In this document: positions 1 to 64,000 of the stretch, one piece after another
Numbering within the stretch: position 1 is the stretch's first letter
Layout: each line of letters begins with the position of its first letter
Origin: an uncultured Candidatus Saccharibacteria bacterium
GTDB lineage: Bacteria > Patescibacteriota > 4484-211 > JAGQKX01
Assembly: GCA_964392315.1 (NCBI GenBank)
Contig: CAYMOT010000001.1
Location: 202,403 to 266,402 of the forward strand
Direction: 5' to 3'
Length of the DNA stretch: 64,000 nucleotides
Program-made: the position numbers and the translations under genes
The notes under the pieces: generated by a model
The model's database searches: none
What the model saw: the letters and a program-made list of their open reading frames with translations, nothing else
Told to the model about the DNA's origin: nothing

Positions 1-2268
1 TTTGAGAATGTAACAAAGCTTGTAGTGCAAGGGACATATCCTGAAAGCCTCGATTTGAGAATACGATAAATAGTTTATTGCATGCGGTATTGGAGGTTCT
101 GACTCATCCTGGGTATGCTGATGCGTGTCTACCCAATTAAAGAGCGGTAATGTTTTTTCCTGTTCTTCAGGTGCATACACGTACCTTGAGAGATCTTCTC
201 CTAACGCTTCGTATACAAAAGGCGACAGCTTTTTGGGACGTTTTGCATCTCCGTAAAACTTTGCACCAGTCATGTACAACAAATCCTTCGCGCGTGTCAT
301 TCCCACATAGAACAGGCGGCGTTCTTCTTGCTCGTGAATGTCTTTCTCGGGGAGTGGTTCTTTTGCCAAAGCGTCCGGAATAGGGATTTGATCCTTCCGT
401 CGACGAGTGGGAAAACGATCGGTTACTACATTTACCAAAAACACGACAGAAAATTCTAATCCTTTTGCGGAATGCACCGTCAGAATGTTGACCGCGTCAC
501 GGGTAGTCCAGTCAATTTCAGATGCAATGGGGCTTTCCCCCTGATCCCACACAAATTCAAGGTATTCCACCCAGTCATACACCGTTGCATCGGGTTGTTT
601 TAGCTCAAACGCACGTAGTTGGTCAAAAAATTTTGAAATATTCTGCACCTCCCGCTGTTGTTTTTCAGTAGTAACTTTTTGGTAAAGATCCAATAGGCCA
701 GTGTCTTCGAAGAAGTAATACAACAGCTGTCCGGGAGAAACACTCGGCACTCGTTCTATGTGCCTAACTAATATATCTCGCAACTTTATCAGTTTACGTT
801 CGGTCTCTACGTCCCGCCATGCTGGTTTTGTCTCTAATGTATCAATCTGCTCCAAAGCCTCAAAGAGTGACGAGTTGAGTGTGCCGGCCCACGCAACCAG
901 TGCGGCAATGTCACGCCGATCGATTTTAAAAAACTCCTTAGTCAGGAGTCGATACATCGAAACGTCATCTTTGAAGTTCACCAACACGCGGTAAAAAGCA
1001 ATCAAGTCTTTTATTTCTGCTTGCCCATATAGCTTGCCGGGCCCCAAAAATTGGAATGGAATGCCATGGCGAGCAAAGGCTCTGGTATATACATCCGCAT
1101 GGTTGTTTGCGCGTACGAGAATGGCGACATCTTTCCAAGAATAATCAGCTGACTGCTGAACCAACCGTCTTATTTCGCCGGCAACCATATCAGCCTCATC
1201 TTCGCCTCGTTCAGTAAATATAATCCTCGGCTCGGTACCTGGCCCCTTTGCTGCCCGTAACTTCTTTTGAATATTCTCTTTTATTTCTAAACGATCGGGA
1301 TTGTTGTGCGCGACCAACGAATATGAGTGATCGAGAATAGCCTGCGTACTCCGATAATTGTCTGTTAATACGACAACGTGAGCCTCCGGAAACTGCATAC
1401 GAAATGCCATGGCGTTGTATACTGCAGCACCACGAAAGCGATAAATTGACTGGTCGTCATCCAAAAATACCGCAATCCGACGGTGGACACTCGCGAGGAA
1501 ATGCACCATTTCTGTTTGTGGATAATTAGTATCTTGATATTCGTCCACCAAGATGTATTTAAATTGCTCTTGATATTTTTTCAACACATCGGGGCGTTCT
1601 CGGAAAAGCCGTAGTGTATGCGTTATCAGATCACCAAAATCCATCACACCTTCTTCGTGCTTAAGCGTTTCATATATTTCATACGCTTTCGCTAATTCTA
1701 TGAACTTTTCACCCTCTTCCTTTGTAATTGTTTGACTGGCGGTCTTTCCTCTTGTGGCTTGGCTATTCGTGTGTTGCTGTTTTGCCCAGCGAAGATAGCC
1801 TGCTGGATCTACGTCTTCATCTTTGAGTCGAGCGAAGTGATCGATTAGTCCTCGTACAAACTTTGAAGGGTTCCCGCGTGGTTTAAAGTATTTCAAATCA
1901 AACCGATCAAGCCGCTTCTTTAAAAAGAGCTGCGCTTCAGCTTGCGATAGCAGCGTAAACCCCGGATCGAGCCCTATCGCAAGCGCTTCATTTCTCAAGA
2001 TCTGCTCACCAAACGAATGGAACGTCATAATCCACGTCTGCACGTACCCCATGGGGAGTGCGACATCTATTCGCTCTTCCATTTCGCGGGCCGCTTTTTC
2101 GGTAAAGGTGAGCGCCAAAATTTCTGAAGGTTTGGCAAGACCATCAGCTATGATTTTTTTTACGCGTTCGGTGAGAACTGTTGTCTTGCCGGTGCCAGCA
2201 CCCGCCACGACCATAAGCGGTCCATCGAGCGTTTCTATTGCATGTCTCTGGTTGGCATTTAACTGCAT
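1..2268 (-). CDS. UvrD/PcrA-family ATP-dependent DNA helicase. The N-terminus is intact (ATG at 2268) and the C-terminus runs off the window start.
   Basis: The reverse-strand translation begins MQLNANQRHAIETLDGPLMVVAGAGTGKTTVLTER. That is a Walker A motif followed by the typical UvrD N-terminus. I traced the reading frame by hand to position 1 with no stop. The C-terminal part (LSYSQIEAFRICPLHYK) resembles the nuclease-like tail of long UvrD/AddA-type helicases. Confidence 0.85.
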   Translation of the reverse strand, partial: MQLNANQRHAIETLDGPLMVVAGAGTGKTTVLTERVKKIIADGLAKPSEILALTFTEKAAREMEERIDVALPMGYVQTWIMTFHSFGEQILRNEALAIGLDPGFTLLSQAEAQLFLKKRLDRFDLKYFKPRGNPSKFVRGLIDHFARLKDEDVDPAGYLRWAKQQHTNSQATRGKTASQTITKEEGEKFIELAKAYEIYETLKHEEGVMDFGDLITHTLRLFRERPDVLKKYQEQFKYILVDEYQDTNYPQTEMVHFLASVHRRIAVFLDDDQSIYRFRGAAVYNAMAFRMQFPEAHVVVLTDNYRSTQAILDHSYSLVAHNNPDRLEIKENIQKKLRAAKGPGTEPRIIFTERGEDEADMVAGEIRRLVQQSADYSWKDVAILVRANNHADVYTRAFARHGIPFQFLGPGKLYGQAEIKDLIAFYRVLVNFKDDVSMYRLLTKEFFKIDRRDIAALVAWAGTLNSSLFEALEQIDTLETKPAWRDVETERKLIKLRDILVRHIERVPSVSPGQLLYYFFEDTGLLDLYQKVTTEKQQREVQNISKFFDQLRAFELKQPDATVYDWVEYLEFVWDQGESPIASEIDWTTRDAVNILTVHSAKGLEFSVVFLVNVVTDRFPTRRRKDQIPIPDALAKEPLPEKDIHEQEERRLFYVGMTRAKDLLYMTGAKFYGDAKRPKKLSPFVYEALGEDLSRYVYAPEEQEKTLPLFNWVDTHQHTQDESEPPIPHAINYLSYSQIEAFRICPLHYKLCYILK

Positions 2269-2289
2269 GGGGTAACTATATCACTTCAA

Positions 2290-2514
2290 CTACCGTAACG
2301 GTGCTAATTTCTCTTCATACTCCTGAATTATTTCTTCGGTCAGCTTAATTTTCCCTTCCAGCACCTTCCGTTTAAAATACCTGGTCTCTGAAGCGAAATC
2401 TTCATGACGGGGTGTTGCGGGAAAACGCTTGAGGTGGGTGTTGTACTCTTGAACAAGCTGCTCAAGTTCCGCTGTATACTGAGAGATTTTTCCCTGGATT
2501 TGCTTCTTTGTCAT
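2290..2514 (-). CDS. Small hypothetical coiled-coil protein (74 aa).
   Basis: ORF packed tightly between the helicase and RmuC on the same strand. It is charged and helical-looking (EELEQLVQEY..., KIKLTEEIIQEYEEK). No recognisable family. Confidence 0.35.
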   Translation of the reverse strand: MTKKQIQGKISQYTAELEQLVQEYNTHLKRFPATPRHEDFASETRYFKRKVLEGKIKLTEEIIQEYEEKLAPLR

Positions 2515-2532
2515 AAGAAATACGGCTTTGGG

Positions 2533-3594
2533 TTACAGCAGTGTATCTGGGTTTGAATTGGGAGTATCTATAGCAATTGACTCAACTGCCTCCCCGAGTG
2601 TCTGGACCGTTTCTATCTTATTTGATAATTGTGAAAATGCATTCTGCGCGCTGTCTGCTTTTGTCTTGGCATTATTCAAATGCGAAACAAGCACCCGAAA
2701 CTCCTCTCCAAACTTTTTGGTGTCCTGTTGAATACTTCGGAGCGAACGCAAAATAAACTGCGCCTGTTCTTCGATCTTCTTCCCCTCAAGCCCAATCATA
2801 ACAACCTTCAAATAGTGGTTGAATTGGTTCGGAGAGACCACGACGACACGACTTTCATGTGCATAGTCAAGGATTTCTGGCGTATTGACAACAATTTCAT
2901 ACGCGATCGATTCTGACGGAACATACATTAAGGCAAAATCTACCGTGCCTTCCTGGGGGAGAATATATTTACTCGAAATTGACCGAATATGCTTTCGTAC
3001 ATCATTTATAAATAGTTTGCGATATTGATCTTTCTCGTTTTCTTTCTCTGCACTTACCATGTTCCTAAAATTTTCCATTGGAAACTTCGCATCAATGGGA
3101 ATGATGCCCCTGTCAGTTTTAACAATTGCATCAACGATAGTCCCGTCTCTGAAACTATACTGCAGCCCGAAATGATCATGCGGCATAACCTGCTCCAACA
3201 TGTCTTTTAGAATCTGTTCGCCGAGATTTCCACGCAACTTGGGGCTTCGTAAAAACTCTTGTAACCCTTGCATGTGCCGCCCAATTTCGCTCATTTCTCC
3301 TATTGCTTTGTGCACATCCCCCATTGATTTGTTGACGGTGCTGATTACCTTTGCCGCATTATCCAAACGCTCGTTGATACCTCTGTTTGTAACATCTAAC
3401 CGATCCTGCATTTCTTTGCGCGTTTGCCGTGTTTCCTCAAGCATTTGCTGCACCCACTCTTTAAGAAGCTTATTTTGATCCTCGTCAGCTTTTTGCGTAT
3501 GATGTATCTTGGAAATCTGCTGCTGCACAAAAAATACTATTGCTGCTACAGACGCAAGCAGCGCAGCCACGATTATCACTGTTTGTGGTTCCAT
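2533..3594 (-). CDS. rmuC: DNA recombination protein RmuC. The ORF track extends it to 3720 using a TTG start. An ATG at 3594, immediately before a transmembrane segment, is the more likely start (there is also an ATG at 3660).
   Basis: N-terminal transmembrane helix (VIIVAALLASVAAIVFFV), long coiled coil, then RmuC core motifs (GNLGEQILKDMLE, IVDAIVKTDRGIIPIDAKFP). I verified ATG (cat on plus strand) at 3592-3594. Confidence 0.75.
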   Translation of the reverse strand: MEPQTVIIVAALLASVAAIVFFVQQQISKIHHTQKADEDQNKLLKEWVQQMLEETRQTRKEMQDRLDVTNRGINERLDNAAKVISTVNKSMGDVHKAIGEMSEIGRHMQGLQEFLRSPKLRGNLGEQILKDMLEQVMPHDHFGLQYSFRDGTIVDAIVKTDRGIIPIDAKFPMENFRNMVSAEKENEKDQYRKLFINDVRKHIRSISSKYILPQEGTVDFALMYVPSESIAYEIVVNTPEILDYAHESRVVVVSPNQFNHYLKVVMIGLEGKKIEEQAQFILRSLRSIQQDTKKFGEEFRVLVSHLNNAKTKADSAQNAFSQLSNKIETVQTLGEAVESIAIDTPNSNPDTLL

Positions 3595-3645
3595 ATCTGG
3601 TGATTGTAGTATGGCGACTGGTACTACACAAGCCAGACAAATGTT

Positions 3646-4041
3646 ATGCAACGGTACCATCTGCCCATTATTAGCCTCGGTCTTGTATCTACTCTTATTT
3701 GTTATCTGGTGATTACGCAAAAATCTCCCTTTATTATTGACACTGACACACAGGAAGTAGCGCTTAACGTAACCAATCTTGCGTATCTCACAACTGCGTT
3801 ATTTCTGGCACTATTCTCATGGATAAGCATTCTCTGGTACATCTTGGCGCGCCTACGTAAACCCCACTGGCACGCGCGACTTCAAATGCGCACCGGGCTA
3901 AAATTCGGCTTTCTTGTAGGTATTGGTGTTCTAGGAACCGGCGCACTACGTATCAGTCAAACGTTAAATTTTTTTACCGGTATACTTCTCTGGGCCACCC
4001 TTATTGCCATTGCTTGGACTACAAAAAGAAGAGAAGAGTAA
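3646..4041 (+). CDS. Small polytopic membrane protein, hypothetical.
   Basis: 131 aa with three or four hydrophobic helices. It sits in the divergent intergenic space between rmuC and metG. Confidence 0.35.
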   Translation: MQRYHLPIISLGLVSTLICYLVITQKSPFIIDTDTQEVALNVTNLAYLTTALFLALFSWISILWYILARLRKPHWHARLQMRTGLKFGFLVGIGVLGTGALRISQTLNFFTGILLWATLIAIAWTTKRREE

Positions 4042-4112
4042 CCGTGCACATTTAAACCGTCTTTTACGTATTTCTCATTTGCATATTTGTACATTTAGAC
4101 TACAATCCAGCC

Positions 4113-5552
4113 ATGGATAAACAAAAAATTCTCATAACGACCGCTATTGATTACTGCAACGGCGTTATTCACATTGGCCACGCCTATCAAAAAATCCTCG
4201 CAGACGCGCTTGCTCGGCATCTTCGAAAGATATACGGGAAAGACAATGTGTACTTCACCACGGGTACTGACGAATATGGCACGACCAATGAGAAGGCCGC
4301 GCAGGAACGGGGTTTGACACCAAAAGAACACGTTGATGAAATTTCTACGCAGAATAAGGAGCAGTTGGACTCGCTCAATATATCGTATGACCGGTTCATT
4401 CGTACCACTGATCCGGATCATGCACCGTTTGCCCAGGAGTTTTTTACTAAGGCACAGGCTGCAGGAGATGTGTATACAGACAGCTATACTGGCTTTTATT
4501 GTGCCGGATGTGAAGAATACAAGACAAACAGCGAGCTTGATGAAAACAGTCAATGTCCACTCCACCCGACTCGTGAAATTCAAAAGCTGGAAGAAAACAA
4601 TTACTTTTTCTCCTGGTCAAAGCATGCAGATTTCATACGATCATTACTTGAAAAAAAAGAGCTCCTCATCCCGGAAAGCCGCAAAAAAGATATGATCGGG
4701 TTTCTGGACCAAGGACTGGAAGATAAACCAATCAGCAGGCCCAAAGACAAAGTTTCCTGGGGGATCCCCGTACCGGGTGACGACAATCAGGTAATTTATG
4801 TATGGTTTGATGCGTTGGTAAATTACTACACTGCTGCAAAGCCAAACGGTTTTTGGGAAGATGATACTCGCATCATTCACGTATTAGGCAAAGATAACGC
4901 AGTGTTTCATGCGTTGCTCTGGCCGGCGATGCTGCATAGCGTGGGCTACCGCCAGCCTGACACCGTATACGCGCACGGTTTTTTGACTTTAGACGGGCAA
5001 AAAATTAGTAAATCACGCGGTAATATTATACGACCGACTGAATTAGTGGAGAAATACAGTGCGGATGCGGTCAGGTATTATTTTTTAAAGCACGGACCGA
5101 TAGTGGAAGACGTAAACGTCTCAATTGAACATTTCGAAGAGGTCTACACTGCAGATCTAGCAAACGGATTGGGTAATTTAGTTGCTCGGGTTGCAAAGCT
5201 TTTGGAAAAGGCCGGGTATACGATATCTGAGGACACAAAACCAACGTATGAACTTTCCTCTGAACTCCAAAATGCATGGAACCGTTATCGTGTAGACATC
5301 GCGATACAACTCGTCTGGGAACGCATTCGCGCACTCGACAAATACCTTGATGACACAAAGCCATGGGAATTTTTCAAAAGAGAGCCCTTACCAAGCTACG
5401 ACAACATTTGGCAGCATTTGCTTACAGAAATACGCACTATTGGTGTTTTGGTTGAACCATTTATTCCAGAGACTGCACATAAGGTTCAGCAGCAATTCAG
5501 CAAAACGCCTATACATACGTCCGATGTCCTATTCCCACGTCTGCAGCAGTAA
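4113..5552 (+). CDS. metG: Methionyl-tRNA synthetase, short form (479 aa) lacking a C-terminal tRNA-binding domain.
   Basis: Class I HIGH motif (IHIGHAYQ), a zinc-knuckle region (CAGCEEY...QCPLH) and KMSKS (KISKSRGN). Confidence 0.9.
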   Translation: MDKQKILITTAIDYCNGVIHIGHAYQKILADALARHLRKIYGKDNVYFTTGTDEYGTTNEKAAQERGLTPKEHVDEISTQNKEQLDSLNISYDRFIRTTDPDHAPFAQEFFTKAQAAGDVYTDSYTGFYCAGCEEYKTNSELDENSQCPLHPTREIQKLEENNYFFSWSKHADFIRSLLEKKELLIPESRKKDMIGFLDQGLEDKPISRPKDKVSWGIPVPGDDNQVIYVWFDALVNYYTAAKPNGFWEDDTRIIHVLGKDNAVFHALLWPAMLHSVGYRQPDTVYAHGFLTLDGQKISKSRGNIIRPTELVEKYSADAVRYYFLKHGPIVEDVNVSIEHFEEVYTADLANGLGNLVARVAKLLEKAGYTISEDTKPTYELSSELQNAWNRYRVDIAIQLVWERIRALDKYLDDTKPWEFFKREPLPSYDNIWQHLLTEIRTIGVLVEPFIPETAHKVQQQFSKTPIHTSDVLFPRLQQ

Positions 5553-5606
5553 GCATTTTGGCATTACACACTTCTTAATCCTTTCGACTTATCTTAAAAT
5601 ACATAT

Positions 5607-5939
5607 ATGTTCCGATCAAAGCTTTTTGCAACATATTTTACGTTAAGCGCATTTGAGGTTTGTTGTGCATGGTTTTTGTGGTGGTTTAGCCGCGATGCAC
5701 TCCCTGCACGGGTTCCATTTAATTTCCTCGAAAGATGGGGTGAGGGTCAACTCGTCCTTTCATCTACCTTGTGGCAGGTTCCACTGTTTATGACCACTGG
5801 ATTGGGATTGGCATCGCTTTGCGCGTTCTATTATTGGAAAAGAGAAAAGATTTATGGGCAATTTCTTATCACGAGCATTACCTTTGTTAACTTCATTGCG
5901 TTAATGTCGTTTGTGCGAGTAATTGTACGCTTCATCTAA
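5607..5939 (+). CDS. Small membrane protein, possibly DUF1648/SdpI-like.
   Basis: 110 aa with three predicted transmembrane segments. The ORF ends 3 nt before tsaD. Confidence 0.4.
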   Translation: MFRSKLFATYFTLSAFEVCCAWFLWWFSRDALPARVPFNFLERWGEGQLVLSSTLWQVPLFMTTGLGLASLCAFYYWKREKIYGQFLITSITFVNFIALMSFVRVIVRFI

Positions 5940-5942
5940 CCC

Positions 5943-6947
5943 ATGACAATATTAGCAATCGAAACGAGTTGTGACGAAACTGCAGCCGCTCTTGTTAAAG
6001 ACGGTATACATGTTATACGCCAAGCGCTCGCGTCAAGCGCAAAAAAACACCAACTGACTGGTGGCATCGTCCCTGAGGTTGGTGCTCGTCAGCAAGTGCT
6101 CGATATCATTCCCATTCTTCAAGAAACGCTTGCAGATACTTCACCAAACGACCTAGACGCAGTGGCCGTCACCGTAGGTCCAGGTCTGATTGGCTCTCTA
6201 GTGGTAGGGGTTGAAACAGCAAAGGCACTTGCGTGGGCATGGAACAAACCGCTTATTCCCATTGATCACGTCATTGCCCATGCGTATGCACCCTGGATTC
6301 AGGGGACACAACCGACACTTCCCGCACTTTGTCTGATAATTTCGGGAGGGCACACTGAATTTCTCTTCCTAAAAACCCACCGTGACATTGAGTTTTTGGG
6401 TGGCACACGTGATGATGCAGTGGGGGAGGCGTTTGACAAAGTCGCACGTCTTCTGGGCTTACCCTATCCTGGAGGACCAGCAATTGAAACACTTGCCCAT
6501 GCCGGAGATCCTAATGCAATAGATCTTCCCAGACCAATGATAGCCAATGATTCACTCGAGATGTCTTTTTCTGGCTTAAAAACCGCGGTTCGCAATGTGC
6601 TGCCGACATCATCAACCAAGGCAAATATTGCAGCATCATTCCAGCAGGCAGTCATTGACGTTTTGTGCACCAAAACGGCCAAAGCCATTACCAAACACAA
6701 GCCACGCTCACTTATTGTTGCTGGAGGGGTTGCCGCAAATCGCACACTCGCCGAGCAGGTACACAAAGAATTTAGCCAAAAAACCGATGTATATGTCGCC
6801 CCAATTTCATATTCCGTGGATAATGCCGCGGTTATTGGCAGCTGTGCATTTTTTAACTATCAGCCATCACTGGATGTATGTACTGTTGTTGCGGATCCAA
6901 GCTATCATGCAAAACACGTAGGCACCAGTAGATCGCTCTCTTTATAG
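5943..6947 (+). CDS. tsaD: tRNA N6-adenosine threonylcarbamoyltransferase TsaD (Kae1/Gcp family).
   Basis: MTILAIETSCDETAAAL N-terminus, the metal-binding HVIAHAYA motif, and SGGVAAN. Confidence 0.9.
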   Translation: MTILAIETSCDETAAALVKDGIHVIRQALASSAKKHQLTGGIVPEVGARQQVLDIIPILQETLADTSPNDLDAVAVTVGPGLIGSLVVGVETAKALAWAWNKPLIPIDHVIAHAYAPWIQGTQPTLPALCLIISGGHTEFLFLKTHRDIEFLGGTRDDAVGEAFDKVARLLGLPYPGGPAIETLAHAGDPNAIDLPRPMIANDSLEMSFSGLKTAVRNVLPTSSTKANIAASFQQAVIDVLCTKTAKAITKHKPRSLIVAGGVAANRTLAEQVHKEFSQKTDVYVAPISYSVDNAAVIGSCAFFNYQPSLDVCTVVADPSYHAKHVGTSRSLSL

Positions 6948-6949
6948 GT

Positions 6950-8452
6950 ATGTATCGAAGCAGATTCTTTCTTATCTTCCTCTTTTTGTGCAGCTTGGCA
7001 CTTTTTTTATACCCAGACATCGGTACAGACTCGGGTTGGCACCTCAGAGTAGGAGAATATATCGTTACACAGCATAAAATACCCTATACAGACTTTTTGT
7101 CATTCTCCATGGAAGGATATCCGTACGTATACCATAGTTGGTTTACCGAGGTTCTCTTGTTTTTGGCTTATACGGTTGCTGGATTGTGGGGGGTCTCGTT
7201 TTTGTACAGCTTACTGTTCACCTTTGCACTCTACTTTGTGACAAAGACAACACGCCTCTCCTTCAAAAAAGCGTTCATTATTTCACTTGCGTTTGCACCT
7301 GTTATTGTGGGGATTGTCGGTATTCGCACACAAGTAGCCACGTACTTACTTGCAACATTACTTTTACTCATTCTTGAGAGAGCCTCTTCGCTTGAATACC
7401 AAGGCCGTTCTTTTTTTAGATGGCTAACAATTACAAAATTCTGGGCAATCCCCATTATCTTCGTCATCTGGAGCAACGTGCACGGAGGATTTGTGCTCGG
7501 CTTAGTCCTTTTGAGCATATTCTTATTTGCCACAGTTTTTAGTGAATACCTTACTCGTAGAGACCTCAAGGCGGGTTTTTCCCGTTTACCTTTTTACTTC
7601 ACGCTCATTTTCATTTGTATTATCGTGACGGGATTAAACCCATACGGGTTCCGACAACTACAACAAGCTTTTGCGATGCAGACAAACACAACTGCACTTT
7701 CCCAAAACCTAGACTGGCACCCATTATTCCAAGTTCAAACCACTACATTTGCTCATTACTCCATAGATATTCTTGTGGTGGTGCTGGGCATTGCCTCTTT
7801 CATTGGAGCAAGATTGCGAAAAAAATCCCTCAAAGACCAACTTATGCTTGGTGTAATTCTTGTCTTATGCTTTGTAACAACACGATTTGCGCTTCTTCTC
7901 TTGATAGTCGCACTTCCAATCTTAGTCGAAGGGACAGCAAAAATGTTGCAAAGACTCAGAGATAACGGGTTTTTGTATTGGCTCACGCTTGGGTTTACCG
8001 TCACGATCATAAGTGCATCAGCACTTTTTCGTATTGACCAAGCACTCTGTGCAAATAAGTCAGAGTCTTGCTATGCTTGGCTCTCGCGGCTTTCAGCCAT
8101 TTCGGCACACTACCCTTACGATGCAATGGCGTATATGCGCACACATGGCGTGCCATCACGGTTGTTAAATAACTACAACCACGGTGGGTACTTACACTTT
8201 CACTTTCCGGGTCACCAATTCTATATTGATGGCCGTATGGATAATTTTTTTAATGAAGGGAATTCGTTTGTCGAAGAGTATTTACAGCTGATACATGCAA
8301 AAACCGGCTGGGAGGAAATATTTACTCAATATGACTTCAACGCCTACCTGGGAAAGCAATCATGGCTACTTAGTGCAGAACTTGTTAATCGTGGCTGGGT
8401 GCCCGTCGTAAAAGATGACGTAAACGTACTCCTATTGCCGCCTCATCCGTAA
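6950..8452 (+). CDS. Large polytopic membrane protein (500 aa), possibly GT-C-type glycosyltransferase-like. Function unknown.
   Basis: More than ten hydrophobic helices in the first ~330 aa, then a soluble C-terminal domain. The first extracytoplasmic loop has an acidic or His-containing motif (DSGWHLRVGEY). Start is 3 nt after the tsaD stop. Confidence 0.55.
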   Translation: MYRSRFFLIFLFLCSLALFLYPDIGTDSGWHLRVGEYIVTQHKIPYTDFLSFSMEGYPYVYHSWFTEVLLFLAYTVAGLWGVSFLYSLLFTFALYFVTKTTRLSFKKAFIISLAFAPVIVGIVGIRTQVATYLLATLLLLILERASSLEYQGRSFFRWLTITKFWAIPIIFVIWSNVHGGFVLGLVLLSIFLFATVFSEYLTRRDLKAGFSRLPFYFTLIFICIIVTGLNPYGFRQLQQAFAMQTNTTALSQNLDWHPLFQVQTTTFAHYSIDILVVVLGIASFIGARLRKKSLKDQLMLGVILVLCFVTTRFALLLLIVALPILVEGTAKMLQRLRDNGFLYWLTLGFTVTIISASALFRIDQALCANKSESCYAWLSRLSAISAHYPYDAMAYMRTHGVPSRLLNNYNHGGYLHFHFPGHQFYIDGRMDNFFNEGNSFVEEYLQLIHAKTGWEEIFTQYDFNAYLGKQSWLLSAELVNRGWVPVVKDDVNVLLLPPHP

Positions 8453-8465
8453 AGTACATCCAACG

Positions 8466-9347
8466 TTACAGCCCCTGCAGCCAACTTACAATCACGTTGC
8501 CCATCTGCTTTTCTTTTCCTTTGAATGAATGATTGGCTCCTTCAATCCACTCAACTTGTTTTTTCTTAGCGTGAATATTTTCTTCAAACCATTCCACTAA
8601 CTCTAAAACCGGCCGGTCTAGATATTCGTCTTTTTCTCCAAATACTGCAAGGGTTGGAACGGTTACGCTGCGTAATGTTTTTGCCTTCTTACCTGATGCA
8701 TAAGTGAAGATTTCTTCCTTGCTGTTTGGTGTATATAAGCTAAGAAAACGTTGTGCGGATAGAAGTTCCCCAAACAAATCATCTGGTAATAATGTATTCT
8801 TCTTTCCTGATTTAACTAGGAATTTAGCGTAACCTATTTTTTCAGGAAGCTTTGGGTCACCTATTGCAGCAGCGTAGTCACTAAGCGGTGCGAGTAATAG
8901 TACACTTTTTATCTTTGATTGTTTAGGGAGTTGTGAAAGATAGTAAATAGATTTCTGACAGCCAGTAGAGTGACCTATCAAATGAATGTTTTTGACCTTT
9001 AGTTTTTGTAAGTATTGCACAGCAGCATCAATATCAAAAGTACAGTCAGTAAACACCTCAAATGCAGTTCCAATTGACAGGGACACATATCCCTTAGGCT
9101 TTGATTTATCTTCTTTTTTTACTTTATGGATTATGTCAGCTCCTCGTGTATCTATGACGAAAACACCGAATCCTGCACTCGTAAGTACAGGTGCTAGTGC
9201 ATGTATTTGGGTGTTGTTTAGGGCTGAGCCTGTTAGGCCGTGAATATAAATACATACACCTTTCGCATTTTTGGGTACGGTAAGTAAACCGTGCAGTGTT
9301 AATTTATCTTTTGTTTGGAACGAGACTGCCTCGTATCGTACCGCCAT
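8466..9347 (-). CDS. Alpha/beta-fold hydrolase.
   Basis: Nucleophile elbow GHSTG within LIGHSTGCQ. Overall alpha/beta hydrolase architecture (an HGLTGS oxyanion region, and a C-terminal ANHSF containing the catalytic His). Confidence 0.75.
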   Translation of the reverse strand: MAVRYEAVSFQTKDKLTLHGLLTVPKNAKGVCIYIHGLTGSALNNTQIHALAPVLTSAGFGVFVIDTRGADIIHKVKKEDKSKPKGYVSLSIGTAFEVFTDCTFDIDAAVQYLQKLKVKNIHLIGHSTGCQKSIYYLSQLPKQSKIKSVLLLAPLSDYAAAIGDPKLPEKIGYAKFLVKSGKKNTLLPDDLFGELLSAQRFLSLYTPNSKEEIFTYASGKKAKTLRSVTVPTLAVFGEKDEYLDRPVLELVEWFEENIHAKKKQVEWIEGANHSFKGKEKQMGNVIVSWLQGL

Positions 9348-9387
9348 GCACGGATTGTAACATGTGCTAACACGCTATAATTCAATC

Positions 9388-10170
9388 ATGGAAACTAAGC
9401 ATTTTTTGTTAAACGAGAAAAACCAGAAAATTGCTACACTCATTAACTTGCCAGGAGGAATCTTGCAAAGACCGAATGAACTTCCAGCAGTTATCATTGC
9501 CCATGGCCTAAAGGGCTATAAAGAAGAATCTCATCATCAGGATCTGGCTGAAAGACTGTCTCAAAAAGGCTTTGTGGTAGCCAGATTTGATATGCGCGGC
9601 TTTGGAGAAAGCGCGGGAACAATCAAAACCGACTACCGTTTTTCTAACTACCTACTCGACCTAGATGTAGTTTTTTCTTACCTGCTAAACCAGCTTTCTA
9701 TAAAATGCAATCGGGTTGGGCTTTGTGGCACAAGTATGGGGGGAATGGTTGCAATCATTGGTGCAGCAAAACATAGGGAGACCTTTGCACTTGTAAGCAT
9801 TTCTGCCCCAGATAAAGCAACAATAAACGACGATCTCGGTGCACACTTAAGTGAATGGAAAAGAACAGGATTTTTGACCCTACAGGGATCTTTGAAAGGA
9901 AAAATTCGCCTCCCTTATGAATTTGCGAGCGACATCCAACAATACGATATGAAGGAATATATTAAGAAAGTACATATCCCATCACTTTTTATTTGTGGAG
10001 AAATGGATACAACAGTGCCTCCGAAGCTCACGGAGGCAATCTTCAAAGCAGCAAACGAGCCCAAAGAGCTATTCGTTGTAGATACTGCTGACCATTTTTA
10101 TAAAAGAGATACTCAACAAACAGCCCTTATTAATAACAAGGTCGTCGAATTTTTTCTTCAGTATCTATGA
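9388..10170 (+). CDS. Alpha/beta-fold hydrolase. The track start at 9364 is probably an N-terminal over-extension; ATG at 9388.
   Basis: GTSMGG nucleophile elbow, IIAHGL oxyanion region, C-terminal DTADHFY catalytic His. Divergent from the neighbouring hydrolase. Confidence 0.75.
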   Translation: METKHFLLNEKNQKIATLINLPGGILQRPNELPAVIIAHGLKGYKEESHHQDLAERLSQKGFVVARFDMRGFGESAGTIKTDYRFSNYLLDLDVVFSYLLNQLSIKCNRVGLCGTSMGGMVAIIGAAKHRETFALVSISAPDKATINDDLGAHLSEWKRTGFLTLQGSLKGKIRLPYEFASDIQQYDMKEYIKKVHIPSLFICGEMDTTVPPKLTEAIFKAANEPKELFVVDTADHFYKRDTQQTALINNKVVEFFLQYL

Positions 10171-10218
10171 TTCATTGTCATTCAGCCATATATCTCCTAT
10201 AATCCAACCCAGGATATT

Positions 10219-12465
10219 ATGGATAAACGGCCTAACTTTCACGAATACGAAAAAGAACTCTATACCGCATGGGAAGCAGCTGGCGCATTCACACCAGAAA
10301 GAGATCCCAATAAAAAGCCGTATACGATCGTTCTACCACCACCTAACGCCAGCGGAAAAATGCATACCGGCAATGTACTCATGATTGCCATAGAAGATCT
10401 TTTGATTCGCTGGAAACGCATGCAAGGGTATGCTGCATTATGGCTTCCCGGCACTGACCACGCAGGATTTGAGACACAAATAACCTTTGAACGCAAGCTC
10501 AAAGAAGAAGGCAAATCACGCTTCGATTTTGACCGCCAAACGCTCTATCAAAAAATCTGGGATTTCGTGCAGGAAAATAAAGGTCTTATCGAACAACAAA
10601 TACGGGATATGGGAGCAAGTGTTGACTGGACACGCTATACCTTCACTCTTAATCCTCAGGTAATTGCTACGGTGACCAACACATTTAAAAAAATGCACGA
10701 CGAAGGGCTTGTGTACCGCGACAACTACATGGTCAACTACTGCCCCGTGTGTGGAACGACATTCGCGGATTTAGAAGTGGTACACAAAGAACGTATCGAT
10801 CCGTTGTATTACATGAAATACGGACCATTCACCCTTGCAACCGTACGCCCTGAAACAAAGTTTGGCGATACTGCGGTAGCAGTGCACCCGAATGATGAAA
10901 GGTATTTAGAGTGGATTGGCAAAGAAATTAAAGTGGACGGATTAAATGGCCCCTTTACTCTCAAGGTGATCGCTGACGAATACGTTGATCCCCAGTTTGG
11001 AACTGGCGTAGTAAAGATCACACCTGCCCATGATCCCAATGATTACGAGATAGGCAAGCGCCACAATCTAGAAATTCGTTCGGTTATTGATCTAGATGGC
11101 AAGCTCAATGCCCATGCCGGCAAATATGCTGGGCTGACAGTCAAGGAGGCGCGAAAGCGCGTTGTCGCTGACTTAATAGAAAAAGGCTTGATGGAGAAAA
11201 TCGATGAGAATTATACCCACAATGTAGCACTTTGTTACAAAGGAGGCCACGATATCGAACCCATGGTCCTGCCGAACTGGTTTATAAAAGTAGATAGCAT
11301 AAAACAACCGGCCAAAAAGGTCGTTGAGGACGACGAGGTAACTATTTACCCAGATTGGCAAAAAGTTACCTATACAAAGTGGATGGAAGAAATGCACGAC
11401 TGGCCAATCTCTCGACAGGTGGTATGGGGGATTAGAATTCCTGCATGGTACGATGTAAACAAAAACCCAGACCTACAGATTAGCTTTCTTGATCCTAACA
11501 AAGAGGTAGTGTCCGGTAGTATTAGTGAAATTCTGCAAACATACTCGTTTGAAGAGGTCGAAGATGGACTTCAAAATCTGATTGCACCACAACACGCTAC
11601 CTTTACGATCGCTACCGAAAAGCCTGACGGTCAATTTTTACAAGAAACCGATACGTTTGATACGTGGTTTTCCTCTGGTCATTGGCCTCTTGTCACGTTA
11701 GGATATCCGGATTCAGAAGACTTTAACTATTTTTACCCGACGAACGTATTGGAAACAGGGTGGGAGATTATCCGTCTGTGGGTTTCTCGGATGATTATGA
11801 TCGGGATCTATCTTACAGGAAAAGCACCATTTAGTGCTGTATATCTTCATGGACTCGTGCGAGCAATAGACGGACGAAAAATGAGTAAAAGCTTGGGTAA
11901 TGTTATTAATCCCGACGACTATATTGATGAATATGGGGTAGATGCACTGAGAATGGGCCTTATCAGCGGAACGGCAAACGGAAAAGACTTTTCATTTCCT
12001 CATGACAAAATTGTTGGCTACCAACGGTTCGGCAGCAAGATTTGGAACATGACGAGATTTTTGTTATCACAAGCACATAACGAACAAGCAACTATCTCCA
12101 CTTCGCAGATTAACGACCTCCCACTGGCCGAAACCGATAAGGCTATCTTATCCTCGCTCGATACGCTCATTACTACGGTCGACGCCAATCTCGACAAGTA
12201 CCGTTTTGCCGATGCAGGGGAAGCAATCTACCAATTCTTATGGCACGAAATTGCCGACGTATACCTTGAAGCGATCAAAGAACGACCGGATAAAGATATT
12301 GCGCTGAGTGTACTAACACATGTGCTCCTCACATCTTTTAAACTATTACATCCTTTTATGCCGTTTATTACAGAGAAGCTGTATCAAACATTACGGGAGG
12401 AAGGACTCGTAGCCCAAGATGAGCCAGCCTTTATTATGCTCGCAACATGGCCGAGAACACCCTGA
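10219..12465 (+). CDS. valS: Valyl-tRNA synthetase, compact (748 aa).
   Basis: PPPNASGKMHTGN, a ValRS-type PPPN...HxGx signature in which the second His is Asn. KMSKS is present (KMSKSLGN). There is a CP1 editing region and an anticodon-binding C-terminal domain. Confidence 0.85.
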   Translation: MDKRPNFHEYEKELYTAWEAAGAFTPERDPNKKPYTIVLPPPNASGKMHTGNVLMIAIEDLLIRWKRMQGYAALWLPGTDHAGFETQITFERKLKEEGKSRFDFDRQTLYQKIWDFVQENKGLIEQQIRDMGASVDWTRYTFTLNPQVIATVTNTFKKMHDEGLVYRDNYMVNYCPVCGTTFADLEVVHKERIDPLYYMKYGPFTLATVRPETKFGDTAVAVHPNDERYLEWIGKEIKVDGLNGPFTLKVIADEYVDPQFGTGVVKITPAHDPNDYEIGKRHNLEIRSVIDLDGKLNAHAGKYAGLTVKEARKRVVADLIEKGLMEKIDENYTHNVALCYKGGHDIEPMVLPNWFIKVDSIKQPAKKVVEDDEVTIYPDWQKVTYTKWMEEMHDWPISRQVVWGIRIPAWYDVNKNPDLQISFLDPNKEVVSGSISEILQTYSFEEVEDGLQNLIAPQHATFTIATEKPDGQFLQETDTFDTWFSSGHWPLVTLGYPDSEDFNYFYPTNVLETGWEIIRLWVSRMIMIGIYLTGKAPFSAVYLHGLVRAIDGRKMSKSLGNVINPDDYIDEYGVDALRMGLISGTANGKDFSFPHDKIVGYQRFGSKIWNMTRFLLSQAHNEQATISTSQINDLPLAETDKAILSSLDTLITTVDANLDKYRFADAGEAIYQFLWHEIADVYLEAIKERPDKDIALSVLTHVLLTSFKLLHPFMPFITEKLYQTLREEGLVAQDEPAFIMLATWPRTP

Positions 12466-12519
12466 CACTAACCCTATCCCGGTACTTGCCAACAACCGCT
12501 TACATATTGATACAATAAC

Positions 12520-13356
12520 ATGATGAAACTCGACAGAACCCACGCACACCAATTTGCCGTCTCGCTCTTAATTGGGTTTGGGGTAGTAATAATCGTATAT
12601 GCCTCAATTAACCTGTACTCTTCCCTCACACGCTACCAGCTTGAGACAATGGTTATTCGCGCACAGGAAGCACAAAATGCTGGCAACCTGGAAGAGGCCA
12701 TACGCATCCGTACTACTATCTATCAAACCGACCCAGAAAATACAGAGAACACCTACGAGCTTGCAGTGTTGTACGATGAGTTTGGAGACCCTGCCAAGGC
12801 AAAGGAATACGCTTCAGAATATGTAAACAAGACAACTGAGAATACCAAGGGTAACGTGTTATTAGGGAAGATCGCATTACGAGATGGTGACATTGAAACA
12901 GCTACTACTAGATTAAAAAGCGCTTACGACAAAACCCAGCACCCGGAGGCCTCTTACTATCTCGGCCTTATCAGCATGAGCAACAATGAAGATCCAACCA
13001 ACTTTTTACAACCACTGGAGAATGGTGAGGGAAGCATTCCTCAAGCACAATCAGCGCTCGCTGGCTGGCAAAAGGCCCAAGATGAGCAAAATCCAATTTT
13101 CAAAGATGCACTTATTGCATTCCATTTATTGGATGTAGAACAGCCGTATTTGGCAATTACATTATTGGAGCAAGTTGTTCTCGAAGAGCCGGCATATCGT
13201 GACGGACATTATTTGTTGGGAGTCTCATATGCAGAAACGGGGAATTTTGCAAAAGCTCAGGAGGAGCTCAAAAAAGCATTAGAGATTGATCCAGAACATG
13301 AAGCCTCAAAGAATGCACTCACGGTAATTACGGACAAGGTAGGGGACCAAGACTAG
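12520..13356 (+). CDS. Membrane-anchored TPR-repeat protein.
   Basis: N-terminal transmembrane helix (VSLLIGFGVVIIVYASI) followed by repeated TPR-like A-x-x-Y/A patterns (NLEEAIRIRTTIY, GNFAKAQEELKKALEIDPE). Confidence 0.6.
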   Translation: MMKLDRTHAHQFAVSLLIGFGVVIIVYASINLYSSLTRYQLETMVIRAQEAQNAGNLEEAIRIRTTIYQTDPENTENTYELAVLYDEFGDPAKAKEYASEYVNKTTENTKGNVLLGKIALRDGDIETATTRLKSAYDKTQHPEASYYLGLISMSNNEDPTNFLQPLENGEGSIPQAQSALAGWQKAQDEQNPIFKDALIAFHLLDVEQPYLAITLLEQVVLEEPAYRDGHYLLGVSYAETGNFAKAQEELKKALEIDPEHEASKNALTVITDKVGDQD

Positions 13357-13367
13357 CGTTCACTCAG

Positions 13368-14039
13368 TTATTCTTCAATGGTATCCTCTTGTGCGTCTTC
13401 ACCTGGTTGTTCAGCTGCACCATCTTCTCCTTCAGACTCAGCATCTTCTTCAGCAACAGGTTCCTCTTCTTCTTGCTGGCGGACCTCGTCAAGCTTACAT
13501 ACTAATTCCTCGGAATCGTTCTCTATCGTTACATGCTCACTAATGGTAAGGTCACCTATTGTAATCTGGTCTCCAATATTTTCAAGATGAGATACATCAA
13601 CAACAAACTCACTCGGGAGGTTATCAGGAAGTGCCGTCACCTCAATGCTATCAAGAAGCGTAAGTAAAACTGCCTCACCGCTTTTTACTAAAGCTGGCTC
13701 ACCCTCAAATACCAACTCAACTTCGGCGGTGACCTCTTTAGTAAGATCTACTTGCCGGAAATCAACATGCATCACACTATATGTAACCGGGTCTACCTGT
13801 ACCGCACCCAAAAGTACCGGACGAGTCTTTTCTTCGCCTTCGATACGAAGGTCAACAATTTCACTTTCACCAGTATCTCTTAGAAAAGATCGCAAATTAT
13901 GATATGGCACTTGCACCGCGATAGACTCAACACCAGCACCATACACATTCGCTGGGATTAAACCATCTTTTCGAAGAGACTTAACGGCTCTTCCGGTAAT
14001 TGTACGTTGTTGCACCAAAAGGTGTGAGTGCTCTTGCAT
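13368..14039 (-). CDS. rplY: Ribosomal protein L25/general stress protein Ctc with an acidic C-terminal tail. The track start at 14102 is likely over-extended; ATG at 14039.
   Basis: ITGRAVKSLRKDGLIPANVYG is the L25 N-terminal signature. The central beta-barrel and the Glu/Asp-rich tail are typical of Ctc-type L25. Confidence 0.8.
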   Translation of the reverse strand: MQEHSHLLVQQRTITGRAVKSLRKDGLIPANVYGAGVESIAVQVPYHNLRSFLRDTGESEIVDLRIEGEEKTRPVLLGAVQVDPVTYSVMHVDFRQVDLTKEVTAEVELVFEGEPALVKSGEAVLLTLLDSIEVTALPDNLPSEFVVDVSHLENIGDQITIGDLTISEHVTIENDSEELVCKLDEVRQQEEEEPVAEEDAESEGEDGAAEQPGEDAQEDTIEE

Positions 14040-14089
14040 AAACGAAGCGTTTGGTAATTTTGTGCGATACGCTATAATGAAATGCACGT

Positions 14090-14842
14090 ATGGCACAAAC
14101 ACAAATTGACATTTCTGATTATGACCAGTCGGGTTACGATTATAGAGAGTATTGGCAGAATCGTCAATATGACAACCTAATCGAAAACCAAACCTTACAA
14201 AAACTACTGCCTGCGTTTAGCGAACGAATAATCGATATTGGGGGAGGTTTCGGCCGTCTTATAGACTTGTACAAAGACCGCGGGAAGCATATTACCATTC
14301 TTGACTATTCCAAAAGAAATCTCCAAAACGCACAAGCAAAAATTGAGACAATGCATTTGCATCACATTACTACGCAACAAGGAAATGTCTATGAACTGCC
14401 TTTTGCGGATAACCTGTTTGATGTTGCACTCGTAATTCGCGTAATCCATCACCTCGAGCGGCCCAGCCTCGCACTGCATGAAATAAACCGCATCCTCAGA
14501 CCAGGAGGAACATTAATATTACAGTTTAGTAACAAAATTCACCTAAAAAATAGACTCAAAGCACTCTTCTCACGGAAAAACTATTTGGTCGACAAAAAGC
14601 CGCTTAACCTCAGCGAAGACGGCATCTTCTACCAATTTCACCCAACCTACGTACAAGAAAAACTTAAGGAGAATGGTTTTGTCACGCGTACGCACCTATC
14701 CATTGCGCACCTGCGGATGCCTTTTCTTTATCGAATGATCCCTGCGCCTATCTTAGCGTATGCTGAACAGCTAATTGTACGTACCATCGGAAAAGCAAAC
14801 CTCGGCCCATCGGTTTTTATTGTTGCCGAGAAACGGAGATAG
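14090..14842 (+). CDS. Class I SAM-dependent methyltransferase.
   Basis: Motif I (IIDIGGGFGRL), motif post-I (ILDYS), and motif II/III (ALVIRVIHHL, LRPGGTLIL). Confidence 0.75.
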   Translation: MAQTQIDISDYDQSGYDYREYWQNRQYDNLIENQTLQKLLPAFSERIIDIGGGFGRLIDLYKDRGKHITILDYSKRNLQNAQAKIETMHLHHITTQQGNVYELPFADNLFDVALVIRVIHHLERPSLALHEINRILRPGGTLILQFSNKIHLKNRLKALFSRKNYLVDKKPLNLSEDGIFYQFHPTYVQEKLKENGFVTRTHLSIAHLRMPFLYRMIPAPILAYAEQLIVRTIGKANLGPSVFIVAEKRR

Positions 14843-17800
14843 AGAGGCTATTTCTATTACGTAAGGAAGTTACCCAGGAGACAACTTTTTGATCGTTTAT
14901 TTCAACACCAGGCGAAGCCTTCATAAAATCTAAATAGAACGGTAACTGCAAATCAAAACTAAATGGCTCATCAATAAGCCCGGGTTGACCATATACCGAC
15001 AATGAATACGTTGCATCATCGCCGAAAAACGCTGTCGTAGGCAGTTGATAAGTAAGCGAAACCGTGCGCTCAGACGAGAGCGGCACTTCTAGAAGGCCAA
15101 CTACTACCTGCCTGCCAAACTCGCTATATACTTGATACGTATCGGTAAATCCCGTTGCACTATTGACCGTCACCCCATCTGGAAGATACACCCGAAGATA
15201 ATCCTTATACAAGCCGTTAGGCCAAGTTTCAGATACACCTGTATGGGTAAATGTTATATCAAGCTTTGCACGCATTGCTTCATCACGGTCAACAAACACA
15301 GAGTACCTAGTTGCACGTTTCACCCAATGATTAGCTTTATTAATACCAACATTACTTGATACTACGGCGAGACTATCTCCGGGAACCTCGTCAAATACAC
15401 CAGCAAAAGATGCAGAGGCAATATCCGCCTGCCAATCCGGGCGTGTCGCATACATCAGGATTTGGCCAGTACCCAACTCATCAAACAGTGCTCGTGCAAG
15501 AGGAAAAAGCTTATCTTGTGCTACAGGAAAAAGGCGCAACCATAACTGTTGCGCTACTTCACCAATAAAATCCTTTTTCCCGGTTGAGCCAGGCTCAAAA
15601 CCCACCTCGCTTGCAGTTTGTGCCTTTTCAAACAATGTATCTGCAGTAACAAGTTCTTTGGTGACTGGCAGCTCTAGAGGACCAATAACCCGTAACACAT
15701 CTTCTATAGTTGTTAGATTTATTCCTACAATCCAGTCTGGAGTCACACCAGTAGCCTGTGGAAAGAGCTGAGCAAATCTTGATGCGCTGGTAGGAAAATC
15801 ATACCACCAGTTTGTATCACGCAAGGTAAGCTGGCCGCTGTTCAAATAGGTACGCACTCCATCCGGAGCAATATTAGTGGCAGGGTCTACTTTCAACTCA
15901 AGTTGGCCGTCAGGGTTATAGATATCGTCGACTTGTAAGCTACTAATGATCCCGTTCTCCATCGTCAGCAGTGCATAACTGCCAATAAATCCTCCAGTTG
16001 GACGTAGTTCACTGTTGTTTTGAAGCCATATCAACGCGGTACGGGATCCTTCGTATCCGAACCATCCAGGAAGGTATTGCCATGCATCCGCCTCAATATT
16101 TGTAACCTCCGAAAGCTGCCGAATGCGATCAGCATAGGACAGAAGAATTGATTGAGCAACCGGGAAATCTGCTAAAGCAGGTACGTTGGTTAATTCTTCT
16201 GCAATGGCTACATGTTGGCGAAATAGTCTCCACTCAGACTGGCTCTGGGCGATTCGTTCATCAGTCCGATTATCAGAAAATCGCGTTTCATCCTTGCCCG
16301 AAAGCGTAGGCCCCCACCACGGCTGGGTTGTCTCAATAAACGCAATACCATACTCAGATGCTTTTGCGACCTCTTGCCCAAGAACAGCCCAAGATTTTCC
16401 TGCGGCATGCATTTCTTGCTTCCCTAATAAGCCCCAAAACCAGCCTGTTCTCTTCCAGTAAGTACCTGCGTTCTCAAATGAGGTGCTTAACGCACGCATA
16501 TTGTCCTCAGCTTCATTATAGTTACCGGCAGCCAAGGCTGCTTTTGCTGATCGTACTTGCACAGTCCCAGAGAGGGCATAGAATGCTAACCCAACAAGCG
16601 GAACAAGAACATACCACACAAAGAGTACGGTACAGATCGCGATTAGTGCCTGCCGCACCCAATGAGGAGTGCGCTGTATTGCAGGAACAGACCGTGTAGA
16701 CAACGTACTTGCTTTTTGTTTAAGCGAAAGCCACCCACTAGCAGGCTGGACTTGCAACCTAGGTGGCGGACTTTCGAGCGCAGGCACCGTAGCCACCTCC
16801 TGAATGTCTTCTATAATATCGTGGAGGACGTCAGCTTCTACCTGCTCTTGCTCTGTACTCTCAGCCTTGGGAGGAGAAAGAGGTGACTCAAGCGGTGGTG
16901 TATCGATGTGCGTGTCTTTTTTTTTTGAGACATTCTCCTCTACCTCACCAGGCAGGACATGAAGAGTTGTAGCCGCAACGGGTTTTTTATCACTGAGCTT
17001 ATCAAGCGGTTGATGCTTCTTCCCTGACAAGAAATATACCATCGCTTTTTTTATACCTTCTTGCAAGGACACTTTTGCTTCCCAGTACAGCTCATTTCTA
17101 CTACGCGTTATGTCAATCACTGGTGTATGAAAAAGCGGATCCTTCACACGCGGTAAAAACTCTACCGATATGTCGTGTGGTGCATATTCTTTAATGGTTA
17201 AAACAATACTAAGAAGCGATACTGGCTCCTTATTCACGAGATAAAAAATCCCACCTTTAAGGGAGGTATCGTCTTGGACTATGAGCTTTTGAAGCCCATA
17301 CACCACATCTGAGTAAAATGTAGCGAAAATAGTTCTCGAGCCCACGTCATCAAGAATAAGGTTTTTGTTTTCAAGCGCCGCAGCTAATACCTTCGCAATA
17401 ATCGAATCCGCCTCCAAATTCATACGGGGACCATACACATCGGACAGACGCGCAACACGTATATCCATACCGTACAATGAGACGTACTCCTGACACAGCG
17501 CTTCTGCGTAACGCTTTGCTTCTGTAAGGGTCAAGACACCTCGTTGCTCGACGTTTTCATAGTAATGAGACAAATCAGCGTGCGAGGCAAGTCCTTGGTA
17601 TAAGTCAATGGTTGAAGTCAGAACAAAGCGAGATTTTGTTTTGAGGGCTAAATCGAGCAAGTTTTTCACACCAAAGGAGTTGGTCAAAAGCTCGTTGAGT
17701 TCAAGGCGTCGAGTTGCAGAAAACGCTTCTACATTTGCCACATGAACAATGGCGAGCCACTCTTCTTTTGATAAAGCGTCAGGGATTCTTTGGTTTATAT

Positions 17801-17975
17801 TTACCTCGATAAAATCAAACTGGGGGTCATCTAACAGACGCTCAACATTCTCACGTTTTCCGGTTGTCCAATTATCAATGCCAACCACTTTTAATCCTGA
17901 CGTGATAAGCGCTTCAGAAAGGTGTGATCCTAAAAATCCAGCGGCACCCGCTATGAGTACTTTTTTTTGTTTCAT
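14817..17975 (-). CDS. Fusion protein: N-terminal NAD-dependent sugar-nucleotide epimerase/dehydratase (SDR), a Pro/Ser/Glu-rich linker, one transmembrane helix, and a C-terminal extracytoplasmic DUF4012-like domain.
   Basis: N-terminus VLIAGAAGFLGSHL (Rossmann GxxGxxG) and a YxxxK-type SDR core. One transmembrane helix (ALIAICTVLFVWYVLVPLVGLAF). The C-terminal region contains LIWLQNNSELRPTGGFIGSYALL, which matches my recollection of the DUF4012 signature (...QNNAELRxTGG...G). Confidence 0.7.
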   Translation of the reverse strand: MKQKKVLIAGAAGFLGSHLSEALITSGLKVVGIDNWTTGKRENVERLLDDPQFDFIEVNINQRIPDALSKEEWLAIVHVANVEAFSATRRLELNELLTNSFGVKNLLDLALKTKSRFVLTSTIDLYQGLASHADLSHYYENVEQRGVLTLTEAKRYAEALCQEYVSLYGMDIRVARLSDVYGPRMNLEADSIIAKVLAAALENKNLILDDVGSRTIFATFYSDVVYGLQKLIVQDDTSLKGGIFYLVNKEPVSLLSIVLTIKEYAPHDISVEFLPRVKDPLFHTPVIDITRSRNELYWEAKVSLQEGIKKAMVYFLSGKKHQPLDKLSDKKPVAATTLHVLPGEVEENVSKKKDTHIDTPPLESPLSPPKAESTEQEQVEADVLHDIIEDIQEVATVPALESPPPRLQVQPASGWLSLKQKASTLSTRSVPAIQRTPHWVRQALIAICTVLFVWYVLVPLVGLAFYALSGTVQVRSAKAALAAGNYNEAEDNMRALSTSFENAGTYWKRTGWFWGLLGKQEMHAAGKSWAVLGQEVAKASEYGIAFIETTQPWWGPTLSGKDETRFSDNRTDERIAQSQSEWRLFRQHVAIAEELTNVPALADFPVAQSILLSYADRIRQLSEVTNIEADAWQYLPGWFGYEGSRTALIWLQNNSELRPTGGFIGSYALLTMENGIISSLQVDDIYNPDGQLELKVDPATNIAPDGVRTYLNSGQLTLRDTNWWYDFPTSASRFAQLFPQATGVTPDWIVGINLTTIEDVLRVIGPLELPVTKELVTADTLFEKAQTASEVGFEPGSTGKKDFIGEVAQQLWLRLFPVAQDKLFPLARALFDELGTGQILMYATRPDWQADIASASFAGVFDEVPGDSLAVVSSNVGINKANHWVKRATRYSVFVDRDEAMRAKLDITFTHTGVSETWPNGLYKDYLRVYLPDGVTVNSATGFTDTYQVYSEFGRQVVVGLLEVPLSSERTVSLTYQLPTTAFFGDDATYSLSVYGQPGLIDEPFSFDLQLPFYLDFMKASPGVEINDQKVVSWVTSLRNRNSLSISVSRQQ

Positions 17976-18009
17976 GGGCAGTTGCGGAGAGTATGATAGC
18001 TGAGGCTAC

Positions 18010-18633
18010 CTAATCTTCCGTCATGTATTGCTTAATTGCAACGGCTACTATCGCAACAAAGAATCCGACAAAAAGTCCAACCAGTGTATAGAGGAGAATA
18101 GGTGGTTTTTGCAAGATTACGAGCGGTTCGGTATTCACTCGTTTTACGGTTACATTACCGAAATCATGTTCCGCACTGAGCACTTGTTCTTCAACTGCCG
18201 AGAACAACCCCTGCACCACCTCAATGGCGTACACACTATCTGTCGCACGAACCGAAAGATCAACGAGTTGCGGTGCTATCTTTTCTACAGAGGTCTGCTT
18301 GTTAAGTTCTCGAATCTGTGAAATTGCGGAGTCTCTCTCGGTAAGTTCTAGTGCTCTATATGCCACTGTGCTGCTCTCAAAAAGACCCACCACCGTATCG
18401 GTAAATGCTTCTGCCGCCTGTTGGGCATAATATCCATCATAGGTGAAATCACCACTTGTAGGTTGCTCGGGGATTTTTTGCACGTAAATCGTGAGCAGTG
18501 CCTCAAATTTATCTGGTATGCGTTGGCTTACCCCTAACGCTACAGCTCCCCCCAAGACGGTCAAGCCCACCAGGACAACGATATTCTTTTGTAAAACGCG
18601 TAGATACTCTCGAAGTTCCATATTCTTAAACAC
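18010..18633 (-). CDS. Wzz/CpsC-like polysaccharide chain-length determinant (small form).
   Basis: Bitopic topology: N-terminal transmembrane helix (VVLVGLTVLGGAVALGV), an extracytoplasmic helical region, and a C-terminal transmembrane helix (LLYTLVGLFVGFFVAIVAVAI). This matches the YwqC/Wzz family. Confidence 0.5.
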   Translation of the reverse strand: MFKNMELREYLRVLQKNIVVLVGLTVLGGAVALGVSQRIPDKFEALLTIYVQKIPEQPTSGDFTYDGYYAQQAAEAFTDTVVGLFESSTVAYRALELTERDSAISQIRELNKQTSVEKIAPQLVDLSVRATDSVYAIEVVQGLFSAVEEQVLSAEHDFGNVTVKRVNTEPLVILQKPPILLYTLVGLFVGFFVAIVAVAIKQYMTED

Positions 18634-19042
18634 GCATGTGCATATCTAAAGCTTCATTCACTAAACGATCCGCAAGCGCATTTTTTGCACGCGGTATATG
18701 CTTGAATTCTAGCATAGGAGCTTGTACCCTTAAAGCAGATATTGCTTCATATTCTTTTTGGAGAGTGCTGTTCTTAACTCTATAGGCGCCTGCCAACTGT
18801 TTAACCACAAGCTCTGAATCCAAATAACATGTTATCTTCGTAGGACTATATGACAACGCACTAGTAAGTGCAGCCTTCAACGCCATGTATTCCGCCTCGT
18901 TATTTGTTTTACGTTCACCTATGAACGCAGCGTGAGTTTCCAAGGGGGTAGCAAGGTTATCTGCAGAATAAATTACAAAGCCTATTGCAGCCGGACCCGG
19001 ATTGCCACGCGCGCCTCCATCACTATAGGTAAGTATATGCAT
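18626..19042 (-). CDS. rnhA: Ribonuclease HI. Likely start is ATG at 19042; the track extends to 19081.
   Basis: MHILTYSDGGARGNPGPAAIGFVIY is the RNase H N-terminal DxG catalytic region. ...NNEAEYMALKAAL and the C-terminal RAKNALAD are also consistent. Confidence 0.8.
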   Translation of the reverse strand: MHILTYSDGGARGNPGPAAIGFVIYSADNLATPLETHAAFIGERKTNNEAEYMALKAALTSALSYSPTKITCYLDSELVVKQLAGAYRVKNSTLQKEYEAISALRVQAPMLEFKHIPRAKNALADRLVNEALDMHMRV

Positions 19043-19077
19043 AATAAATATTCCTACTACGAGTGTACACGGTAAAA

Positions 19078-20337
19078 TCAATCAGTGCTGGAGGGTAGTA
19101 CGGAAGCTCGTGATGTGTCATGTGCCGCTATTGCACATATGGTGAACCCTACAACAAGCCACACCATACCATTTCCTATAGAAAGGCTCCACCAGTAATG
19201 ATCAAATAGGCTCGTAACACTTATGACAATCCAGATGCCAATAATAAATACCTTCGACATGGAACGAGGCGTGTTCCAGATATCCCTCATCAAGAGCAGC
19301 CATCCACCGAGAAACCATATCCCCGCAACAATGCCTATTTCACTCATGACAAGAAGGGGGACATTGTGCACCGGCTGTAGAAGCAGTCTCTGTTCTGCGG
19401 TTCGGTAGGCCTTGAGCGCAACACTAAAATTACCATTACCGACACCGGTAAGCGGGTGCGTGTTTATGATTTGGATGCTCCTTTGTAGCAACTCTCTGCG
19501 CTCCGTAACAGAAGGGTCATTCGTTGAGAGCGTGAGTATATACGGAATAATTATGAGCAAGCTGAGTACAATACCCCCCAGGAATATTCGTGAGAAAGGA
19601 ATCGTCTTTCGTAATAATACAGCACACCAAAGCCCTGCAATAAAAACACCCAGCCATACAGACCGGGAAAAACTTATGATGACCAAAAGCCAAGATATTC
19701 CAAAACCAAGAAGTACACTACCGTTCTTACCCTTAAGGTATCGCCATGCAAACAGTAGTAGCCACACTGCCGCTACGCCCCCAAGTACATTTGGATGGGG
19801 GAACACAGCATACGGGCGCAAAAAAGTTTTTCCCAAAAAGGTGGCACGTGCAATTGCGGGAGTCACTACTGAGTAATCCCAATTCCCAAGGATCCAAACC
19901 CCTAGAGAGTGTCCAAACAAAACCTCAAATACCGCCAGTACTCCAACCGTGAAGCATCCCACAACCCATGCATACCACCACGTTGTGGTTATTTTGTGCG
20001 TTGTACTATACCAACCTACACACAGGGCAAAGAATGCATATACCGCGAGATTCACCGATCGAACTGTTGCAAGCAAGGGATCGAGTGCCATGACGACAGA
20101 GAGAAAAGAAAATGCAATAAGCCCCAGAATCCACCATAACTTCCACCCTAAACTCTTAACCCAAACGGCAAATTCTTGTCGGTGGTGGAGCAAAACTGCC
20201 ACACAAAACGCAACGACAACGATATCTCGTATATACAAAAAAAACATTTCATAATCGTTGGCATAGAACCGGCGACCCAACGGGATACGTGTTTGTAGAA
20301 AAAACACAAACGGAAGGAGAAAGAATAATTTTCTCAC
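19078..20337 (-). CDS. O-antigen ligase/polymerase (Wzy_C)-like polytopic membrane protein.
   Basis: About twelve transmembrane helices with a larger extracytoplasmic loop near the C-terminal third. Same operon as the Wzz-like and epimerase-DUF4012 genes. Confidence 0.55.
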   Translation of the reverse strand: MRKLFFLLPFVFFLQTRIPLGRRFYANDYEMFFLYIRDIVVVAFCVAVLLHHRQEFAVWVKSLGWKLWWILGLIAFSFLSVVMALDPLLATVRSVNLAVYAFFALCVGWYSTTHKITTTWWYAWVVGCFTVGVLAVFEVLFGHSLGVWILGNWDYSVVTPAIARATFLGKTFLRPYAVFPHPNVLGGVAAVWLLLFAWRYLKGKNGSVLLGFGISWLLVIISFSRSVWLGVFIAGLWCAVLLRKTIPFSRIFLGGIVLSLLIIIPYILTLSTNDPSVTERRELLQRSIQIINTHPLTGVGNGNFSVALKAYRTAEQRLLLQPVHNVPLLVMSEIGIVAGIWFLGGWLLLMRDIWNTPRSMSKVFIIGIWIVISVTSLFDHYWWSLSIGNGMVWLVVGFTICAIAAHDTSRASVLPSSTD

Positions 20338-20804
20338 ACAGGTTTTACCACAACCTTACGCTGATACCCGGACCCAGAAGACTCACTCTCCACTCCCTCT
20401 ATATCCTGAAGTGCAAGGTGTACAATCCTACGATCAGCAGCACTCATCGGACTAAGCGCGATTGGCTCTTTAAGGTACAATACTTTTTCCGCGACACGTT
20501 GCGCAAGCGCTACAAGCTGCTCTTCCCGTCGCTGTCTATATCCATCAATGTCAACCATTACTGGTACCCATTCATCCCGGTTCTTATTTACAATCATGCC
20601 AAGAATCAACTGCAATGACCGCAGTGTCTCGCCATGATATCCGATCAACACGCCACGCTCTTCCTCATCATGTGCATCGTATTTTAGGTTTACCTGCACC
20701 ACGGCAGATTCATCCACCTCTACTACGATTTCTGGAGAGAACCCCAATTTATTTAGAAGCTCTTGGGTTAAATGTTGGATTTCTGTGATCGTTTGCGGAT
20801 CCAT
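20334..20804 (-). CDS. jag: Jag/SpoIIIJ-associated RNA-binding protein (KH + R3H domains).
   Basis: C-terminal R3H-like [40 protein letters not shown]. Conserved position directly downstream of yidC. Overlaps the yidC 3' end by 37 nt. Confidence 0.75.
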   Translation of the reverse strand: [156 protein letters not shown]

Positions 20805-21454
20805 ATCTGCTGCATTATAGCAAAAACTGCGCTTGCTACAAAGTAAATGCCCAAACCACTTGGAGATTGCAACGTGATAACCCCAAGCATTATCGGAAAT
20901 ATTAGTAACATATTCTTTTGCATCGACTGTGCCATATCCTCAGCACCTTTTTGATCTTCCTGAGCCTGAGTACTGGAAGACGAAGAAGCCGCGGGCATCG
21001 TATAGCGGGTCAATAACCACTGGGTAATAACAACCACAACTGGTAATATAAAAAGCCTATCTGGTTCTGCAAGATTCAACCACAAAAAGCGCGCGTCTGT
21101 TACCTGGCCTTTTAACGTAGAGTTAAACACTTGATACAGGGCAATAATAATTGGCAACGACAACAGCATCGTTAAAATTCCTCCAATTGGATTGACTCCA
21201 TGCTGCTTATATAACTCCATTTGTGCAAGTGCCAATGCTTGGGCATCCTTTCCGTGTTTCTTTTTTAACTTATCAAGTTCAGGCTTTAATTCTCGCATCT
21301 TTTCAGACGACTTTAACGAGGGCAAGCGTAAGGGAGTTAAAACGAGCTGGATGATGAAAGTGAGCAAAATAATTGCTACACCAAGACTTCCGGTGATGTC
21401 AGAAAGATATAACAACGACTTCGTGAGCGGTTCTATGAATAATGTATTCCACAT
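20768..21454 (-). CDS. yidC: Membrane protein insertase YidC/Oxa1 (short, Gram-positive-type).
   Basis: Five-transmembrane core with LGIYFVASAVFAIMQQIWIRK, the conserved C-terminal YidC motif. Confidence 0.85.
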   Translation of the reverse strand: MWNTLFIEPLTKSLLYLSDITGSLGVAIILLTFIIQLVLTPLRLPSLKSSEKMRELKPELDKLKKKHGKDAQALALAQMELYKQHGVNPIGGILTMLLSLPIIIALYQVFNSTLKGQVTDARFLWLNLAEPDRLFILPVVVVITQWLLTRYTMPAASSSSSTQAQEDQKGAEDMAQSMQKNMLLIFPIMLGVITLQSPSGLGIYFVASAVFAIMQQIWIRKRSQKSNI

Positions 21455-21495
21455 GGGTATTTTATAAGCAACGCCTTTTCAAATTTGCATATTGC

Positions 21496-21855
21496 TTATT
21501 CGTCTTGCATTCTAGCATATTCTACAAGTTTAGCTTTCTCTAATGCATTGGTAAGTACCGAAGTGACGTCAGTCGTTTGTTTTTGCAATAGATTTACCCG
21601 TGCAATAAGAACGATATCAAAACCACGTGCCACATTCGGCAATACTTCTCGTACCGCTTCTCTTAATACTCGTACTGCGCGATGTCGCTGTACCGCTCCA
21701 CCAACTTTGGCAGATGCAATAAAGCCAAACCGCAGCGAGTTCGCACTATTTGGCATATAGGTCAACACAAAGTACGGTGTATGTACGGTGGCTCCTTGTT
21801 TCTTTAGTTTTCTAAATATGTACTCATCGTGCAGGCGGTACTGTTTGGGAAGCAT
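21496..21855 (-). CDS. rnpA: Ribonuclease P protein component. The track start at 22014 over-extends into rpmH; ATG at 21855.
   Basis: LRFGFIASAKVGGAVQRHRAVRVLREAVRE is the RnpA RNR-motif region. Canonical rpmH-rnpA-yidC-jag order. Confidence 0.85.
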   Translation of the reverse strand: MLPKQYRLHDEYIFRKLKKQGATVHTPYFVLTYMPNSANSLRFGFIASAKVGGAVQRHRAVRVLREAVREVLPNVARGFDIVLIARVNLLQKQTTDVTSVLTNALEKAKLVEYARMQDE

Positions 21856-21961
21856 ATGCTGAAGAGCAATTAAAAGAAACAAATCAATTAAGCAACCACT
21901 TATATATCTTTGTCTCTTGTATGTACTGTAATTGTACGGTGAAACTAACGGGGTGTCACTA

Positions 21962-22114
21962 TTACGAACGTACGGAGACACTGAGCTGCTTTCGCCCTTT
22001 GTTCCTCCGCGCACTAAGAACTCGACGTCCTGCTGCAGAACGCATTCTTTTCAAAAATCCGTGTACTCGTAGTTTTCGTCTATTCTTTTTTCGAGCAAGG
22101 GTTCGTGCTGGCAT
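21962..22114 (-). CDS. rpmH: Ribosomal protein L34 (50 aa). Not in the supplied ORF track.
   Basis: My hand translation of the minus strand gives MPARTLARKKNRRKLRVHGFLKRMRSAAGRRVLSARRNKGRKQLSVSVRS. It has the L34 hallmark (RxHGFxxRM...GRxVLxxRRxKGRKxL). ATG at 22114-22112, TAA at 21964-21962. Confidence 0.8.
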   Translation of the reverse strand: MPARTLARKKNRRKLRVHGFLKRMRSAAGRRVLSARRNKGRKQLSVSVRS

Positions 22115-22174
22115 AACTGCGGCTAAGGATACCAAATTTTTTCATCAACCGCAACTGAAATAGTCTCTACTTTC

Positions 22175-23593
22175 TCAAGCATATAACTCCTTTCTAAAAG
22201 TCGTTACCGTCGATTGCAGTGCTTTGTCGCCTTGATCTATACGACTTCTTACTTGTTCAAATCCATGCATGATGGTTGTGTGATCTCGGCCTCCCAGGAG
22301 GCGTCCGATGTCTACATAACTCATCCCTAGCTCGTCTCTGAGCATGAACATGGCTACTTGCCGAGGGACCACTATTTCCTTTTTGCGCCGTTTACCACAG
22401 AGATCCTTCATCGTAACGCTATATGTATCCATGACCATTCCCAAAATGAGTTCCGGTGAAAGGCGCTTGCGAGACTCCTTTTCTCTTTGCTCAATTTGTC
22501 GCTCTCCCAAAAGGCTCTGCACCAGTTGCAAGTCAACTTCGTGGATATCACGCGCAACAAGTTCAGACTTTATTTTGAGCAATGTTCCTTCTATTTCACG
22601 AATATTGTTTTGAATAAGCTCAGCCATCATTTCAATGGCACGAGATGACATACTCATCCCAAGTTCTTGCGCCTTTGATTGAATAATAGCAAAGCGTGTC
22701 TCATAGTCCGGCTGATTTATATCCACCATAAGGCCGCCTTTAAATCGTGAGGACAGGCGCTCAGCCAGGTTTGCAATGTCATCGGGAAGCGTATCCGAAG
22801 CAAGAATAATCTGCTTTCCGCTTTGATATAAGTGATTAAAGGTATGATAGAACTCCTCTTGAATCCCTTCTTTTCCCCCTAAAAACTGAACATCATCAAC
22901 AAGTATACAATCAGCACTTCGGTATCGATTTCGAAACTCCATCATCTTTTTCTTTTGCACGAGGAATTCAACAAAATCATTCAAGAATCGCTCGCTCGTA
23001 AAATAAATCACCCGCATGTCAGGGTATTTCTCACGCAACCCATTCCCGATCGAATGCATGAGATGGGTTTTTCCAACGCCTGTTCCGCCATATATAAAAA
23101 GTGGATTATATGAGAGGCCGGGATTTTCTATAACCGCTTGTGCTGCTGCATACGCAACTCTATTGCTCGAGCCTACAACATACCGCTCGAGCGTGTATTG
23201 CGTGTTGAGTCGCTCGAGATTGAACGATTGGGAAATTCTTTCATTTAGAGATACTCCCTGTGTAGGAGTAAACGAGGCAACATTCCCTTGTCCAAACAAA
23301 GGTGCCTCTTCTGTCGTATTTACTTTTGGTGGAAGAATATCCCAATTGATACCAATAGTTCGTTTCGTAAGATGAAATAGTATTTGTTTCAGCAACTCTT
23401 CGCTATTCTTTTTTAGAAAATCTCGTGTGTATGTATGCTTACAACCAACAGTTAGGACGTCGTCTTCAATAGAAAGCCCTTCGGTATGTGCAAGCCATGC
23501 TTTTGTTGGGGCAGACTCTGTACGAACATCTACCTCATCTATAACTGCTTTCCACAATGATTTGGGATCAAGCATAGTGTTCATAATGTACAA
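22175..23593 (-). CDS. dnaA: Chromosomal replication initiator DnaA.
   Basis: AAA+ Walker A (GGTGVGKTHLMHSIGN), Walker B (ILVDDVQFL), sensor motifs, and the C-terminal domain IV DNA-binding helix (VVPRQVAMFMLRDELGMSYVDIGRLLGGRDHTTIMHG). Confidence 0.92.
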   Translation of the reverse strand: MYIMNTMLDPKSLWKAVIDEVDVRTESAPTKAWLAHTEGLSIEDDVLTVGCKHTYTRDFLKKNSEELLKQILFHLTKRTIGINWDILPPKVNTTEEAPLFGQGNVASFTPTQGVSLNERISQSFNLERLNTQYTLERYVVGSSNRVAYAAAQAVIENPGLSYNPLFIYGGTGVGKTHLMHSIGNGLREKYPDMRVIYFTSERFLNDFVEFLVQKKKMMEFRNRYRSADCILVDDVQFLGGKEGIQEEFYHTFNHLYQSGKQIILASDTLPDDIANLAERLSSRFKGGLMVDINQPDYETRFAIIQSKAQELGMSMSSRAIEMMAELIQNNIREIEGTLLKIKSELVARDIHEVDLQLVQSLLGERQIEQREKESRKRLSPELILGMVMDTYSVTMKDLCGKRRKKEIVVPRQVAMFMLRDELGMSYVDIGRLLGGRDHTTIMHGFEQVRSRIDQGDKALQSTVTTFRKELYA

Positions 23594-23918
23594 AGCACCT
23601 GCATAACTGTCAACGAATGATTCCTTTGTTCACAACAGCATTCACGTATTAGTGGATAACTTTACCTAGCATGTGTACAACTTATCGTAACGAGAACGTT
23701 AATGTGTATAACTTTTTATTAAATGTGTACTTATTAGTTGTACACATAGTTATGCTCTTTTTATTCTCAAGGAAAGGGGTACTACAAAGCCAAAAATTCC
23801 GCTTATTAACAAATAAACATCACTACTATGTACTGCTACTATTTCATAAAGAAGAGAAAGTAGATAATGTTGTATTCAGAAAATTATGAGTGGTTGTCTG
23901 AGGTGATTTATCTCCCAG
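23594..23918. promoter_or_regulatory. Putative replication origin (oriC): an AT-rich unwinding region with several DnaA-box-like 9-mers between the divergent dnaA and dnaN genes.
   Basis: 8/9 matches to TTATCCACA or its complement at 23650-23658 (aGTGGATAA) and 23703-23711 (TGTGtATAA). Weaker 7/9 matches near 23617, 23738 and 23862. The 23700-23900 stretch is strongly AT-rich. Confidence 0.55.
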
Positions 23919-25094
23919 ATGTTTCCAAAAGATGGTACACTTCATGTCATGAAGTTCATTACGCAGCAACAAAAACTTGAGCAGTTTATTGCATTAGCAC
24001 ATAAAGTAGCACCCTCCAGAACGACCTTACCCATATTGTCAAATGTATATATTGGAAGTGACAATGGGCGGTTAAAGATTGCAAGCACCAATCTGGAGGT
24101 ATCGTTTGCTGCGTGGCTCGGCGCGAGTATAGAGGAGGAAGGAGAAGTTACTGTATCTACAAATTTGCTCCATAATTATATACAAAATCTTGCACCAGAG
24201 AAGTTGACTTTGGCAACACAAGGAACAACGTTCCGTGTTATTGGTTCAACGACTGCTGCTGAATTTTTAACGATGCCCGCTCAAGAATTCCCTGAATTTC
24301 CGAGTGTACGAAGTTCGGTACTTCTTCGTCTTTCTCCGGGTCGATTACAGGAAATATTAAAAAAGGTCCTTTTTGCAGCAGCAACCTCAGATGCCCGGCC
24401 TGTCCTAACGGGTGTTTTGTTTCGGGGAACGCCAGAAGGGGTCATTATTGTAGCAACGGATGGATTTCGGCTTGCAGAAGTGACTGTCGATTGGAAAACA
24501 CTCTCTGCCGAGGCTCCTGAGGAGGCGTTTGAAATGATTATTCCCGCACGGATGCTTAAAGACATTGGCCAGTTTTCTGCAGATGCATCTTCTGACGGTT
24601 TGTGGGATGTGCGCCTTACCGAGGACAATAATCAAGTGGTATTTTCCTCTCCTGACGTGCAATTATTTGCTCGACGGATAGAAGCAGAATTTCCCCAGTA
24701 CGAAAATATCATTCCAAAAGAGCATAGTGTAACCATGACTGTTGAAAAGGAAGCGCTTATTCGCGCAATACGAACTGCTGCGCTTTTTGCACAATCCCAA
24801 AGCCATACCGTGCAACTGCAGATGAATACCGCAGACCAGACGGTTCGTGTTTTTGCAGAGAGTAAGGAATTGGGTAAGCAGGAGTCGACACTTCCAGTAA
24901 GCATGTCTGGTGAAACGATAACTGCGGGATTTAATGCAACATATCTTATTGATGCAGTATCAGCGTTTGATGGGGAGCAAATCGTCTTGCAGATGAAGAC
25001 GCCAGAAGCACCAGCGCTCTTTGTATCTCCTGGCGTAGATACACATATTCGGCAGGTTGTGATGCCTGTTCGCCTCGAACGCTCTACCTCATGA
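23919..25094 (+). CDS. dnaN: DNA polymerase III beta sliding clamp. An alternative ATG at 23949 gives the canonical MKF... N-terminus.
   Basis: Three-domain beta-clamp pattern. N-terminus MKFITQQQKLEQFIALAHKVAPSRTTLPILSNVYI. The C-terminal MPVRL motif is typical of DnaN. Confidence 0.88.
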   Translation: MFPKDGTLHVMKFITQQQKLEQFIALAHKVAPSRTTLPILSNVYIGSDNGRLKIASTNLEVSFAAWLGASIEEEGEVTVSTNLLHNYIQNLAPEKLTLATQGTTFRVIGSTTAAEFLTMPAQEFPEFPSVRSSVLLRLSPGRLQEILKKVLFAAATSDARPVLTGVLFRGTPEGVIIVATDGFRLAEVTVDWKTLSAEAPEEAFEMIIPARMLKDIGQFSADASSDGLWDVRLTEDNNQVVFSSPDVQLFARRIEAEFPQYENIIPKEHSVTMTVEKEALIRAIRTAALFAQSQSHTVQLQMNTADQTVRVFAESKELGKQESTLPVSMSGETITAGFNATYLIDAVSAFDGEQIVLQMKTPEAPALFVSPGVDTHIRQVVMPVRLERSTS

Positions 25095-26674
25095 AGCGCT
25101 TTGTTATAGCAGCAGTTCTAATAATAGGAAGTATTTTAGTTAGCATGAAGGTTGGCGAATTTCGTGAAGTTTTTAGTCAGGGCGCTGTCCGCTTTACCAT
25201 TCATGATGCCCAGACATCTTTGGCACTGTATATAGATAACCAATTTGCTGGAACCTTACCACTTGGTGAGCAAACCTTGTCACCCGGTGTTCATACTTTT
25301 GCTTTGCGAAACGTAAAAGGCGATGAACAGCGCGTTTGGTGGCAAGGGGAACTGGAAGTTAATAAAAATGACGCGCTGGTAATGACGTTGTTTCCGGACA
25401 GTAGCAAAAAGAAATTACAGGGAGTTGTTTTGACACGGTTTTTCTCGAAGAATAGTGACCAGTCTCGCTCTGTCGTTTTTTCATCTGACGGAGCGGATAT
25501 ATATATTAATTCGCAAAAATATACCGAATCACCTATTCTTGTTGAACCATCCCAACACGAAGAAATTACGATACGTACGGAGCACGCGCTATTACCGAAT
25601 ATACAGTATTCATTTGATACGCAGGAGAATACTTTCTTTGCTACGCATATATATCTTCTCTATGATTACCTCAGTAATATAACAGTGCAGGATCTTGTCG
25701 TCGATACAACGCCAGCAGATAATCTAAAGATATTTCGTCGGTGGGAATGGCAACAGGAAGAACAACCACTCCATGTGGACAACTTAAAAGAGAGTGCCTG
25801 GGATCGTCTACAGGTATACAGCCTAATTGTTCCAGAATTTACTTCTCCACAAAAGACCCTTCGCACATTAGAGGAATACTTCGGACAAGTAGCATCTACT
25901 CCTCGAATACCATTCTGTTTTACGGTGGATCCTGCTGGTGATATATGGGAAGGTTTCGGGGTATGGAATTACGATTTTTCAGCATTAGAACCTCTGGATG
26001 GACAGGCTGGCGCTTGCCCAGTTCTTGTCCTCTTAACAGAACAGTCTCAGCAGTTGCCACTACCTGCACTTGAAAATATAGCATGGTTTGTAGGTAGACA
26101 GGCCCCATTATCTGCCGAAATACTCACTTCTCTACAGCAAATAACGCTAACTAATCAAGAACGGACAACGGTTGAAGTAGAAGTACTCAATAGTGGATGG
26201 AGGACGTGGCATACCCAGGAAGGGACAGGCCTTACTGTCAAGACAGCTCCAACAGGACAGTCTGATCTTGTAGATACCGATAATTGGATAGATATGTCAA
26301 CCGTGACACGGAGCACTGATCCGGTAGTGATCCCGGGAGGGCGGACGGTATTACAGATGCCAATACGAGGGTCAATATACCCCATTACTTATACAGAAGA
26401 ACTGTCATTATTTCTCGATAATGAACAGATACCATCGTCAGTTATACGGATTCCCGTTCAAGTACAAGGTATAGGGGAAGCTGTACAAGTGCAAAATACA
26501 CAGACGGGCTTTCTGAATGTTTACGAAACACCATCCAAGGACAGTACGCTATTAATTAGCATTTATCCCAATGAACGATACGCACGGTTAGAGCAACAGG
26601 ATAACTGGTCAAAGATTAGACTTCAAGATGGGCGTGATGGGTGGGTCGAGTCGTCTGCTCTTGTTTCTTTATGA
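25091..26674 (+). CDS. Membrane-anchored or secreted protein with a PEGA-like N-terminal domain and a C-terminal bacterial SH3-like domain. Function unknown.
   Basis: N-terminal transmembrane or signal segment (FVIAAVLIIGSILVSM). PEGA-like VRFTIHDAQTSLALYIDNQFAGTLP...PGVHTFALRN. C-terminal SH3b-like WSKIRLQDGRDGWVESSALV. It overlaps the dnaN stop and the recF start by 4 nt each. Confidence 0.5.
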   Translation: MKRFVIAAVLIIGSILVSMKVGEFREVFSQGAVRFTIHDAQTSLALYIDNQFAGTLPLGEQTLSPGVHTFALRNVKGDEQRVWWQGELEVNKNDALVMTLFPDSSKKKLQGVVLTRFFSKNSDQSRSVVFSSDGADIYINSQKYTESPILVEPSQHEEITIRTEHALLPNIQYSFDTQENTFFATHIYLLYDYLSNITVQDLVVDTTPADNLKIFRRWEWQQEEQPLHVDNLKESAWDRLQVYSLIVPEFTSPQKTLRTLEEYFGQVASTPRIPFCFTVDPAGDIWEGFGVWNYDFSALEPLDGQAGACPVLVLLTEQSQQLPLPALENIAWFVGRQAPLSAEILTSLQQITLTNQERTTVEVEVLNSGWRTWHTQEGTGLTVKTAPTGQSDLVDTDNWIDMSTVTRSTDPVVIPGGRTVLQMPIRGSIYPITYTEELSLFLDNEQIPSSVIRIPVQVQGIGEAVQVQNTQTGFLNVYETPSKDSTLLISIYPNERYARLEQQDNWSKIRLQDGRDGWVESSALVSL

Positions 26675-27762
26675 TCACCAAGATCTCCTTAGAGAGCTTT
26701 AGAAATTTCACTAATTTTTCTGCTGAGTTAGGGCACACTACAGTGGCGCTTGGCCAAAACGCGGTAGGGAAAAGCACTATACTAGAAGCGATTGCGTTGT
26801 TTGGAGGATATCGATTTACCCGGTCGTTATCTGAACTTATTCAATGGGGGAAGCCTTTTGCACGTACAGATCTTGTAATACGTGATAGGGCATATTCTAG
26901 TATGCGCGTTGTCGTACGTCTACGAAACTTGTCTATTGTCGGAGATGATCAACTCATAAGCGTGAATGAAGGAGCAGCTTGTCTACCTATTGTCTACTTC
27001 TCGCCACGAACCGTAACTTTGCTGGAAGATTCGCCGTCATTGCGGAGACGTTTTTTTGATCATGTTTTGTCTACCATATCTCCTGAGTATCGGCATGCGC
27101 TTCGTGTATATCAGCACACGTTGCGGCAACGAAATGCGTCACTAAAACAATCAAGAGCGTCTCAGCATATGGTGTGGGAGGCAGCGCTCGCAGAGCATGG
27201 ATCGTATGTGCAGATTATGAGAAATTGGCTCGCACGAACGTTGAGCCAACAGTTAGAGTTTAATGGTGAACTTGTGTACCACATGAGCCCACAGAGTGGC
27301 CAGCCACTTTTGCCCCAGAGTGGTGATTGGGTAGATAATATTAAAACGCACAGGCAAAAACTACAAGAATTTTTAATTACTAAGTGGTCCGTGTTGCGGG
27401 AACGGGAAATGCACGTTGGATTTACACTGATGGGTGCACAACGTGATGACTGGTGGGTAACTACCGTAGAAGAGGAACGACAGATTAACCTGGGAACTTT
27501 TGGTTCTCGAGGCCAGCAACGTATGGCAATCGTCGCGCTTCAATTTGCGGTGCTTCGACTGTTAGAAGATCTGTTGGAGTATAGACCAATATGGTTATTG
27601 GACGATGTTTTTTCGGAACTAGATACGTTTCATCAAGAAAAAGTTATTGAGCGACTATCGCAGTATCAGACGGTTATCACGTCAGCGCATGAAGAATATC
27701 CGGGGATACACGCAGTTCGAGAGTTATCTGATGTACATACAATCAGGCTTGGAGATCATTGA
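26671..27762 (+). CDS. recF: DNA replication and repair protein RecF. ATG at 26671; the track starts at a GTG at 26641.
   Basis: MITKISLESFRNF N-terminus, Walker A (LGQNAVGKSTILEAI), SMC-like signature (LGTFGSRGQQRMAIVAL), and Walker B (IWLLDDVFSELD). Confidence 0.88.
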   Translation: MITKISLESFRNFTNFSAELGHTTVALGQNAVGKSTILEAIALFGGYRFTRSLSELIQWGKPFARTDLVIRDRAYSSMRVVVRLRNLSIVGDDQLISVNEGAACLPIVYFSPRTVTLLEDSPSLRRRFFDHVLSTISPEYRHALRVYQHTLRQRNASLKQSRASQHMVWEAALAEHGSYVQIMRNWLARTLSQQLEFNGELVYHMSPQSGQPLLPQSGDWVDNIKTHRQKLQEFLITKWSVLREREMHVGFTLMGAQRDDWWVTTVEEERQINLGTFGSRGQQRMAIVALQFAVLRLLEDLLEYRPIWLLDDVFSELDTFHQEKVIERLSQYQTVITSAHEEYPGIHAVRELSDVHTIRLGDH

Positions 27763-29975
27763 TTCGGTGGATCGTTGAGTGGTTGGTCTAGGTCAGGTAT
27801 GTCGCTTGATGCCATCGTATCACTGAGCATATCTGCAGTTAACCCATCAGATGGGCCTTCAGATGGAGCTTGTGCCTCAGCGGTTTCTGACGCCGGAGCG
27901 ATTGGCGCGTCTACAGGTTGGTTCTTGCTTGCTGCGGCAGGCGAAGGTTCAAAAGTTTCTCCTTCAGGGGTAACAGGAACAGTTGCAGGTTCATTTGATG
28001 TGTCCGTTTCTTCTGGCGACTCTGGTACTGTTGTCGCAAAAGTAAACTCTTCATCGTCACCAACTTCCTGTTGCGATATATTCAAGCGTTCGAGTTCTTT
28101 TTGTTGTTTCTCCAACTCCATGGCTTCGAGTTCAGCGGGGTTTGTCGTTACCAGTTGATGTTCATCCTGTGATGCGATTACCTGCATTGCAACATGCGCT
28201 TCTCCGGCAAAAAACAATCCTTCACCAACATTTGCAGATAATAGAAGACCTCGTTCGCCTTCGGACAAGAAAAAGAGCTCAGTTAATTGGTTAATCGCTG
28301 TGGGTGATTGCTTAAATAACACTTGAATAGATGCATTGGTTACAACTGCTTTTCCTTTATCAACGCTCAAAAAGTCTTCAACATCTTGTGTGATAGTAGA
28401 TAGGCCAAGATAATACTTTCTTCCTCTTTTTGCGATACTATGCAAAAAGTTTGCACTATCCGGGTGCTTCATCATAAACCACGCTTCGTCCACGATGAGA
28501 ATCCTCTTTCTGCGATCTCTACGCACGCGCGTCCAAATATAGTCCAGTACCATGAACATACCAAGTGGACGAACACTCTCTTCGAGATCACGTATTCCAA
28601 ACACGGTGAATGTATTATGAATATCGATATTTGTATGACTATCAAAAAGGCCTTTTGCTGAACCTAACACATACGGTTGCAAACGATCGGCAAGCAATTT
28701 TGCTTCAGGGTCTTCCATGCCGAGAAGTGTTTTGTACATGTCTTCAAGAAGCGGCGGTTCCAATTTCTGAGTGTCTGGATCCTGTGTAATTCCTTTTAAC
28801 CGGTATGTCTCGAGGAATGCTCGATCCATGACCGCTTCTTCGCTTGGATTTAACTCGCCCATCATGACTTTGAGCATTGAGTGCAAGGTGAGTACTTTAA
28901 GGCCAAGTTCGTCCTCACCTTCTTCGTACACTTGTGATAGGTCAAATGGGTTAATTTTACTGTCGGAATTAAAATCAAGCGCAATGAACTCTCCGCCGAT
29001 AGACTCAGCCATAGTCCGATACTCATTTTCAGGGTCGATGATAATAATTTCAGTACCGAGCATGAGGGAGCGGAGTGCTTCAAGTTTTACAAAGAAGCTT
29101 TTTCCTGCACCAGATTTAGCAAAAACTACCATATTCGCGTTTGCCAAACTGAACCGGTCGAAAATTATTAAACTGGCATTGTGTTCATTAATTCCGTACA
29201 AAATCCCCGTATCTGATGTGAGACTAGAAGAAGTAAACGGAAAGGTTGTTGCAATAGAGGTTGTATCCATGTTTCGGTACACTTGAACAATATCTTGGAA
29301 GAGCGGTAGGGTAGATCTGAAGCCATCTTCCATTTGAAGGGTAGTTTTACGCGCAACAAGGAGTACCGAACCAAGCACGGATTCTAATTGTTTAGAGATA
29401 AGGTCGAGTTCTTCAAGCGATTCTGCAGGTAGTGTGATATAGAGCGCAAATTGGAAAAATCGTTCACGTTCTGCGACCAACTCTTCTTGCAACGCACGTG
29501 AATCTTGTAAGGCGAGTTGTACGCCAGGATCAAGAATGCGTCCTTGTTGTGCTTCAATATTTAACTCAGTCTCCATTTCGGTAATCTTTCTACGCAAGTT
29601 TTTAAGCACAACTTGGGCATCAACAGGATAATAATAAACCGATATATCGAGAGCGTGTGGAAAATTAATAAGCGGGGATAGCCAGTTTGCGCCTACTTCA
29701 CGAGGATATCCTGCAATGAAGAATGAGCGATAGTACGTATTACCGATCTGGAGATGGTTAAAATCATGCTCAATTCCAGAAGGGGCGATAAGGTCACGTA
29801 TGGTTAAAAGCCCTTGTGCGAATTTTTCTGCTTTCTCTCTTGCTTCTTCAAGCTCTTTTTGTGCAATAGACACCTCGGGATTTGATGCATCTCCTGATGG
29901 CGAGACACTTGTACTGGTTTTTTTACCAGGTCCGGGAAGCAACTTATTGACGAGGGCAGCGACAGGGTTTTTCAT
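27756..29975 (-). CDS. VirB4/TraC/CagE-family type IV secretion/conjugation ATPase, with a long acidic Pro/Ser-rich C-terminal tail.
   Basis: The N-terminal domain is typical of VirB4 (...YYRSFFIAGYPREVGANWLSPLI...). Walker A (VVFAKSGAGKSFFV), Walker B (RILIVDEAWFMM), and the C-terminal RecA-like region. The last ~120 aa are low-complexity (TVPVTPEGETFEPSPAAASKNQPVDAPIAPASETAEAQAPSEG...). Confidence 0.85.
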   Translation of the reverse strand: MKNPVAALVNKLLPGPGKKTSTSVSPSGDASNPEVSIAQKELEEAREKAEKFAQGLLTIRDLIAPSGIEHDFNHLQIGNTYYRSFFIAGYPREVGANWLSPLINFPHALDISVYYYPVDAQVVLKNLRRKITEMETELNIEAQQGRILDPGVQLALQDSRALQEELVAERERFFQFALYITLPAESLEELDLISKQLESVLGSVLLVARKTTLQMEDGFRSTLPLFQDIVQVYRNMDTTSIATTFPFTSSSLTSDTGILYGINEHNASLIIFDRFSLANANMVVFAKSGAGKSFFVKLEALRSLMLGTEIIIIDPENEYRTMAESIGGEFIALDFNSDSKINPFDLSQVYEEGEDELGLKVLTLHSMLKVMMGELNPSEEAVMDRAFLETYRLKGITQDPDTQKLEPPLLEDMYKTLLGMEDPEAKLLADRLQPYVLGSAKGLFDSHTNIDIHNTFTVFGIRDLEESVRPLGMFMVLDYIWTRVRRDRRKRILIVDEAWFMMKHPDSANFLHSIAKRGRKYYLGLSTITQDVEDFLSVDKGKAVVTNASIQVLFKQSPTAINQLTELFFLSEGERGLLLSANVGEGLFFAGEAHVAMQVIASQDEHQLVTTNPAELEAMELEKQQKELERLNISQQEVGDDEEFTFATTVPESPEETDTSNEPATVPVTPEGETFEPSPAAASKNQPVDAPIAPASETAEAQAPSEGPSDGLTADMLSDTMASSDIPDLDQPLNDPPNQ

Positions 29976-29980
29976 AAAAT

Positions 29981-30670
29981 TTAGCCAATGTTTGGCTTAA
30001 CAATTGTACTCGTGTAACCGAGGATATCATTCCGTAATGCGTCATTTTGTCCGCTCTCTGGGTTATAAATTTCGTAGAATAACCGTATAAGTTCTTCTGT
30101 CGTGAGTTGGCGCACACCTACTCCGAGTCTACGAAATTGCCAAAAAAGTTCCTTTGTTCGCTGTCCAAAGACCTGTTGTGCTTTTGCGAGGTCGTCATCG
30201 GAATAGGTAGTAACAACTTTTTCTTTTCCAATAAGCTTAAAAAGCGGATCGAGCAAACCCTGCGAGGCCTGTTCGGTCACCTTTTTTATATGTGGTACGA
30301 CTACATAGAATTTCTTAAAAAGAACCGTGTTTTCTGACACCAGCTCTTGGATAAAGGTAATATAGTTATCCAATTGCTGTCGCAAAATAGAAGTAGGTTG
30401 TAATCTTCGAAAAGACTTAAGATACTCAATATAATTTGTAATATCTACTTGGCGGGTGCGGATAACCACTTGCATAGGAAAGTCAAGCGAGTTGATGAGG
30501 TTCGCATAAGAATAAATAGCTGCGTCTTGCTCGGCTTCAGACAAGAGATCAAAGTTGATTGCCTGTGCTTCAATGACAATGCGAAATTTTCCTCCAGTGA
30601 GAATGAGTACATTGTCTTTTATATCTACGATATCAAGATGGTTTTGTGCCGTTCCAAGGACTCCAGACAT
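29981..30670 (-). CDS. Hypothetical cytoplasmic protein encoded immediately upstream of VirB4; part of the type IV secretion-like cluster.
   Basis: 229 aa with no transmembrane helix. Its stop is 6 nt from the VirB4 start. No family recognised by eye. Confidence 0.35.
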   Translation of the reverse strand: MSGVLGTAQNHLDIVDIKDNVLILTGGKFRIVIEAQAINFDLLSEAEQDAAIYSYANLINSLDFPMQVVIRTRQVDITNYIEYLKSFRRLQPTSILRQQLDNYITFIQELVSENTVLFKKFYVVVPHIKKVTEQASQGLLDPLFKLIGKEKVVTTYSDDDLAKAQQVFGQRTKELFWQFRRLGVGVRQLTTEELIRLFYEIYNPESGQNDALRNDILGYTSTIVKPNIG

Positions 30671-30672
30671 AA

Positions 30673-31932
30673 TTAGTGTGCAGCAATGATTATCGGGCTG
30701 ATGGCCGACCCTTTTAATTCAACAGTTACTGTATCAAAGGCAAGGTTTCCTGATTCTGTCTCAACAAGATAGGTTCCGTTTTCAAGGGGTGTGGTTATGG
30801 AAAATTGCCCCAGTGGGTTAGTTTTTAGAGCACGTAGAGGTTGGCCTTCGCTACTTTTGATAATTACAACGACCCCTTGCAGCAACTTTCCGTTTTGATC
30901 CGTTACAATGCCATTTATTGCATTTGGCGCGTCTGTGATCTTTGGAGTTGTGATTGGGGTAGATTTAGTTGCCTGTTGAGGCATTGCTCCTTGAGTAGTA
31001 GCGACTTGAGGGGTTGTCTGTGTATGCATTGTCACATCTTTCTGTTCCCTCAGAAGCTGATCAAACTTTCGTTTTTGCTCTTGCAGTTGCTGTCGTATTT
31101 GGGTAATGAGATTTTTATCAGCATCGGGTTGTTGCTCCAAATGGCTTAGCTCAGTTTGCGTATTCTGTAGTGCGTGCTCCAAGTTTGAAAGCATGGCTTG
31201 TTTTGCCTTAGCATCTGCTTCCTTTTCGACTTGCGACACATTTGAACTATGTTGACTTGAAAGTTTTTGCTCTTGTTGCAAAACAGCATCACGTAGATCC
31301 GTAATTTTTTGCAAAGAATCGCCGAAATCCATAATAGTTTCTCCTTGTATTGTTGTAAGGCTTTGTTCCAATTGTTGCAAGCTCTTCTCAAGCTTTTGGG
31401 AAGGTGCAGTGGCTGTGGGTTTTGACTGTGGTGACGAGGGCGTGTTCTCAACCACAATGTTGTCTTTCTCAGCAGGCAGCAACTGAGCAACTTCTTTTGC
31501 CGGCTCACTGATGGGATCTAGTCGATCCAGTTCTGCAACTTCCTCTTCGCTCAGAATGGTTGTATTAGCCGAAGTTGATTGCAGATTCTGAATGTCATTT
31601 GCAATGGGGTTTGCGATTGGAGCTGCGTCGAGGTTTGTCTCAGAAACGGCAGGAAGCGGCTCCGTTTCGATTGCTATTGATTCAGCGAGATACTGCTGAG
31701 GTTTTGTTTGCGGTACAAATCGTTTTTGAAGATCTTCAGAAGGCTTTAGTATCTGCTGCTCCCATATTGGAGTTGCTATTGGGTTAATACTAATACGTGA
31801 AAGACGACGGTTTGCGCGCAGGTTAGATCGGCGTTGAAATGCAGTAACCCCAATATTTGACGCCTGTACGATAAGCGGGTTTGTATCGCGACGGCTATGT
31901 GCAAGTTGTCGAAGGGCAGTAGTTTGTTCCAT
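30673..31932 (-). CDS. Gln-rich coiled-coil protein with a C-terminal carboxypeptidase-regulatory-like (CarboxypepD_reg/Cna-B-type) beta-sandwich domain.
   Basis: Long Q/L/E-rich heptad-like central region (LQQLEQSLTTIQGE..., LQNTQTELSHLEQQ...). C-terminal ITDQNGKLLQGVVVIIKSSEGQPLRALKTNPLGQFSITTPLENGTYLVETESGNLAFDTV, a typical CarboxypepD_reg pattern. Confidence 0.45.
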   Translation of the reverse strand: MEQTTALRQLAHSRRDTNPLIVQASNIGVTAFQRRSNLRANRRLSRISINPIATPIWEQQILKPSEDLQKRFVPQTKPQQYLAESIAIETEPLPAVSETNLDAAPIANPIANDIQNLQSTSANTTILSEEEVAELDRLDPISEPAKEVAQLLPAEKDNIVVENTPSSPQSKPTATAPSQKLEKSLQQLEQSLTTIQGETIMDFGDSLQKITDLRDAVLQQEQKLSSQHSSNVSQVEKEADAKAKQAMLSNLEHALQNTQTELSHLEQQPDADKNLITQIRQQLQEQKRKFDQLLREQKDVTMHTQTTPQVATTQGAMPQQATKSTPITTPKITDAPNAINGIVTDQNGKLLQGVVVIIKSSEGQPLRALKTNPLGQFSITTPLENGTYLVETESGNLAFDTVTVELKGSAISPIIIAAH

Positions 31933-31937
31933 ATATG

Positions 31938-32459
31938 TTACTGTTCTGTTGTAGATGTCTTTCGTACTACTGGAGTATCCTTTGGAAGGCTCCGAGATAG
32001 GGAAGAAATCCTCTCAAGAAAGCGCACCTCGTCTTCAGAATAATCTTTTTGATTTTCCTGTGTCCTCCAGAAGTCCAAAAAGTTTTCTAAGTCAGATGCT
32101 TTCTTTGGTGGCGTTTTCAGTCGTATCTTGGGAACTACGTAGGACGGGAGGAGAAAAGTAGGAGGAATCTCTTCCTTTTCCCACACTCTTATCGTTGGTT
32201 TAGAGATTGCCTGAAAGAAATTTAATATCCATACGTCTGTCCTACGTCCATCGAAACTCGCCAGGGCCAATGCAATAAATACTGGTGCAGTAATGGCAGA
32301 CCCTATCCAGCGTATTATATTTGGCAAAGGTATTGAAAATAGGAGTCCTATGGTAACGCCACCGATAGCTAAATAGATAAATTGACGTGGGGTGAAGTTC
32401 CCAATCACCTTACTCTCGTATTCAGTAACATTTTGTGGAATGCGGTGAGTGAATGGCAT
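31938..32459 (-). CDS. VirB3/PrgI-like small membrane protein (putative type IV secretion inner-membrane component).
   Basis: 173 aa with two adjacent N-terminal transmembrane helices (FIYLAIGGVTIGLLFSIPL and ITAPVFIALALASFDG). It is located just upstream of VirB4, as VirB3/ConD-like proteins are in Gram-positive conjugation systems. Confidence 0.4.
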   Translation of the reverse strand: MPFTHRIPQNVTEYESKVIGNFTPRQFIYLAIGGVTIGLLFSIPLPNIIRWIGSAITAPVFIALALASFDGRRTDVWILNFFQAISKPTIRVWEKEEIPPTFLLPSYVVPKIRLKTPPKKASDLENFLDFWRTQENQKDYSEDEVRFLERISSLSRSLPKDTPVVRKTSTTEQ

Positions 32460-32676
32460 GTTAGCTTAACAGTTTTCAAGATAATCACGATCAAATAGAG
32501 CAAATTCTAATTAAAGTATAGAGGAAAATAGGCTGGAATGAAAGGTGTTAGGTAACTCTTATTAGAGAATTATTTCTTTGCATAGTAACCTACGAAACCG
32601 TTACAGCTTTCAAGGGTATAGAAGGGTAGCTCATTATATGAAAAAAAGGCGGGTAGTCGTGCTCATGAGACCGAGA

Positions 32677-33738
32677 TTAGTCCTCCAAAACCAGTGTGTA
32701 GATGTCTCTGTTGTTAAAGGTGACGGTATACTGATTCGATGCACCTGGCGTTTTACGGAAATCTGTCAATAATCCGGTTTGGTTTGAGAAAAATGTAAGC
32801 TTACGTGGGTTATTGGTTGTCGGTAAATTATTGAGATAATAATCTGTATTAACCTGGTATAGTACGACTACTTTATTTGTCGGAGAGAATGTAATCAGAA
32901 AATTGTCTCCGAACACATCAATATTCGATAAATTGGTCATCTCAAGAGATGTCGTATTTAATAGTTGTACTGCTTGACCGTCTAGAAAAAGCAGATGTTC
33001 GAAGGTGCTACTATACTGGGGGAGGTGAAATATTTTTTCCGAAATAAGTATTTTTTCCCATAAATTAGCAGAATTCTTTCTTACCATTGTCAGCATTAGT
33101 TGCTCGTCATATCCTTCAAATTCCTGCACGATGAAGAATTGATCGCTACCATTCCAGAGGAGTTCAAGGGGTCCACTAAAGATCAAGTCGCCTATTTGAG
33201 AAACCGATTTTGTCGCAAGATCGTATATATTTAACGTGGCAGTTCCGGTTGCTGGGCTAACATTACCAAAAAAAGCCATAGCTGTGCCGGAGCTATTCCA
33301 AATATAATTTTCTCCATGAAATGGCAATTCAGTTTGTCCGAGTTTTGCATCAGCTCCCCATGTGCTTAGGTCTAGTACATAGTCTTTTTTCTCTCTCATC
33401 AGGTTTCCTAAGGTGAGAATAGCTTTGTTTTGGTCATACCATGTAAGCTCGTTAACCGTAGTAAATAATGAGCTATTTATATCGTAGGTAATATTATTAT
33501 TTGTTGCTTGCATTGTTCGTGTTGCTGGGTTGCGGTAAATATACTCGGGCTGTGTTGCATCATTAAAAAAATAGGGCATTATTTCTGTAGCTACAACATT
33601 TTTTGTTTGTGAAATTACTTGTGCATCAGTAGGCTGTATTTTGAATTTGTTAAATACAAAATAGGTCAGGAGGGTAGCAAGGCTTACAGTACCAAAAAAT
33701 ATAATGAAATGAATAAGTTTCTTACGTTGGCTTTGCAT
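32677..33738 (-). CDS. Membrane-anchored extracytoplasmic protein, hypothetical. Likely ATG at 33738; the track extends to 33981.
   Basis: N-terminal anchor (LIHFIIFFGTVSLATLLTYFVF) followed by a beta-rich ~330 aa domain with repeated W/Y-containing strands. Part of the type IV secretion-like cluster. Confidence 0.4.
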   Translation of the reverse strand: MQSQRKKLIHFIIFFGTVSLATLLTYFVFNKFKIQPTDAQVISQTKNVVATEIMPYFFNDATQPEYIYRNPATRTMQATNNNITYDINSSLFTTVNELTWYDQNKAILTLGNLMREKKDYVLDLSTWGADAKLGQTELPFHGENYIWNSSGTAMAFFGNVSPATGTATLNIYDLATKSVSQIGDLIFSGPLELLWNGSDQFFIVQEFEGYDEQLMLTMVRKNSANLWEKILISEKIFHLPQYSSTFEHLLFLDGQAVQLLNTTSLEMTNLSNIDVFGDNFLITFSPTNKVVVLYQVNTDYYLNNLPTTNNPRKLTFFSNQTGLLTDFRKTPGASNQYTVTFNNRDIYTLVLED

Positions 33739-33742
33739 AGAT

Positions 33743-36403
33743 CTATTGATTAAGAGCACGAAAACAACCGGCCTTATCAGGATGGTCAGGGTTGCAGCAC
33801 ATTTGTAATGGGCCCGATGCAGGTTGGTACCCCCAATTTGCGAGGACTTCAACCGAACATAGGTCAATAGTGTCAGAATAAAAGTTGCCCGTCGTGCTGG
33901 CTGCAAAGTGGACATGGGGAGCGCCTGAACAGACATTATAATTACTTGGATTGCAACTGCATTCTCCGCCATTTTGTCCATTGCAAGGAGGTTTTCCCGC
34001 TACCCCTCGATTACAGCCTGGAGCTCCGGTTGTGCAATCGCATGGTTTACATGCCGAGCCACTGTGGCTATTTGTTCCTATTCGGTCTCCAGCGGTAACT
34101 GGTCCGGACGCTCTCCCTGCTTCTTCCATATGGGTTGAATAGACAGCTGGTTGGCATGAGTCTGTTGGGTATACCATTACTGCGTATCCTCCCGTACTGT
34201 CATATGGGTATGCTGTTCCGGTAATAGGCGCAAGCGCTTCGACGCCGCGTTTGGCGAATAAGTCAACTGGCCGGTAGCCATCCCAGTGAAAACGATTAAA
34301 CCCTGACTGTCCTACTGGTAGTGGGAATGATGTTGCACTAGAACAACCTATTCCAAGACCGAATGCTCCCACGGGTGGTGGTGTTCCACCACCACCGCCA
34401 TTGCAGCCACCGTTTTGTCCAAATAAGCTTTCCGTAGCCCAGAGCCCTAATAGAATAAATGGATTAATATTTCTCTCTTGTGCTTCCCTTAGGAGGGACA
34501 AGAGTTCCTGTTGGTTTGCGCTGCTCAAATAGAAGTTCATATAATGGACATTCAGGACAGTGGTAAGATGAGTTCTCAAGGCTTCTGGGTCCATTCCAAA
34601 ACTTCCGGCAGCATACCCGTTATTTTGGCCCACGAGGGGGCAATCTACGAGCGCACCACGATAAAAATTGAATGCCGGGTGGCCGGGTTCACGTACAGGG
34701 TCACCTTGTGCAGGACAGGCCATTCCAACATCTCCCGCATATCGTGGGGAATTTCTTATTTCGTCCGCTGAGGGTGGTTGTTCACAAGTCCCGCTCAACG
34801 GAGTTCTGCCACCAGTTGAGCTGGGAGGTAAGTATCTATCAAAAAAGTCCCAAAAATTATAACCAAACGGCATAATATACCCTGAACCATCAGCTCGTGC
34901 GTATGTTTCGTTGTGGCAATAGGGGCCATATGAATCAAACCAATCCCATGTTTCTCGACCTAAGTTTGCATCAATTGTATCTGCGGCACACTCAAGAGAT
35001 GTCGCAAAGTCAATCACTCCGTCTCTAAAGCAATTAAACGGATTGCACGTGCCACCTCCCGGTCCTGTTCCTGGTCCACTGCCACTTCCAGGAGGTGATT
35101 GAGGGCCGCATGCACTTGATCCCGGCGAAGTGTAATGTAGAACAGGGGGGATATCATAATAATTTTCAGTATCTCTATCGAAAACCCTGAATATTGGTTT
35201 TCCTGTCCCATCATCTTGGCCTACGTCTATATCGTTTGGAGCAACAAATCCAGCAGGTTCAAAGGGCTCACAGCTAGTACCGTCGCATGCGCAATATAAC
35301 TGCGGGGTACTGACATTTGCACAGAATGGTGTCCAAGGAGAATACACACACATATCTGCTTCTGGGGGGACTTCTTGGACTCCAAATTCTCCAATATAAA
35401 ATTCTTGAATATTCGAAAGAGCGCCAGAGTCTGCTTGGGTATTTGCGAGAAGAGCCGAAGTTTTTTCTGAATCATTATAATAGTGGGCGGATGCTACATT
35501 AAGTGAGGAGCCTTGGTTGCTGACTATAAAATCTGGTGGACTGCCAGCACCAGGACTATCACCTCTGGTCGTAGGCTGGCTTGCCATTTGTCCGATACCA
35601 ACTCGACTTACTCCTCGAGATCTTATCTCTGAAGCTACGGTTTGTGCCCAATTTGCATAGGCAGATATACACCCAACGACTCCGCCACAATGTGGCTCAT
35701 TGAGTAGTTCAATTGCGTATAATCCAGGATTTCCTGCCAGAGCTTGTGCCATTTCTCGAGCATAGTCAAGGTAAGAGCCGCTATAATTAGGCCCTCCATA
35801 GGTTTGTGTGTAACCAGTTGTATACCATGAAGTTGGATCGATTTGTGTTGATCCGGTTATTCCTAAATCTGCACATCCATTAGCATAGTCACACAAAGCG
35901 ACAATTACTCGCATTCCTTTTGATTGTGCTAAATTCACAATGGCCGTTGTAGCTGCGACTCCTCCGCGATCAGGGAATCCAAATATTCGGATCATATTAA
36001 TGCCACAATCGCTGGATAAATAATTAATAGCATCTTCGGCTGCTCCAGGAACTCGCCCATTTGCTGTTCCGATGCTAGGTATATTGACTCCTAAGAAAGA
36101 GAAGTTTCCCACATTGCTTCTTAAAACACCGCAAATCGGGTCTCCTTTAAAGAAAGAATAGAGATCACTTCCAAACGCAAATTCTTGATCTCTGCTTCCG
36201 GAATACATCCAGTATAATGCTCCATCTACTCCAGCGGCTGCTAGATCAGACAACTCCTGCTGTACCAATGCCGCACGATCTGCAGGTGTTTGCGCAGGTG
36301 TAGTAAGAGATGGTGCAAAGAATAACCCCAAAAGGATGGGTACGCTAAATACAAGAATACTGATTGCTGTCTTGGTATAAGTATTATTTTGAAGCTGAAA
36401 CAT
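33743..36403 (-). CDS. Secreted multidomain hydrolase: signal peptide, glycoside hydrolase family 5 domain, Gly/Pro-rich linkers, a Cys-rich region and a C-terminal M23/LytM-like peptidase domain.
   Basis: Signal peptide (ISILVFSVPILLGLFFAPSLTTPAQT). GH5 catalytic motifs (IELLNEPHCGG with the acid/base Glu in NEP; FYIGEFGVQ with the nucleophile Glu in GEFG). The C-terminus has RIGTNSHSGSA...GAPHVHFAAS, which resembles the M23 IGxxGxTGxSTGPHxHFE signature. Many Cys residues. Confidence 0.7.
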   Translation of the reverse strand: MFQLQNNTYTKTAISILVFSVPILLGLFFAPSLTTPAQTPADRAALVQQELSDLAAAGVDGALYWMYSGSRDQEFAFGSDLYSFFKGDPICGVLRSNVGNFSFLGVNIPSIGTANGRVPGAAEDAINYLSSDCGINMIRIFGFPDRGGVAATTAIVNLAQSKGMRVIVALCDYANGCADLGITGSTQIDPTSWYTTGYTQTYGGPNYSGSYLDYAREMAQALAGNPGLYAIELLNEPHCGGVVGCISAYANWAQTVASEIRSRGVSRVGIGQMASQPTTRGDSPGAGSPPDFIVSNQGSSLNVASAHYYNDSEKTSALLANTQADSGALSNIQEFYIGEFGVQEVPPEADMCVYSPWTPFCANVSTPQLYCACDGTSCEPFEPAGFVAPNDIDVGQDDGTGKPIFRVFDRDTENYYDIPPVLHYTSPGSSACGPQSPPGSGSGPGTGPGGGTCNPFNCFRDGVIDFATSLECAADTIDANLGRETWDWFDSYGPYCHNETYARADGSGYIMPFGYNFWDFFDRYLPPSSTGGRTPLSGTCEQPPSADEIRNSPRYAGDVGMACPAQGDPVREPGHPAFNFYRGALVDCPLVGQNNGYAAGSFGMDPEALRTHLTTVLNVHYMNFYLSSANQQELLSLLREAQERNINPFILLGLWATESLFGQNGGCNGGGGGTPPPVGAFGLGIGCSSATSFPLPVGQSGFNRFHWDGYRPVDLFAKRGVEALAPITGTAYPYDSTGGYAVMVYPTDSCQPAVYSTHMEEAGRASGPVTAGDRIGTNSHSGSACKPCDCTTGAPGCNRGVAGKPPCNGQNGGECSCNPSNYNVCSGAPHVHFAASTTGNFYSDTIDLCSVEVLANWGYQPASGPLQMCCNPDHPDKAGCFRALNQ

Positions 36404-37349
36404 AAACAGTAACGTTCTCGTTCGAGAAGGTGTACATAGGTAGTGTTACATAATCAGCTGACTCTACATTATAGAAAAAATCATTTGCTATATAATAGCC
36501 TAGATTGGAAGAGGAAAATACCGTAGTAGGCGAATAATTGCCAGCTTGTCTTATTATGTCTCGAAGACGGACTCTTTTAGTAGCATCAGCATAATCAATA
36601 ATTTCAACTTGTTCACCTTTAGACAAGTCTATAAATGGATACCACAGTGAAGCACCGACAATATCTCCGTTAGCATGTACCATTACATATTGCTCGAAGG
36701 GCACATATAATTCTGCATTTCCAATTCTTGTGAGGATTTTTATAAACAATCGAGTTTTTTCGCTTATGTATGAAGATTCAGTTACGCTTTCTCCAGTTTC
36801 AGTATATAAAGTAATGTTTTTTTCATCCCATACATAGATTGGGTTATCGAAACCTATCTTTGAAACGAATTCCTTTGCTTTATTAAACGCTTCGGGGAGG
36901 GTAATTGTCTGTGTTGCTTGCGGGTAACCTTCTAGGGGAACAGAGTAAGTTAGTATACCTCCGGTTACATTGATACTTAATGAGTTACCGTTTTCGGTAT
37001 AAACATAGCCTTCATTAGTAAGCTGTGTACTTGCTTTGGAAGTAAAGCCAATATTAGATGCAATGTTTACTATTGCAGCCTGTGAAAATAACTTTTCAGG
37101 AGCCGAATATATTGGATATACTGTCACGGTATCTGGCGTTCTTATGGGATCATCAAATTCAAACTTGACATACTCTTCCTCGGACAATGCAAGTCTAATA
37201 TTTTCACCAACCCGGATAACCGAATTGTTTGAGGAGTCTACTCGTATAAGAATCAATATCACGCCAAGTACTATAACAGCAAGGATAAGTGCAATAATTA
37301 GAATCGTAACTCTTCGATGTAGCTGAAAATAATTTCGTATGGAGTTCAT
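36384..37349 (-). CDS. Bitopic membrane protein (N-terminal transmembrane helix plus a ~280 aa extracytoplasmic domain); possible VirB8-like component.
   Basis: Transmembrane helix (VTILIIALILAVIVLGVILILI). Soluble domain of the right size and topology for a VirB8/ConB analogue. Overlaps the upstream gene by 20 nt. Confidence 0.4.
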   Translation of the reverse strand: MNSIRNYFQLHRRVTILIIALILAVIVLGVILILIRVDSSNNSVIRVGENIRLALSEEEYVKFEFDDPIRTPDTVTVYPIYSAPEKLFSQAAIVNIASNIGFTSKASTQLTNEGYVYTENGNSLSINVTGGILTYSVPLEGYPQATQTITLPEAFNKAKEFVSKIGFDNPIYVWDEKNITLYTETGESVTESSYISEKTRLFIKILTRIGNAELYVPFEQYVMVHANGDIVGASLWYPFIDLSKGEQVEIIDYADATKRVRLRDIIRQAGNYSPTTVFSSSNLGYYIANDFFYNVESADYVTLPMYTFSNENVTVYVSASK

Positions 37350-37351
37350 AG

Positions 37352-39640
37352 TTAAGGGTTAACAAAAAGATTTCCCAAAACAAGTTCAGGATAATATCTA
37401 AATCGTGCAAAAAAGTTACCTTCGCGCAATTCTTGCCCGGGTACTCCAGCAAAACAACTTGATTGATACATATTGTCCGAGCACCGTTCTCTCCCAATAG
37501 CACCATTTGCTCCTGGAGGCACCCCGTCTTCGTTTGCAGACACAATTTCATACTGCAGGTGAGTATCTCCAGGGGAACCGGTATCTCCCATAACCCCGAG
37601 AAGATAATTGCGAGGGACGTACATTGCATATTCAGAACCAAAATCCAATTTCTGGTTGAAAGGGTAGTTAAAAGTATCTACTGCTCCATCACCATCAGTA
37701 TCCATATTGTGTAATTGTTGATGTCGAATATCGAACGTAAGTGAACTTTCTGTTAGATGAGAATAACGGGTAATAACGTCGGGAATATGGTCACGGTTAA
37801 TATCTGACTCTACTTGAACGGTTACCCCTTTATCTGGATAATCCGGGTCTCGGCCTGCAAAAGTTATCCATCCTGAGTGTGTAGTATATACGTTTGGCGG
37901 CTTAACCTGATTAAAGGCACGTTCGATATCTATCGCCGGGTGCAAATAATCACCTGCTCTGGGGCGTCCATCAAGGGGATACGTTTCACCTTCTCCGGGA
38001 CAATACAAATATTCGTCATAGAGGCTTCGTTCTCCTTCAAGCCAGCGCTGTCGTCCAAGTTCTTGTGCATAACTAGTGTTCCCCCAGTTTTCCTGGATTC
38101 TACCAGTTGTTGGCCAACCAAACGGCACTCCTTCGGTATCTACCGGATTGCCTATAGGTAATGAAACATTTAGTACTGTTCTTCCATTCCGGGTTCCTTC
38201 AGTAGTTCCGCCATATTCAAACTGATACGTAATCGGACCGATGATGCTGTTATTAGATGAGGCGTTATAACCGCACCCTCCCATATCTGGAGAAGAAACA
38301 TCGCGGTATTCAAAGAAATAATCTCTAAATTCTTGGACTGTTAGTGGGCGCTCTAAAAGCAAGTACGCATCCTGACCCGAGTAGTTCTCCATGTCAGCCG
38401 GACAGCGCTCTCCTTCTGAACCATCTGCGCCCTGGCAGATAAAATTATAATCACGGGGTATATTTGACCCCGGTCCCATAGGTAACGGTACAGAGGGAAT
38501 TCTATACCGTACAGTGTCAGGATCATATTGAAAATAGTCCCGATGTTCTCCATCAATAGCGGGGGACGCCGGGTCGTCTGGACCTAGGTTATTGCCAACA
38601 GACTCTTTGTGTGCAGGTAATGAATTGCCATGTTTATTTAAGCGGGCAGGCATTCCTGCGGCAGTTGTAAAATTTAGCGCCCCATCACTAATGTCTATGT
38701 TGTGTGGCCATTCTCTTCCATCCTCCGCTTGTCTAAAGACTCTAATCGTATCGCGTTCAAACATAGTATTCCCGTAATTTTGTATATGTAACATCATTAT
38801 GAAGTCATTGCTGTGGTATATCATTGTTTGGAATTCAATGTAGTTCCACCGTTCTTCGGGAACTGGCACAACTACTGGGGTAGGGGGAATTCCTGGAGGT
38901 ACCCAAGGGGGGGGAGGGGTGGGAAGTTCCTCATCGGTACAGGCGATCTTTAGGCATTTGTAGACATATCCGTCCCTTCTGATCATTTTGTTAGGAATTG
39001 CACCTGGTAGAATAAATTCATTTGGTCCTGGCGAATCTGCAGGAGGTCTTGTAACGCCACTTGCGGCTCGAGTAAAATCAGCATTATCCAGATCAGCAGT
39101 GCCGCCACACCAGCCTCTTAATGCGTGCTCTATAGTTGCGTGATATGTGCTATTTTGGTCTCCGCATTGATTACACGCTACAGAACCTCGGTGTGGCCGA
39201 CCAAATTGGTTTAGCTCACAATAATCGCATGCCTCTTGGATAACTACCTCTCCACACGATTCGCAACAACCGTTTTCTATAATATATTCACGATGGATTG
39301 GTCCGAGCGGATCCTCGTCAACTATTGCGTCTGGTTGTATTCCGCGATAGAAAGTGTCCCATTCCACCCAGGCTTTTAAGAATTGTCCTGCTCCCGCAGC
39401 TGGAGGTGTACTTGGGCCTGGAGGTGCAGGTGTTCCCGGTGCGAAAGGAATGACACTTCCACCAAGTTCTACATTTCGCCCTTGAAAAATTGATCGTACT
39501 CGATCTCCAAGGTTTCCAAAAATTCCAGTACTTCCCGAATTAAATCCATCAAATATCCCTGCATCCACAGGGTTTAAAGAAATCAGAAAAAGTAACAAAC
39601 AGAAAGAGAACGTGCTAAGGTTTTTGTATATTTTATCCAT
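37352..39640 (-). CDS. Secreted Cys-rich protein with a C-terminal M23/LytM-family peptidase-like domain (second His of HxH replaced by Gln).
   Basis: Signal peptide (FSFCLLLFLISLNPVDA). HxxxD motif (YLHPAIDIE), a YxHL-like RYSHLTE, and DTGSPGDTHLQYEIV, which aligns to STGPHLHFEV. An N-terminal ~250 aa Cys-rich region (CCESCGE..CDYC..CNQCGD). Confidence 0.6.
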   Translation of the reverse strand: MDKIYKNLSTFSFCLLLFLISLNPVDAGIFDGFNSGSTGIFGNLGDRVRSIFQGRNVELGGSVIPFAPGTPAPPGPSTPPAAGAGQFLKAWVEWDTFYRGIQPDAIVDEDPLGPIHREYIIENGCCESCGEVVIQEACDYCELNQFGRPHRGSVACNQCGDQNSTYHATIEHALRGWCGGTADLDNADFTRAASGVTRPPADSPGPNEFILPGAIPNKMIRRDGYVYKCLKIACTDEELPTPPPPWVPPGIPPTPVVVPVPEERWNYIEFQTMIYHSNDFIMMLHIQNYGNTMFERDTIRVFRQAEDGREWPHNIDISDGALNFTTAAGMPARLNKHGNSLPAHKESVGNNLGPDDPASPAIDGEHRDYFQYDPDTVRYRIPSVPLPMGPGSNIPRDYNFICQGADGSEGERCPADMENYSGQDAYLLLERPLTVQEFRDYFFEYRDVSSPDMGGCGYNASSNNSIIGPITYQFEYGGTTEGTRNGRTVLNVSLPIGNPVDTEGVPFGWPTTGRIQENWGNTSYAQELGRQRWLEGERSLYDEYLYCPGEGETYPLDGRPRAGDYLHPAIDIERAFNQVKPPNVYTTHSGWITFAGRDPDYPDKGVTVQVESDINRDHIPDVITRYSHLTESSLTFDIRHQQLHNMDTDGDGAVDTFNYPFNQKLDFGSEYAMYVPRNYLLGVMGDTGSPGDTHLQYEIVSANEDGVPPGANGAIGRERCSDNMYQSSCFAGVPGQELREGNFFARFRYYPELVLGNLFVNP

Positions 39641-39646
39641 AGGGCA

Positions 39647-42600
39647 TTATGGTGTTCGGCCTCCGCCGCCGCCAGTCCCACCTCCTCCACCAGAAGGAGC
39701 AGCGGGTGTAGGTGTGGCTGCAAAGTCTCTGTTGTATCGAGCACCTTCTTGGTAGAGTTTTTTGAGGCCTTGAATGTCTCTTCTGTCTCGTTGGCCTGGT
39801 AAAGGAGGAAGTGCACCTTGAACGTCAGCCGGATTTTGCTTAAGTGCCAAGGCCATTGCCTCCATATATATCCCGTGTGCATCACCTGGGGCCTTCTTAA
39901 GTTCGCTTGCAGATTTGACACTTCCTAGGCTTGCGTTACCACTTCTTCTACCCAGTTCTGCTAAATATTGGGCGTGTGTACCTCTAAATTCACTCGTACT
40001 AAGCTTGACAGCACCCGCCTTTGTTCCAGCAGGTGCAATTCCGCTGTCAACTTCTCTTTTGCTCCATCGCGCGAGTTTGCCACCTGAGTATTGTGGAAGT
40101 TTTCCAAAATTGATGATCCGATTAGGATCATTTATTGATAGATCAAGACCAGTGTGTATTGCTTTCTGTTGTTGCGCTCCTAGGCCGGTGCGGCCTACGA
40201 TGTCAACGCTTGGGAGAACCTTTTTACGCAATTGCTGTTCAGCTGCTGCGTACTGTTGCCCTCCGTAGAGTCGTTTCAATAGCGGAGCATCAGTTGTGGG
40301 TAGATTGTAATCGAGGTCAGTGCCCGCTTTTATTCCCGCTGCTTCTGCTTTTTTGAGAGAAGCGTCAAATTTACGTTCACGTTTTTCTTTTGCCTCAGCT
40401 ATTCGGCTACCAGCAAAAGGCAACCGTTCGACCAAGGGTCTGACATATGTTTCGCCCCGTTCTTCAGCCTCTCTTTTGAGTCGTGTCTCTCGGCCTCTTT
40501 GCGTAGCAGAGCGTATGTATCCTTTCTCGCGCCGTTCCTCTACTGCATCTAGGCTTGTGTAGTCAGACACACCGGAGGCCATATTTTGTACCTTTCCTCC
40601 CAATCCTTTCCCGATACCTTGTAGCATTCCTAATGCCTGTCCAGCAAGTCCACCACCACCGAGAAATTGCGCGGCAAGACTAGCGCTCTTTGTACTCATA
40701 AAGAGCGTCCCTCCGCCGATCAAGAATACTCCCGCCTGGACAAACAAACTATCAGCCTCTGCTGTTTTGCTGACTAAAAGAATTCCAATGGCGATAAATA
40801 ATGCGGTGATTGTTTGCATGAATGCCAGAGGTAGCAGCGTCTTAATCCATAGGTTTCTCATACTTCTGAACCAAGGAAGCACGGAAAGCGCAAGAAATAG
40901 GGGAGCTACGATAGTAATTACCCAAATAATAAGGTATCTCCCGAGGAATACTGCCAATAACGATACGACTAATCCTAGAATTGCCAAAGCACCGGCCAAC
41001 ACCGCTCCGATAATTGGAATTATTATTGAACCTCCGGTTCCTACAACCGAAGTAAGAAAAGTTGCAACCCCGGTTGAAATTACTGTGCTTAAGAATGATG
41101 TAATTGCAACAATCCCTCCAGCTGCACCCGCTCCTGCAATTGCGTTGGTAGAAATTCCGGTCGTTTGTAATACATCAAAAATAATTGCAAAAATCCAGGC
41201 TGTTAGAATATTATTTACATCCAAAACTCCCTGTACAATCAACACACTGAGATTTGCAAATATAATACCAATCACCAGCTGTGGAAGCATGACATTAGCG
41301 CCCCAACTTTTTATGTCATACCCCAAGGCATGGTTTATCCCGATTAACAGGAGCAGGAATACAAAGATGATGTTCGCAACTCCCCTGATGATGTTCCAGG
41401 TAACAATAACGCCTGTCGAAACGGTTAATGGTTCGAGAATAAGTATGTTTCGAAGGGTTTGAAGCCCTTTGCCTGCGAGTTCTGTGAAACCGTTTGCAAT
41501 TCTGCATCCGAGTACTGGTATCCGAACTGCTTCAAATCCTTTAAAGACGAAGCCAATTCTAATCCCTACATTGTACATATGTTTCTCTGGTTCAGTCCAA
41601 CCGGCAGGTACCAAATTCCGTTGCAACTCGGCCTGATGTTCTGCTTCAAGTCTTTCCTCGAGAATTTGGCAGGGTGGGCGGAAATCAGCAGTCCATGTAT
41701 TTGGTGTCCCAACAGCGACTCCCTGTTCGACATCTGGTCGTGTCACGAAGGTTTCAGACAACACTTTATCGTCGGCCGTGACACTAATAGTGTACGTGTT
41801 TGAGGCCTCGACATTTCTTCTACAGAGTTCTGGTGAAACAAAACTTCCAGTCGGACAAGCTGTGTCTGGGTCTCTCATCTCAAGAGGAAATATTAAGCTC
41901 CACTCACCAGATTTGTCTCTTAACTGGTCTTCACTGACATTATAGAGGTGTTCACCTAAGCTGTTGTGGACTGTCGCTGTTTGATAAGAAGATGCCCCTT
42001 TAAAACGAACAATAATATCAGCAACGGTCGGAGTAGCGGCATAGGCTCTATCAACTCCAGGCATAATAGTGCGTACAGGTATAAACCCTAGTAACTTATA
42101 TCCTGATGGAACAGGAGGGGTGTATTGAGAGAGAGTAACTGCATTTGCTCCGGTAAATTCGACAAGAGCAGAACCGTTGTAGGGTGTTATTATTTCTTTA
42201 GGATTTAATCCAGTACCGTCAATCATAATACGTAATGAAAGCGGGGGATCAATCAACCCACCGGTAATACCTTCAATAGGTACCAATTTGTCATGCGGGA
42301 TATGTATGAAGCACTTGCTATCAGCAGAGAACTTCTCTATATTGTCTGCGTCGATATTTCGAATCTCATTTGGGTCTGCGAGTGAAACGGTCGCATTATA
42401 AGAACGACAATTTCGTTGGGCGTTCAGGCCTGCCGGGACACTTGTATTTTTAATAACTTCAATTAGTATACCTTTTACCGTGGGATCACTTTTAGGTGCG
42501 GTTGCCGTAATGTCGACTTGAAGTGGTCCGTTTGTGCTAATAACTTCTTTGGTTTTTATCGGAGTTTTGTCCCATAGTGGTTCGTTAAGAAACGGGTCGA

Positions 42601-44047
42601 ATGTAGCTCCTCGAGGATTTGTGGAATAACCAACCGTGTCGTCATAAAAAATGTAGGTAGAGAAACTGTTTTGTGTGTAATCTTGTGGGTTAGTACCCGA
42701 CGTTGTGACTATGTCAGTTGCACAATTACCCAAAACAGTTAGAGACACGCGAGGGTACGTGAACGGTTGTCTATTGTCACATTGTGTACCGAGTCGTCCC
42801 CCATCGACCATTCCATATGACTGTGTATTGACCATGCTCACATTTCCTAGATTCGGCCCTGCAAATGCCCTCCCTGATTGTTGGATTACTCGTCCCCAAA
42901 GAATAAGTTTGTTCTGCAGTAATGCAATGTCATTCCTAATAGCTGTTGGTTCAACCAACTTGTACCAATCGTTCCCTAAATCAACTGTTCCATTTATATC
43001 TGTATCACGTGAAACTCGCACGACACCAAAGCCTATTTGTGTTGACTTGATTTTAGTATTGTTGTCCATAAGATCAGATTGATATGTCGTGCCCCCTTCT
43101 CTTCGCCAAATTGTTACGGCGTATACTCCGGGAGGTGCGAAAGCCATAAATATCCGATCGTTTCGCGTATGGTCAGCTGTGTTAGTAATTGCCTCAAGAG
43201 GGTGTGTGGTGCGTCCAGCAACGATAAGGTTGTCACCAGGATACAAGTCTCTACTTCCAGCGTTAATATAATCAAACCACACCCTGCGAGCCACTAGTTC
43301 ATAGGCACTATCATCAGAAAAATTAACACCTCCATACATTTGTACATGTTTAGACGTAATCTTCAGTGTAGTTGTCGGTATGAGCGGGAAGGTATTAATA
43401 TTATTTGCTATATCAACCCTTGTTTCTTGTGTTAAAAAGGATAATCCTAAACGCACTTCTTCCTGTAGCTGGGTGTAGATAGCGGTTAAATTGGAAGCAT
43501 CACCAATGTTGTATGAAAAAACAGAACCAATGCGGTCGGGATCAGGGTTGGTAGTCGAAGGTAGTTGTGGCATTCGAAAAGGCACATCAAGGCCTTGGAT
43601 TGCTGTCGCATCGCAAGGTGCTACTACAAAACTGACACAGTCAGTACGTAGAACCCTGCCCGATCCGACATCGTAGCGGAATGGGAAATAGACGCCGAAT
43701 TTTTGTCCATTAGGAAGACCCTGCGCTTGAAACGATCCATCCGCTCTAACTTGTGTGCGAACCGCAAGGTTGTTGATGATAAATGAAGAGCCTCCCCAAC
43801 TGTCATATGCATACACGTATACAGGAAGACCAGCCATTCGTTGATAGGCAGCGCTGGGGTCATACGCACTTCCTACAAAGGCAGGTATGAATTGTCCAGA
43901 AAACACCGCCGTATTGTTTGCCGACTGCGACGATTGTGCAGAAACTGACGGCGGTGTTAAAACCTGGACAATGGCGATGGTCAAGAGAAGTACGCTTACT
44001 AATCTCACGCATCTTTCCACTAATAAAAGATATCGACTTGGCAGCAT
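39647..44047 (-). CDS. Giant VirB6/TrbL-like polytopic channel protein: signal peptide, a ~840 aa extracellular N-terminal domain, a multi-transmembrane core, and a cytoplasmic C-terminal region ending in a Gly-rich tail.
   Basis: 1466 aa. Signal or anchor (LVSVLLLTIAIVQVLTPPSVSAQS). Residues ~850-1120 contain six to eight hydrophobic helices (IIFVFLLLLIGINHALGYD..., GGIVAITSFLSTVISTGVATFL..., AVLAGALAILGLVVSLLAVFLG...), typical of VirB6/ConG. C-terminus ...PAAPSGGGGGTGGGGGRTP. Confidence 0.6.
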   Translation of the reverse strand: MLPSRYLLLVERCVRLVSVLLLTIAIVQVLTPPSVSAQSSQSANNTAVFSGQFIPAFVGSAYDPSAAYQRMAGLPVYVYAYDSWGGSSFIINNLAVRTQVRADGSFQAQGLPNGQKFGVYFPFRYDVGSGRVLRTDCVSFVVAPCDATAIQGLDVPFRMPQLPSTTNPDPDRIGSVFSYNIGDASNLTAIYTQLQEEVRLGLSFLTQETRVDIANNINTFPLIPTTTLKITSKHVQMYGGVNFSDDSAYELVARRVWFDYINAGSRDLYPGDNLIVAGRTTHPLEAITNTADHTRNDRIFMAFAPPGVYAVTIWRREGGTTYQSDLMDNNTKIKSTQIGFGVVRVSRDTDINGTVDLGNDWYKLVEPTAIRNDIALLQNKLILWGRVIQQSGRAFAGPNLGNVSMVNTQSYGMVDGGRLGTQCDNRQPFTYPRVSLTVLGNCATDIVTTSGTNPQDYTQNSFSTYIFYDDTVGYSTNPRGATFDPFLNEPLWDKTPIKTKEVISTNGPLQVDITATAPKSDPTVKGILIEVIKNTSVPAGLNAQRNCRSYNATVSLADPNEIRNIDADNIEKFSADSKCFIHIPHDKLVPIEGITGGLIDPPLSLRIMIDGTGLNPKEIITPYNGSALVEFTGANAVTLSQYTPPVPSGYKLLGFIPVRTIMPGVDRAYAATPTVADIIVRFKGASSYQTATVHNSLGEHLYNVSEDQLRDKSGEWSLIFPLEMRDPDTACPTGSFVSPELCRRNVEASNTYTISVTADDKVLSETFVTRPDVEQGVAVGTPNTWTADFRPPCQILEERLEAEHQAELQRNLVPAGWTEPEKHMYNVGIRIGFVFKGFEAVRIPVLGCRIANGFTELAGKGLQTLRNILILEPLTVSTGVIVTWNIIRGVANIIFVFLLLLIGINHALGYDIKSWGANVMLPQLVIGIIFANLSVLIVQGVLDVNNILTAWIFAIIFDVLQTTGISTNAIAGAGAAGGIVAITSFLSTVISTGVATFLTSVVGTGGSIIIPIIGAVLAGALAILGLVVSLLAVFLGRYLIIWVITIVAPLFLALSVLPWFRSMRNLWIKTLLPLAFMQTITALFIAIGILLVSKTAEADSLFVQAGVFLIGGGTLFMSTKSASLAAQFLGGGGLAGQALGMLQGIGKGLGGKVQNMASGVSDYTSLDAVEERREKGYIRSATQRGRETRLKREAEERGETYVRPLVERLPFAGSRIAEAKEKRERKFDASLKKAEAAGIKAGTDLDYNLPTTDAPLLKRLYGGQQYAAAEQQLRKKVLPSVDIVGRTGLGAQQQKAIHTGLDLSINDPNRIINFGKLPQYSGGKLARWSKREVDSGIAPAGTKAGAVKLSTSEFRGTHAQYLAELGRRSGNASLGSVKSASELKKAPGDAHGIYMEAMALALKQNPADVQGALPPLPGQRDRRDIQGLKKLYQEGARYNRDFAATPTPAAPSGGGGGTGGGGGRTP

Positions 44048-44080
44048 AGTCTTAATAACTAATGTCCTGGATTAGCTCAT

Positions 44081-44455
44081 TTAAGCTACCCCAACCAGCG
44101 ATTGAAGCCCAGGGATAAGCCCAATAATAAACCTCCAGAGGGCATAAGCTGCTGCTACAATGATAAGTCCGATTACTGCGTTTGTAATACGCTTTCGTGC
44201 TGCTCCTACGTTATCTTCATTGTCACCTGCGGTTAGATAGGTGAATGCACCCCAGAATAAGTAAAGCAATACTGCGACAGCGGCAACAACGAAAACAAGG
44301 TCAATGCCACGTCTGATTAAATCTCCAAAATCAGTAAATCCGGTACTTGGTCGAGAAATACCTGTGAGTAGCTGTGCGTGAACGGGAGCGGCTGTTGCTA
44401 ATGTTGCAATGCCTGTAGAAGCTGTAATCAATGCACTTTTTATTTTATCTGTCAT
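44081..44455 (-). CDS. VirB2/TrbC-like pilin paralog 1 (signal peptide plus two hydrophobic segments).
   Basis: Signal (ALITASTGIATLATAAPVHAQ). Hydrophobic segment 1 (LVFVVAAVAVLLYLFWGAFTYL). Conserved LTAGD motif. Hydrophobic segment 2 (AVIGLIIVAAAYALWRFIIGLIPG). Confidence 0.5.
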   Translation of the reverse strand: MTDKIKSALITASTGIATLATAAPVHAQLLTGISRPSTGFTDFGDLIRRGIDLVFVVAAVAVLLYLFWGAFTYLTAGDNEDNVGAARKRITNAVIGLIIVAAAYALWRFIIGLIPGLQSLVGVA

Positions 44456-44522
44456 GCGGTTCCACCTCCTTTGATACTTAACTCAGAATAGCATACGCTA
44501 TACGGCGTCGCAATAGCTGTGA

Positions 44523-44930
44523 TTAGGTAATGAAATTTTTTAATCCAGGGATCAAATCTAGAATGAGCTTGAAGATAATAAATACGCTGCCTACACCCAC
44601 AAGCCCAACAATAGACCATGTAATGTTACTACGTGCTTTTTCCAGTTTCTCAGTACTATCCCCAGCGGTTAGATAATCAAACGCTGCCTTAAAGAAGTTA
44701 AAGAGCAATATTATGGCCCCAAACCCAAGGGCGCCCGTTACCATAGTGGTAATGAGTTGACCTAAGACTAACAATGTGCAATGAGGCCACGACAGGATTT
44801 CGCCATCAGGTAAGCCGTCACAGCTAGGAAGAGTCCCTCCGCCTTGAGCATACGCGTTATGAGAGTGAACCGTAAACGTAAGAAACAAGACAAATACTAT
44901 TGGTAAGAATAGAAGCAGGTTTTTCTTCAT
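44523..44930 (-). CDS. VirB2/TrbC-like pilin paralog 2.
   Basis: Signal (LLLFLPIVFVLFLTFTVHSHNAYAQ). Same architecture with YLTAGDSTEKLEKARSNITWSIVGLVGVGSVFIIFKLILDLIPG. Confidence 0.5.
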   Translation of the reverse strand: MKKNLLLFLPIVFVLFLTFTVHSHNAYAQGGGTLPSCDGLPDGEILSWPHCTLLVLGQLITTMVTGALGFGAIILLFNFFKAAFDYLTAGDSTEKLEKARSNITWSIVGLVGVGSVFIIFKLILDLIPGLKNFIT

Positions 44931-44934
44931 TGTA

Positions 44935-45330
44935 TTAAGATCCTGTAATTACAATCTTCCATGAGTCAGGAAGGATGGACTCAAATGCCCTAATAAAAAC
45001 ATATCCACCAACTACTATAACAAGCCCCACCATAGACTGGGTGAGTGCCTCGCGGCCGTTTTGCAATCTTTGCGGGTCTCCTTGAGCAGTAATAAACATA
45101 AAAAATCCGGCGGTAGCTCTATATATAGAGACTAAAACGCCAATTAAGATCATTAAGTCAAGCATAAAATTTGCAAAATCTTCGACATTGACACAACTAT
45201 CGGTGATCGCGACGTAGGTGGCATCGTTAGGACAATTAACGTTTGGCGTGGGGCGCTGGGCGTATACGGTATTCAGGGAAGCTAGAATGAGGAAAAGAGC
45301 GACACATCCTGGAATTAATATTCTCTTCAT
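44935..45330 (-). CDS. VirB2/TrbC-like pilin paralog 3. ATG at 45330 gives a canonical signal peptide; the track start at 45399 is over-extended.
   Basis: MKRILIPGCVALFLILASLNTVYAQ signal. FITAQGDPQRLQNGREALTQSMVGLVIVVGGYVFIRAFESILPD matches the other two paralogs. Confidence 0.5.
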   Translation of the reverse strand: MKRILIPGCVALFLILASLNTVYAQRPTPNVNCPNDATYVAITDSCVNVEDFANFMLDLMILIGVLVSIYRATAGFFMFITAQGDPQRLQNGREALTQSMVGLVIVVGGYVFIRAFESILPDSWKIVITGS

Positions 45331-45395
45331 ATAGGTATCATACCAACACAAACATAAATGTGAAATGTACACATTTGTGTAAATGTACCGAAGTG

Positions 45396-47624
45396 TCACT
45401 GTACTTTAACTAAAATACTTTCTCCTTGCTCAAATACATGAGTCCCTTGGGAGAGGAGAAGGTCGGTCTGAATATCTGGATATTTGTCTCTTTCAAGTTT
45501 TGAGATGTAGATGTATGAAACATTATACTTCCTTAATAACTCTGCTCTTTTTGTCTGGTCCGTCGTTGTATAGATCACACGTACATCTTCAACCCGTTGA
45601 GCGACCGTATCTGAGCCGAATGTCTCTAACACACGTGATGGAGGTTCCACTGGTTCTGCATACGAGCCTCTCCATAACCATTCGTGTACTGGCCACCCCA
45701 TAACCGTGGGGAGTCCAGTATTTGATGCGATTCGGGCATAGTCTGTATAGCTGTCTCCGACTGCTTCAACAATAACTGGCTGTCCTGTAATATTTTTGTT
45801 TATCCAATCAATCGCCGCGGCATCATGTTTAAGTGTTTTCGTTACGTATGCAGTGCCATTGAGGCCTTTATATTCGCTGAATGCGTCGGTTACGGTTTTT
45901 ATTGCCATGTAAGGATACAGTAACGTAGAACCGATGAGCAGATAAGACAGCAACACATCGAGTCGCCAGAGAACTTGGAGTGATTCTTTTTTTATGGTGT
46001 AGAGCATCCGAATAAATGCGTATGCGCTTGCAATAGATAACAAAATCCACGCTGCATAATAGAGTTTGAACATCGTATTGGCACGATAGTAATCAGGTAC
46101 GTAAATATCTTTGACGTATATGATTTCTGGTGCTATTAAGAGTGCAATTCCTAATCCGATTAGTAAAAGAGCGAATGTATCGCTCGAATTCCTCGTTGCT
46201 TGTTCTGGCGTGTTGCCGTCAGAAGGTTCGTTCTTAACGGAGATTGATACTTTGAGCGCCCCTGCAATTTTTTGTACGATTCGTTCTTTCATGTTTCTTA
46301 TGTGCAGAAAGCGTGCCAGTGTTTGACGCAACGCAAAAATAACGAAACTGACCGCGATAAACAGATACATTCCCCAAAGTATGAGGAATTCTTTGAGCGG
46401 AGAGAGGGTCGTTACTTTTCCGATGCCATCAGAAATTGGCTTTACGGTGAGCCAAAATGGCGCAAACAGTCCAACACTTCCTATGAGCAAAGGTATCGCA
46501 AACAGGGCGGCAGTCTCTAACGCTTCCCACCAGGCCAAAAGCCTGCTACGTGTAGAGTGTGCAATAGTGTGATACGCAAGGTACACAAACACACAGCCAC
46601 TGAGTACAAGGTATATAGGAAAATCCCAAGAGTTAGTGGCATAGCTTGTTCCTACCATAAGCGCGAGGATAGCAAGAGACAAAAGTAGGCGTTTGTTCTT
46701 GAGGCTGTGTGCACTAATGCTCAGGTTGTCCCGTGAAATAAAGAGATTACACAATATTCCAAGAGCTACGAGAACAAATGGAATATTGCTCACGTGTGCA
46801 TGCAAATCCGCCACGATAAAACTGTATACCGGGAATTCGTTGATAGTGAAAGGAATCAACCTGCTCGCTGTAGCGTACCAGTAGGTGTCTAAGGAGGAGA
46901 TATGAAGTACTGTATGAAGATTTCCGGTCAGTGCCGTAAGGATACCTCCCAGAATACCCCCAATAAATATAATAATTTTGTGAATATGCGGGAATACATT
47001 TCTGAGTAGTGTCGCGGTGATGCTGAAACTTCCCATGAATGATATTGCAAACAGGTACGCAATCTGTAGGTTATAAGTAAAATTAGGAGGTAGGTGTGAA
47101 ATCTGCGTAATTACCGCTGCGACGTAGTGTCCAAAGTAGTAATAATTAATTGGTTCGCTTGCAAAAAAATGGTCTACTGGTGGGAAATACTCAGCACGCA
47201 AGATTGAGAGCATAAACCCGTAGTCCATAAATTTTTCCAAACCATGAATGTCTGGGTTGTATGCACGGACTATGCTCCAAAAAACAAGAAGGCACAAGAA
47301 TAATACCTCACTAATGATGACTACCTTCCATGGTATTGCAGAAATAGTTGATTTTATAGATCTGGAGTGAAAAATCTGTACGCTCCAAATGAGTACCGAA
47401 ATAAGAACGGCAATAAGGATGGTGTGTAGTGGAGAGAAGCGTAGTACTCTTGTAATAGCGAGGAGCCATACAATATATGAGACTATCCCAATGCCTACCA
47501 CTTTGCTGAGGATCCATCCCTTATCAACAAATCGAGGGAGTATCGTCTTGCTCAACGGCCAGAAGCCAACTCCGAGCGCAAAGATTGCGGTATAAAATTG
47601 TAGAAATGCATAAGGATCAGACAT
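45396..47624 (-). CDS. Large polytopic membrane protein (742 aa) with a soluble C-terminal domain; GT-C-type glycosyltransferase-like (family unassigned).
   Basis: About fourteen to sixteen transmembrane helices through residue ~560, then a ~180 aa extracytoplasmic C-terminal domain. It overlaps the pilin gene by 4 nt and is the first gene of the block upstream of the type IV secretion-like genes. Confidence 0.5.
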   Translation of the reverse strand: MSDPYAFLQFYTAIFALGVGFWPLSKTILPRFVDKGWILSKVVGIGIVSYIVWLLAITRVLRFSPLHTILIAVLISVLIWSVQIFHSRSIKSTISAIPWKVVIISEVLFLCLLVFWSIVRAYNPDIHGLEKFMDYGFMLSILRAEYFPPVDHFFASEPINYYYFGHYVAAVITQISHLPPNFTYNLQIAYLFAISFMGSFSITATLLRNVFPHIHKIIIFIGGILGGILTALTGNLHTVLHISSLDTYWYATASRLIPFTINEFPVYSFIVADLHAHVSNIPFVLVALGILCNLFISRDNLSISAHSLKNKRLLLSLAILALMVGTSYATNSWDFPIYLVLSGCVFVYLAYHTIAHSTRSRLLAWWEALETAALFAIPLLIGSVGLFAPFWLTVKPISDGIGKVTTLSPLKEFLILWGMYLFIAVSFVIFALRQTLARFLHIRNMKERIVQKIAGALKVSISVKNEPSDGNTPEQATRNSSDTFALLLIGLGIALLIAPEIIYVKDIYVPDYYRANTMFKLYYAAWILLSIASAYAFIRMLYTIKKESLQVLWRLDVLLSYLLIGSTLLYPYMAIKTVTDAFSEYKGLNGTAYVTKTLKHDAAAIDWINKNITGQPVIVEAVGDSYTDYARIASNTGLPTVMGWPVHEWLWRGSYAEPVEPPSRVLETFGSDTVAQRVEDVRVIYTTTDQTKRAELLRKYNVSYIYISKLERDKYPDIQTDLLLSQGTHVFEQGESILVKVQ

Positions 47625-47632
47625 CGTTTTGG

Positions 47633-49327
47633 TTATCGAAGCTTATTATAGAGTAATGGTTGTATATTTGTAGCGTCAAATGCTGTTTTTTTAAATATCT
47701 GTACTCGTGGATGGTCATATACAGTAAAACTTTCATCGGCTTGTTGGTCGTTTCTGGAGAAACCGAAAAGATTGGGATAGGAAGTAATTTCTTTGACTTT
47801 TGAGAATCCTAACGTGCCGTCAAAAAGCAACTTGTAGTATTCAATTGTCGCGGGGTATTGGTCGGGTAGATTGGGGATAGAGTCATATAGTCGGTTGCTT
47901 GCGATAATAATATATTCAACGTGATCGAGTGTCTGAACCAACTGGGTTATCTTTGCTGGTGAATCGGGGATATATAACTCTAACGATTTGTGCTGATAGT
48001 ATTCGGAATCATAAAGTGGCAAGCTTCGATCCCAGTGCTCTACACCGAGTGTAGCGTTTCCCGGAATGTTAGAGTGAATCCACTCGCTTGCTTGAATCCA
48101 GGTGTGTGGTTTTGTGTAAATGGATATGAATGCGATTGTCCACCACATACTCGGAATGACTATTAGTAGTGTAAGAGCTGTTTGTAGCATCAGAGAACGT
48201 ATGTGGAGTATATGTACCCCGACATACGCAGCACTCATGGCAAGAAGTGGATAGAGCGGTAAGTAATATCGCATGAACTTCACCGCAGAACTGCCGAGCG
48301 ATAAAAAAAGGACACTAAAAAACAGCACGAACCACACAGAAGCCTCGAAGCGCTTGGTTTTAGAAGTCTTGATTATAGATGAATACGTAAGCGCAATCAT
48401 TCCAGTGATACCAAGAAATGTAAATGAAGGACCAAGCCCCCATCTGAATATCTGTACGACAGGATACAAGAAGGGTACTGTGTCGATATATTGAATAGTG
48501 TAGGGGAAAACAGTAGCATCCGAACGCATATCCAGTTGTGAGCCAATCTGATTGGAAAAGGTGTCAAAATCTATATACGCATAGGGTTGTAAGACAAAAT
48601 TTGTGATTAGGAATAGAGCTGCTGCCGTTATAAATAGTTCCTTAGCCTGTAGAGCAGTAAACGTATTTTCTTTCATATTACGCGAAATAAGGTAGCGGTA
48701 TACGATACTCGAAACTAAGAACGGGATGAGGATAACAGCTGTAAATTTTGTAGCAACTGCCATGCTCGTTGTGACACTAGCCCAGAGTAGATATTTTTTC
48801 TTTCCGTCCTCAGTATAGTGCAATATAAGAAGCAGCGTACCCATCATCCAAAACACCATTTGTCCATCGACGGTATAAAAGTGGGCATTTTGTATGGGGA
48901 ATACTGATAGTGCATAGACTGCCATAGCAAGTACACCTAGCAAGGTGGAACGAAAAATTTTTCGTGACAAAAATAAAAGCAGTATCAACGTGCCAATATC
49001 AAATAAGGCTGAAAGCGGGCGGCCAACCTTATAGAGGTTTCCATATTCAACAATATTTGGATCAATAACCCCCATAAGGTACGCAAGACCTTTTAGGAGA
49101 TACAACGGAAAGGAGCCATAGGCGAAAAACTTGGGATTAAGTGGACTCTCGGCGGTAAAGAAAGTCGAAAAATTTAGAGGCAACTCGAGTTGAAAAACCA
49201 TATTATAAATATGTGCTTCATCCGGATGGGGGTAGTAGCCACCATCCCAATTCAGGGGGAATGCGCGAAGCAGAAATGCCCCAAAAATAATGAAAGCCAA
49301 TATAACGGAGCGGTAGTTGTCTTTCAT
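47633..49327 (-). CDS. PMT/ArnT-family (GT39/GT83-like) membrane glycosyltransferase, paralog A.
   Basis: DE motif in the first extracytoplasmic loop (GGYYPHPDEAHIYN) as in protein O-mannosyltransferases/ArnT. About twelve transmembrane helices. C-terminal extracytoplasmic domain. Confidence 0.65.
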   Translation of the reverse strand: MKDNYRSVILAFIIFGAFLLRAFPLNWDGGYYPHPDEAHIYNMVFQLELPLNFSTFFTAESPLNPKFFAYGSFPLYLLKGLAYLMGVIDPNIVEYGNLYKVGRPLSALFDIGTLILLLFLSRKIFRSTLLGVLAMAVYALSVFPIQNAHFYTVDGQMVFWMMGTLLLILHYTEDGKKKYLLWASVTTSMAVATKFTAVILIPFLVSSIVYRYLISRNMKENTFTALQAKELFITAAALFLITNFVLQPYAYIDFDTFSNQIGSQLDMRSDATVFPYTIQYIDTVPFLYPVVQIFRWGLGPSFTFLGITGMIALTYSSIIKTSKTKRFEASVWFVLFFSVLFLSLGSSAVKFMRYYLPLYPLLAMSAAYVGVHILHIRSLMLQTALTLLIVIPSMWWTIAFISIYTKPHTWIQASEWIHSNIPGNATLGVEHWDRSLPLYDSEYYQHKSLELYIPDSPAKITQLVQTLDHVEYIIIASNRLYDSIPNLPDQYPATIEYYKLLFDGTLGFSKVKEITSYPNLFGFSRNDQQADESFTVYDHPRVQIFKKTAFDATNIQPLLYNKLR

Positions 49328-51090
49328 GTGTTATTACCCCCTTTTAGAAGGTTTTCATATGTATTGGTATCTAAGGGGTCATTTTTTTTGAAGATGTGTA
49401 CGGTCGGATGATCAAATACGTAAAACGTTCCTTCACTGGAATGTATGTTTGTCGGGCAAAGAAGTACCTCAACCGCATTTGGCAATCGTTTGCTTATGTG
49501 TTCGGGAATGATACATGCACGTGGTGCTGTTTCATACACGTGGGTAAAGCCCAAATCACCCGCAAAGAGCGCAGTGTAATAGTTAGCGGCAATAGGGTAC
49601 CTATGTGGTAGTCGTAGTGCAGCGGATGAAACTCGATCACTCGGTAATAGGATATAGTCAGTTGTTTCTAGTGTACGTGCAAGTCGTGAATAGCTGGTTT
49701 CCGACTCATCTAATTCATACATATCTATTAAAGTAATCTGAACTCCAAGGGAAGCATTAAATGGGATAATGTTCGGGTCAAGTGCTTCTGACAGAATTGC
49801 TTGATGTGGAGAAATATTCTCCGTAAGCCATTGTGCCGCTCGTTGACGGGAGTCAGGCTGTGTGTAAATCGTGAAAAACGAAACACCGCGGAATACAACC
49901 TCTGCAATTAATACCATCACGATCACGATGACCCCTGTTTTCAGGTATTGCTTTGACAGTATGAGGTACAGTTTTGAGGCGACATATATGACGGCGATGA
50001 CGAGGAGCACTAGTGCAGGTATCATATATCGCGACCATTTTACGAACATGGACATATGAAAAGCCGTGTATCCCAGAAACACATACAAAAACAAAACTAA
50101 CGCCGGATTACGACGAATGGTTCTGACTCCATAGAGTGCAATAGCGGTCACGGCTACTGTGCCAATACCAACAAATATGTATCCACTCAAGAAGGGTAAG
50201 ACGTGCCGTAATTGGTAAACAAATGGCACCGTTTCATTAAAATTTCTCGTGTAAAACACAGGCAATGTACCGGTAGCAACCCCGCGTTCGTAGTTGAGGG
50301 AGTTAACAAATGATGCATAGTCCAGCGCAACAAAAGGGTTTGTTATAAAAAAGGTACACACTATTGCCAGCATGCATCCGGCAAGATTGTTTATGAGGGA
50401 TCGAGGAAGGTGAAACATCGAGAGAATATCTTTAAATACGAGTTTTTCTCCTTTGGAAATATTCTGCAGGAATAGTATGCCAATAGGTAGTCCAATGAGG
50501 TAGAGGCTGACAATTTTTGTGCCAATAGTGAGACCAATAATGATTCCTAGCAGGAGGAAAGAACGGAAAGTAGATTTAGCATAGGCATTGATGGCAGCCA
50601 TGTAGGTGAGTACATAAAAACACGTGAGGAATGTTTCGAATGTGGCAAAGTGTGCAAATTGTATATTGCCGATTAAAAACGTATATAAGGTTGCTCCGGT
50701 GAGTGCAAACCCGCGTGATGCCCCAAGCAAACAAGATGCATAATAGATAAGGGGAATGAGAATAATTGAGGTAAGCGCAGACAGATGCCGTCCTATGGTG
50801 AGTGCTTGCTCAACCGACACAAACCATACATCCACCGCACCCTTGAATATGTTTTGGAGGACCCCAGCTGCATAGGTCACATAGATAGGAAAAGACCCAT
50901 ACGCAAAAAACTCCGGATTGGCGTTATCGGGTACATGGATGTTGCTTACTGCGTACCCGATGTTTAGTTCATCGGGATGGACGAACGAATCAGCCCAGTT
51001 TAGATTGTACAAACGGAGGACAGAACCAACGAGGACGAAGAGGAAAAGTATAATTCTATAAAAATCCTTTGTGACAAGTGGTTTAATCAT
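49324..51090 (-). CDS. PMT/ArnT-family membrane glycosyltransferase, paralog B.
   Basis: SFVHPDELNIGYAV and FAYGSFPIYV, compared with FAYGSFPLYL in paralog A. Same topology. 4 nt overlap with paralog A. Confidence 0.65.
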   Translation of the reverse strand: MIKPLVTKDFYRIILFLFVLVGSVLRLYNLNWADSFVHPDELNIGYAVSNIHVPDNANPEFFAYGSFPIYVTYAAGVLQNIFKGAVDVWFVSVEQALTIGRHLSALTSIILIPLIYYASCLLGASRGFALTGATLYTFLIGNIQFAHFATFETFLTCFYVLTYMAAINAYAKSTFRSFLLLGIIIGLTIGTKIVSLYLIGLPIGILFLQNISKGEKLVFKDILSMFHLPRSLINNLAGCMLAIVCTFFITNPFVALDYASFVNSLNYERGVATGTLPVFYTRNFNETVPFVYQLRHVLPFLSGYIFVGIGTVAVTAIALYGVRTIRRNPALVLFLYVFLGYTAFHMSMFVKWSRYMIPALVLLVIAVIYVASKLYLILSKQYLKTGVIVIVMVLIAEVVFRGVSFFTIYTQPDSRQRAAQWLTENISPHQAILSEALDPNIIPFNASLGVQITLIDMYELDESETSYSRLARTLETTDYILLPSDRVSSAALRLPHRYPIAANYYTALFAGDLGFTHVYETAPRACIIPEHISKRLPNAVEVLLCPTNIHSSEGTFYVFDHPTVHIFKKNDPLDTNTYENLLKGGNNT

Positions 51091-51098
51091 AGGGTAAC

Positions 51099-52550
51099 TT
51101 ACAGTACCTTCTTAAGTGCTGGTAAGATGATTATTCGATGGGGCCAATAAAAAGTGAAGAAAGCAGCAATTAATTGTAGTATCCCGGCCATCAAATTATA
51201 TTCCTTTACTGGCAACGTAAGGTTGGCAGCTTGTATCAGTAAATACCACACGAATAAAGAGATAAAGAAATTAAGGTAGGTCAGTCGAATGATGCCAGAA
51301 ATTGCATTGTTTGAAAGAACGACAAAGAGAGGAAGCAGCCACATAAAGTACCAATGGTTAAAAAGTTGCAAAAAGTAGAGCAAAAAGACAAGTATTAGGA
51401 TAATAATAGCGTGGAGATAGCCCTGTATTGGCTCAAATCTCTCCGTTTTTGAGATGAATGTGAGAGTGTACATAACGGTGATAACTAACCATCCACCCAT
51501 ACCTATGTATGCAACATAGAGTGCGATCTGTTCATTACCCGATAATGCAAGAATTGCACTTGAGATTGAAAAACCTAAGAGAAGTGCCTGGTTTGCTATT
51601 CCGTTGAGGATATCTGCCTTAATAACAAGATAAATGCCTGTAGCTCCTATTATTAGGACCCAAGGGAGAATAAGTGTAACAAAACGTTTTTTGCTCACGT
51701 TTTGCCATATCCAATACAGAATAATCGGTACAATAATCACCGATATGTATTTTGTGAAAATGCTCATAGTAAGCCAAAACAGTGTTTGTGCGTAACGTTG
51801 TCTGACCATCGAATATACACTTAGCGCAAAAAAGAGAATAAACAGAATATCGTTATGAATGGCACCAACGAAGGAATAGAGTATCAGAGGGCTCATGAAG
51901 ATGGCAACAATTGCTGAGGATCTTTGGGGGGCAAGCGCCTTGGATATTTTTATGACTACAAGCATGGATAGTAGGGTTAAGAGGTACGAGATTCCCTTGT
52001 AAATGAGTGTTATGGTTACGATGGGCAATGTCCGAACAGGAATGTAAATAGCAGTATGGAGCAGCAGCCATACTGGTCCATACGGGAGGTAGGGTGATTC
52101 TGGTGTTGGTGCTAGATCAGTCTGCGGATATTGGCGCGTTGGCGAATAAATTTCGGAGTAAGGATTCTCTTGATATACCCCAAGACGCTCGGAATACCAT
52201 AAGTTTGCATAGTAATCGAGTGCATCGAGCGGGTACATAAATAAAAAAGGGATTGCAGTAATGCTAACAAATGCTATCGCAGATTTTGTGCTAATGCTTG
52301 TATATGCTTTGACAAATTTTTCAAGCAATATACAAACCAAGATTAAGCAAAAACCGATAAGGATAACTTCAGTAAATGTTAACAACTCGGGAATTCTGTA
52401 TACGCGTATTCGATCCAAAATTCCTATGGGAATCAAGTATGGAAAAAGCGCCGTGTATATTACCAGGAGTATCAGTGGTGTATACCAGGGCTTAGCGAGT
52501 ATTTTGTGCCATAGCCAGTTGTGCGACGTCCTCGCCCAGTTTAACTGCAT
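51099..52550 (-). CDS. Polytopic membrane protein (483 aa), possibly GT-C-like. Function unknown.
   Basis: About twelve transmembrane helices and no large soluble domain. The track start overlaps the upstream FAD-oxidoreductase gene by 59 nt, so the true start may be an internal or alternative codon. Confidence 0.45.
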   Translation of the reverse strand: MQLNWARTSHNWLWHKILAKPWYTPLILLVIYTALFPYLIPIGILDRIRVYRIPELLTFTEVILIGFCLILVCILLEKFVKAYTSISTKSAIAFVSITAIPFLFMYPLDALDYYANLWYSERLGVYQENPYSEIYSPTRQYPQTDLAPTPESPYLPYGPVWLLLHTAIYIPVRTLPIVTITLIYKGISYLLTLLSMLVVIKISKALAPQRSSAIVAIFMSPLILYSFVGAIHNDILFILFFALSVYSMVRQRYAQTLFWLTMSIFTKYISVIIVPIILYWIWQNVSKKRFVTLILPWVLIIGATGIYLVIKADILNGIANQALLLGFSISSAILALSGNEQIALYVAYIGMGGWLVITVMYTLTFISKTERFEPIQGYLHAIIILILVFLLYFLQLFNHWYFMWLLPLFVVLSNNAISGIIRLTYLNFFISLFVWYLLIQAANLTLPVKEYNLMAGILQLIAAFFTFYWPHRIIILPALKKVL

Positions 52551-53805
52551 AGTTTGTTCCTCTATCCCATGGATATACCTGACTCATGGATGCAAGGTAT
52601 ACATGAGAGAGTGGCGTGGTGAGTGGAGGGATTTTCTTTGAGTGATCTAATCCTACAATTGGTTGTGCATAGGGTACACGCCATAGCCAGCTTTGTTTTA
52701 TATGATGCATTGAAAAATTAGGATTAATGCGTGTTAAGTAAGGAAGAGAAGTGTTTATAAGTTCCTCTTTGGAAAGCTGCATAAGGCTATGCTCCTTGGC
52801 CAGATAATTTCCTACATACACAATGTGGTTGCCTCCGTAATGCGCTCTATCAATAAAATTGGTGTGTTCTGCGACGACCAAAAACGGCCATGAAGGATCA
52901 TGAATATTGAGCCAGTAGGTGTCATCGGTAAAGAATGGTTTTTCCAGGGAGAGTATGAGTGTTTGTGCACCGATGCCCGTAAGGCCGCTATACTGGTGAA
53001 TGTATTCAGCGGGCAGGTGGGGGAAGAGCCTCATAAAGACGGGAGGCGGTGTTGTAACAATAACAGAATCAAAGTCTAGGGGGTCCATTTTGTCTGTGTG
53101 TATGGTCCATGACGAATCTGTTTGTTCGATCCTATCGATGGTGGTGTTTGTAAAAATAGCCCCATCGTTATTGCTGATGCTGTTGGCAATTAATTCCGCG
53201 AGTGCCTGAAATCCACCTTCAAAGTATGCAAGTTTTGGGGTTCGTTTATATACACGTGCCCAGAACCAGGCTAGGTTAATTTCTGTATAGTAGTCCGCAA
53301 ACTTTCCTTCCATAAGCGGTTCCCAAAGTATATGATATGCTTGACTGCCCATAAGTTTAGGGAGTACTTCATGGGCTTTCCATCGCTCCAGAAATGTCCC
53401 ATTGTGTAGTAGGTACTTGAATATTCCCAATATGAGGCCAGTGCGTAATCGTTCAGTGAAAGGAAGTGGGGCGAACTGTAATAATGCAGCGGGCGAATCG
53501 ATCTGGTAGATTTTTTCGTTATACAGACTTGACGTTTTTGGGGAAAGAATCTGAATTTTTTCTGCTGCACCTAACTCTTCTATCAGCTTGAAGATATCAT
53601 GGTCATTGGTAAACCAGTGATGATAATACCTCTCCAGATCCCATTCCCAAGATAATGGATAGTTGTCCACAAAGTGCTTAAACCCAGCTCCAAGGCCTCC
53701 TACGTAGTTCTCTTTTTCGATGATAGAAACAAGATGGCCGTTTTTGGCTAATCGGTATCCAGCGGCAAGGCCGGTAAATCCTGCTCCAATAATTGCGACG
53801 CGCAT
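52492..53805 (-). CDS. FAD/NAD(P)-binding oxidoreductase of the amine-oxidase/UDP-galactopyranose-mutase-like superfamily. ATG at 53805.
   Basis: MRVAIIGAGFTGLAAGYRLAKNGHLVSIIEKENYVGG is a dinucleotide-binding GxGxxG followed by the conserved E...GG. HHWFTNDHDIF resembles the FHTND region of UDP-galactopyranose mutases, but the assignment is tentative. Confidence 0.7.
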   Translation of the reverse strand: MRVAIIGAGFTGLAAGYRLAKNGHLVSIIEKENYVGGLGAGFKHFVDNYPLSWEWDLERYYHHWFTNDHDIFKLIEELGAAEKIQILSPKTSSLYNEKIYQIDSPAALLQFAPLPFTERLRTGLILGIFKYLLHNGTFLERWKAHEVLPKLMGSQAYHILWEPLMEGKFADYYTEINLAWFWARVYKRTPKLAYFEGGFQALAELIANSISNNDGAIFTNTTIDRIEQTDSSWTIHTDKMDPLDFDSVIVTTPPPVFMRLFPHLPAEYIHQYSGLTGIGAQTLILSLEKPFFTDDTYWLNIHDPSWPFLVVAEHTNFIDRAHYGGNHIVYVGNYLAKEHSLMQLSKEELINTSLPYLTRINPNFSMHHIKQSWLWRVPYAQPIVGLDHSKKIPPLTTPLSHVYLASMSQVYPWDRGTNYAVKLGEDVAQLAMAQNTR

Positions 53806-53846
53806 ACGGGCATTGTATAACAAATACAATAAGCAAATATACAAAT

Positions 53847-55730
53847 ATGCAAATAAACTTTTATCTAAAAAAACGGATAAGCAAATGGGTGCTGGTGCTT
53901 GGTGTCCTTTCTTTGTTAGTTACTAACAGCGTGTACCCTGGATTGATACATGGTGACGAGTTAGAGGATCTAGAAAATGATCTTCAGAATACCAGAAACC
54001 AAATTCAGGAGTATGAGAAGCAACTTAATTCTACAAAGGCTGCAGTTGAGGCGGCTAAAAAACAGGCAGTGGGATACCAAGGTGCATTACGATCCTATTC
54101 CGGCCAACTTGAATACGCCAAAGCGCAGTTAATACAGACTACTCTTGAGCTTGACCAAAAGCAAATTGAACTCGATAGCACTGCGGCAAAAGTAAAAGAG
54201 GCTACTCTTTCGGCTCAATATCATGAAGGGGTTCTAAAGGATGTGGTACGAGATTTCTATAAAAAAACATTCAATGATGAGGTATCCTATTTGCTTGTGG
54301 GTCAAACGGCAGGTGACGTTGCTCGTACATTTGTCTACAGAGAGCGTGTTTCGGACGGTCTCCGTGCTCAATTTTTTGAAATAGTCGATATGCTTCAAGG
54401 GCTTCTCGTGCAGCAAGAAAAACTCGCAATAGATAAACAAGGCTTTGAGAAACAGCGAGAAGAGCTTCTTGCACAGCAGGCACATTTAGAACGGCAGATT
54501 GTAGCAACAAGTGCTAATTTAGCAACTGCTCAGGGGCAAGAAACGCAGTTATCACAAACCAGGAGGTCGCTAGAAGAACAAATAGGAGAATTGACTCAAA
54601 AAGAACAACAGCTATTGTCGGCAAAGTCTGCTATAACCAATTCTACCAATACTGTTGGTGAAATTGAGACGGGCTTACAGAAGGTGTCGGCCCCGTCAGC
54701 AGCAAACCTCTATTCTGTTTGGACGTATGGACATCCACATCAGGTAGGCATGAGCCAATATGGTGCATATGGTAGAGCCTTAGCGGGACAAAACTATTCG
54801 CAGATTCTCCTTGCATATTTTTCTAATGTGACTATTGAAAAATTTTGGAATGATGAAGATGTTATACCTGTCCAAGGTATGGGAGATATGAGTATGAAGG
54901 AATACCTATATCGTTTAGGAGAAATGCCAGAAGGTTGGGGAAATACTGGCGGATATGAGGCGCTGAAGGCTCAGGCGATTGCTGCACGTACCTTTGCACT
55001 CAACTACATCTACTACGCATGGAATGGGTTGGCACTCGTTGATAAATCGCCAACTCCTATTTGCACGACGCAAAGTTGCCAAGTTATTGGCAACCCCAAA
55101 ACCGGAAAATGGAAACAGGCAGTTGATGAAACAGAGGGAATGGTTATCCTTTATAGTGGAAAACCAATTACCGCATGGTATTCCGCATCAGCAGGCGGAT
55201 TCGTTTTGAGTTCAGAGGAACAGTGGGGAGGGGCTCGACCATGGGCTCAGGGTAAAAATGACTTCGATCCCCAGGGCTTTGCCTATGATGGAGGCAAGTA
55301 TATAAATCCTCCAAGCGGCTCACCCTACTACCCATGGATCGCAAATGGTAACGATGCTTCTAATCAGTGGTTGGGAAGTGACATCATGGAAGATATTTTT
55401 AATGCTACATTATTGCCGGAATCCTATAAATCTAAATTGTATAACCCCGAGTATGATTATAAGAAGTGTACGCCTCCAGGTGGGACTGCTGATGGGTTAA
55501 CTACAAACGTAATTAGGGAAATCTTGATAAGTGAAGGGATTCAGCCAGTGTCCGGCTTGATCGATATACAGAATGTTGGACAAAATTCCAAACAAACCCA
55601 ACTGCTTAAAATAACCGATCAGTTTGGTGTACGGGATATTAATGCACAGTTATTTAGAGATGCCTTCAGAAGGCGAGCTCCAGGGTGTTATGATATTCCA
55701 ACAAAACGCTTCGAAATTACTAAAAGCTAG
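53847..55730 (+). CDS. SpoIID/LytB-domain protein with an N-terminal signal or anchor and a coiled-coil region. ATG at 53847.
   Basis: N-terminal WVLVLGVLSLLVTNSVYP. A ~250 aa coiled coil. Then a SpoIID-like core (VWTYGHPHQVGMSQYGAYGRALAGQNYSQILLAYF, ...ARTFALNYIYYAWN...). Confidence 0.75.
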   Translation: MQINFYLKKRISKWVLVLGVLSLLVTNSVYPGLIHGDELEDLENDLQNTRNQIQEYEKQLNSTKAAVEAAKKQAVGYQGALRSYSGQLEYAKAQLIQTTLELDQKQIELDSTAAKVKEATLSAQYHEGVLKDVVRDFYKKTFNDEVSYLLVGQTAGDVARTFVYRERVSDGLRAQFFEIVDMLQGLLVQQEKLAIDKQGFEKQREELLAQQAHLERQIVATSANLATAQGQETQLSQTRRSLEEQIGELTQKEQQLLSAKSAITNSTNTVGEIETGLQKVSAPSAANLYSVWTYGHPHQVGMSQYGAYGRALAGQNYSQILLAYFSNVTIEKFWNDEDVIPVQGMGDMSMKEYLYRLGEMPEGWGNTGGYEALKAQAIAARTFALNYIYYAWNGLALVDKSPTPICTTQSCQVIGNPKTGKWKQAVDETEGMVILYSGKPITAWYSASAGGFVLSSEEQWGGARPWAQGKNDFDPQGFAYDGGKYINPPSGSPYYPWIANGNDASNQWLGSDIMEDIFNATLLPESYKSKLYNPEYDYKKCTPPGGTADGLTTNVIREILISEGIQPVSGLIDIQNVGQNSKQTQLLKITDQFGVRDINAQLFRDAFRRRAPGCYDIPTKRFEITKS

Positions 55731-55756
55731 GCATATTTGCATGCTAGAATGAATGT

Positions 55757-56329
55757 ATGAAGACACGCTCGATGAATCCATTCACCGCTCTCGCGGTGTC
55801 TCCGCTAAACGTATCCTTAGAGGTTCAGGAAGAGGAAGAGAGAATTGAGCTGGTCATACGAAGGCATATCATTACAAATGTGCAGTGGCTCTTCATTGCA
55901 GTGGTTTTTGGTCTTATCCCTGTGTTTATCTACTCAAGCCTCGGGCAGAATATTCTGCAAACACAACACTTTATAAATGTCATTTCTTTAAAAGGCCAAA
56001 TGGTTTTTCTAGTCCTGTGGTATGTGGTTATTAGTTTGTATGTATTACAAAACATTATAGTATGGTTTTTTAATGTACTTATTGTTACCGATAAACGAGT
56101 AATAGATCTGGATGTCTCTTGGCCATTTCATAGAGCAGTAACAGAGGCACGGTTGACGCAAGTGGAGGACGTTAGTTTTCGGCAAACAGGTTTTTTTGCA
56201 AATATTTTTAATTACGGAAACGTAAATATTCAAACTGCAGGCATTAAGCAGGACATTGAAATAGAACGTATCCCGGACCCGGCGTTCGTCCACGATAAGG
56301 TTACAGATTTTTTGCATTCAGAACCGTAA
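55757..56329 (+). CDS. Membrane protein with a bacterial PH (bPH_2/YdbS-like) domain.
   Basis: Two transmembrane helices followed by VLIVTDKRVIDLDVSWPFHRAVTEARLTQVEDVSFRQTGFFANIFNYGNVNIQTAG. That is the bPH_2 pattern. Confidence 0.5.
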   Translation: MKTRSMNPFTALAVSPLNVSLEVQEEEERIELVIRRHIITNVQWLFIAVVFGLIPVFIYSSLGQNILQTQHFINVISLKGQMVFLVLWYVVISLYVLQNIIVWFFNVLIVTDKRVIDLDVSWPFHRAVTEARLTQVEDVSFRQTGFFANIFNYGNVNIQTAGIKQDIEIERIPDPAFVHDKVTDFLHSEP

Positions 56330-56338
56330 GCTTGATTT

Positions 56339-56575
56339 ATGCTAAACCTACCAATTTTTGACATTATGAAAGATGTGGACGTGGCTCTTTGGATAGAGAG
56401 GATATTTGTTGCTGGGATAGTGATTTTGGTTATACCTTTTAGCTTATTACTTTTGACACAAATTCGTCTGTTGAATAGATTTTTCAAGACACCTGCTGCA
56501 AGTTTGTGGAGCAGTATTACACTATTGCTTCTAATAATAACTGTAGGAGCAACGGTGTGGTATGTTTTGGGATAG
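56339..56575 (+). CDS. Small two-transmembrane membrane protein, hypothetical.
   Basis: 78 aa with two hydrophobic helices. Tightly spaced between flanking genes. Confidence 0.3.
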   Translation: MLNLPIFDIMKDVDVALWIERIFVAGIVILVIPFSLLLLTQIRLLNRFFKTPAASLWSSITLLLLIITVGATVWYVLG

Positions 56576-56581
56576 AACTCT

Positions 56582-58495
56582 ATGGATAAACGACTATCGA
56601 TACGTCCGTATACTATTGTAGGAACCGCAGGGAGCAATGATGCGTTCTCGCGTGTGTTTGTTTATCAACCGGGAGATGCGCAAATGCTTGCAACGCATGG
56701 AGAGCTCTATGTTGTTTTTTCGGCAACAATACCAGGGCTTACGGTCGACTGGGAGCGAATAGCCGTAGAGTCGTTCGACCAGCTTAAGTCAGAATATTAC
56801 GCACAGCAAAGTGGTAGTGTTATGCATAATTTGGAGCAAGCGTTGATTGGGGCACGGCATACGTTTGCCCAAAAGGTACAAGACCTAACAGCTGGTAGCA
56901 CGTTGCCGCCTACTGATTTGCATCTTGGGGCCTTGGTTGTTTGGGGAGGTAGTTTTGTATATTTTGCTTCAGGAAAAGTATATTTTGCCCTAGCCAGAAA
57001 TGGTGAACTAATCAATATGTCGAGTGATCGATTTGCCCAAGAGAGTCTCAAAGATCACGACGCCTTTGTCTTGGGAACTACGATATTCGGCGAGCGTATT
57101 GATGTAGCATTAGTACAACAAATCTTACAAAGTGAGTTAAGTGATGATTGGCAAAAGGCTCTGAGAGATCAAGTTAAAGATGCCGAAGAAGGGGCGCTTT
57201 TGTCTGGTGTAGTGTTAAGTGTTCACACAGAGGAAATCCCTGATGCAGAAGATGTTATTGAATTACACATGCCCGCGCAGGCTGAAGAGGGATTACAGAA
57301 GGGAAGTCTATGGGATAAGTTCTCGGTACTGGGCACGGTGGTAGTGCGGGTGAAGAGTGTTTTTTCGGCTGCCGTGATTGGTGCAATATCACGGCTTCCT
57401 CGAAAAATGTCAGATGAAGTGTACGTTAAGGCAACAACACCAACACGTTTTCCGCGAAAATGGGTACTTGTATTGCTTCTCGGCGGGTTGCTGTTTATCA
57501 GTGTGTATGTTACCTACCGTATGAACACAAAGAAGGAAACAACGCTTCAGCACGCTGCGCGGGAAACTGATTTGCTAGCGAGTATTGACCGCGCGCGGGA
57601 ATTACAACGCATAGATCCAGTGCAGTCTGAACAAGCACTCTCGTTAATTCAGGAAAACATAGGGCAAGTGCAGGGGGTATCTGATTTGGTTACGTCAAAA
57701 TTGCATGAGGCATACGATGCACTGTATGCCACGATTGCCTTGTCATGGTCGAGATATCCTATACAAGAGTTAGCGCCCACCGTTATTGTTACCCCCTATA
57801 ATGACACGGTTATTGCGGTACATACAGAAACGGGGAATGTGTACGGTCTACAACGCGATGGGAGTATTGAACCATTTGGTCAAGTTGCTGAATTTATAGG
57901 AGCACAATTTGTCACAGCGGGATCTGGTGGGATATATGGGTATCATCCGCAAAGTGGGTTGTGGTTTTATACCCTTGCGAACGCAAGCATTGAACGCATC
58001 CTGACGCAAGAAGGGCAGTGGGGTGCTGTTCATGGATTGTCTAAGTATCAAGATAATGTATATGTACTTGCTCCAGAAAAAAACAATATCTGGAAATATA
58101 TTGGTATAGGTGGAGGCAACCTGAGCCGTGGGTCCACATATTTCGTTGATCCTGTCGATATCTCCAGTGTGCGAGGGTTTGCTATTGATGGACATGTCTA
58201 TGTATTGTCATCATCCGGGGAGGTGAAAAAATTCTTGGGAGGGCGGCGTACGGATTTCTCGCTTCATGGTATTTATCCAGACTTACAAAATCCACAACAG
58301 ATAGATACTGGCGTTGACTTTGCACATATATACATAAGAGATGGCGAGTCAATTCTAGCTTTTGACACTGACGGCTTATATATTCGGCGATTCAGCGCTC
58401 CGGAAGGCGCTATGCAGCATTTTTCTATAAGTTCAGATGAATCCTATGTAGTGGTTGTAACTGACAGAGGAGTATTCTCTTCCCCAATCAAGTAA
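56582..58495 (+). CDS. Large hypothetical protein with a central transmembrane helix (637 aa).
   Basis: The N-terminal ~270 aa are soluble, then a single transmembrane helix (WVLVLLLGGLLFISVYVTY), then a C-terminal ~330 aa beta-rich region. No family recognised by eye. Confidence 0.4.
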   Translation: MDKRLSIRPYTIVGTAGSNDAFSRVFVYQPGDAQMLATHGELYVVFSATIPGLTVDWERIAVESFDQLKSEYYAQQSGSVMHNLEQALIGARHTFAQKVQDLTAGSTLPPTDLHLGALVVWGGSFVYFASGKVYFALARNGELINMSSDRFAQESLKDHDAFVLGTTIFGERIDVALVQQILQSELSDDWQKALRDQVKDAEEGALLSGVVLSVHTEEIPDAEDVIELHMPAQAEEGLQKGSLWDKFSVLGTVVVRVKSVFSAAVIGAISRLPRKMSDEVYVKATTPTRFPRKWVLVLLLGGLLFISVYVTYRMNTKKETTLQHAARETDLLASIDRARELQRIDPVQSEQALSLIQENIGQVQGVSDLVTSKLHEAYDALYATIALSWSRYPIQELAPTVIVTPYNDTVIAVHTETGNVYGLQRDGSIEPFGQVAEFIGAQFVTAGSGGIYGYHPQSGLWFYTLANASIERILTQEGQWGAVHGLSKYQDNVYVLAPEKNNIWKYIGIGGGNLSRGSTYFVDPVDISSVRGFAIDGHVYVLSSSGEVKKFLGGRRTDFSLHGIYPDLQNPQQIDTGVDFAHIYIRDGESILAFDTDGLYIRRFSAPEGAMQHFSISSDESYVVVVTDRGVFSSPIK

Positions 58496-58505
58496 AATAA
58501 TAGAC

Positions 58506-58952
58506 ATGCCAACACTACATCAGAATAAAGACGTGTTTTTCAAATTTGACCTTAAGGAGAGGTATGAAGCTGGAATGGAGCTGGCTGGTTGGGAAGTGCA
58601 GTCGATCAAACATGGAAACATCCAATTACAGGGAAGCTATGTACGGATACTGGGTGATGAGTTGTATCTGGTGAATGCACATGTGTCAGTACCGCAAGTG
58701 GTCGCTGGCGATCTTGATCCAACGAGAAGTAGGCGATTACTCCTAAAAAGGTCGGAGATTACACAAATTCAACTGGAAATGCAGAAAAAAGGGTTAACCC
58801 TTGTTCCGGTGAGGCTGTTTGTAACGCGCGGGCTGATTAAGTTAGAGATAGCCCTTGCGAAAGGCAAGAAGCGCTTTGAACAGGCACTTGCCAAAAAACG
58901 CAAAACCCAAGAAAAGTCCCTCCGGAGAGAAATGAAAGACCTAGGATATTAA
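58506..58952 (+). CDS. smpB: SsrA-binding protein SmpB.
   Basis: KDVFFKFDLKERYEAGMELAGWEVQSIK...LYLVNAHVS...RRLLLKRSEITQI matches the SmpB family throughout. Basic C-terminal tail. The tmRNA gene follows. Confidence 0.9.
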   Translation: MPTLHQNKDVFFKFDLKERYEAGMELAGWEVQSIKHGNIQLQGSYVRILGDELYLVNAHVSVPQVVAGDLDPTRSRRLLLKRSEITQIQLEMQKKGLTLVPVRLFVTRGLIKLEIALAKGKKRFEQALAKKRKTQEKSLRREMKDLGY

Positions 58953-58987
58953 CGCCTTTTCCGTTGAACACTAATTGTATACATTAC

Positions 58988-59016
58988 TTGCACTTTCTGT
59001 TGCTATGCGCTATAAT
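58988..59016 (+). promoter_or_regulatory. Sigma70-type promoter for ssrA (TTGCAC, 17 nt spacer, TATAAT).
   Basis: TTGCAC at 58988-58993. A 17-nt spacer. TATAAT at 59011-59016. The mature tmRNA 5' GGGG begins 21 nt downstream. Confidence 0.5.
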
Positions 59017-59036
59017 GATCCGCGTATATGTTACAT

Positions 59037-59447
59037 GGGGATGTAGTAGATTCGACGGAAAAGCACGTTTACATCTGGCAAGCCAGGAGTGGTTTCCTGC
59101 CCTTCATTGAAGGGGAATAACCAAAAACCTTAAACGGCAATATTAAAAATGCCATCGCACAGGCGTTTGACAACGTAGCAGCAGCATTTATGACTCCTGC
59201 ACTTGCGTAACACTTTGTGTGACATCCACTTGTGTTAGTCCTCGTAGATACAAGCCGGGTGCCATACGTACGAGGCGCGACGGAAGCGTTGATTGGCCAG
59301 CTTCTGTTGCAGTATCGGCCAATCCGTGGATTTATCACGTTCCTTCTTTAGAAGGATTAATCTCCCTGCTTTTTGCAGGAAAAGCTTGTATATCTAGATG
59401 TGTTCTGATTTTACCGGACGCGGGTGCGACCCCCGCCATCTCCACCA
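59037..59447 (+). ncRNA. ssrA: Transfer-messenger RNA (tmRNA, SsrA).
   Basis: 5' end GGGGATGTAGTAGATTCGACGG (tRNA-like acceptor and D-analogue). 3' end GGACGCGGGTGCGACCCCCGCCATCTCCACCA (T-arm, acceptor, CCA). The internal tag reading frame ...AIAQAFDNVAAAFMTPALA ends in TAA at 59208-59210. Located directly downstream of smpB. Confidence 0.85.
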
Positions 59448-59452
59448 AAAGG

Positions 59453-59477
59453 ACCCGACTTACCGTCGGGTTTTTTT
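59453..59477 (+). terminator. Rho-independent terminator after ssrA.
   Basis: ACCCGAC-TTACC-GTCGGGT hairpin followed by TTTTTTT. Confidence 0.6.
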
Positions 59478-59529
59478 GTGTCATGTTTCGAATCCTTTTC
59501 GGCAATGTAAATATTGTTAGAATCTGTTA

Positions 59530-61104
59530 ATGCGAAAGTATATTGTTTGGATATTCCTTGGAACTGCAGTGCTATATACAGCACACGAATTATTCTATCA
59601 GTCCTATTTTGTTGACGATGCGTTTATATCTTTTCGTTATGCACATAATTTTTCTGAAGGATTTGGCTTACGTTTTAATCCATCTGCCCTGCCCGTAGAG
59701 GGGTATACGAACTTTTTGTGGACACTAATAATTGCCTTACTTCATTTTGTACCTGTACCTTTATTTTTTACTCTCCGGATTGTAACGTTCTCTCTCTATA
59801 TTTTAATACTACCCTTAACCTATCGTTTGGCACGAGATTTGGGTCTTGATAATAGAACTCGTACTGTCCTTGTGCTGTTGGTGGCGCTGAACCCTTCTAT
59901 ACGTTTTGCTGTTTCTTCAGGGCTCGAAACAATTTTCGTACTGTTTCAAGTAGTGCTCGTAAGTATTCTACTGCTACCAAAAAACGAAGGGGGTGTAAAA
60001 ACGAGGATGTTCCCGCTTGCTGGAGGATTTTGTGCATCATTATTGTTGACGAGGATCGATACGATTTTGCTCTTTGTATCATTCATTGTTATTGCGCTGA
60101 TACGTAAACGTATGGCATTAAAACAGCAATTAATGATACATCTTGTATGGATAATCCCTCTGTTAGCGTTAATTGTATTGTCTGTATTTAGGTATTTATA
60201 TTATTCCTCTCTTGTCCCAAATACATTTTATGTAAAAGCGGTATCAGGAACTTCATTCTTGTATGGAATCGTGTATGTATACATATTTATGTTTACCTAT
60301 CTGTTCCCACTGAGTATCCCACTCATATTAAAGCCTCTTATAAAAATAGTGCGTTCATCCACAGCAGTAATTGCGTTCGCGCTTACCATATGTCTTTGGG
60401 TTATGTATGTAGTGTATATTGGCGGGGATTATATTGAATTCCGCTTTTTAGTACCCATTATCCCTTTTGTATATTGCCTCTTTTTTATCGCTTATGAAAA
60501 TTTACAAAATAGATATTGGCGGGTTGTGGTGATATTGTTATTGTTTATTGGCACAGTAGTACAGCCTGTTTTTTTCTTCCACATTCCCGAGCGGCAAAAA
60601 CAAAAAATAGGAACCGATTTTGAACTTGAACAGCTCACAAGGGAGTTTTCGTATATAGGAAGGGGCTTAAAACATCTGTTTGGCAATAGTGATATAACGA
60701 TTGCGGTTACCGCGGCTGGAGCTATTCCGTATTATTCACAGTTGAAAACGATTGATATGCTTGGCTTAAATGATGCCTATGTTGCAAAACATGGTATTCG
60801 GTTTTCGACCATGCCCGGACACCAGCGGATGGCACAAATCCAGTACCTGCAAGATCAGCATGTGCATATAATTCTCTACTACCCGTCACTAGTCTCCAAA
60901 GATGAGTATATGTTCCAACGGTATCAGGAATGGAGTAGGTACTTTACATTTCAGAGCTTTGAGACACAAAGGGATCGGGAAGTCCTTATCAGAATAGGTA
61001 CTGGTCAATATGTTTTTGCGTATTACTTAACTGATCATCCTGCAGTAGATGAGCTTATAGCGAAAGGTGCTATTGTACAAATAGACAAAGTCTTGCATCA
61101 TTAG
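59530..61104 (+). CDS. Polytopic membrane glycosyltransferase-like protein (GT-C-like); paralog of 61991-63496.
   Basis: FYQSYFVDDAFISFRYAHNFSEGFGLRFNPSALPVEGYTNFLWTL shares motifs with FRHWIYDDAFITFRYAQNFIQGHGFVYNIGERTEGYTSFLWLL in the paralog. About eleven transmembrane helices plus a ~170 aa C-terminal soluble domain. Confidence 0.55.
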   Translation: MRKYIVWIFLGTAVLYTAHELFYQSYFVDDAFISFRYAHNFSEGFGLRFNPSALPVEGYTNFLWTLIIALLHFVPVPLFFTLRIVTFSLYILILPLTYRLARDLGLDNRTRTVLVLLVALNPSIRFAVSSGLETIFVLFQVVLVSILLLPKNEGGVKTRMFPLAGGFCASLLLTRIDTILLFVSFIVIALIRKRMALKQQLMIHLVWIIPLLALIVLSVFRYLYYSSLVPNTFYVKAVSGTSFLYGIVYVYIFMFTYLFPLSIPLILKPLIKIVRSSTAVIAFALTICLWVMYVVYIGGDYIEFRFLVPIIPFVYCLFFIAYENLQNRYWRVVVILLLFIGTVVQPVFFFHIPERQKQKIGTDFELEQLTREFSYIGRGLKHLFGNSDITIAVTAAGAIPYYSQLKTIDMLGLNDAYVAKHGIRFSTMPGHQRMAQIQYLQDQHVHIILYYPSLVSKDEYMFQRYQEWSRYFTFQSFETQRDREVLIRIGTGQYVFAYYLTDHPAVDELIAKGAIVQIDKVLHH

Positions 61105-61107
61105 GGC

Positions 61108-61809
61108 ATGTGGTTTGAGAGACTACTATTTCCTCGTAATTGTGTAGGCTGCCGACGGCGCTGGGGCTCCTACCTTTGCAGCGAATGCTTTAACAGGATT
61201 GCTTTTTGCACAACACAGTATTGCCCCAACCCAAATTGTAATAAGCCTGCGGTAAACGCAATGACCCATCCTCGTTGTGACAGTAAGTATTGCCTAGATG
61301 GGCATATAAGTATCACGCGCTACGAAGGGGTTATAAAAGAAGTACTTGAATTCTATAAACGCAGAGGTGTTTTTAAATTAGAGGCGCATATTAAAGAGAT
61401 ATTACAGACGTATTTTTTTGAGCTACGAGAAACAATTTTTGATACCGTGCCTAAACCACTTATTACCTGTGTTCCCCTCTTTAAGTATGATCGGATATTT
61501 CGTGCCTACAGCGTGGCTGAACGATTAGCAGATTTGTTGGCCGAGACAGTTGAATGCACGTTTAATCCGTCAATATTGGAGAAGCGTCTCCCTACAATGC
61601 CACAGAAAAATCTTACTCGAGCAGAGCGCCTATCGAATCTAGCAGGGGCATTTTCAGTAATAGAAAAAGATGTGTGGAGTTTTCCTAATATTGTTCTGGT
61701 TGATGATGTGTGGACTACAGGTGCTACATTACGTGAGTGTGCCAAGACGCTCAAAAAAGCAGGTGTAAAAACTGTTTGGGCGGTAACATTGTGTAGAGGG
61801 AGCACATAA
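61108..61809 (+). CDS. comF: ComF-family protein (phosphoribosyltransferase-like, ComFC).
   Basis: N-terminal Cys cluster (CVGCRRRWGSYLCSECFN...C..C). C-terminal PRTase motif (IVLVDDVWTTGATLRECAK). Confidence 0.75.
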   Translation: MWFERLLFPRNCVGCRRRWGSYLCSECFNRIAFCTTQYCPNPNCNKPAVNAMTHPRCDSKYCLDGHISITRYEGVIKEVLEFYKRRGVFKLEAHIKEILQTYFFELRETIFDTVPKPLITCVPLFKYDRIFRAYSVAERLADLLAETVECTFNPSILEKRLPTMPQKNLTRAERLSNLAGAFSVIEKDVWSFPNIVLVDDVWTTGATLRECAKTLKKAGVKTVWAVTLCRGST

Positions 61810-61881
61810 CATAATGGATTTGCAGCAGCAGTATCCTTGCCGGTAGTTCCCACAGTATAATACAGAGTGTTTAGAGTTGTT

Positions 61882-61972
61882 GGAGGGGTCGCATAGTCTG
61901 GTCTAGTGCGCCTGTCTCGAAAACAGGTACCCCGTTCGGGGTACGAGGGTTCGAATCCCTCCCCCTCCGCCA
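61882..61972 (+). tRNA. tRNA-Ser (anticodon CGA), class II with a long variable arm. The 3' CCA is encoded.
   Basis: Acceptor stem GGAGGGG/CCCCTCC. Anticodon stem-loop CCTGT-CTCGAAA-ACAGG with anticodon CGA. Variable arm TACCCCGTTCGGGGTAC. T-arm GAGGG-TTCGAAT-CCCTC. Discriminator G. TATAAT at 61856-61861 lies upstream. Confidence 0.9.
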
Positions 61973-61990
61973 GTTATGAGTAGTTATCTT

Positions 61991-63496
61991 TTAGGAAGCG
62001 TTCCTCCAATACGCGGTAAATAATTTTCCTGACGGAAGTTGAATTTGTTTAAGTGTGTACTGGTTATGGAATTCAGGATTTTGGTAGAGCTCTATGTCTC
62101 CCTTAAAATATGGTAATGCTGAACCTGTTGCCGCAGCAAAAATGACAATATCAGGTTTTCGGGATAATACATAATTCCCATCTCCAATTTCGTGGCCTAC
62201 ATAGCCTGATCCTTTCCACGTTTCTTCTTGGGGAAGGTGTGCAAGGTAGGTGTCGTTTAATCCAAGCATGTCGATTGCATGGCGCTGGGCATAATATACT
62301 GTTGAGCCAGCGGTATTTACGGCAATGACCGTACTCTCTGGAGTATTCTTCTGGATCCACAAGCCAACTTCCTTTCCATCCGATGCAACGGTATCGTAAT
62401 ATAAACCTGTCGAAAACCTGGGTTCCAATAAAAAGATGGTGAAATGAAACAAAAGAGTAGAGCTGATTACAAGGAAAAGTTGTCTATTGTCTCGAATTTT
62501 GTGTGTGAAGATATGAGCAGTTATCAATCCCAAGATTGGTACCAATGGAGCGAAGAACCGGAATGAGTGCATATAATCTCCACCTACAATAACGACGTAC
62601 AAAGTCCAGATTAAGCAGAGAGTTGTACTCAAGGTAAAGAATGTGTTTCGGGTCGGTGCTCGTAATTTTTGTAATAGGTGAGTAGCGACTACAATGAACC
62701 AGGGTATAAAATACAGGGTGAAATTGAGCGTATAGATCAGTCCAAATGTAAGTTGGCTTAACCTAGTTCCAACTTTTGCATAGAAAGTATTGGGAAATAA
62801 GTACCCGTAATACATATATCTCCATTCAAAATACATTCCGTAAATCAAAAGAAATGGTACAAGTAATGCGATTAAAGACTTCATGTCTTTCTTCTTAATG
62901 CCCAGGAATAATATTACCGTGCCGGTGATGATGAGTCCCTCAGGTCTGGTCATGCTCAAAAGTGCGAATAGTATTCCTGCAGTGCAGTACAATTTGCTAC
63001 TATCACGTTTCATTGCAAAACTAAAAAAACCGATTGACGTGATAAGTAAACAAGTAAAAAAGGTTGTTTCGATCCCACTGATAGGCCAAGGGTTAAACAC
63101 ACCATTGACCGTAGTGAGTAATGTCGCAACTGCGGCGGTTTTTCCGTTTATTTCTTGAATTAATATTGGCGATAGTAAGAGTAAGCACATCACAAGCACT
63201 GCAAACCCGATGCCCAAGACTTGTGAAAAAATTGCTGGTTGCCCTAGGTATTCACCAATCGCTACAAGCAATAACCAAAGAAACGAGGTGTATCCTTCCG
63301 TTCGTTCACCAATGTTATAAACAAAACCGTGTCCCTGAATGAAATTTTGAGCGTATCGAAAGGTGATAAATGCATCGTCATAAATCCAATGGCGGAAGAT
63401 ATAACTATATAGCAGTAAAAAGCCGATACTAATAACAAAGCTGATAGTAAGTGGTGTTCTATTTGCGTGAATGTAATTTGATAAGCTTTTTTGCAT
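61991..63496 (-). CDS. Polytopic membrane glycosyltransferase-like protein (GT-C-like); paralog of 59530-61104.
   Basis: See the paralog entry. About eleven transmembrane helices. C-terminal soluble domain (…VGHEIGDGNYVLSRKPDIVIF…). Confidence 0.55.
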   Translation of the reverse strand: MQKSLSNYIHANRTPLTISFVISIGFLLLYSYIFRHWIYDDAFITFRYAQNFIQGHGFVYNIGERTEGYTSFLWLLLVAIGEYLGQPAIFSQVLGIGFAVLVMCLLLLSPILIQEINGKTAAVATLLTTVNGVFNPWPISGIETTFFTCLLITSIGFFSFAMKRDSSKLYCTAGILFALLSMTRPEGLIITGTVILFLGIKKKDMKSLIALLVPFLLIYGMYFEWRYMYYGYLFPNTFYAKVGTRLSQLTFGLIYTLNFTLYFIPWFIVVATHLLQKLRAPTRNTFFTLSTTLCLIWTLYVVIVGGDYMHSFRFFAPLVPILGLITAHIFTHKIRDNRQLFLVISSTLLFHFTIFLLEPRFSTGLYYDTVASDGKEVGLWIQKNTPESTVIAVNTAGSTVYYAQRHAIDMLGLNDTYLAHLPQEETWKGSGYVGHEIGDGNYVLSRKPDIVIFAAATGSALPYFKGDIELYQNPEFHNQYTLKQIQLPSGKLFTAYWRNAS

Positions 63497-63744
63497 TATT
63501 GAATTCGTGCAGATGGTTATATGTCTTTTGGTAGTAAGGTTGCGGGGTTAAGTCAGTATATGACCTATCCACACATATCTTCATACAGTATTACTTAAAG
63601 ATTTCTTTATCATATTTTTGTTTTCACCACTGCCAACACAAAATATACTTCAATAACTCGTAGTCAGGTATATCGTATCCCTAGAATACTTACCCTTATG
63701 ACAAAAAAATAGTACTATGGCAATGAAGTTTGTAAATTATTTCC

Positions 63745-64000
63745 ATGATAGATGACCTTAAAAGCTACCTCTTTAACCTCAGGCCTTATGTTTTCCTGAC
63801 TATTACAGTAAATTGCGCTCTGTTTCTGGTTTTTACAATAAATTCAATTGATCCGGTACGAGATGATGCATATAGTTATCTATTGCCGAATATCGTCTTG
63901 CAAGGGGAAACGTTATTTGAATCGCACCAACTGCCTTTTATCAATTATTATCAACTATTAGGTTCACCGTTACTTCCTCAAGGCCACACTGGTGTGTTGT
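63745..64000 (+). CDS. 5' fragment of a membrane protein gene running off the window end; hypothetical.
   Basis: ATG at 63745. The frame is open to 64000. The N-terminus has a transmembrane helix (YVFLTITVNCALFLVFTI) and a DDAYSY motif that loosely resembles the DDAFI(S/T)FRYA motif of the neighbouring paralogs. Confidence 0.35.
   Translation, partial: MIDDLKSYLFNLRPYVFLTITVNCALFLVFTINSIDPVRDDAYSYLLPNIVLQGETLFESHQLPFINYYQLLGSPLLPQGHTGVL

What the first reader, a model, noticed from the sequence alone, without database searches (positions are those of the whole stretch)
14817..17975. Fusion of a cytoplasmic NAD-dependent sugar epimerase/dehydratase to a transmembrane extracytoplasmic DUF4012-like domain
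DUF4012 proteins, as I recall the family, are normally stand-alone N-terminally anchored extracytoplasmic proteins near cell-wall polysaccharide genes in Actinobacteria. Here the DUF4012-like region (LIWLQNNSELRPTGGFIGSYALL...) is fused to a full SDR-type epimerase (GAAGFLGSHL...) through a ~120 aa Pro/Glu-rich linker and one transmembrane helix. A single polypeptide therefore spans the membrane with a nucleotide-sugar-modifying enzyme inside and a polysaccharide-associated domain outside. It is operonic with Wzz-like (18010-18633) and Wzy-like (19078-20337) genes, and unusually also with rnhA, jag, yidC, rnpA, rpmH and dnaA.
Basis: partly seen in the sequence, partly recalled or inferred. Interest (0 to 1): 0.6.

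Follow-up and report, generated by a model that had tools for sequence, protein, structure and literature searches.

The report
Membrane-spanning SDR–DUF4012 envelope protein
A real, widely conserved membrane-spanning protein of CPR/Patescibacteria joins an inside sugar-nucleotide-enzyme look-alike that has lost its catalytic tyrosine to an outside domain whose predicted fold resembles the ligases that attach surface polysaccharides to Gram-positive cell walls.

Summary
Window 14817-17975 (-) is one uninterrupted 1052-aa ORF: an extended-SDR domain (aa 1-318), a low-complexity linker, one transmembrane helix (aa ~439-472) and a DUF4012-containing region. The identical protein lies on at least 24 contigs from independent assemblies. 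More than 100 protein clusters from Patescibacteria (WWE3, Daviesbacteria and others) share the architecture, so it is neither an artefact nor rare.

The interpretation needs two corrections. First, the SDR domain is UDP-xylose-synthase-like and is the best conserved part of the protein. It keeps GxxGxxG, D34 and the catalytic Lys, but the catalytic Tyr is Leu150 (Leu in 59 of 105 homologues, Tyr in 13). In some relatives the glycine motif has also decayed. It is therefore probably a ligand-binding or scaffold module, not a working epimerase. Second, a confident model (pLDDT 92-94) shows a helical stalk, an alpha/beta DUF4012 core and a beta-sandwich. The 28 best PDB matches of the core are all LytR-CpsA-Psr glycopolymer ligases (E down to 2e-5, TM 0.28-0.49). 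Sequence profiles do not confirm this link.

The RNase H / Wzz-like / fusion / L25 gene order is conserved across distant lineages. My best reading is an LCP-like late-step enzyme of a Wzy-type surface-glycan pathway.

The parts
14817..17975 (-). Whole ORF, 1052 aa: SDR - linker - TM - stalk - DUF4012 core - beta-sandwich
   Evidence: The identical protein is on at least 24 independent contigs. More than 100 homologous clusters have the same architecture.
17022..17975 (-). Cytoplasmic extended-SDR domain (aa 1-318), UDP-xylose-synthase-like. GxxGxxG, D34, T122 and K154 are kept; the catalytic Tyr is replaced by Leu150.
   Evidence: Pfam PF01370/PF16363. Best PDB match by sequence is human UXS1 4gll, E 5e-38, and its alignment puts L150 opposite the catalytic Tyr. 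This is the most conserved region of the protein.
16662..17021 (-). Low-complexity P/L/K/S/E-rich linker (aa 319-438), poorly conserved
   Evidence: Composition. Identity to homologues is 0.28/0.21/0.16 for close, middle and distant relatives.
16560..16661 (-). Single transmembrane helix (aa ~439-472)
   Evidence: Kyte-Doolittle maximum 2.61, at the same position in homologues. Positive-inside statistics. The AF2 model has a long N-terminal helix.
16056..16559 (-). Extracytoplasmic helical stalk or bundle (aa 473-640)
   Evidence: AF2 model m3e5c239d83ed, helices H3-47 to H194-203, block-mean pLDDT 84-98. Sequence conservation is low.
15336..16055 (-). DUF4012 alpha/beta core (aa 641-880) with an LCP-like predicted fold. 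Residues invariant in the 146-sequence alignment: N653, E656, R658, G661, G662, F663, G859, N875, K880.
   Evidence: Pfam PF13196. Invariant columns. Domain model pLDDT 91.6. Foldseek top 28 PDB hits are all LCP enzymes.
14820..15335 (-). C-terminal beta-sandwich domain (aa 881-1052)
   Evidence: AF2 secondary structure. Weak Foldseek matches to M1 aminopeptidases and OST-complex subunits, which I take (not verified) to fall on this domain. No Pfam hit.
18010..18633 (-). Wzz-like short polysaccharide co-polymerase (about 203-207 aa, hydrophobic segments at both ends), 34 nt upstream of the fusion ORF
   Evidence: PF02706, 28.6 bits against cut-off 25.5. Homologue adjacent to the fusion gene in L005, L006, L007, L010, L011 and L015.
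18626..19081 (-). RNase HI (RVT_3/RNase_H type), conserved neighbour
   Evidence: Pfam and NCBIfam. Synteny.
19078..20337 (-). Wzy_C (O-antigen ligase/polymerase family) polytopic membrane protein
   Evidence: PF04932, E 3e-15. Conserved upstream in L005, L008 and L020.

Best explanation
The gene encodes a single-pass (N-in/C-out) envelope protein that is conserved in many CPR/Patescibacteria lineages.

Outside the membrane, a helical stalk holds the DUF4012 alpha/beta core away from the membrane, followed by a beta-sandwich. The core has a predicted LytR-CpsA-Psr-like fold and a cluster of invariant polar residues (N653, E656, R658, N875, K880). I infer that it acts at a late extracytoplasmic step of a Wzx/Wzy-type surface-glycopolymer pathway, together with the adjacent Wzz-like co-polymerase and the Wzy_C protein. 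Most likely it takes the polyprenyl-diphosphate-linked polymer and transfers it to a wall acceptor, as LCP ligases do.

Inside, the UXS-like SDR domain is under strong purifying selection and keeps the dinucleotide-binding motif, but it lacks the catalytic tyrosine. I infer that it no longer performs the canonical SDR redox chemistry. It would instead serve as a nucleotide or nucleotide-sugar binding module, or as a docking module, that ties the outside enzyme to the cytoplasmic side of the pathway.

Shown: the architecture, the conservation, the loss of Tyr, the fold resemblance and the synteny. Inferred: the ligase chemistry, ligand binding and any coupling across the membrane.
For: Architecture:
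- ORF and domains.
- TM helix and topology.
- Real and conserved.

SDR domain:
- The closest solved relative is hUXS1. Tyr147 aligns with Leu150; T122 and K154 are kept.
- Family counts at the Tyr position are L59/Y13/H9/F6, while G10, G13, G16, D34 and K154 are each kept in at least 90%.
- The SDR is the most conserved region: identity 0.65/0.42/0.37 against 0.50/0.40/0.34 for the core.
- Ten proteins annotated with PF13196 only still match the family's SDR HMM (E 6e-32 to 3e-5), with GxxGxxG lost. Several PF01370-annotated members have also lost it.
- hUXS1 Y147F is nearly dead.

Ectodomain:
- The models are confident: pLDDT 94 with pTM 0.92, and pLDDT 91.6 with pTM 0.89.
- With the core alone, the 28 best Foldseek PDB hits are all LCP enzymes (LytR, Cps2A, TagT/U/V, LcpA, MsrR, BrpA). 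E runs from 2e-5 to 9e-3, and probability is 1.00 for the best 19.
- Invariant polar residues point to an active site.
- LCPs likewise have an N-terminal TM anchor, an optional accessory domain and an extracellular catalytic core (PMC7831098).

Context:
- Wzz-like and Wzy_C genes are adjacent.
- Wzx is added in Daviesbacteria locus L008.
- In B. longum, DUF4012 also sits next to wzz in an EPS cluster.
Against: - TM-scores to LCP structures are only 0.28-0.49, with rmsd 6-14 A and 10-14% identity.
- No sequence method links the families. Pfam gives no PF03816 hit even at E<=10. An HMM of the family finds no LCP chain in the PDB. hhalign of the DUF4012 core against a 155-sequence LCP profile gives P 0.014 and probability 3%.
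- I could not superpose coordinates. It is therefore untested whether the invariant residues coincide with the LCP Arg/Asp-Mg2+ pyrophosphate site, or whether a lipid tunnel exists.
- DUF4012 has fewer invariant arginines (R658, R719) than LCPs.
- Thirteen of 105 homologues do keep the Tyr, so some family members could be active enzymes. A slow or non-canonical activity of the Leu150 protein is not excluded.
- No priming transferase or glycosyltransferase genes lie next to the locus.
Confidence: 0.45

Rival explanations
1. The protein is a true bifunctional enzyme: an active NAD-dependent epimerase, dehydratase or decarboxylase makes a nucleotide sugar at the membrane for the pathway served by the outside domain.
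For: - Full-length SDR fold with GxxGxxG, D34, T122 and K154.
- Very strong conservation of the domain.
- Thirteen of 105 homologues retain Tyr.
- hUXS1 Y147F still slowly forms UDP-4-keto-pentose, so a residual or altered reaction is conceivable.
Against: - The catalytic Tyr is Leu in this protein and in most of the family; His, Phe, Val, Ala, Met and Asn are also tolerated there.
- The glycine-rich cofactor loop is lost in several lineages that keep the domain.
- No compensating conserved Tyr specific to the family was seen. The conserved Y126 and Y138 also align with Tyr in hUXS1.
Confidence: 0.15
2. The DUF4012 ectodomain is not an enzyme. It is a structural or auxiliary partner of the Wzz-like co-polymerase and the Wzy_C protein, acting in chain-length control, in export through the wall or as an assembly scaffold. 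The resemblance to LCP is only a shared alpha/beta topology.
For: - Persistent adjacency to a Wzz-like gene from CPR to Bifidobacterium.
- The long helical stalk is reminiscent of co-polymerase ectodomains.
- Modest TM-scores and no profile-level homology to LCP.
- B. longum annotators called it an 'auxiliary protein'.
Against: - Invariant polar residues (N, E, R, N, K and near-invariant Asp residues) across very divergent sequences are more typical of a catalytic or ligand site than of a scaffold.
- The best 28 structural hits belong to one enzyme family only.
Confidence: 0.25
3. The ectodomain is an enzyme of a different kind that acts on the same substrates. It could be a polyprenyl-diphosphate pyrophosphatase or recycling enzyme, or a glycan-modifying or glycan-cleaving enzyme.
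For: - LCP proteins themselves show pyrophosphatase activity in vitro (PMC7831098).
- The invariant acidic, amide and basic residues fit many hydrolytic sites.
- The C-terminal beta-sandwich could be a carbohydrate-binding module.
Against: There is no similarity to any hydrolase family in Pfam or by PDB sequence search. The structural matches are to transferases of the LCP family.
Confidence: 0.1
4. The fusion is an assembly or annotation artefact: a frameshift, a mis-join or two genes read as one.
For: None found.
Against: - The ORF is uninterrupted.
- The identical protein occurs on at least 24 contigs from different runs.
- Homologues down to 27% identity have the same ~1000-aa architecture.
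Confidence: 0.01

Closest known systems
LytR-CpsA-Psr (LCP) glycopolymer ligases (Cps2A, TagT/U/V, LcpA, MsrR; PF03816)
   Same: - Membrane anchor, then an accessory region, then an extracytoplasmic alpha/beta catalytic core.
- The predicted core fold retrieves only LCP structures as its best 28 PDB hits.
- The gene sits next to a Wzz/CpsC-type co-polymerase gene. By my own recollection, cpsA sits close to cpsC in streptococcal capsule loci in the same way.
   Different: - No detectable sequence homology, and TM-score below 0.5.
- A different invariant motif: QNNxExRPTGGF, with far fewer conserved arginines.
- Extra helical stalk and beta-sandwich.
- A large cytoplasmic SDR domain that no characterised LCP has.
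UDP-xylose synthase / UDP-glucuronate decarboxylase (hUXS1, PDB 4gll/2b69) and other extended SDRs
   Same: - Best sequence match, E 5e-38 over aa 3-316.
- Rossmann motif, D34, Thr of the triad, Lys of the triad and the VYGPRM motif are conserved.
   Different: - The catalytic Tyr147 equivalent is Leu150, and Glu120 is Asp124.
- The domain is tethered to the membrane as the N-terminal domain of a 1052-aa protein.
- The cofactor motif has decayed in sister lineages.
Stand-alone DUF4012 proteins (for example B. longum 105-A BL105A_0406 in the EPS cluster; CPR family fam000574 of Meheust et al. 2019)
   Same: - Same Pfam family and invariant motif.
- TM-anchored.
- Next to wzz and polysaccharide genes.
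   Different: These have a short, low-complexity or unannotated cytoplasmic N-terminus instead of a well-preserved SDR domain.
Atypical, non-catalytic SDRs such as NmrA (from my own knowledge, not tested here)
   Same: A Rossmann-fold SDR that lacks the catalytic Tyr and acts through dinucleotide binding rather than catalysis.
   Different: There is no sequence relationship beyond the superfamily. Those proteins are soluble regulators, not membrane-tethered domains.

Membership tests
Extended SDR / NAD-dependent epimerase-dehydratase (PF01370) | Profile match above the curated threshold over the whole domain | tested here: met
   PF01370 scores 83.3 bits (cut-off 20.9) over aa 6-242. PF16363 scores 76.6 bits (cut-off 27) over aa 7-310.
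Extended SDR / NAD-dependent epimerase-dehydratase (PF01370) | N-terminal GxxGxxG dinucleotide-binding motif and an acidic residue after beta2 | tested here: met
   The motif is GAAGFLGSHL, followed by D34. G10, G13, G16 and D34 are each kept in at least 92% of 105 homologues.
Extended SDR / NAD-dependent epimerase-dehydratase (PF01370) | Catalytic Ser/Thr - Tyr - Lys triad (YxxxK) | tested here: not met
   T122 and K154 are present, but the Tyr position is Leu150 in the alignment to hUXS1. Across the family the position is L59/Y13/H9/F6.
UDP-xylose synthase subgroup | UXS-specific Glu120 and Arg277 (PMC3438964) | tested here: inconclusive
   The Glu120 position is Asp124 (Asp in 76 of 105 homologues). 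The Arg277 equivalent could not be assigned reliably from the alignment.
Extended SDR | NAD(P)-dependent turnover of a nucleotide sugar | not testable with these tools
   This needs a biochemical assay.
DUF4012 (PF13196) | Profile match above the curated threshold, and the family's invariant motif | tested here: met
   87.1 bits (cut-off 28) over aa 642-782. N653, E656, R658, G661, G662 and F663 are invariant in the 146-sequence alignment.
DUF4012 (PF13196) | Membrane anchor N-terminal to the domain, with the domain extracytoplasmic | tested here: met
   One TM helix lies about 200 aa upstream of the motif, in both fused and unfused members. Positive-inside bias supports the orientation. This is prediction only.
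LCP (LytR-CpsA-Psr, PF03816) | Sequence or profile homology to the LCP domain | tested here: not met
   No PF03816 hit at E<=10. No LCP chain was found by the family HMM in the PDB. hhalign gives P 0.014 and probability 3%.
LCP (LytR-CpsA-Psr, PF03816) | Alpha-beta-alpha catalytic core fold as in Cps2A, TagT and LcpA | tested here: inconclusive
LCP (LytR-CpsA-Psr, PF03816) | Conserved Arg cluster and Asp-Mg2+ site for the pyrophosphate, and a hydrophobic polyprenyl tunnel (PMC7831098) | not testable with these tools
Only the existence of invariant polar residues is shown.
LCP (LytR-CpsA-Psr, PF03816) | N-terminal TM anchor with an extracellular catalytic domain, and linkage to glycopolymer genes | tested here: met
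   Topology. Adjacent Wzz-like and Wzy_C genes. Wzx in L008. Synteny.

The most novel reading that the evidence does not exclude
DUF4012 is a previously unrecognised, highly divergent branch of the LCP glycopolymer-ligase fold. It would be the (or a) cell-wall polysaccharide ligase of CPR bacteria, and an additional one in Actinobacteria and other monoderms. In CPR it has been wired to a catalytically dead, UXS-derived sensor domain. Binding of NAD(H) or a UDP-sugar in the cytoplasm would then gate polymer attachment outside the cell through a single transmembrane helix.
Probability: 0.2. Interest if true: 0.75.

Novelty: new variant of a known kind. Interest (0 to 1): 0.5.

Why it matters
CPR/Patescibacteria make up a large share of bacterial diversity, are mostly uncultivated, and have an envelope biochemistry that is almost unknown.

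DUF4012 is one of the few families that mark CPR together with Gram-positive bacteria (PMC6744442), and it has no assigned function. A structural link to LCP ligases gives it a concrete, testable biochemical hypothesis. That hypothesis can be tested in cultivable hosts such as Bifidobacterium.

The Tyr-less but strongly conserved SDR domain is a candidate pseudoenzyme attached to an envelope enzyme. That would be an unusual way to connect cytoplasmic nucleotide-sugar or redox state to wall assembly.

If the domain is only a scaffold and the ectodomain only an accessory factor, the finding is an ordinary, already catalogued domain architecture.

Tried and rejected
- Frameshift or mis-join: rejected.
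- PDB sequence search with the C-terminal 615 aa: no hit at E<=1.
- Pfam at E<=10 on the stalk, core and beta-sandwich separately: only DUF4012, plus one insignificant hit to DUF4363.
- HMM of the family against PDB sequences: only coiled-coil and designed-helix noise from the stalk.
- Foldseek with the whole 617-aa ectodomain model: only weak partial hits (TMq<=0.22). These were 4g2a, M1 aminopeptidases, OST subunits and two LCPs. I therefore modelled the core alone.
- hhalign of the DUF4012 core against LCP profiles, first 5 sequences and then 155: P 0.003-0.014 and probability 3-10%. The aligned stretch was plausible (VDGVIAI..LL.VTGPI against VDYYV.VNM.GF..LVDA.GGV) but not significant. 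The N-terminal beta-meander alone gave nothing.
- The third homology search, seeded with TagU, returned only close TagU orthologues. The representative search was needed to get diverse LCPs.
- The genome-contig scan was swamped by its Rossmann-motif pattern and gave only 11 loci.
- The promoter/terminator scan gave promoter-like sites at the chance level and a modest, uninterpreted excess of terminator-like sites.
- A motif grep for a canonical LCP in the window and fetched loci found none. A Pfam scan of 20 further large window ORFs, at an E<=1e-5 reporting limit, also found none. This covers 64 kb only and says nothing about the rest of the genome.

Full report
**Observation**

Window 14817..17975 on the minus strand is a single ATG-to-stop ORF of 1052 codons. 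Pfam finds two regions:
- An extended-SDR domain: PF01370 over aa 6-242 (83.3 bits, cut-off 20.9), and PF16363 over aa 7-310.
- DUF4012: PF13196 over aa 642-782 (87.1 bits, cut-off 28).

Between them lie a P/L/K/S/E-rich stretch (aa 319-436) and one strongly hydrophobic segment at aa ~439-472, with a Kyte-Doolittle 19-mer maximum of 2.61. It is the only segment above 1.6 in the protein.

The genes upstream on the same strand are separated by gaps or overlaps of at most 37 nt:
- a Wzz-like protein of about 205 aa (18010-18633; PF02706 above threshold);
- an RNase HI (18626-19081);
- a Wzy_C membrane protein (19078-20337);
- then jag, yidC, rnpA, probably rpmH, and dnaA.

**Is the fusion real?**

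The identical 1052-aa product is encoded on at least 24 contigs assembled from different sequencing runs, always with the same neighbours. A search of 5.8 billion proteins returned 120 hits. About 100 of them are 900-1100 aa long and carry both PF01370 and PF13196, at 27-56% identity over 96-100% of the query. Source names include candidate division WWE3, Daviesbacteria and 'Patescibacteria group bacterium', and some have NCBI nr or UniRef entries. A frameshift or mis-join is excluded. The architecture is common in these lineages and already sits in public databases under generic names. In the searchable literature only three papers mention DUF4012, and none discusses the fusion.

**Topology**

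All homologues have the hydrophobic helix at the equivalent place. Across 101 of them, the 15 residues on the SDR side carry on average 3.9 K+R (net +3.1). The 15 residues on the DUF4012 side carry 2.6 (net +0.8). The N side is richer in 66% of sequences and poorer in 14%. DUF4012 proteins without an SDR have their anchor about 200 residues before the motif as well. N-in/C-out is the supported prediction.

**The cytoplasmic domain is not a standard enzyme**

- *Closest solved relative.* This is human UDP-xylose synthase (4gll, E 5e-38). In that alignment the triad Thr is kept (T122), the Lys is kept (K154), Glu120 is Asp124, and the catalytic base Tyr147 is replaced by Leu150.
- *Family counts.* In an alignment of 105 fusion proteins the Tyr column reads Leu 59, Tyr 13, His 9, Phe 6, Val 4, Ala 3, Met 2, Asn 2. 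By contrast G10, G13, G16, D34 and K154 are each kept in at least 90%.
- *Effect of losing the Tyr.* In hUXS1 the Y147F mutant has a kcat of 1.3e-4 s-1 against 0.2 s-1 for wild type, and it cannot form UDP-xylose (PMC3438964).
- *Conservation.* The SDR domain is nevertheless the best conserved region of the whole protein. Mean identity to close, middle and distant homologues is 0.65/0.42/0.37. The DUF4012 core gives 0.50/0.40/0.34 and the linker 0.28/0.21/0.16.
- *Decay in sister lineages.* Ten proteins that Pfam labels DUF4012-only still match an HMM of the family's SDR domain (E 6e-32 to 3e-5). They have lost the glycine-rich loop, for example 'VIYSREGFISSYL' and 'LIIGGNNLINNFL'. Several PF01370-positive members have lost it too. 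Moranbacteria-type members have a K/N/S/Q-rich tail instead.
- *Reading.* The fold is retained under selection while catalytic and then cofactor motifs are dispensable. That pattern is what one expects of a domain whose job is binding or docking, not catalysis. In the window protein, which keeps the full Rossmann signature, dinucleotide binding is likely. This is inference.

**The extracytoplasmic region**

There is no sequence relative in the PDB. An AlphaFold2 model of aa 436-1052, built on 104 sequences, is confident (pLDDT 94.0, pTM 0.92). It shows the TM helix continuing into a helical bundle of about 200 residues, then an alpha/beta domain that contains the Pfam DUF4012 segment, then a beta-sandwich.

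Foldseek with the whole model gave only weak partial hits, among them two LCP proteins. I therefore modelled the core alone (aa 636-890; pLDDT 91.6, pTM 0.89). Its 28 best PDB matches are all LytR-CpsA-Psr enzymes, with no other family among them:
- S. dysgalactiae LytR, S. pneumoniae Cps2A with octaprenyl-pyrophosphate, and B. subtilis TagT/TagU/TagV;
- S. aureus LcpA, S. mutans BrpA and S. pneumoniae MsrR;
- the structural-genomics LCPs.

The E-values run from 2e-5 to 9e-3 and the TM-scores from 0.28 to 0.49, at 10-14% identity. A. oris LcpA and a further TagT entry follow at ranks 32 and 34. LCP structures are a tiny fraction of 350,542 chains, so this exclusivity is not chance. The TM-scores are nevertheless below the usual same-fold mark.

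Sequence-level tests do not confirm homology:
- There is no PF03816 hit at E<=10.
- The family HMM finds no LCP chain in the PDB.
- hhalign against a 155-sequence LCP profile gives P 0.014 and probability 3%. I built that profile from TagU, its 50%-cluster representatives and PDB fragments. The aligned segment pairs the DUF4012 'VDGVIAI...LL.VTGPI' with the LCP 'VDYYV.VNM.GF..LVDA.GGV'.

**Context**

Local tblastn of the window's proteins against all fetched loci shows the following:
- RNase H, the Wzz-like gene and the SDR-DUF4012 gene are adjacent in L005, L006, L007 (WWE3), L010 and L011 (WWE3). The Wzz-like gene is also adjacent in the short contig L015.
- In L007, L010, L011 and L015 the upstream gene or genes are divergently transcribed.
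- L25 lies downstream in seven loci.
- yidC-jag-Wzy_C lies upstream in L005, L008 (Daviesbacteria, which adds a Wzx flippase) and L020.

The 'odd' company of housekeeping genes is therefore an old, conserved CPR gene order rather than a peculiarity of this genome. It cannot by itself be read as functional coupling. The recurring partners that make biochemical sense are the Wzz-like co-polymerase and Wzy_C. In Bifidobacterium longum 105-A the DUF4012 gene also lies between the priming transferase and wzz in the EPS cluster (PMC5412050). LCP proteins have the same layout of TM anchor, optional accessory domain and extracellular core (PMC7831098). By my own recollection, cpsA lies close to cpsC in streptococcal capsule loci.

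**Mechanism proposed**

- *Step 1 (inferred).* Lipid-linked repeat units are flipped by Wzx, which lies elsewhere in this genome and is present in L008. They are then polymerised or ligated by the Wzy_C protein under control of the Wzz-like protein.
- *Step 2 (inferred from fold and context).* The DUF4012 core, held off the membrane by its helical stalk, binds the polyprenyl-diphosphate-linked polymer and transfers it to a wall acceptor. The beta-sandwich possibly contacts glycan.
- *Step 3 (inferred from conservation).* The cytoplasmic Tyr-less SDR binds a dinucleotide or nucleotide sugar, or docks cytoplasmic partners. It thereby localises or regulates the protein.

My confidence is about 0.95 in the architecture and topology and about 0.7 in 'not a canonical SDR enzyme'. 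It is about 0.35-0.4 in LCP-like transferase chemistry, and lower for trans-membrane regulation.

**Rivals**

- An active membrane-tethered epimerase or decarboxylase (0.15). This is disfavoured by the variable Tyr column and the decayed cofactor loops.
- A non-enzymatic partner of Wzz/Wzy (0.25). This is disfavoured by the invariant polar residues and the one-family structural hit list, but it is not excluded.
- Another enzyme type, such as a pyrophosphatase or glycanase (0.1).
- An artefact (0.01).

**Novelty and score**

The domain combination is catalogued but uncharacterised. Two things appear to be absent from the searchable literature: the loss and decay of SDR catalytic motifs under strong conservation, and the LCP-like fold of DUF4012. 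I rate the finding a new variant of a known kind, with interest 0.5. It gives a testable function for a family that marks CPR and Gram-positive envelopes, but the key link rests on a moderate structural similarity.

Noticed in passing
window 18010-19081; loci L005-L008, L010, L011, L015, L020: An RNase HI gene (RVT_3/RNase_H type) travels with the Wzz-like gene and the (SDR-)DUF4012 gene across very distant CPR lineages, sometimes as a divergent pair. Ribosomal protein L25 lies downstream in seven loci. Why RNase H is kept with envelope genes is unexplained.
   Followed up: partly
window 21496-25094: dnaA (minus strand, 22175-23593) is divergent from dnaN (plus strand, 23919-25094). On its own strand dnaA is followed by rpmH-rnpA-yidC-jag. 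The cumulative GC skew has its minimum near 24 kb, so the origin is probably in the 325-nt dnaA-dnaN spacer. Only two near-consensus DnaA boxes (23651, 23703) were found there.
   Followed up: partly
proteins P0122, P0124-P0128, P0130, P0131, P0133, P0135, P0136, P0141, P0142, P0145, P0150; locus L020 5618-8359: Relatives show graded decay of the N-terminal SDR domain. The glycine-rich NAD loop is lost while the 'VYGPxM' and 'SD..xGL' remnants and the fold signal persist (family SDR HMM E 6e-32 to 3e-5 for those Pfam labels DUF4012-only). Moranbacteria-type members instead have K/N/S/Q-rich low-complexity N-termini.
   Followed up: yes
window 45396-51090 (-): Three consecutive large polytopic membrane proteins have GT-C-type signatures: DUF2298 (E 6e-107), PMT_2 and PMT. 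This may be another envelope glycosylation module.
   Followed up: no
window 27756-31932 (-); locus L007 11175-15896: A TraG-like P-loop ATPase (27756-29975) lies near a CarboxypepD_reg-domain protein (30673-31932). In WWE3 locus L007 a PrgI-like/TraC-like/TraG-like trio lies immediately downstream of the fusion gene.
   Followed up: no
window 39647-44047, 37352-39640, 36384-37349, 32677-33981, 6950-8452: Several large ORFs (1466, 762, 321, 434 and 500 aa) have no Pfam match at E<=1e-5. They sit next to a GH5 cellulase-domain protein of 886 aa (33743-36403).
   Followed up: no
window 14817-14842: The 3' end of the fusion ORF overlaps by 26 nt, convergently, with the 3' end of a class I SAM methyltransferase gene (14090-14842, +). 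The same arrangement is found in locus L005.
   Followed up: no
window 59037-59447 and 61882-61969: A tmRNA gene (79.7 bits) and one tRNA are the only Rfam matches at gathering threshold in the 64-kb window.
   Followed up: no
model m3e5c239d83ed (aa 436-1052): The best whole-model Foldseek hit was 4g2a (Legionella lpg2210, 'putative nutrient binding protein', E 3e-5, TMt 0.37). It disappears when the DUF4012 core is searched alone, so it must match the stalk or the beta-sandwich. I did not resolve which.
   Followed up: no

Follow-up and report, generated by a model that had tools for sequence, protein, structure and literature searches.

In the canonical arrangement dnaA is divergent from rpmH and co-directional with a downstream dnaN. 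Neither relation holds in the 64,000-nucleotide stretch of DNA analysed here (the window), and the locus raises the questions of where its replication origin lies and whether its gene order is a peculiarity of one genome or a property of a lineage. The first-pass annotation had described dnaA as co-directional with rpmH-rnpA-yidC-jag and divergent from dnaN and recF. Pfam searches confirmed the identities and strands of these genes, which are all clustered within 7.5 kb around the putative origin:

20334-20804, minus strand: jag/khpB, with KH and R3H domains (Pfam R3H 3.9e-16, KH_KhpA-B 2.5e-9)
20768-21454, minus strand: yidC, short, 228 aa (Pfam 60KD_IMP 8.2e-48)
21496-21855, minus strand: rnpA, RNase P protein (Pfam Ribonuclease_P 1.4e-22; public contigs call a 119-aa gene)
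21962-22114, minus strand: rpmH, ribosomal protein L34 (Pfam Ribosomal_L34 7.5e-14; tblastn in relatives)
22175-23584, minus strand: dnaA, with AAA+ and C-terminal HTH domains (Pfam Bac_DnaA 1.5e-63, Bac_DnaA_C 4e-23)
23949-25094, plus strand: dnaN, sliding clamp (Pfam DNA_pol3_beta N-terminal, central and C-terminal domains)
25091-26674, plus strand: SH3_3-domain protein of 527 aa, the domain C-terminal (Pfam SH3_3 5.4e-10)
26671-27762, plus strand: recF (Pfam SMC_N 4.7e-12, AAA_15; public contigs call a 363-aa gene)

The true dnaA start is probably the ATG at 23575 (MLDPK...), where the relatives begin in alignment A1. The dnaN open reading frame reaches up to an ATG at 23919, and for this gene the relatives and a promoter-like element favour the start at 23949. 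The gene inserted between dnaN and recF, which overlaps each of them by 4 bp, had been labelled 'PEGA/SH3'; the SH3 part of that label stands, and Pfam detected no PEGA domain. It is conserved in three of the related loci described below (L085, L086 and L172), and the outgroup locus L087 has a similar gene after dnaN.

The first-pass annotation made dnaA the first gene of a very long minus-strand operon. From dnaA onward, nine genes on this strand (23584 to 14817, 8.8 kb) might form such a unit: the gaps in the run are short or the genes overlap, and no terminator-like sites were found at its gene junctions. The rpmH start lies 60 bp past the dnaA stop, and this 60-bp gap contains no DnaA boxes with one mismatch or fewer. 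A promoter scan, however, gave a promoter-like sequence inside the run, GTGACA-17-TACAAT at 21959-21931, in front of rnpA.

Elements of the dnaA-dnaN spacer

The spacer between dnaA and dnaN measures 325 bp from ORF to ORF, as first described, and 364-373 bp with the refined start codons. Its description as AT-rich also proved correct (33% GC, against about 43% in the whole window). From dnaA toward dnaN it contains:

23585-23613, minus strand: dnaA promoter-like element TTGACA-N17-TACATT (promoter scan)
23626-23746: DnaA-box array (shuffle enrichment; box columns conserved in alignments A2 and A3), made up of the next six entries
23626-23634, plus strand: array box TTGTTCACA
23651-23659, minus strand: array box TTATCCACT
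23672-23680, minus strand: array box TTGTACACA
23703-23711, minus strand: array box TTATACACA
23724-23732, minus strand: array box AAGTACACA, degenerate
23738-23746, plus strand: array box, second copy of TTGTACACA
23803-23819, plus strand: box pair adjoining the trinucleotide run, TTATTAACA (2 mismatches) and overlapping AAATAAACA (4 mismatches)
23823-23844, minus strand: DnaA-trio-like run 5'-AAA TAG TAG CAG TAC a TAG TAG-3' (CTA repeats on the plus strand)
23845-23900: proposed unwinding stretch, moderately AT-rich (72-76% AT), beyond the trio run toward dnaN
23933-23941, plus strand: dnaN extended -10-like element TGgTACACT (the window shares a conserved TGnTACACTTC with L085, L086 and L172)

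Both DnaA-box-like 9-mers singled out in the first-pass annotation are present, AGTGGATAA at 23651-23659, one base away from the 23650 originally given, and TGTGTATAA at 23703-23711, exactly as given. A systematic scan found eight sites with at most two mismatches to TTATCCACA in the 364-bp spacer, compared with 1.84 +/- 1.33 in 1000 dinucleotide-preserving shuffles, none of which reached eight (0/1000); the clustering is greater than expected by chance. The spacers of four relatives were similarly enriched, the observed count at the same threshold being reached in 0/1000 shuffles for each. The four minus-oriented boxes of the array are spaced by 21, 31 and 21 bp.

A further, weak box (TTATGCAGG, 23598-23606) sits between the hexamers of the dnaA promoter-like element, which is conserved in L085, L086, L167 and L172 and has a similar counterpart in outgroup L087. 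The -10 hexamer of this element ends 9 nt before the ATG at 23575, and the dnaA transcript is therefore predicted to be leaderless. A leaderless transcript is likewise predicted for dnaN, with its -10-like element 7 nt before the ATG at 23949.

The trio-like run consists of two perfect TAG trios beside the box pair, a 1-nt register slip and five in-register NAN trios. Because of the slip, a six-trio TAG score ranked the window site low; a four-trio score was used in its place, together with homology to loci L167 and L172. By this score the run TAGTAGCAGTAC was among the top 5 of 127,978 window positions. The box pair is homologous to TGTGGATTA/AGTGGATTC in L167 and to TGTGGATTT in L172, and the TAG runs of these loci (TAGAAGCAGTAGTAATAG in L167 and TAGAAGAAGAAGTAGTAG in L172) are their top-scoring trinucleotide runs. 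The published search rule for the basal unwinding system (BUS) asks for a box with at most two mismatches, 0-16 bp from at least three in-register NAN trinucleotides, preferably 3'-GAT-5' (PMC8287927). Both relatives follow it, L167 with six NAN trios 4 bp from TGTGGATTA and L172 with six trios 3 bp from TGTGGATTT. The window follows it imperfectly because of the register break in its trio run: TTATTAACA, with its two mismatches, is 11 bp from the two TAG trios, and the five NAN trios after the slip are 18 bp away. The AT maximum of the spacer (84-88% at 23698-23735) falls within the box array, away from the trios. In L172 the stretch that matches the proposed unwinding region is strongly AT-rich (TATATATATTTAAAATTTTTAAA) and forms a clear tract adjoining the trios.

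Gene order in relatives and outgroups

The inverted layout was found in five independent relatives drawn from NCBI, JGI and Logan assemblies, namely L085 (79% DnaA identity), L172 (74%), contig P0006 (69%), L167 (67%) and L086 (61%). These close relatives were obtained singly, by exact-protein look-ups; a metagenome scan with a single DnaA protein gave nothing above 43% identity, and in a GTDB scan with a WWE3 DnaA alignment the relatives among the matches listed were at most 40% identical and served as canonical background. Among the closest DnaA matches, the only ones with a name (67% and 74%) come from candidate division WWE3 bacterium GCA_020429905.1 and GCA_020429845.1, and, judged by these relatives, the organism belongs to candidate division WWE3 (Patescibacteria).

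In the other loci examined, from other Patescibacteria, Chloroflexi and Firmicutes, dnaN was downstream of dnaA and co-directional with it in 85 of 87, and rpmH was upstream of and divergent from dnaA in 55 of 55. The nearest outgroups, L087, L088 and L089 (42-43% DnaA identity), also have the canonical order. This comparison upholds the earlier proposal that dnaA was inverted relative to the ancestral arrangement, and it contradicts the idea of a rearrangement specific to this genome: all of the close relatives found share the flip, down to 61% DnaA identity, which therefore points to a lineage-typical inversion that is old and fixed.

Alignment A2 combined the window with L085, L086 and L167, and the L172 spacer was read separately. 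Common to all of these loci are the TTGACA-N17-TACATT promoter, four boxes at 21/31-bp spacing, the box pair and the TAG run. When the plus-strand spacer of the window was aligned with the dnaA-to-dnaN spacers of the canonical outgroups L087, L088 and L089 (alignment A3), the sequences were collinear through the phased box array, the box pair, the CTA/TAG trinucleotide run and dnaN; a Bacillus locus (L027) has the matching order of box, box, CTA run, AT-rich stretch and dnaN. The collinearity with the outgroups suggests that, with respect to dnaN, the origin still has its ancestral position and direction, and that only dnaA and its promoter were inverted. This would have happened in one ancient event, with one breakpoint between the rpmH start and the dnaA promoter and the other between the dnaA stop and the box array.

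Several events could instead have produced the layout, the rpmH-jag or the dnaN-recF block having moved separately, or the origin module having been rebuilt de novo upstream of dnaA. Related lineages do show origin-proximal rearrangements: dnaN lies downstream of jag in L096 and L097, a 1.4-kb insertion separates dnaA from dnaN in L088, and in L167 the origin module still precedes dnaA without a dnaN next to it. (Not every member of the clade, then, has its origin linked to dnaN; in L167 seven small genes take the place of dnaN upstream of the origin, and PHROGs and tRNA scans of them found nothing.) We nevertheless consider a multi-step history unlikely. The rpmH-jag and dnaN-recF blocks are still mutually divergent as in the canonical layout and only dnaA differs, the box array and trio module are arranged and oriented toward dnaN as they are in the outgroups, and the TTGACA promoter, along with the box inside it, has moved together with dnaA; one inversion explains all three.

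Placement of the origin

The cumulative G-C curve of the 64-kb window reaches its minimum at 23845, inside the spacer, with a mean skew of -0.068 to the left of this point and +0.059 to the right. Minus-strand genes have skews of -0.094 and -0.127 on the left arm and of +0.077 and +0.104 on the right arm; within the window, GC skew tracks the chromosome arm and not the coding strand. The spacer is also the densest box cluster of the window, reaching 10 per 364 bp where the window averages 1.4 and the second-ranked cluster has 6. With the conserved origin modules, these results make the dnaA-dnaN spacer, where the first-pass annotation had put oriC, the best placement for it. The second-best box cluster, at about 56.5 kb and accompanied by a TAG-rich 18-mer, was considered as a second origin and rejected because the region appears to be coding and its boxes are all two-mismatch matches.

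The degenerate trio-proximal box (4 mismatches) counts against an origin here. Alternatively, the spacer might do no more than provide dnaA and dnaN with a divergent promoter region under DnaA autoregulation, with the true origin elsewhere, as where oriC is separate from dnaA. The skew covers the 64-kb window, beyond which a deeper minimum could lie, and the weak AT-rich element beside the trios and the imperfect agreement with the BUS rule would also suit such a reading. It fits poorly with a sign change and cumulative minimum that fall inside the spacer independently of gene strand, with the collinearity between its box/trio/AT-rich module and the canonical dnaA-dnaN origins of Bacillus and the outgroups, and with a window that holds no second comparable box cluster, and we regard it as very improbable.

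In a metagenome-assembled genome of an uncultivated lineage one might suspect a recent change confined to one strain, or an error of assembly or binning, and the layout had at first been framed as a rearrangement. The five flipped relatives already contradict this. In addition, 24 contigs, assembled from independent sequencing runs, carry an identical DnaA, and the four of these loci that were read, including strains 97-98% identical in DNA, all have the same layout. This explanation can be dismissed; the layout is no assembly artefact.

The spacer (about 23585-23948) is thus probably the chromosomal replication origin of this WWE3 bacterium, beside a dnaA inverted in place by a single ancient event that became fixed in a WWE3 subclade. 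Read toward dnaN, it would comprise the dnaA promoter, a helically phased DnaA-box array, the box pair with its TAG/CTA trio-like run, a moderately AT-rich stretch and the dnaN promoter. We infer from these elements that initiation takes place at the spacer by trio-based unwinding: starting at the box pair, box-bound DnaA would spread along the trio strand and unwind the adjoining AT-rich DNA, in the manner of the Bacillus 'basal unwinding system'. Lying over or beside both divergent promoters, this bound DnaA may also regulate dnaA and dnaN. A possible selective reason for the flip is that dnaA is now co-directional with the leftward fork.

More tentatively, and with considerable doubt, the flip might be seen as having created a new, self-contained origin cassette that is a conserved unit of the WWE3 clade. 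Such a cassette would be a spacer of ~350 bp whose box array would also act as operator of the divergent dnaA and dnaN promoters, both apparently leaderless, with dnaA transcribed with the leftward fork and the origin linked to the 5' side of dnaA, as in L167, which keeps origin-dnaA-rpmH without dnaN. If fixation was driven by selection against transcribing dnaA head-on through an origin that is firing, or for a closer coupling of dnaA autoregulation to origin occupancy, the clade would offer a natural experiment on why the dnaA-oriC-dnaN order is elsewhere so conserved.

Comparison with known origins

Like the canonical rnpA-rpmH-dnaA-dnaN-recF origin, the putative origin in the window lies directly upstream of dnaN, with a box array, box pair, CTA/TAG run and a moderately AT-rich stretch before that gene, and is flanked by rpmH-rnpA-yidC-jag on one side and dnaN-recF on the other. 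A dnaA promoter that bears a DnaA box is also a canonical feature (review PMC4285127). In contrast to the canonical case, dnaA is inverted and transcribed away from the origin into rpmH, which precludes co-transcription of dnaA and dnaN, and an SH3-domain gene separates dnaN from recF. Whereas two box-bearing regions flank a canonical dnaA, the window has one intergenic region in which the dnaA promoter abuts the origin boxes. The window resembles the BUS (Richardson/Pelliciari/Murray; PMC8287927, PMC6669920) in its succession of a box pair, 3'-GAT-5' (5'-TAG-3') repeats and moderately AT-rich DNA, but its proximal box is degenerate and a single base interrupts its trio register. The putative element in the window is homologous to those of L167 and L172, whose sequences agree well with the published pattern.

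In the literature searched on divergent dnaA/dnaN and on WWE3 or CPR origins we found no description of the flipped layout. Deinococcus radiodurans resembles the window in that dnaN is not downstream of dnaA. We take its DR_0001 (dnaN) and DR_0002 (dnaA) to be divergent, and know of no rpmH downstream of dnaA in this species. Its oriCI, described as located between these two genes and upstream of dnaA, is bound by DnaA in vitro (bioRxiv 10.1101/2020.03.25.007906); it belongs to another phylum and differs in having 13 near-consensus boxes over about 500 bp. Borrelia burgdorferi also has a small origin between dnaA and dnaN and a non-canonical neighbour on the other side of dnaA, but there dnaA and dnaN are co-directional and gyrB is divergent from dnaA, a different rearrangement (PMC9879097).

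A whole subclade of an uncultivated phylum thus appears to have dnaA reversed and its origin DNA unchanged, which suggests that dnaA orientation and dnaA-dnaN co-transcription are dispensable and that the conserved core is the box/trio/AT-rich module upstream of dnaN, the evidence for which would now extend to Patescibacteria. The flipped layout reveals no new mechanism and is a modest, lineage-wide variant of a well-known origin layout. Origin finders and gene callers need care at such loci; public assemblies annotate a 72-aa open reading frame across the putative origin.

Gene order around dnaA in the window and in its relatives

Pfam scans of the window bore out the gene calls and strands that the first-pass annotation had given around dnaA and dnaN. 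The genes identified were as follows.

Genes around the dnaA-dnaN spacer (window positions; identified by Pfam)
20334-20804, minus strand, jag
20768-21454, minus strand, yidC
21496-21855, minus strand, rnpA
21962-22114, minus strand, rpmH
22175-23584, minus strand, dnaA (start in relatives' proteins, ATG 23575)
23919-25094, plus strand, dnaN ORF (probable start 23949)
25091-26674, plus strand, 527-aa protein with a C-terminal SH3_3 domain
26671-27762, plus strand, recF

The spacer between dnaA and dnaN had the length claimed for it, 325 bp from ORF to ORF; if the starts supported by relatives are used, its length becomes 364-373 bp (33% GC). Both of the DnaA-box-like 9-mers quoted from it were present, at 23651-23659 and 23703-23711.

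The closest DnaA proteins with a taxon label came from two 'candidate division WWE3 bacterium' genomes (74% and 67% identity); beyond close relatives, identity fell to about 50% and below. Loci of the close relatives were obtained by exact-protein look-ups. An identical DnaA was found on 24 contigs from independent runs, and the four loci read among these all had the same flipped layout, including strains 97-98% identical in DNA. Two more distant loci, L085 (79% DnaA identity) and L086 (61%), had the order recF<SH3<dnaN< >dnaA>rpmH>rnpA>yidC>jag>Wzy>RNaseH, and the WWE3 locus L172 (74%, GCA_020429845.1) read recF<SH3<dnaN< >dnaA. The contig encoding DnaA P0006 (69%) carried dnaA>127-aa ORF>rpmH>rnpA>yidC>jag>Wzy. 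In the second WWE3 locus, L167 (67%, GCA_020429905.1), the order was dnaA>rpmH>rnpA, with seven small genes replacing dnaN upstream. These co-directional genes (L167 436-3993) lie beyond a preserved origin module and end at a strong terminator-like hairpin; none had a Pfam or PHROG match, and they may stem from an insertion or from another rearrangement.

As background, 160 other listed loci from GTDB genomes and metagenomes were used, including Chloroflexi, Firmicutes and other Patescibacteria, Doudnabacteria and Berkelbacteria among them. Where dnaN was detectable it was downstream of and co-directional with dnaA in 85 of 87 loci, and rpmH was upstream and divergent in all 55 in which it was detected. 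The nearest outgroups listed were also canonical: L087 (43% identity) had dnaA>dnaN and next to it an SH3-like gene, and L088 and L089 (42%) had jag<yidC<rnpA<rpmH< >dnaA>dnaN. With background loci and nearest outgroups canonical and the close relatives all flipped, the dnaA flip is, on this comparison of sequences, an old, derived state that has become fixed within a subclade of WWE3. Another non-canonical layout, dnaN<jag<yidC<rnpA<rpmH< >dnaA, in which dnaN has shifted to the distal end of the rpmH block, was seen in two metagenome contigs (L096 and L097; DnaA 35% identical).

Two further features of the clade concern the proteins themselves. The N-terminal 125 aa of DnaA (23201-23575, minus) had no match to Pfam DnaA_N even at E<=10 and only a weak match to DciA (E=0.033), and no precomputed DnaA_N match was listed for any of the clade proteins P0001-P0010; among the outgroups, L087 matched at 2e-8 and L088 did not. 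Domain I of DnaA seems to have diverged strongly in this lineage. The ~530-aa SH3_3-domain protein is wedged between dnaN and recF, with a 4-bp overlap with each, in every flipped-clade member readable there (window, L085, L086 and L172). The gene after dnaN in the canonical L087 (3533-4783) is weakly similar to it (21% identity), and no such gene lay between dnaN and recF in the other Patescibacteria loci L008, L011, L028 and L033.

The dnaA-dnaN spacer as a probable replication origin

The cumulative G-C minimum of the 64-kb window was at 23845, within the spacer, with mean skews of -0.068 to its left and +0.059 to its right. Coding strand does not account for this skew: gene blocks of the left arm had values of -0.094 and -0.127 (minus strand) and -0.03 and -0.01 (plus strand), and those of the right arm +0.077 and +0.104 (minus strand) and +0.076 and +0.110 (plus strand). 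Nine-mers resembling the DnaA-box consensus TTATCCACA were also densest in the spacer, at up to 10 per 364 bp (window mean 1.4, next-best 6), and none of 1000 shuffles of the spacer that kept its dinucleotide composition (mean 1.84) reached its 8 sites with <=2 mismatches. The skew minimum and the densest box cluster of the window coincide there, in support of the earlier proposal that oriC lies between dnaA and dnaN, and the spacer is, on sequence evidence, a well-supported candidate for the origin. The second-densest group of two-mismatch sites (56340-56640), which has a TAG-rich 18-mer, apparently lies within coding sequence and was judged to be due to chance.

The spacers that precede dnaA in the window, L085, L086 and L167 were aligned, and that of L172 was read separately; conserved blocks were evident.

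Features of the spacer (window positions)
23613-23585, minus strand, dnaA promoter-like TTGACA-N17-TACATT (spacer alignment and promoter scan)
23651, 23672, 23703 and 23724, four DnaA boxes in the same orientation, spaced by 21, 31 and 21 bp
23738, TTGTACACA box in the opposite orientation
23803-23819, box pair TTATTAACA/AAATAAACA
23844-23823, dnaA-sense strand, trinucleotide run AAA TAG TAG CAG TAC a TAG TAG, adjoining the box pair
23845-23900, stretch of 72-76% AT after the trinucleotide run
23933-23941, plus strand, dnaN -10-like TGgTACACT, 7 nt before ATG 23949

The four boxes correspond to perfect TTATCCACA boxes with 21/30-31-bp spacing in L085, L167 and L172. A weak DnaA box lies between the hexamers of the dnaA promoter-like element, whose -10-like hexamer (23585-23590) ends 9 nt before ATG 23575, a distance which suggests that the dnaA mRNA is leaderless or nearly so. 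At the dnaN end, TGnTACACTTC is kept in L085, L086 and L172 in the alignments with relatives and outgroups. No Shine-Dalgarno sequence was visible before either likely start (23575 and 23949), and the placing of a -10-like hexamer 7-9 nt before both is kept in L085, L086 and L172; dnaA and dnaN may both be expressed from leaderless mRNAs. A 72-aa ORF (23671-23889, plus) spans the box array and trinucleotide run. The same organism's public contigs (L081-L084) annotate this ORF as a gene, without a Pfam match, whereas L085 and L086 have no such call; it is probably a spurious gene within the origin.

The basal unwinding system (BUS) is defined by a DnaA box with <=2 mismatches within 16 bp of >=3 NAN trinucleotides, adjoining the unwinding site (PMC8287927), with a preference for 3'-GAT-5' trinucleotides (PMC8287927). 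The Bacillus locus L027 has the textbook order TTATCCACA-tATCCACA-GGAC-CTACTAGTACTTCTACGA-AT-rich-dnaN. Both WWE3 loci fit well, L167 with TAG AAG CAG TAG TAA TAG-agtg-TGTGGATTA-GTGGATTCC and L172 with AT-rich-TAG AAG AAG AAG TAG TAG-tgt-TGTGGATTT, and their runs were the top-scoring trinucleotide runs of their own loci. The homologue in the window is weaker, with 4 mismatches in the proximal box and a one-base register slip in the run. However, given the good fit of L167 and L172 and the rank of the window run (TAGTAGCAGTAC) in the top 5 of 127,978 window positions, we regard a BUS-like module as present by homology, the copy in the window fitting the strict definition only in part.

No published description was found of divergent dnaA and dnaN with an origin between them, or of WWE3 origins. 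The closest studied case, a likeness in gene position, is D. radiodurans oriCI, which is reported to sit upstream of dnaA (DR_0002) with dnaN (DR_0001) on its other side (bioRxiv 10.1101/2020.03.25.007906). In Borrelia, dnaA and dnaN are co-directional, unlike in the window (PMC9879097). The flipped layout, confirmed in the window, is best described as a lineage-typical variant of a known origin region.

Probable inversion of dnaA and its expected consequences

The plus-strand spacer of the window was collinear with the dnaA-to-dnaN spacers of L087, L088 and L089, sharing the order TGTGGATAA-oriented boxes (~20/31-bp spacing), forward boxes, box pair, CTACTA-type trios and dnaN. Outgroup dnaA promoters (L087: TTGACA-G-TTATCCACA...) resemble the promoter at the spacer's dnaA end, and the rpmH-jag and dnaN-recF blocks retain their canonical mutual orientation. 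The simplest account would be a single inversion of dnaA with its promoter, between a breakpoint ahead of that promoter and another shortly after the dnaA stop codon; such an event would have left the origin itself untouched. The inversion proposed by the first-pass annotation is well supported by sequence evidence. The arrangement is typical of the lineage rather than peculiar to this genome. Separately, the L088 locus has a ~1.1-kb insertion (L088 6369-7540) that its close relative L089 lacks; it separates the end of dnaA from the origin boxes and contains an ORF as well as a terminator-like hairpin.

The autoregulatory promoter of dnaA would now abut the boxes of the origin, so that a single box-bearing region would take the place of two. 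Co-transcription of dnaA and dnaN would no longer be possible, dnaN would have its own promoter, and dnaA transcription would run away from the origin with the leftward fork, not towards it. In the window rpmH now follows dnaA at a distance of 60 bp, and the gap holds no terminator-like site. Nine minus-strand genes, from dnaA to an epimerase/DUF4012 gene (23584 to 14817), are separated by <=106 bp or overlap, in an order common to relatives. A single long operon from dnaA is possible, although a promoter-like site lies upstream of rnpA within the run.

Flanking gene blocks

An RNase H / RVT_3 gene (18626-19081, minus), unexpected among genes for envelope polysaccharides, sits between Wzy-type O-antigen ligase-like and Wzz-like genes and overlaps both; this order is kept in L085, L086 and the P0006 contig. 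After recF, all genes over ~26 kb (27756-53844) are on the minus strand, head-on to a fork from the proposed origin, and the block has positive right-arm skew over most of its length despite this. It opens with a VirB4/TraG-type ATPase gene (27756-29975, minus) that also adjoins recF in L085, L086 and L172, which fits a report that Patescibacteria tend to have their type IV secretion genes close to dnaA and dnaN (PMC12102498). One right-arm segment (33743-44047), in which some ORFs are very long (886, 762 and 1466 aa), had slightly negative skew (-0.025, against +0.08 and +0.10 in its neighbours) and could be a later inversion or acquisition. Further along, the tmRNA gene (59037-59447; tag peptide GNIKNAIAQAFDNVAAAFMTPALA) comes directly after smpB (58506-58952), and tRNA-Ser(CGA) lies at 61882-61972.

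What the first reader, a model, noticed from the sequence alone, without database searches (positions are those of the whole stretch)
27756..45399. Single-strand type IV secretion/conjugation-like cluster with pilins, a VirB6-like giant, VirB3-like, VirB4 and dedicated cell-wall hydrolases
About 17.6 kb of co-directional, tightly packed or overlapping minus-strand genes. In transcription order they are:
- three VirB2-like pilin paralogs
- a 1466-aa VirB6-like channel protein
- an M23-like secreted protein
- a bitopic, possibly VirB8-like, protein
- a GH5 + M23-like hydrolase
- a membrane-anchored beta-rich protein
- a ~217 bp internal intergenic region
- a VirB3-like protein
- a coiled-coil/CarboxypepD_reg protein
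- a cytoplasmic hypothetical protein
- VirB4

No VirD4 coupling protein, relaxase or VirB11 is present in the window. That composition suggests a minimal, Gram-positive-style secretion or pilus apparatus rather than a conjugative element. It fits the episymbiont (Saccharibacteria-like) lineages, where such systems are thought to mediate host attachment or effector delivery. Most accessory components are unrecognisable by motif and could be novel.
Basis: partly seen in the sequence, partly recalled or inferred. Interest (0 to 1): 0.85.

Follow-up and report, generated by a model that had tools for sequence, protein, structure and literature searches.

The report
Patescibacterial (WWE3) chromosomal type IV secretion locus
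This is the origin-proximal, non-conjugative type IV secretion / pilus gene cluster already described across the ultra-small Patescibacteria, here in a WWE3-type genome with lineage-specific wall-hydrolase and giant membrane-protein accessories; a correct call, not a new kind of system.

Summary
Window 27756-45399 (minus strand) is a tight co-directional cluster. It encodes three VirB2-like pilins, a 1466-aa polytopic giant, and a secreted 762-aa protein with a degenerate M23/LytM domain. It also encodes a bitopic 321-aa protein, a GH5-containing 886-aa hydrolase, a 353-aa anchored protein, PrgI (VirB3-like), a 419-aa coiled-coil protein and VirB4.

No VirD4, relaxase or VirB11 lies anywhere in the 64 kb. 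The cluster sits about 4 kb from dnaA/dnaN. Gene order is conserved in relatives whose VirB4 is 72-85% identical. The nearest named genomes are candidate division WWE3, not Saccharibacteria.

This is the Patescibacteria-clade, MPF_FATA-derived T4SS already described by Wang 2023 and Quinonero-Coronel 2025. It is essential in a Saccharibacterium and its function is unknown.

Three reader claims are weaker than stated:
- VirB6 identity of the giant has only weak sequence support, and the structure model failed.
- The VirB8-like guess is unsupported.
- Neither M23-like domain has a complete catalytic motif set.

Lineage-specific features:
- an ~800-aa N-terminal ectodomain on the VirB6-like protein
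- a p762-p321-hydrolase module
- conserved upstream GT-C glycosyltransferase genes

Verdict: new member of a known kind, moderate-low interest.

The parts
44935..45330 (-). Pilin 1: VirB2-like, signal peptide plus two TM helices. The maximal ORF extends to 45399 from a GTG.
   Evidence: Pfam T4SS_pilin scores 19.2 bits, below the GA of 26.6. Local profile hits to pilin paralogues and orthologues. Orthologues start at the signal peptide. 23-24% identical to pilins 2 and 3.
44523..44930 (-). Pilin 2: VirB2-like.
   Evidence: Pfam T4SS_pilin 1.1e-06, 29.1 bits, above GA. Signal peptide plus two TM helices.
44081..44455 (-). Pilin 3: VirB2-like.
   Evidence: Pfam T4SS_pilin 1.9e-09, 37.9 bits. NCBIfam Mbov_0395 pilin-like family scores 25.4 bits, below the cutoff of 40.
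39647..44047 (-). 1466-aa giant. Layout: signal peptide, ~800-aa ectodomain with a conserved tip at aa 37-230, a polytopic block at aa ~850-1150 (candidate VirB6), and a ~300-aa charged C-terminal tail.
   Evidence: TM prediction. The TM block belongs to a very large family: 21,559 cluster representatives, most of them 900-1200 aa with the block near the N-terminus. Homologues sit just upstream of PrgI/TrsD/VirB4 in other Patescibacteria loci. TrbL/VirB6 is the only recurrent Pfam hit in family members, and always below GA. hhalign against Tn916 Orf15 gives E=0.0099. The AF2 model was unusable, at pLDDT 42.
37352..39640 (-). 762-aa secreted Cys-rich protein. Central beta-sandwich region, then a C-terminal degenerate M23/LytM-like domain at aa ~545-715.
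36384..37349 (-). 321-aa bitopic protein (TM at 16-34) with an extracytoplasmic alpha/beta region. Fold unknown.
   Evidence: TM prediction. No Pfam or NCBIfam hit. The profile has no PDB sequence hit. hhalign against PrgL and Tn916 Orf13 is not significant. Found only in WWE3-type loci, always after the p762 homologue.
33743..36403 (-). 886-aa membrane-anchored or secreted modular hydrolase. GH5 domain at aa 131-343, a Cys-rich middle, and a C-terminal M23-like domain.
   Evidence: Pfam Cellulase 8.7e-10, above GA. PDB 3ZIZ GH5 mannanase 1e-4. NEP (235) and GEFG (338) motifs are present. No Pfam M23 hit. The C-terminal domain against canonical M23 of orthologues gives hhalign E=1.6e-4, with the first zinc-ligand His replaced by Tyr and PHVHF retained.
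32677..33738 (-). 353-aa N-terminally anchored protein occupying a variable slot.
   Evidence: Gene call of 353 aa. TM at 11-29. Homologue found only in L002. The slot holds unrelated 149-187-aa proteins in L003 and L004.
32460..32676 (.). 217-bp intergenic gap that splits the cluster into a distal block (pilins to p353) and a proximal block (PrgI to VirB4).
   Evidence: (a T-run followed by TATAAT). Shorter gaps of 40-79 nt lie at the same place in relatives. No Rfam hit. Promoter and terminator scans are not above background.
31938..32459 (-). PrgI family protein (VirB3-like) with two TM helices.
   Evidence: Pfam PrgI 2.2e-11, 44.5 bits against a GA of 27. Conserved next to TrsD/VirB4 across Patescibacteria loci.
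30673..31932 (-). 419-aa Q-rich coiled-coil protein with a C-terminal beta-sandwich. No TM helix or signal peptide predicted.
   Evidence: CarboxypepD_reg 31.0 bits against a GA of 32.3. Weak SMC-type coiled-coil hits. Present only in WWE3-type loci.
29981..30670 (-). 229-aa TrsD/TraC-like protein: the detached N-terminal domain of VirB4.
   Evidence: Precomputed PF26593 TraC-like. NCBIfam TrsD 1.6e-7. Matches positions 12-133 of the CD1110 VirB4 model, whereas the VirB4 ORF matches positions 175-735. Fused to VirB4 in L016.
27756..29975 (-). VirB4 ATPase of the monoderm MPF_FATA/CD1110 type, with a ~110-aa acidic, Pro-rich C-terminal tail.
   Evidence: 26% identity, E=9e-43, to pCF10 PrgJ residues 222-772. 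PDB 4AG5 2.2e-49. Walker A (AKSGAGKS) and Walker B (ILIVDE) are present.
45396..51090 (-). Conserved upstream neighbours: DUF2298 (45396-47624) and two PMT-like GT-C membrane glycosyltransferases (47633-49327 and 49324-51090). Possibly the same transcription unit.
   Evidence: Pfam hits. The same three genes lie directly upstream of pilin 1 in L002 and L024, with 5-19 nt gaps.
22175..27762 (.). Replication-origin context: dnaA (22175-23593, minus), dnaN (23919-25094, plus), an SH3_3 protein, and recF (26641-27762, plus) convergent with virB4.
   Evidence: Pfam hits. Cumulative GC-skew minimum near 24 kb. Two near-consensus DnaA boxes in the dnaA-dnaN gap.

Best explanation
**What it is.** The locus is the chromosomal, origin-proximal type IV secretion system typical of Patescibacteria (CPR), here in a WWE3-type genome. 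It descends from monoderm (MPF_FATA) conjugation machinery but is not a conjugative element.

**Shown by sequence.**
- A VirB4 ATPase whose N-terminal domain is a separate TrsD-like protein.
- A PrgI/VirB3-like membrane partner.
- A large polytopic candidate VirB6.
- Three divergent VirB2-type pilins.
- Sec-exported wall-active proteins: a GH5 domain with both catalytic Glu motifs, and two LytM/M23-like domains that each lack one catalytic motif.

**Inferred mechanism.**
1. VirB4, TrsD and PrgI dock on the VirB6-like platform in the cytoplasmic membrane and drive extraction and polymerisation of the pilins into a pilus or tube.
2. The hydrolase module (p762, p321, p886) opens the epibiont's own wall, and possibly the host's, locally.
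3. The ~800-aa ectodomain of the giant and the fast-evolving surface proteins make the host-facing part.
4. The tube then serves as a contact-dependent conduit to the host cell.

**Direction of transport.** The composition is VirB2/3/4/6 with no coupling protein, VirB11 or relaxase nearby. That is the make-up of the known T4SS-type importers (H. pylori ComB, archaeal Ced). I therefore favour pilus-mediated contact and uptake of host macromolecules over export of cytoplasmic effectors. Direction and cargo remain untested.

**What the confidence covers.** The stated confidence applies to the identity and general mode of action (non-conjugative Patescibacteria-type T4SS that builds a pilus or conduit). 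For the import direction alone I would give about 0.4.
For: **Identity of the core.** Searches give curated-threshold hits for VirB4/CD1110, PrgI, T4SS_pilin and GH5, plus TrsD/TraC-like. Searches show homology to PrgJ and to a Gram-positive VirB4 structure.

**Chromosomal core locus, not an island.**
- The same order and the same virB4|recF junction occur in relatives with 72-85% VirB4 identity.
- GC content is like the flanks.
- dnaA and dnaN lie ~4 kb away.

**No conjugation genes in the window.** No T4CP, relaxase or VirB11 in 64 kb.

**Lineage.** The best named homologues are candidate division WWE3, CPR3 and Microgenomates.

**Conservation pattern.**
- The VirB6-like TM block, PrgI, TrsD, VirB4 and pilins are the components shared with other Patescibacteria classes.
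- Cytoplasmic parts are 85-89% conserved, against 21-47% for extracytoplasmic parts. That pattern is expected of host-facing surfaces.

**Literature.**
- The same architecture and origin proximity are described in PMC12102498.
- Essentiality, pilins and the lack of T4CP and relaxase in S. epibionticum are in PMC10633639.
- The role is called 'completely unknown', with uptake proposed, in PMC11665869.
- Tubular structures at the parasite-host interface, which the authors say may be T4SS pili, in a strain shown to acquire host RNA, are reported in bioRxiv 10.64898/2026.06.21.733656.
Against: - VirB6 identity of the giant is not established. There is no Pfam, NCBIfam or PDB sequence hit, only sub-threshold TrbL hits in relatives. 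The AF2 model failed and there is no BLAST match in plasmids.
- No VirB8-like component was found.
- The rest of the genome could not be searched, so a distant T4CP or relaxase is not excluded. PMC12102498 finds VirD4 homologues far from virB4 in many genomes.
- The preference for import is an argument from composition only.
- The hydrolases carry Sec signals and could simply be housekeeping wall enzymes.
- Both M23-like domains look catalytically impaired.
- No expression or functional data exist for this organism.
Confidence: 0.8

Rival explanations
1. Effector-export machine. The system translocates proteins from the epibiont into or onto the host bacterium to subvert or lyse it, as pathogen T4SSs do.
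For: This is the usual speculation in the literature (PMC10633639; PMC11665869). The 419-aa protein has neither a TM helix nor a signal peptide yet ends in a normally extracellular beta-sandwich domain, so it could be a substrate. Fast-evolving accessory proteins fit a host arms race.
Against: No coupling protein or VirB11 lies in 64 kb to recruit cytoplasmic substrates. The secreted proteins in the locus carry Sec signals. No recognisable toxin or effector domain is present.
Confidence: 0.25
2. Pilus or adhesion organelle only. The machinery exists to build a VirB2 pilus and a large surface adhesin (the giant's ectodomain) for host attachment, with no substrate transfer.
For: Three pilin paralogues. 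An ~800-aa ectodomain with a conserved tip. Glycosyltransferase genes conserved next to the pilins. No substrate-recruiting ATPase.
Against: Patescibacteria already rely on type IV pili for attachment and motility (PMC12857230). The T4SS is separately essential in S. epibionticum. A polytopic channel-type protein and dedicated wall hydrolases suggest a trans-envelope conduit.
Confidence: 0.15
3. Conjugative or integrative element, or its remnant. The cluster is a mating-pair-formation module of an ICE whose relaxase and VirD4 lie outside the window or were lost.
For: VirB4, TrsD and PrgI are homologous to pCF10/pGO1/Tn916-type conjugation proteins. Relaxases and T4CPs are sometimes encoded far from virB4.
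Against: There is no integrase, relaxase, T4CP or flanking-repeat signature. GC content equals that of the flanks. The locus sits between recF/dnaN/dnaA and housekeeping-type envelope genes, and this junction is conserved among relatives at 72-85% VirB4 identity. Only 109 relaxases were found in 3,035 Patescibacteria genomes, against 2,417 genomes with VirB4.
Confidence: 0.05

Closest known systems
Patescibacteria-clade T4SS. Examples: Ca. Southlakia epibionticum ML1 SEML1_0006-0019 (Wang et al. 2023, PMC10633639) and the survey by Quinonero-Coronel et al. 2025 (PMC12102498).
   Same: MPF_FATA-type VirB4, an adjacent TrsD homologue, PrgI/VirB3, a divergent VirB6 candidate, a tandem array of divergent VirB2-like pilins (23-31% identity here, against ~25% reported), non-VirB1 peptidase and glycosidase genes in the locus, no relaxase or T4CP nearby, and a position next to dnaA/dnaN.
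   Different: The lineage is WWE3-like rather than Saccharimonadia. VirB4 is the last gene and the pilins are first. The VirB6 candidate carries an ~800-aa N-terminal ectodomain, whereas most family members have the TM block near the N-terminus. A WWE3-restricted p762-p321-hydrolase module is present, along with a GH5 domain and conserved upstream PMT/DUF2298 genes. None of GH5, PMT or DUF2298 appears in the main text of the 2025 survey.
Monoderm conjugative T4SSs of class MPF_FATA: pCF10 Prg/Pcf, pGO1 Trs, and Tn916/ICEBs1.
   Same: VirB4 of the CD1110 family, at 26% identity to PrgJ. TrsD-like and PrgI-like partners. A polytopic membrane protein and a large modular wall hydrolase. No outer-membrane core (VirB7/9/10).
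   Different: No relaxase, T4CP (PcfC/VirD4) or accessory relaxosome genes. Pilins are present, whereas these systems generally lack them. The hydrolase is GH5 plus M23-like, not lysozyme/SLT plus CHAP/NlpC-P60, and shows no similarity to PrgK. No detectable PrgL/TcpC-type VirB8. The locus is chromosomal and vertically conserved.
T4SS-type importers: the H. pylori ComB system and the archaeal Ced system. Their composition is cited from established knowledge; ComB is cited in PMC11665869.
   Same: A reduced component set built around VirB4 plus small membrane or pilin-like proteins and a polytopic protein, with no VirD4, VirB11 or relaxase. VirB4 also gives a weak CedB hit (2e-9, far below cutoff).
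   Different: ComB has a diderm core (VirB7-10). Ced lacks VirB2-type pilins and wall hydrolases. No evidence of DNA or RNA uptake exists for this locus.
Mollicutes ICE transfer modules (Mbov_0395 pilin-like protein and Mbov_0397 VirB4).
   Same: Pilin 3 matches the Mbov_0395 pilin-like family and VirB4 matches the Mbov_0397 family. This is a monoderm MPF_FATA relative that also has a small VirB2-like protein.
   Different: Both hits are well below the curated equivalog cutoffs (25 against 40 bits, and 238 against 590 bits). Those elements are mobile ICEs with DDE transposase and relaxase functions.

Membership tests
Patescibacteria-clade T4SS (MPF_FATA-derived) | VirB4 ATPase of the monoderm MPF_FATA / CD1110 type with intact Walker motifs | tested here: met
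   NCBIfam NF045971 scores 391 bits against a cutoff of 325. Pfam P-loop_TraG and CagE_TrbE_VirB are above GA. Walker A and B are visible in the sequence. The top homologues are all CPR proteins. No phylogeny was run.
Patescibacteria-clade T4SS (MPF_FATA-derived) | TrsD-like protein (VirB4 N-domain homologue) encoded next to virB4 | tested here: met
   PF26593 TraC-like. NCBIfam TrsD 1.6e-7, plus a match to positions 12-133 of the CD1110 VirB4 model. It lies 5 nt upstream of virB4.
Patescibacteria-clade T4SS (MPF_FATA-derived) | PrgI/VirB3-like membrane protein near virB4 | tested here: met
   Pfam PrgI 44.5 bits against a GA of 27.
Patescibacteria-clade T4SS (MPF_FATA-derived) | Array of divergent VirB2-like pilins in the locus | tested here: met
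   Two of the three are above the Pfam GA and the third is a paralogue. Pairwise identity is 23-31%.
Patescibacteria-clade T4SS (MPF_FATA-derived) | VirB6-like polytopic membrane protein | tested here: inconclusive
   The topology and position fit. The TM block is homologous to proteins upstream of PrgI/TrsD/VirB4 in other classes. TrbL is the only recurrent Pfam hit in family members, but always below GA, with a best E of 3.5e-4. hhalign against Tn916 Orf15 gives 0.0099 and against PrgH 0.05-0.55. The AF2 model was unusable.
Patescibacteria-clade T4SS (MPF_FATA-derived) | No relaxase or coupling protein associated with the locus; chromosomal position near dnaA/dnaN | tested here: met
   None in 64 kb. 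dnaA, dnaN and recF are adjacent. The rest of the genome is not testable.
Patescibacteria-clade T4SS (MPF_FATA-derived) | Required for host-dependent (epibiotic) growth | not testable with these tools
   Known only for S. epibionticum, by Tn-seq (PMC10633639).
Conjugative MPF_FATA T4SS (pCF10 / Tn916 / ICEBs1 type) | Relaxase and VirD4/TcpA-type coupling protein | tested here: not met
   Absent from all ORFs of 110 aa or more in the window. Outside the window is unknown.
Conjugative MPF_FATA T4SS (pCF10 / Tn916 / ICEBs1 type) | VirB8-like (NTF2-like) bitopic protein such as PrgL, TraM or TcpC | tested here: inconclusive
   The 321-aa bitopic protein has no PDB sequence hit by profile. hhalign against PrgL and Tn916 Orf13 gives E=0.13-0.14. 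There is no Pfam VirB8-type hit. No structure was obtained.
Conjugative MPF_FATA T4SS (pCF10 / Tn916 / ICEBs1 type) | VirB1-type bifunctional hydrolase (lysozyme/SLT plus CHAP/NlpC-P60) | tested here: not met
   p886 is GH5 plus an M23-like domain. It shows no similarity to PrgK and has no SLT or CHAP Pfam hit. A 'WATES' motif is only a lead.
Peptidase_M23 (LytM) catalytic domain | HxxxD and HxH zinc/catalytic motifs, and a Pfam score above GA | tested here: not met
   p762 scores 15.8 bits against a GA of 28.7. Its HxxxD is conserved but HxH is replaced by a variable THLQ-type sequence across 16 homologues. p886 has no Pfam hit, the His of HxxxD is replaced by Tyr, and PHVHF is retained. The fold-level relationship is plausible; catalytic membership is not.
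Glycoside hydrolase family 5 | Pfam Cellulase domain with NEP acid/base and nucleophile Glu | tested here: met
   39 bits against a GA of 23.5. NEP at 235 and GEFG at 338. GH5 mannanase 3ZIZ at 1e-4. The substrate is unknown.

The most novel reading that the evidence does not exclude
In this WWE3 subgroup the conserved T4SS core may have been fitted with a lineage-specific, rapidly evolving 'host-envelope interface'. Its parts would be:
- a VirB6-type channel protein extended by an ~800-aa N-terminal ectodomain with a conserved tip
- a three-gene module: a catalytically degenerate LytM protein (p762), a bitopic partner (p321) and an interchangeable hydrolase (GH5 or M23)
- GT-C glycosyltransferases co-transcribed with the pilins

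The three-gene module is duplicated en bloc in one relative. It would behave like a regulator-plus-enzyme pair, in the manner of EnvC or NlpD activating amidases.

On this reading the module determines host range by opening a specific host wall polymer. The extended VirB6 would replace the missing VirB8 and VirB5 functions.
Probability: 0.2. Interest if true: 0.6.

Novelty: new member of a known kind. Interest (0 to 1): 0.33.

Why it matters
The Patescibacteria T4SS is one of the few machines shown to be essential for the epibiotic lifestyle, and its function is openly described as unknown (PMC11665869). This window adds no new kind of system.

It does give a clean, complete WWE3-type example with several useful features:
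- an explicit split VirB4 (TrsD plus VirB4)
- an unusually extended VirB6 candidate
- a hydrolase module whose catalytic content differs between close relatives: GH5 only here, and genuine M23 in others
- glycosyltransferase genes conserved beside the pilins

These are concrete handles for comparative and structural work on how the conserved core is adapted to different hosts. They are hypotheses, not findings that change the field.

Tried and rejected
**Structure prediction and fold search.**
1. AF2 on the giant's TM block (aa 800-1180, 6-sequence MSA) gave pLDDT 42, so it was not used for fold search.

**Sequence searches that found nothing useful.**
3. Profile searches against PDB sequences for the giant's TM block, the giant's ectodomain, p321, p762 and TrsD gave nothing significant.
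4. hhalign of the p321 profile against pCF10 PrgL and Tn916 Orf13 was not significant, so the VirB8 idea is unsupported. Pfam at E up to 10 gave only a faint PepSY-type hit (0.08).
5. tblastn of the VirB6-like block against 72,556 plasmids found no relevant match.
6. A word-indexed homologue search with the giant's C-terminal half missed even its orthologues, returning only 5 distant hits. Orthologues were recovered from loci instead.

**Regulatory and RNA scans.**
7. Promoter and terminator scans were not above the shuffled background. The leaderless-promoter idea at 45364-45337 is therefore only a note.
8. Rfam found no RNA element in the cluster.

**Rejected readings.**
9. The ICE or island reading was rejected on conserved chromosomal context and composition.
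10. The Saccharibacteria assignment was rejected. The closest informatively named homologues are WWE3. The 'uncultured Candidatus Saccharibacteria' titles on some TPA MAGs are generic labels.

Full report
**Observation.**

The minus strand of window 27756-45399 carries a run of long, co-directional ORFs. Gaps between them run from -20 to +67 nt, apart from one 217-bp gap at 32460-32676.

- VirB4 (27756-29975) hits Pfam P-loop_TraG at 1.4e-24 and CagE_TrbE_VirB above GA. It also hits the NCBIfam equivalog 'VirB4-like conjugal transfer ATPase, CD1110 family' at 391 bits against a cutoff of 325.
- VirB4 aligns to pCF10 PrgJ residues 222-772 at 26% identity, E=9e-43. It matches the Gram-positive VirB4 C-terminal domain structure 4AG5 at 2e-49.
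- 31938-32459 is a PrgI (VirB3-like) protein, at 44.5 bits against a GA of 27.
- Two of the three small proteins pass the T4SS_pilin GA. The third (19.2 bits) is a clear paralogue. The three are 23-31% identical to each other.
- The 886-aa protein has a GH5 domain above GA, with NEP and GEFG motifs.

**Corrections.**

It matches TrsD (1.6e-7) and positions 12-133 of the CD1110 VirB4 model, while the VirB4 ORF matches positions 175-735. VirB4 is therefore split into two genes here. In one distant locus (L016) the two parts are a single ORF.
- The '434-aa' ORF is a 353-aa gene, 32677-33738.
- Pilin 1 most likely starts at 45330.
- The co-directional block continues upstream through DUF2298 and two PMT-like membrane glycosyltransferases.

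**What is absent.**

Every ORF of 110 aa or more in the 64-kb window was scanned with Pfam. There is no VirD4/TcpA-type coupling protein, relaxase, VirB11 or integrase.

Instead, virB4 converges on recF. Beyond recF lie an SH3 protein, dnaN and dnaA, with the cumulative GC-skew minimum near 24 kb. GC content of the cluster matches the flanks.

**Lineage and conservation.**

The identical VirB4 occurs on a 435-kb NCBI contig. The closest informatively named homologues are candidate division WWE3 (72-77% identity), followed by CPR3 and Microgenomates.

Three independent related contigs carry the same gene order, including the virB4|recF junction. Their VirB4 is 72-85% identical to this one. The order is: PMT, PMT, DUF2298, pilins, giant, p762-like, p321-like, hydrolase, variable gene, PrgI, coiled-coil protein, TraC-like, VirB4.

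Local profile searches across 20 loci separate a shared core from lineage-specific parts:
- The VirB6-like TM block, PrgI, TrsD, VirB4 and pilins are shared with Paceibacteria-type loci, and even with MAGs labelled Nanoarchaeota.
- p762, p321, p353 and p419 are confined to WWE3-type loci.

Divergence against the closest relative (L004) follows a gradient:

| Component | Identity to L004 |
|---|---|
| TrsD | 89% |
| VirB4 | 85% |
| PrgI | 70% |
| Pilins | 40-62% |
| p762 | 58% |
| Giant (overall) | 47% |
| Giant, tip (aa 37-230) | 72% |
| Giant, TM block | 62% |
| Giant, mid-ectodomain | 34% |
| p419 | 44% |
| p321 | 29% |
| p886 | 21% |

**Tests of the weaker labels.**

*VirB6.* The giant has no direct Pfam, NCBIfam or PDB hit.
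- An exhaustive HMM search with its TM block found 21,559 cluster representatives. They are typically 900-1200 aa with the block at residues ~100-400. The window protein is unusual in placing the block after an ~800-aa ectodomain.
- TrbL/VirB6 is the only Pfam family that recurs among family members. It appears in 4 of 38 sampled members, with a best E of 3.5e-4, plus P0148 and P0151. All hits are below GA.
- hhalign aligns the same helix (the R/Q-x11-P motif) to Tn916 Orf15 (E=0.0099) and to PrgH (E=0.05-0.55).
- The AF2 model was unusable.
- Verdict: plausible, not proven.

*VirB8.* No support from the PDB profile search, hhalign against PrgL or Orf13, or Pfam.

*M23.*
- p762 gives a sub-threshold M23 hit. 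Its HxxxD motif is conserved, but HxH is replaced by a variable sequence across 16 homologues.
- p886 has no Pfam M23 hit. Its C-terminal domain aligns to the genuine M23 domains of orthologues at E=1.6e-4, with the first zinc-ligand His replaced by Tyr.
- Orthologous hydrolases in relatives carry bona fide M23 domains, at 52-84 bits.
- In this genome the only domain with a complete catalytic signature is therefore GH5.
- In L003/L024 the unit p762-like, p321-like, hydrolase is duplicated en bloc. That suggests the three work together.

**Comparison with the literature.**

The locus matches the Patescibacteria T4SS described by Quinonero-Coronel et al. 2025 (PMC12102498). That survey reports:
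- VirB4 in 2,417 of 3,035 genomes, forming a clade nested in MPF_FATA
- TrsD as the most abundant associated component
- PrgI, divergent VirB6, rare VirB8, and VirB2 arrays at ~25% identity
- almost no relaxases
- frequent proximity to dnaA/dnaN

Wang et al. 2023 (PMC10633639) showed that the Saccharibacterial counterpart (SEML1_0006-0019) is essential, has pilins, and lacks recognisable coupling and relaxase proteins. Reviews call its role 'completely unknown' and suggest either effector delivery or nucleotide acquisition (PMC11665869; PMC12857230). A 2026 preprint shows tubular structures at a parasite-host interface that may be T4SS pili, in a strain that acquires host RNA.

**Mechanism.**

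*Shown:* the component identities listed above.

*Inferred:*
1. VirB4, TrsD and PrgI on a VirB6-type platform polymerise the VirB2-type pilins.
2. Sec-exported wall-active proteins open the envelope locally.
3. The giant's ectodomain and other fast-evolving surface proteins face the host.

The set VirB2/3/4/6 without VirD4, VirB11 or relaxase is the composition of the known T4SS-type importers, ComB and Ced (established knowledge). On that basis I favour contact plus uptake over export of cytoplasmic effectors. This is an argument from composition only. A distant T4CP cannot be excluded.

**Verdict.**

The finding is real and correctly interpreted in outline. It is a new member (WWE3-type) of an already described kind. 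The lineage-specific accessories are worth noting but are not established as novel functions.

Noticed in passing
window 27756-45399 relative to 23594-23918: The whole T4SS cluster lies ~4 kb to the right of the dnaA-dnaN gap. That gap holds two near-consensus DnaA boxes, and the GC-skew minimum falls there. The cluster is transcribed toward the gap, i.e. head-on to replication. The convergent virB4|recF junction is the same in L003 and L004.
   Followed up: partly
window 45396-51090 (also 51099-52550): DUF2298 plus two PMT-like GT-C membrane glycosyltransferases sit directly upstream of the pilins, followed by a 483-aa polytopic protein with no family hit. The same three genes precede pilin 1 in L002 and L024, with 5-19 nt gaps. 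This could mean glycosylation of pilins or of the envelope linked to the T4SS. None of these genes appears in the main text of the 2025 survey.
   Followed up: partly
window 45337-45364 (minus strand): The best promoter-like site of the region is TTCACA-16 nt-TGgTATGAT. It ends 6 nt before the pilin-1 ATG at 45330, which would give a leaderless transcript. Overall promoter counts are not above the shuffled background.
   Followed up: partly
L016:8942-11902, L017, L019: MAGs labelled Nanoarchaeota/archaeon carry a related VirB4 (33-38% identity) together with pilin-like and small VirB6-like ORFs. In L016, TrsD and VirB4 form one 986-aa ORF. Whether these bins are truly archaeal was not checked.
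   Followed up: no
L024:10001-21161 (same contig as L003): A tandem en bloc duplication of the module. The first copy is an 843-aa p762-like protein, a 340-aa p321-like protein, a 317-aa M23 peptidase and a 352-aa protein with faint beta-propeller hits. The second copy is a 702-aa p762-like protein, a 349-aa p321-like protein and an 834-aa GH5 hydrolase.
   Followed up: partly
window 34421-34456 (p886 aa ~650-661): The motif LGLWATESLFGQ (ESAWNQ or ESAWSQ in orthologues) resembles the catalytic Glu-Ser motif of SLT lytic transglycosylases. It is preceded by an 'ERNINPFILLG' helix that resembles SLT family helix 1. There is no Pfam SLT hit, so this is a motif-level lead for a VirB1-like activity only.
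   Followed up: partly
window 27756-28100 (VirB4 aa 626-739): VirB4 carries a ~110-aa acidic, Pro/Ala/Ser/Thr-rich, apparently disordered C-terminal tail that is absent from PrgJ and from the PDB template.
   Followed up: no
window 25091-26674: A 527-aa protein with a C-terminal SH3_3 wall-binding domain is inserted between dnaN and recF. It is conserved in L004 and in L001, the Logan contig that carries the window's own locus.
   Followed up: no
window 58506-59447 and 61108-61809: smpB lies next to a tmRNA gene (Rfam, 79.7 bits). A ComFC-like protein (double zinc ribbon plus phosphoribosyltransferase) lies ~16 kb from the pilins. In class ABY1, T4SS loci are reported to co-localise with comF.
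   Followed up: no
window 14817-17975: A 1052-aa fusion of an NAD-dependent epimerase/dehydratase with a DUF4012 domain, next to Wzz-, Wzy_C- and RNase H-like genes, on the other side of the origin.
   Followed up: no
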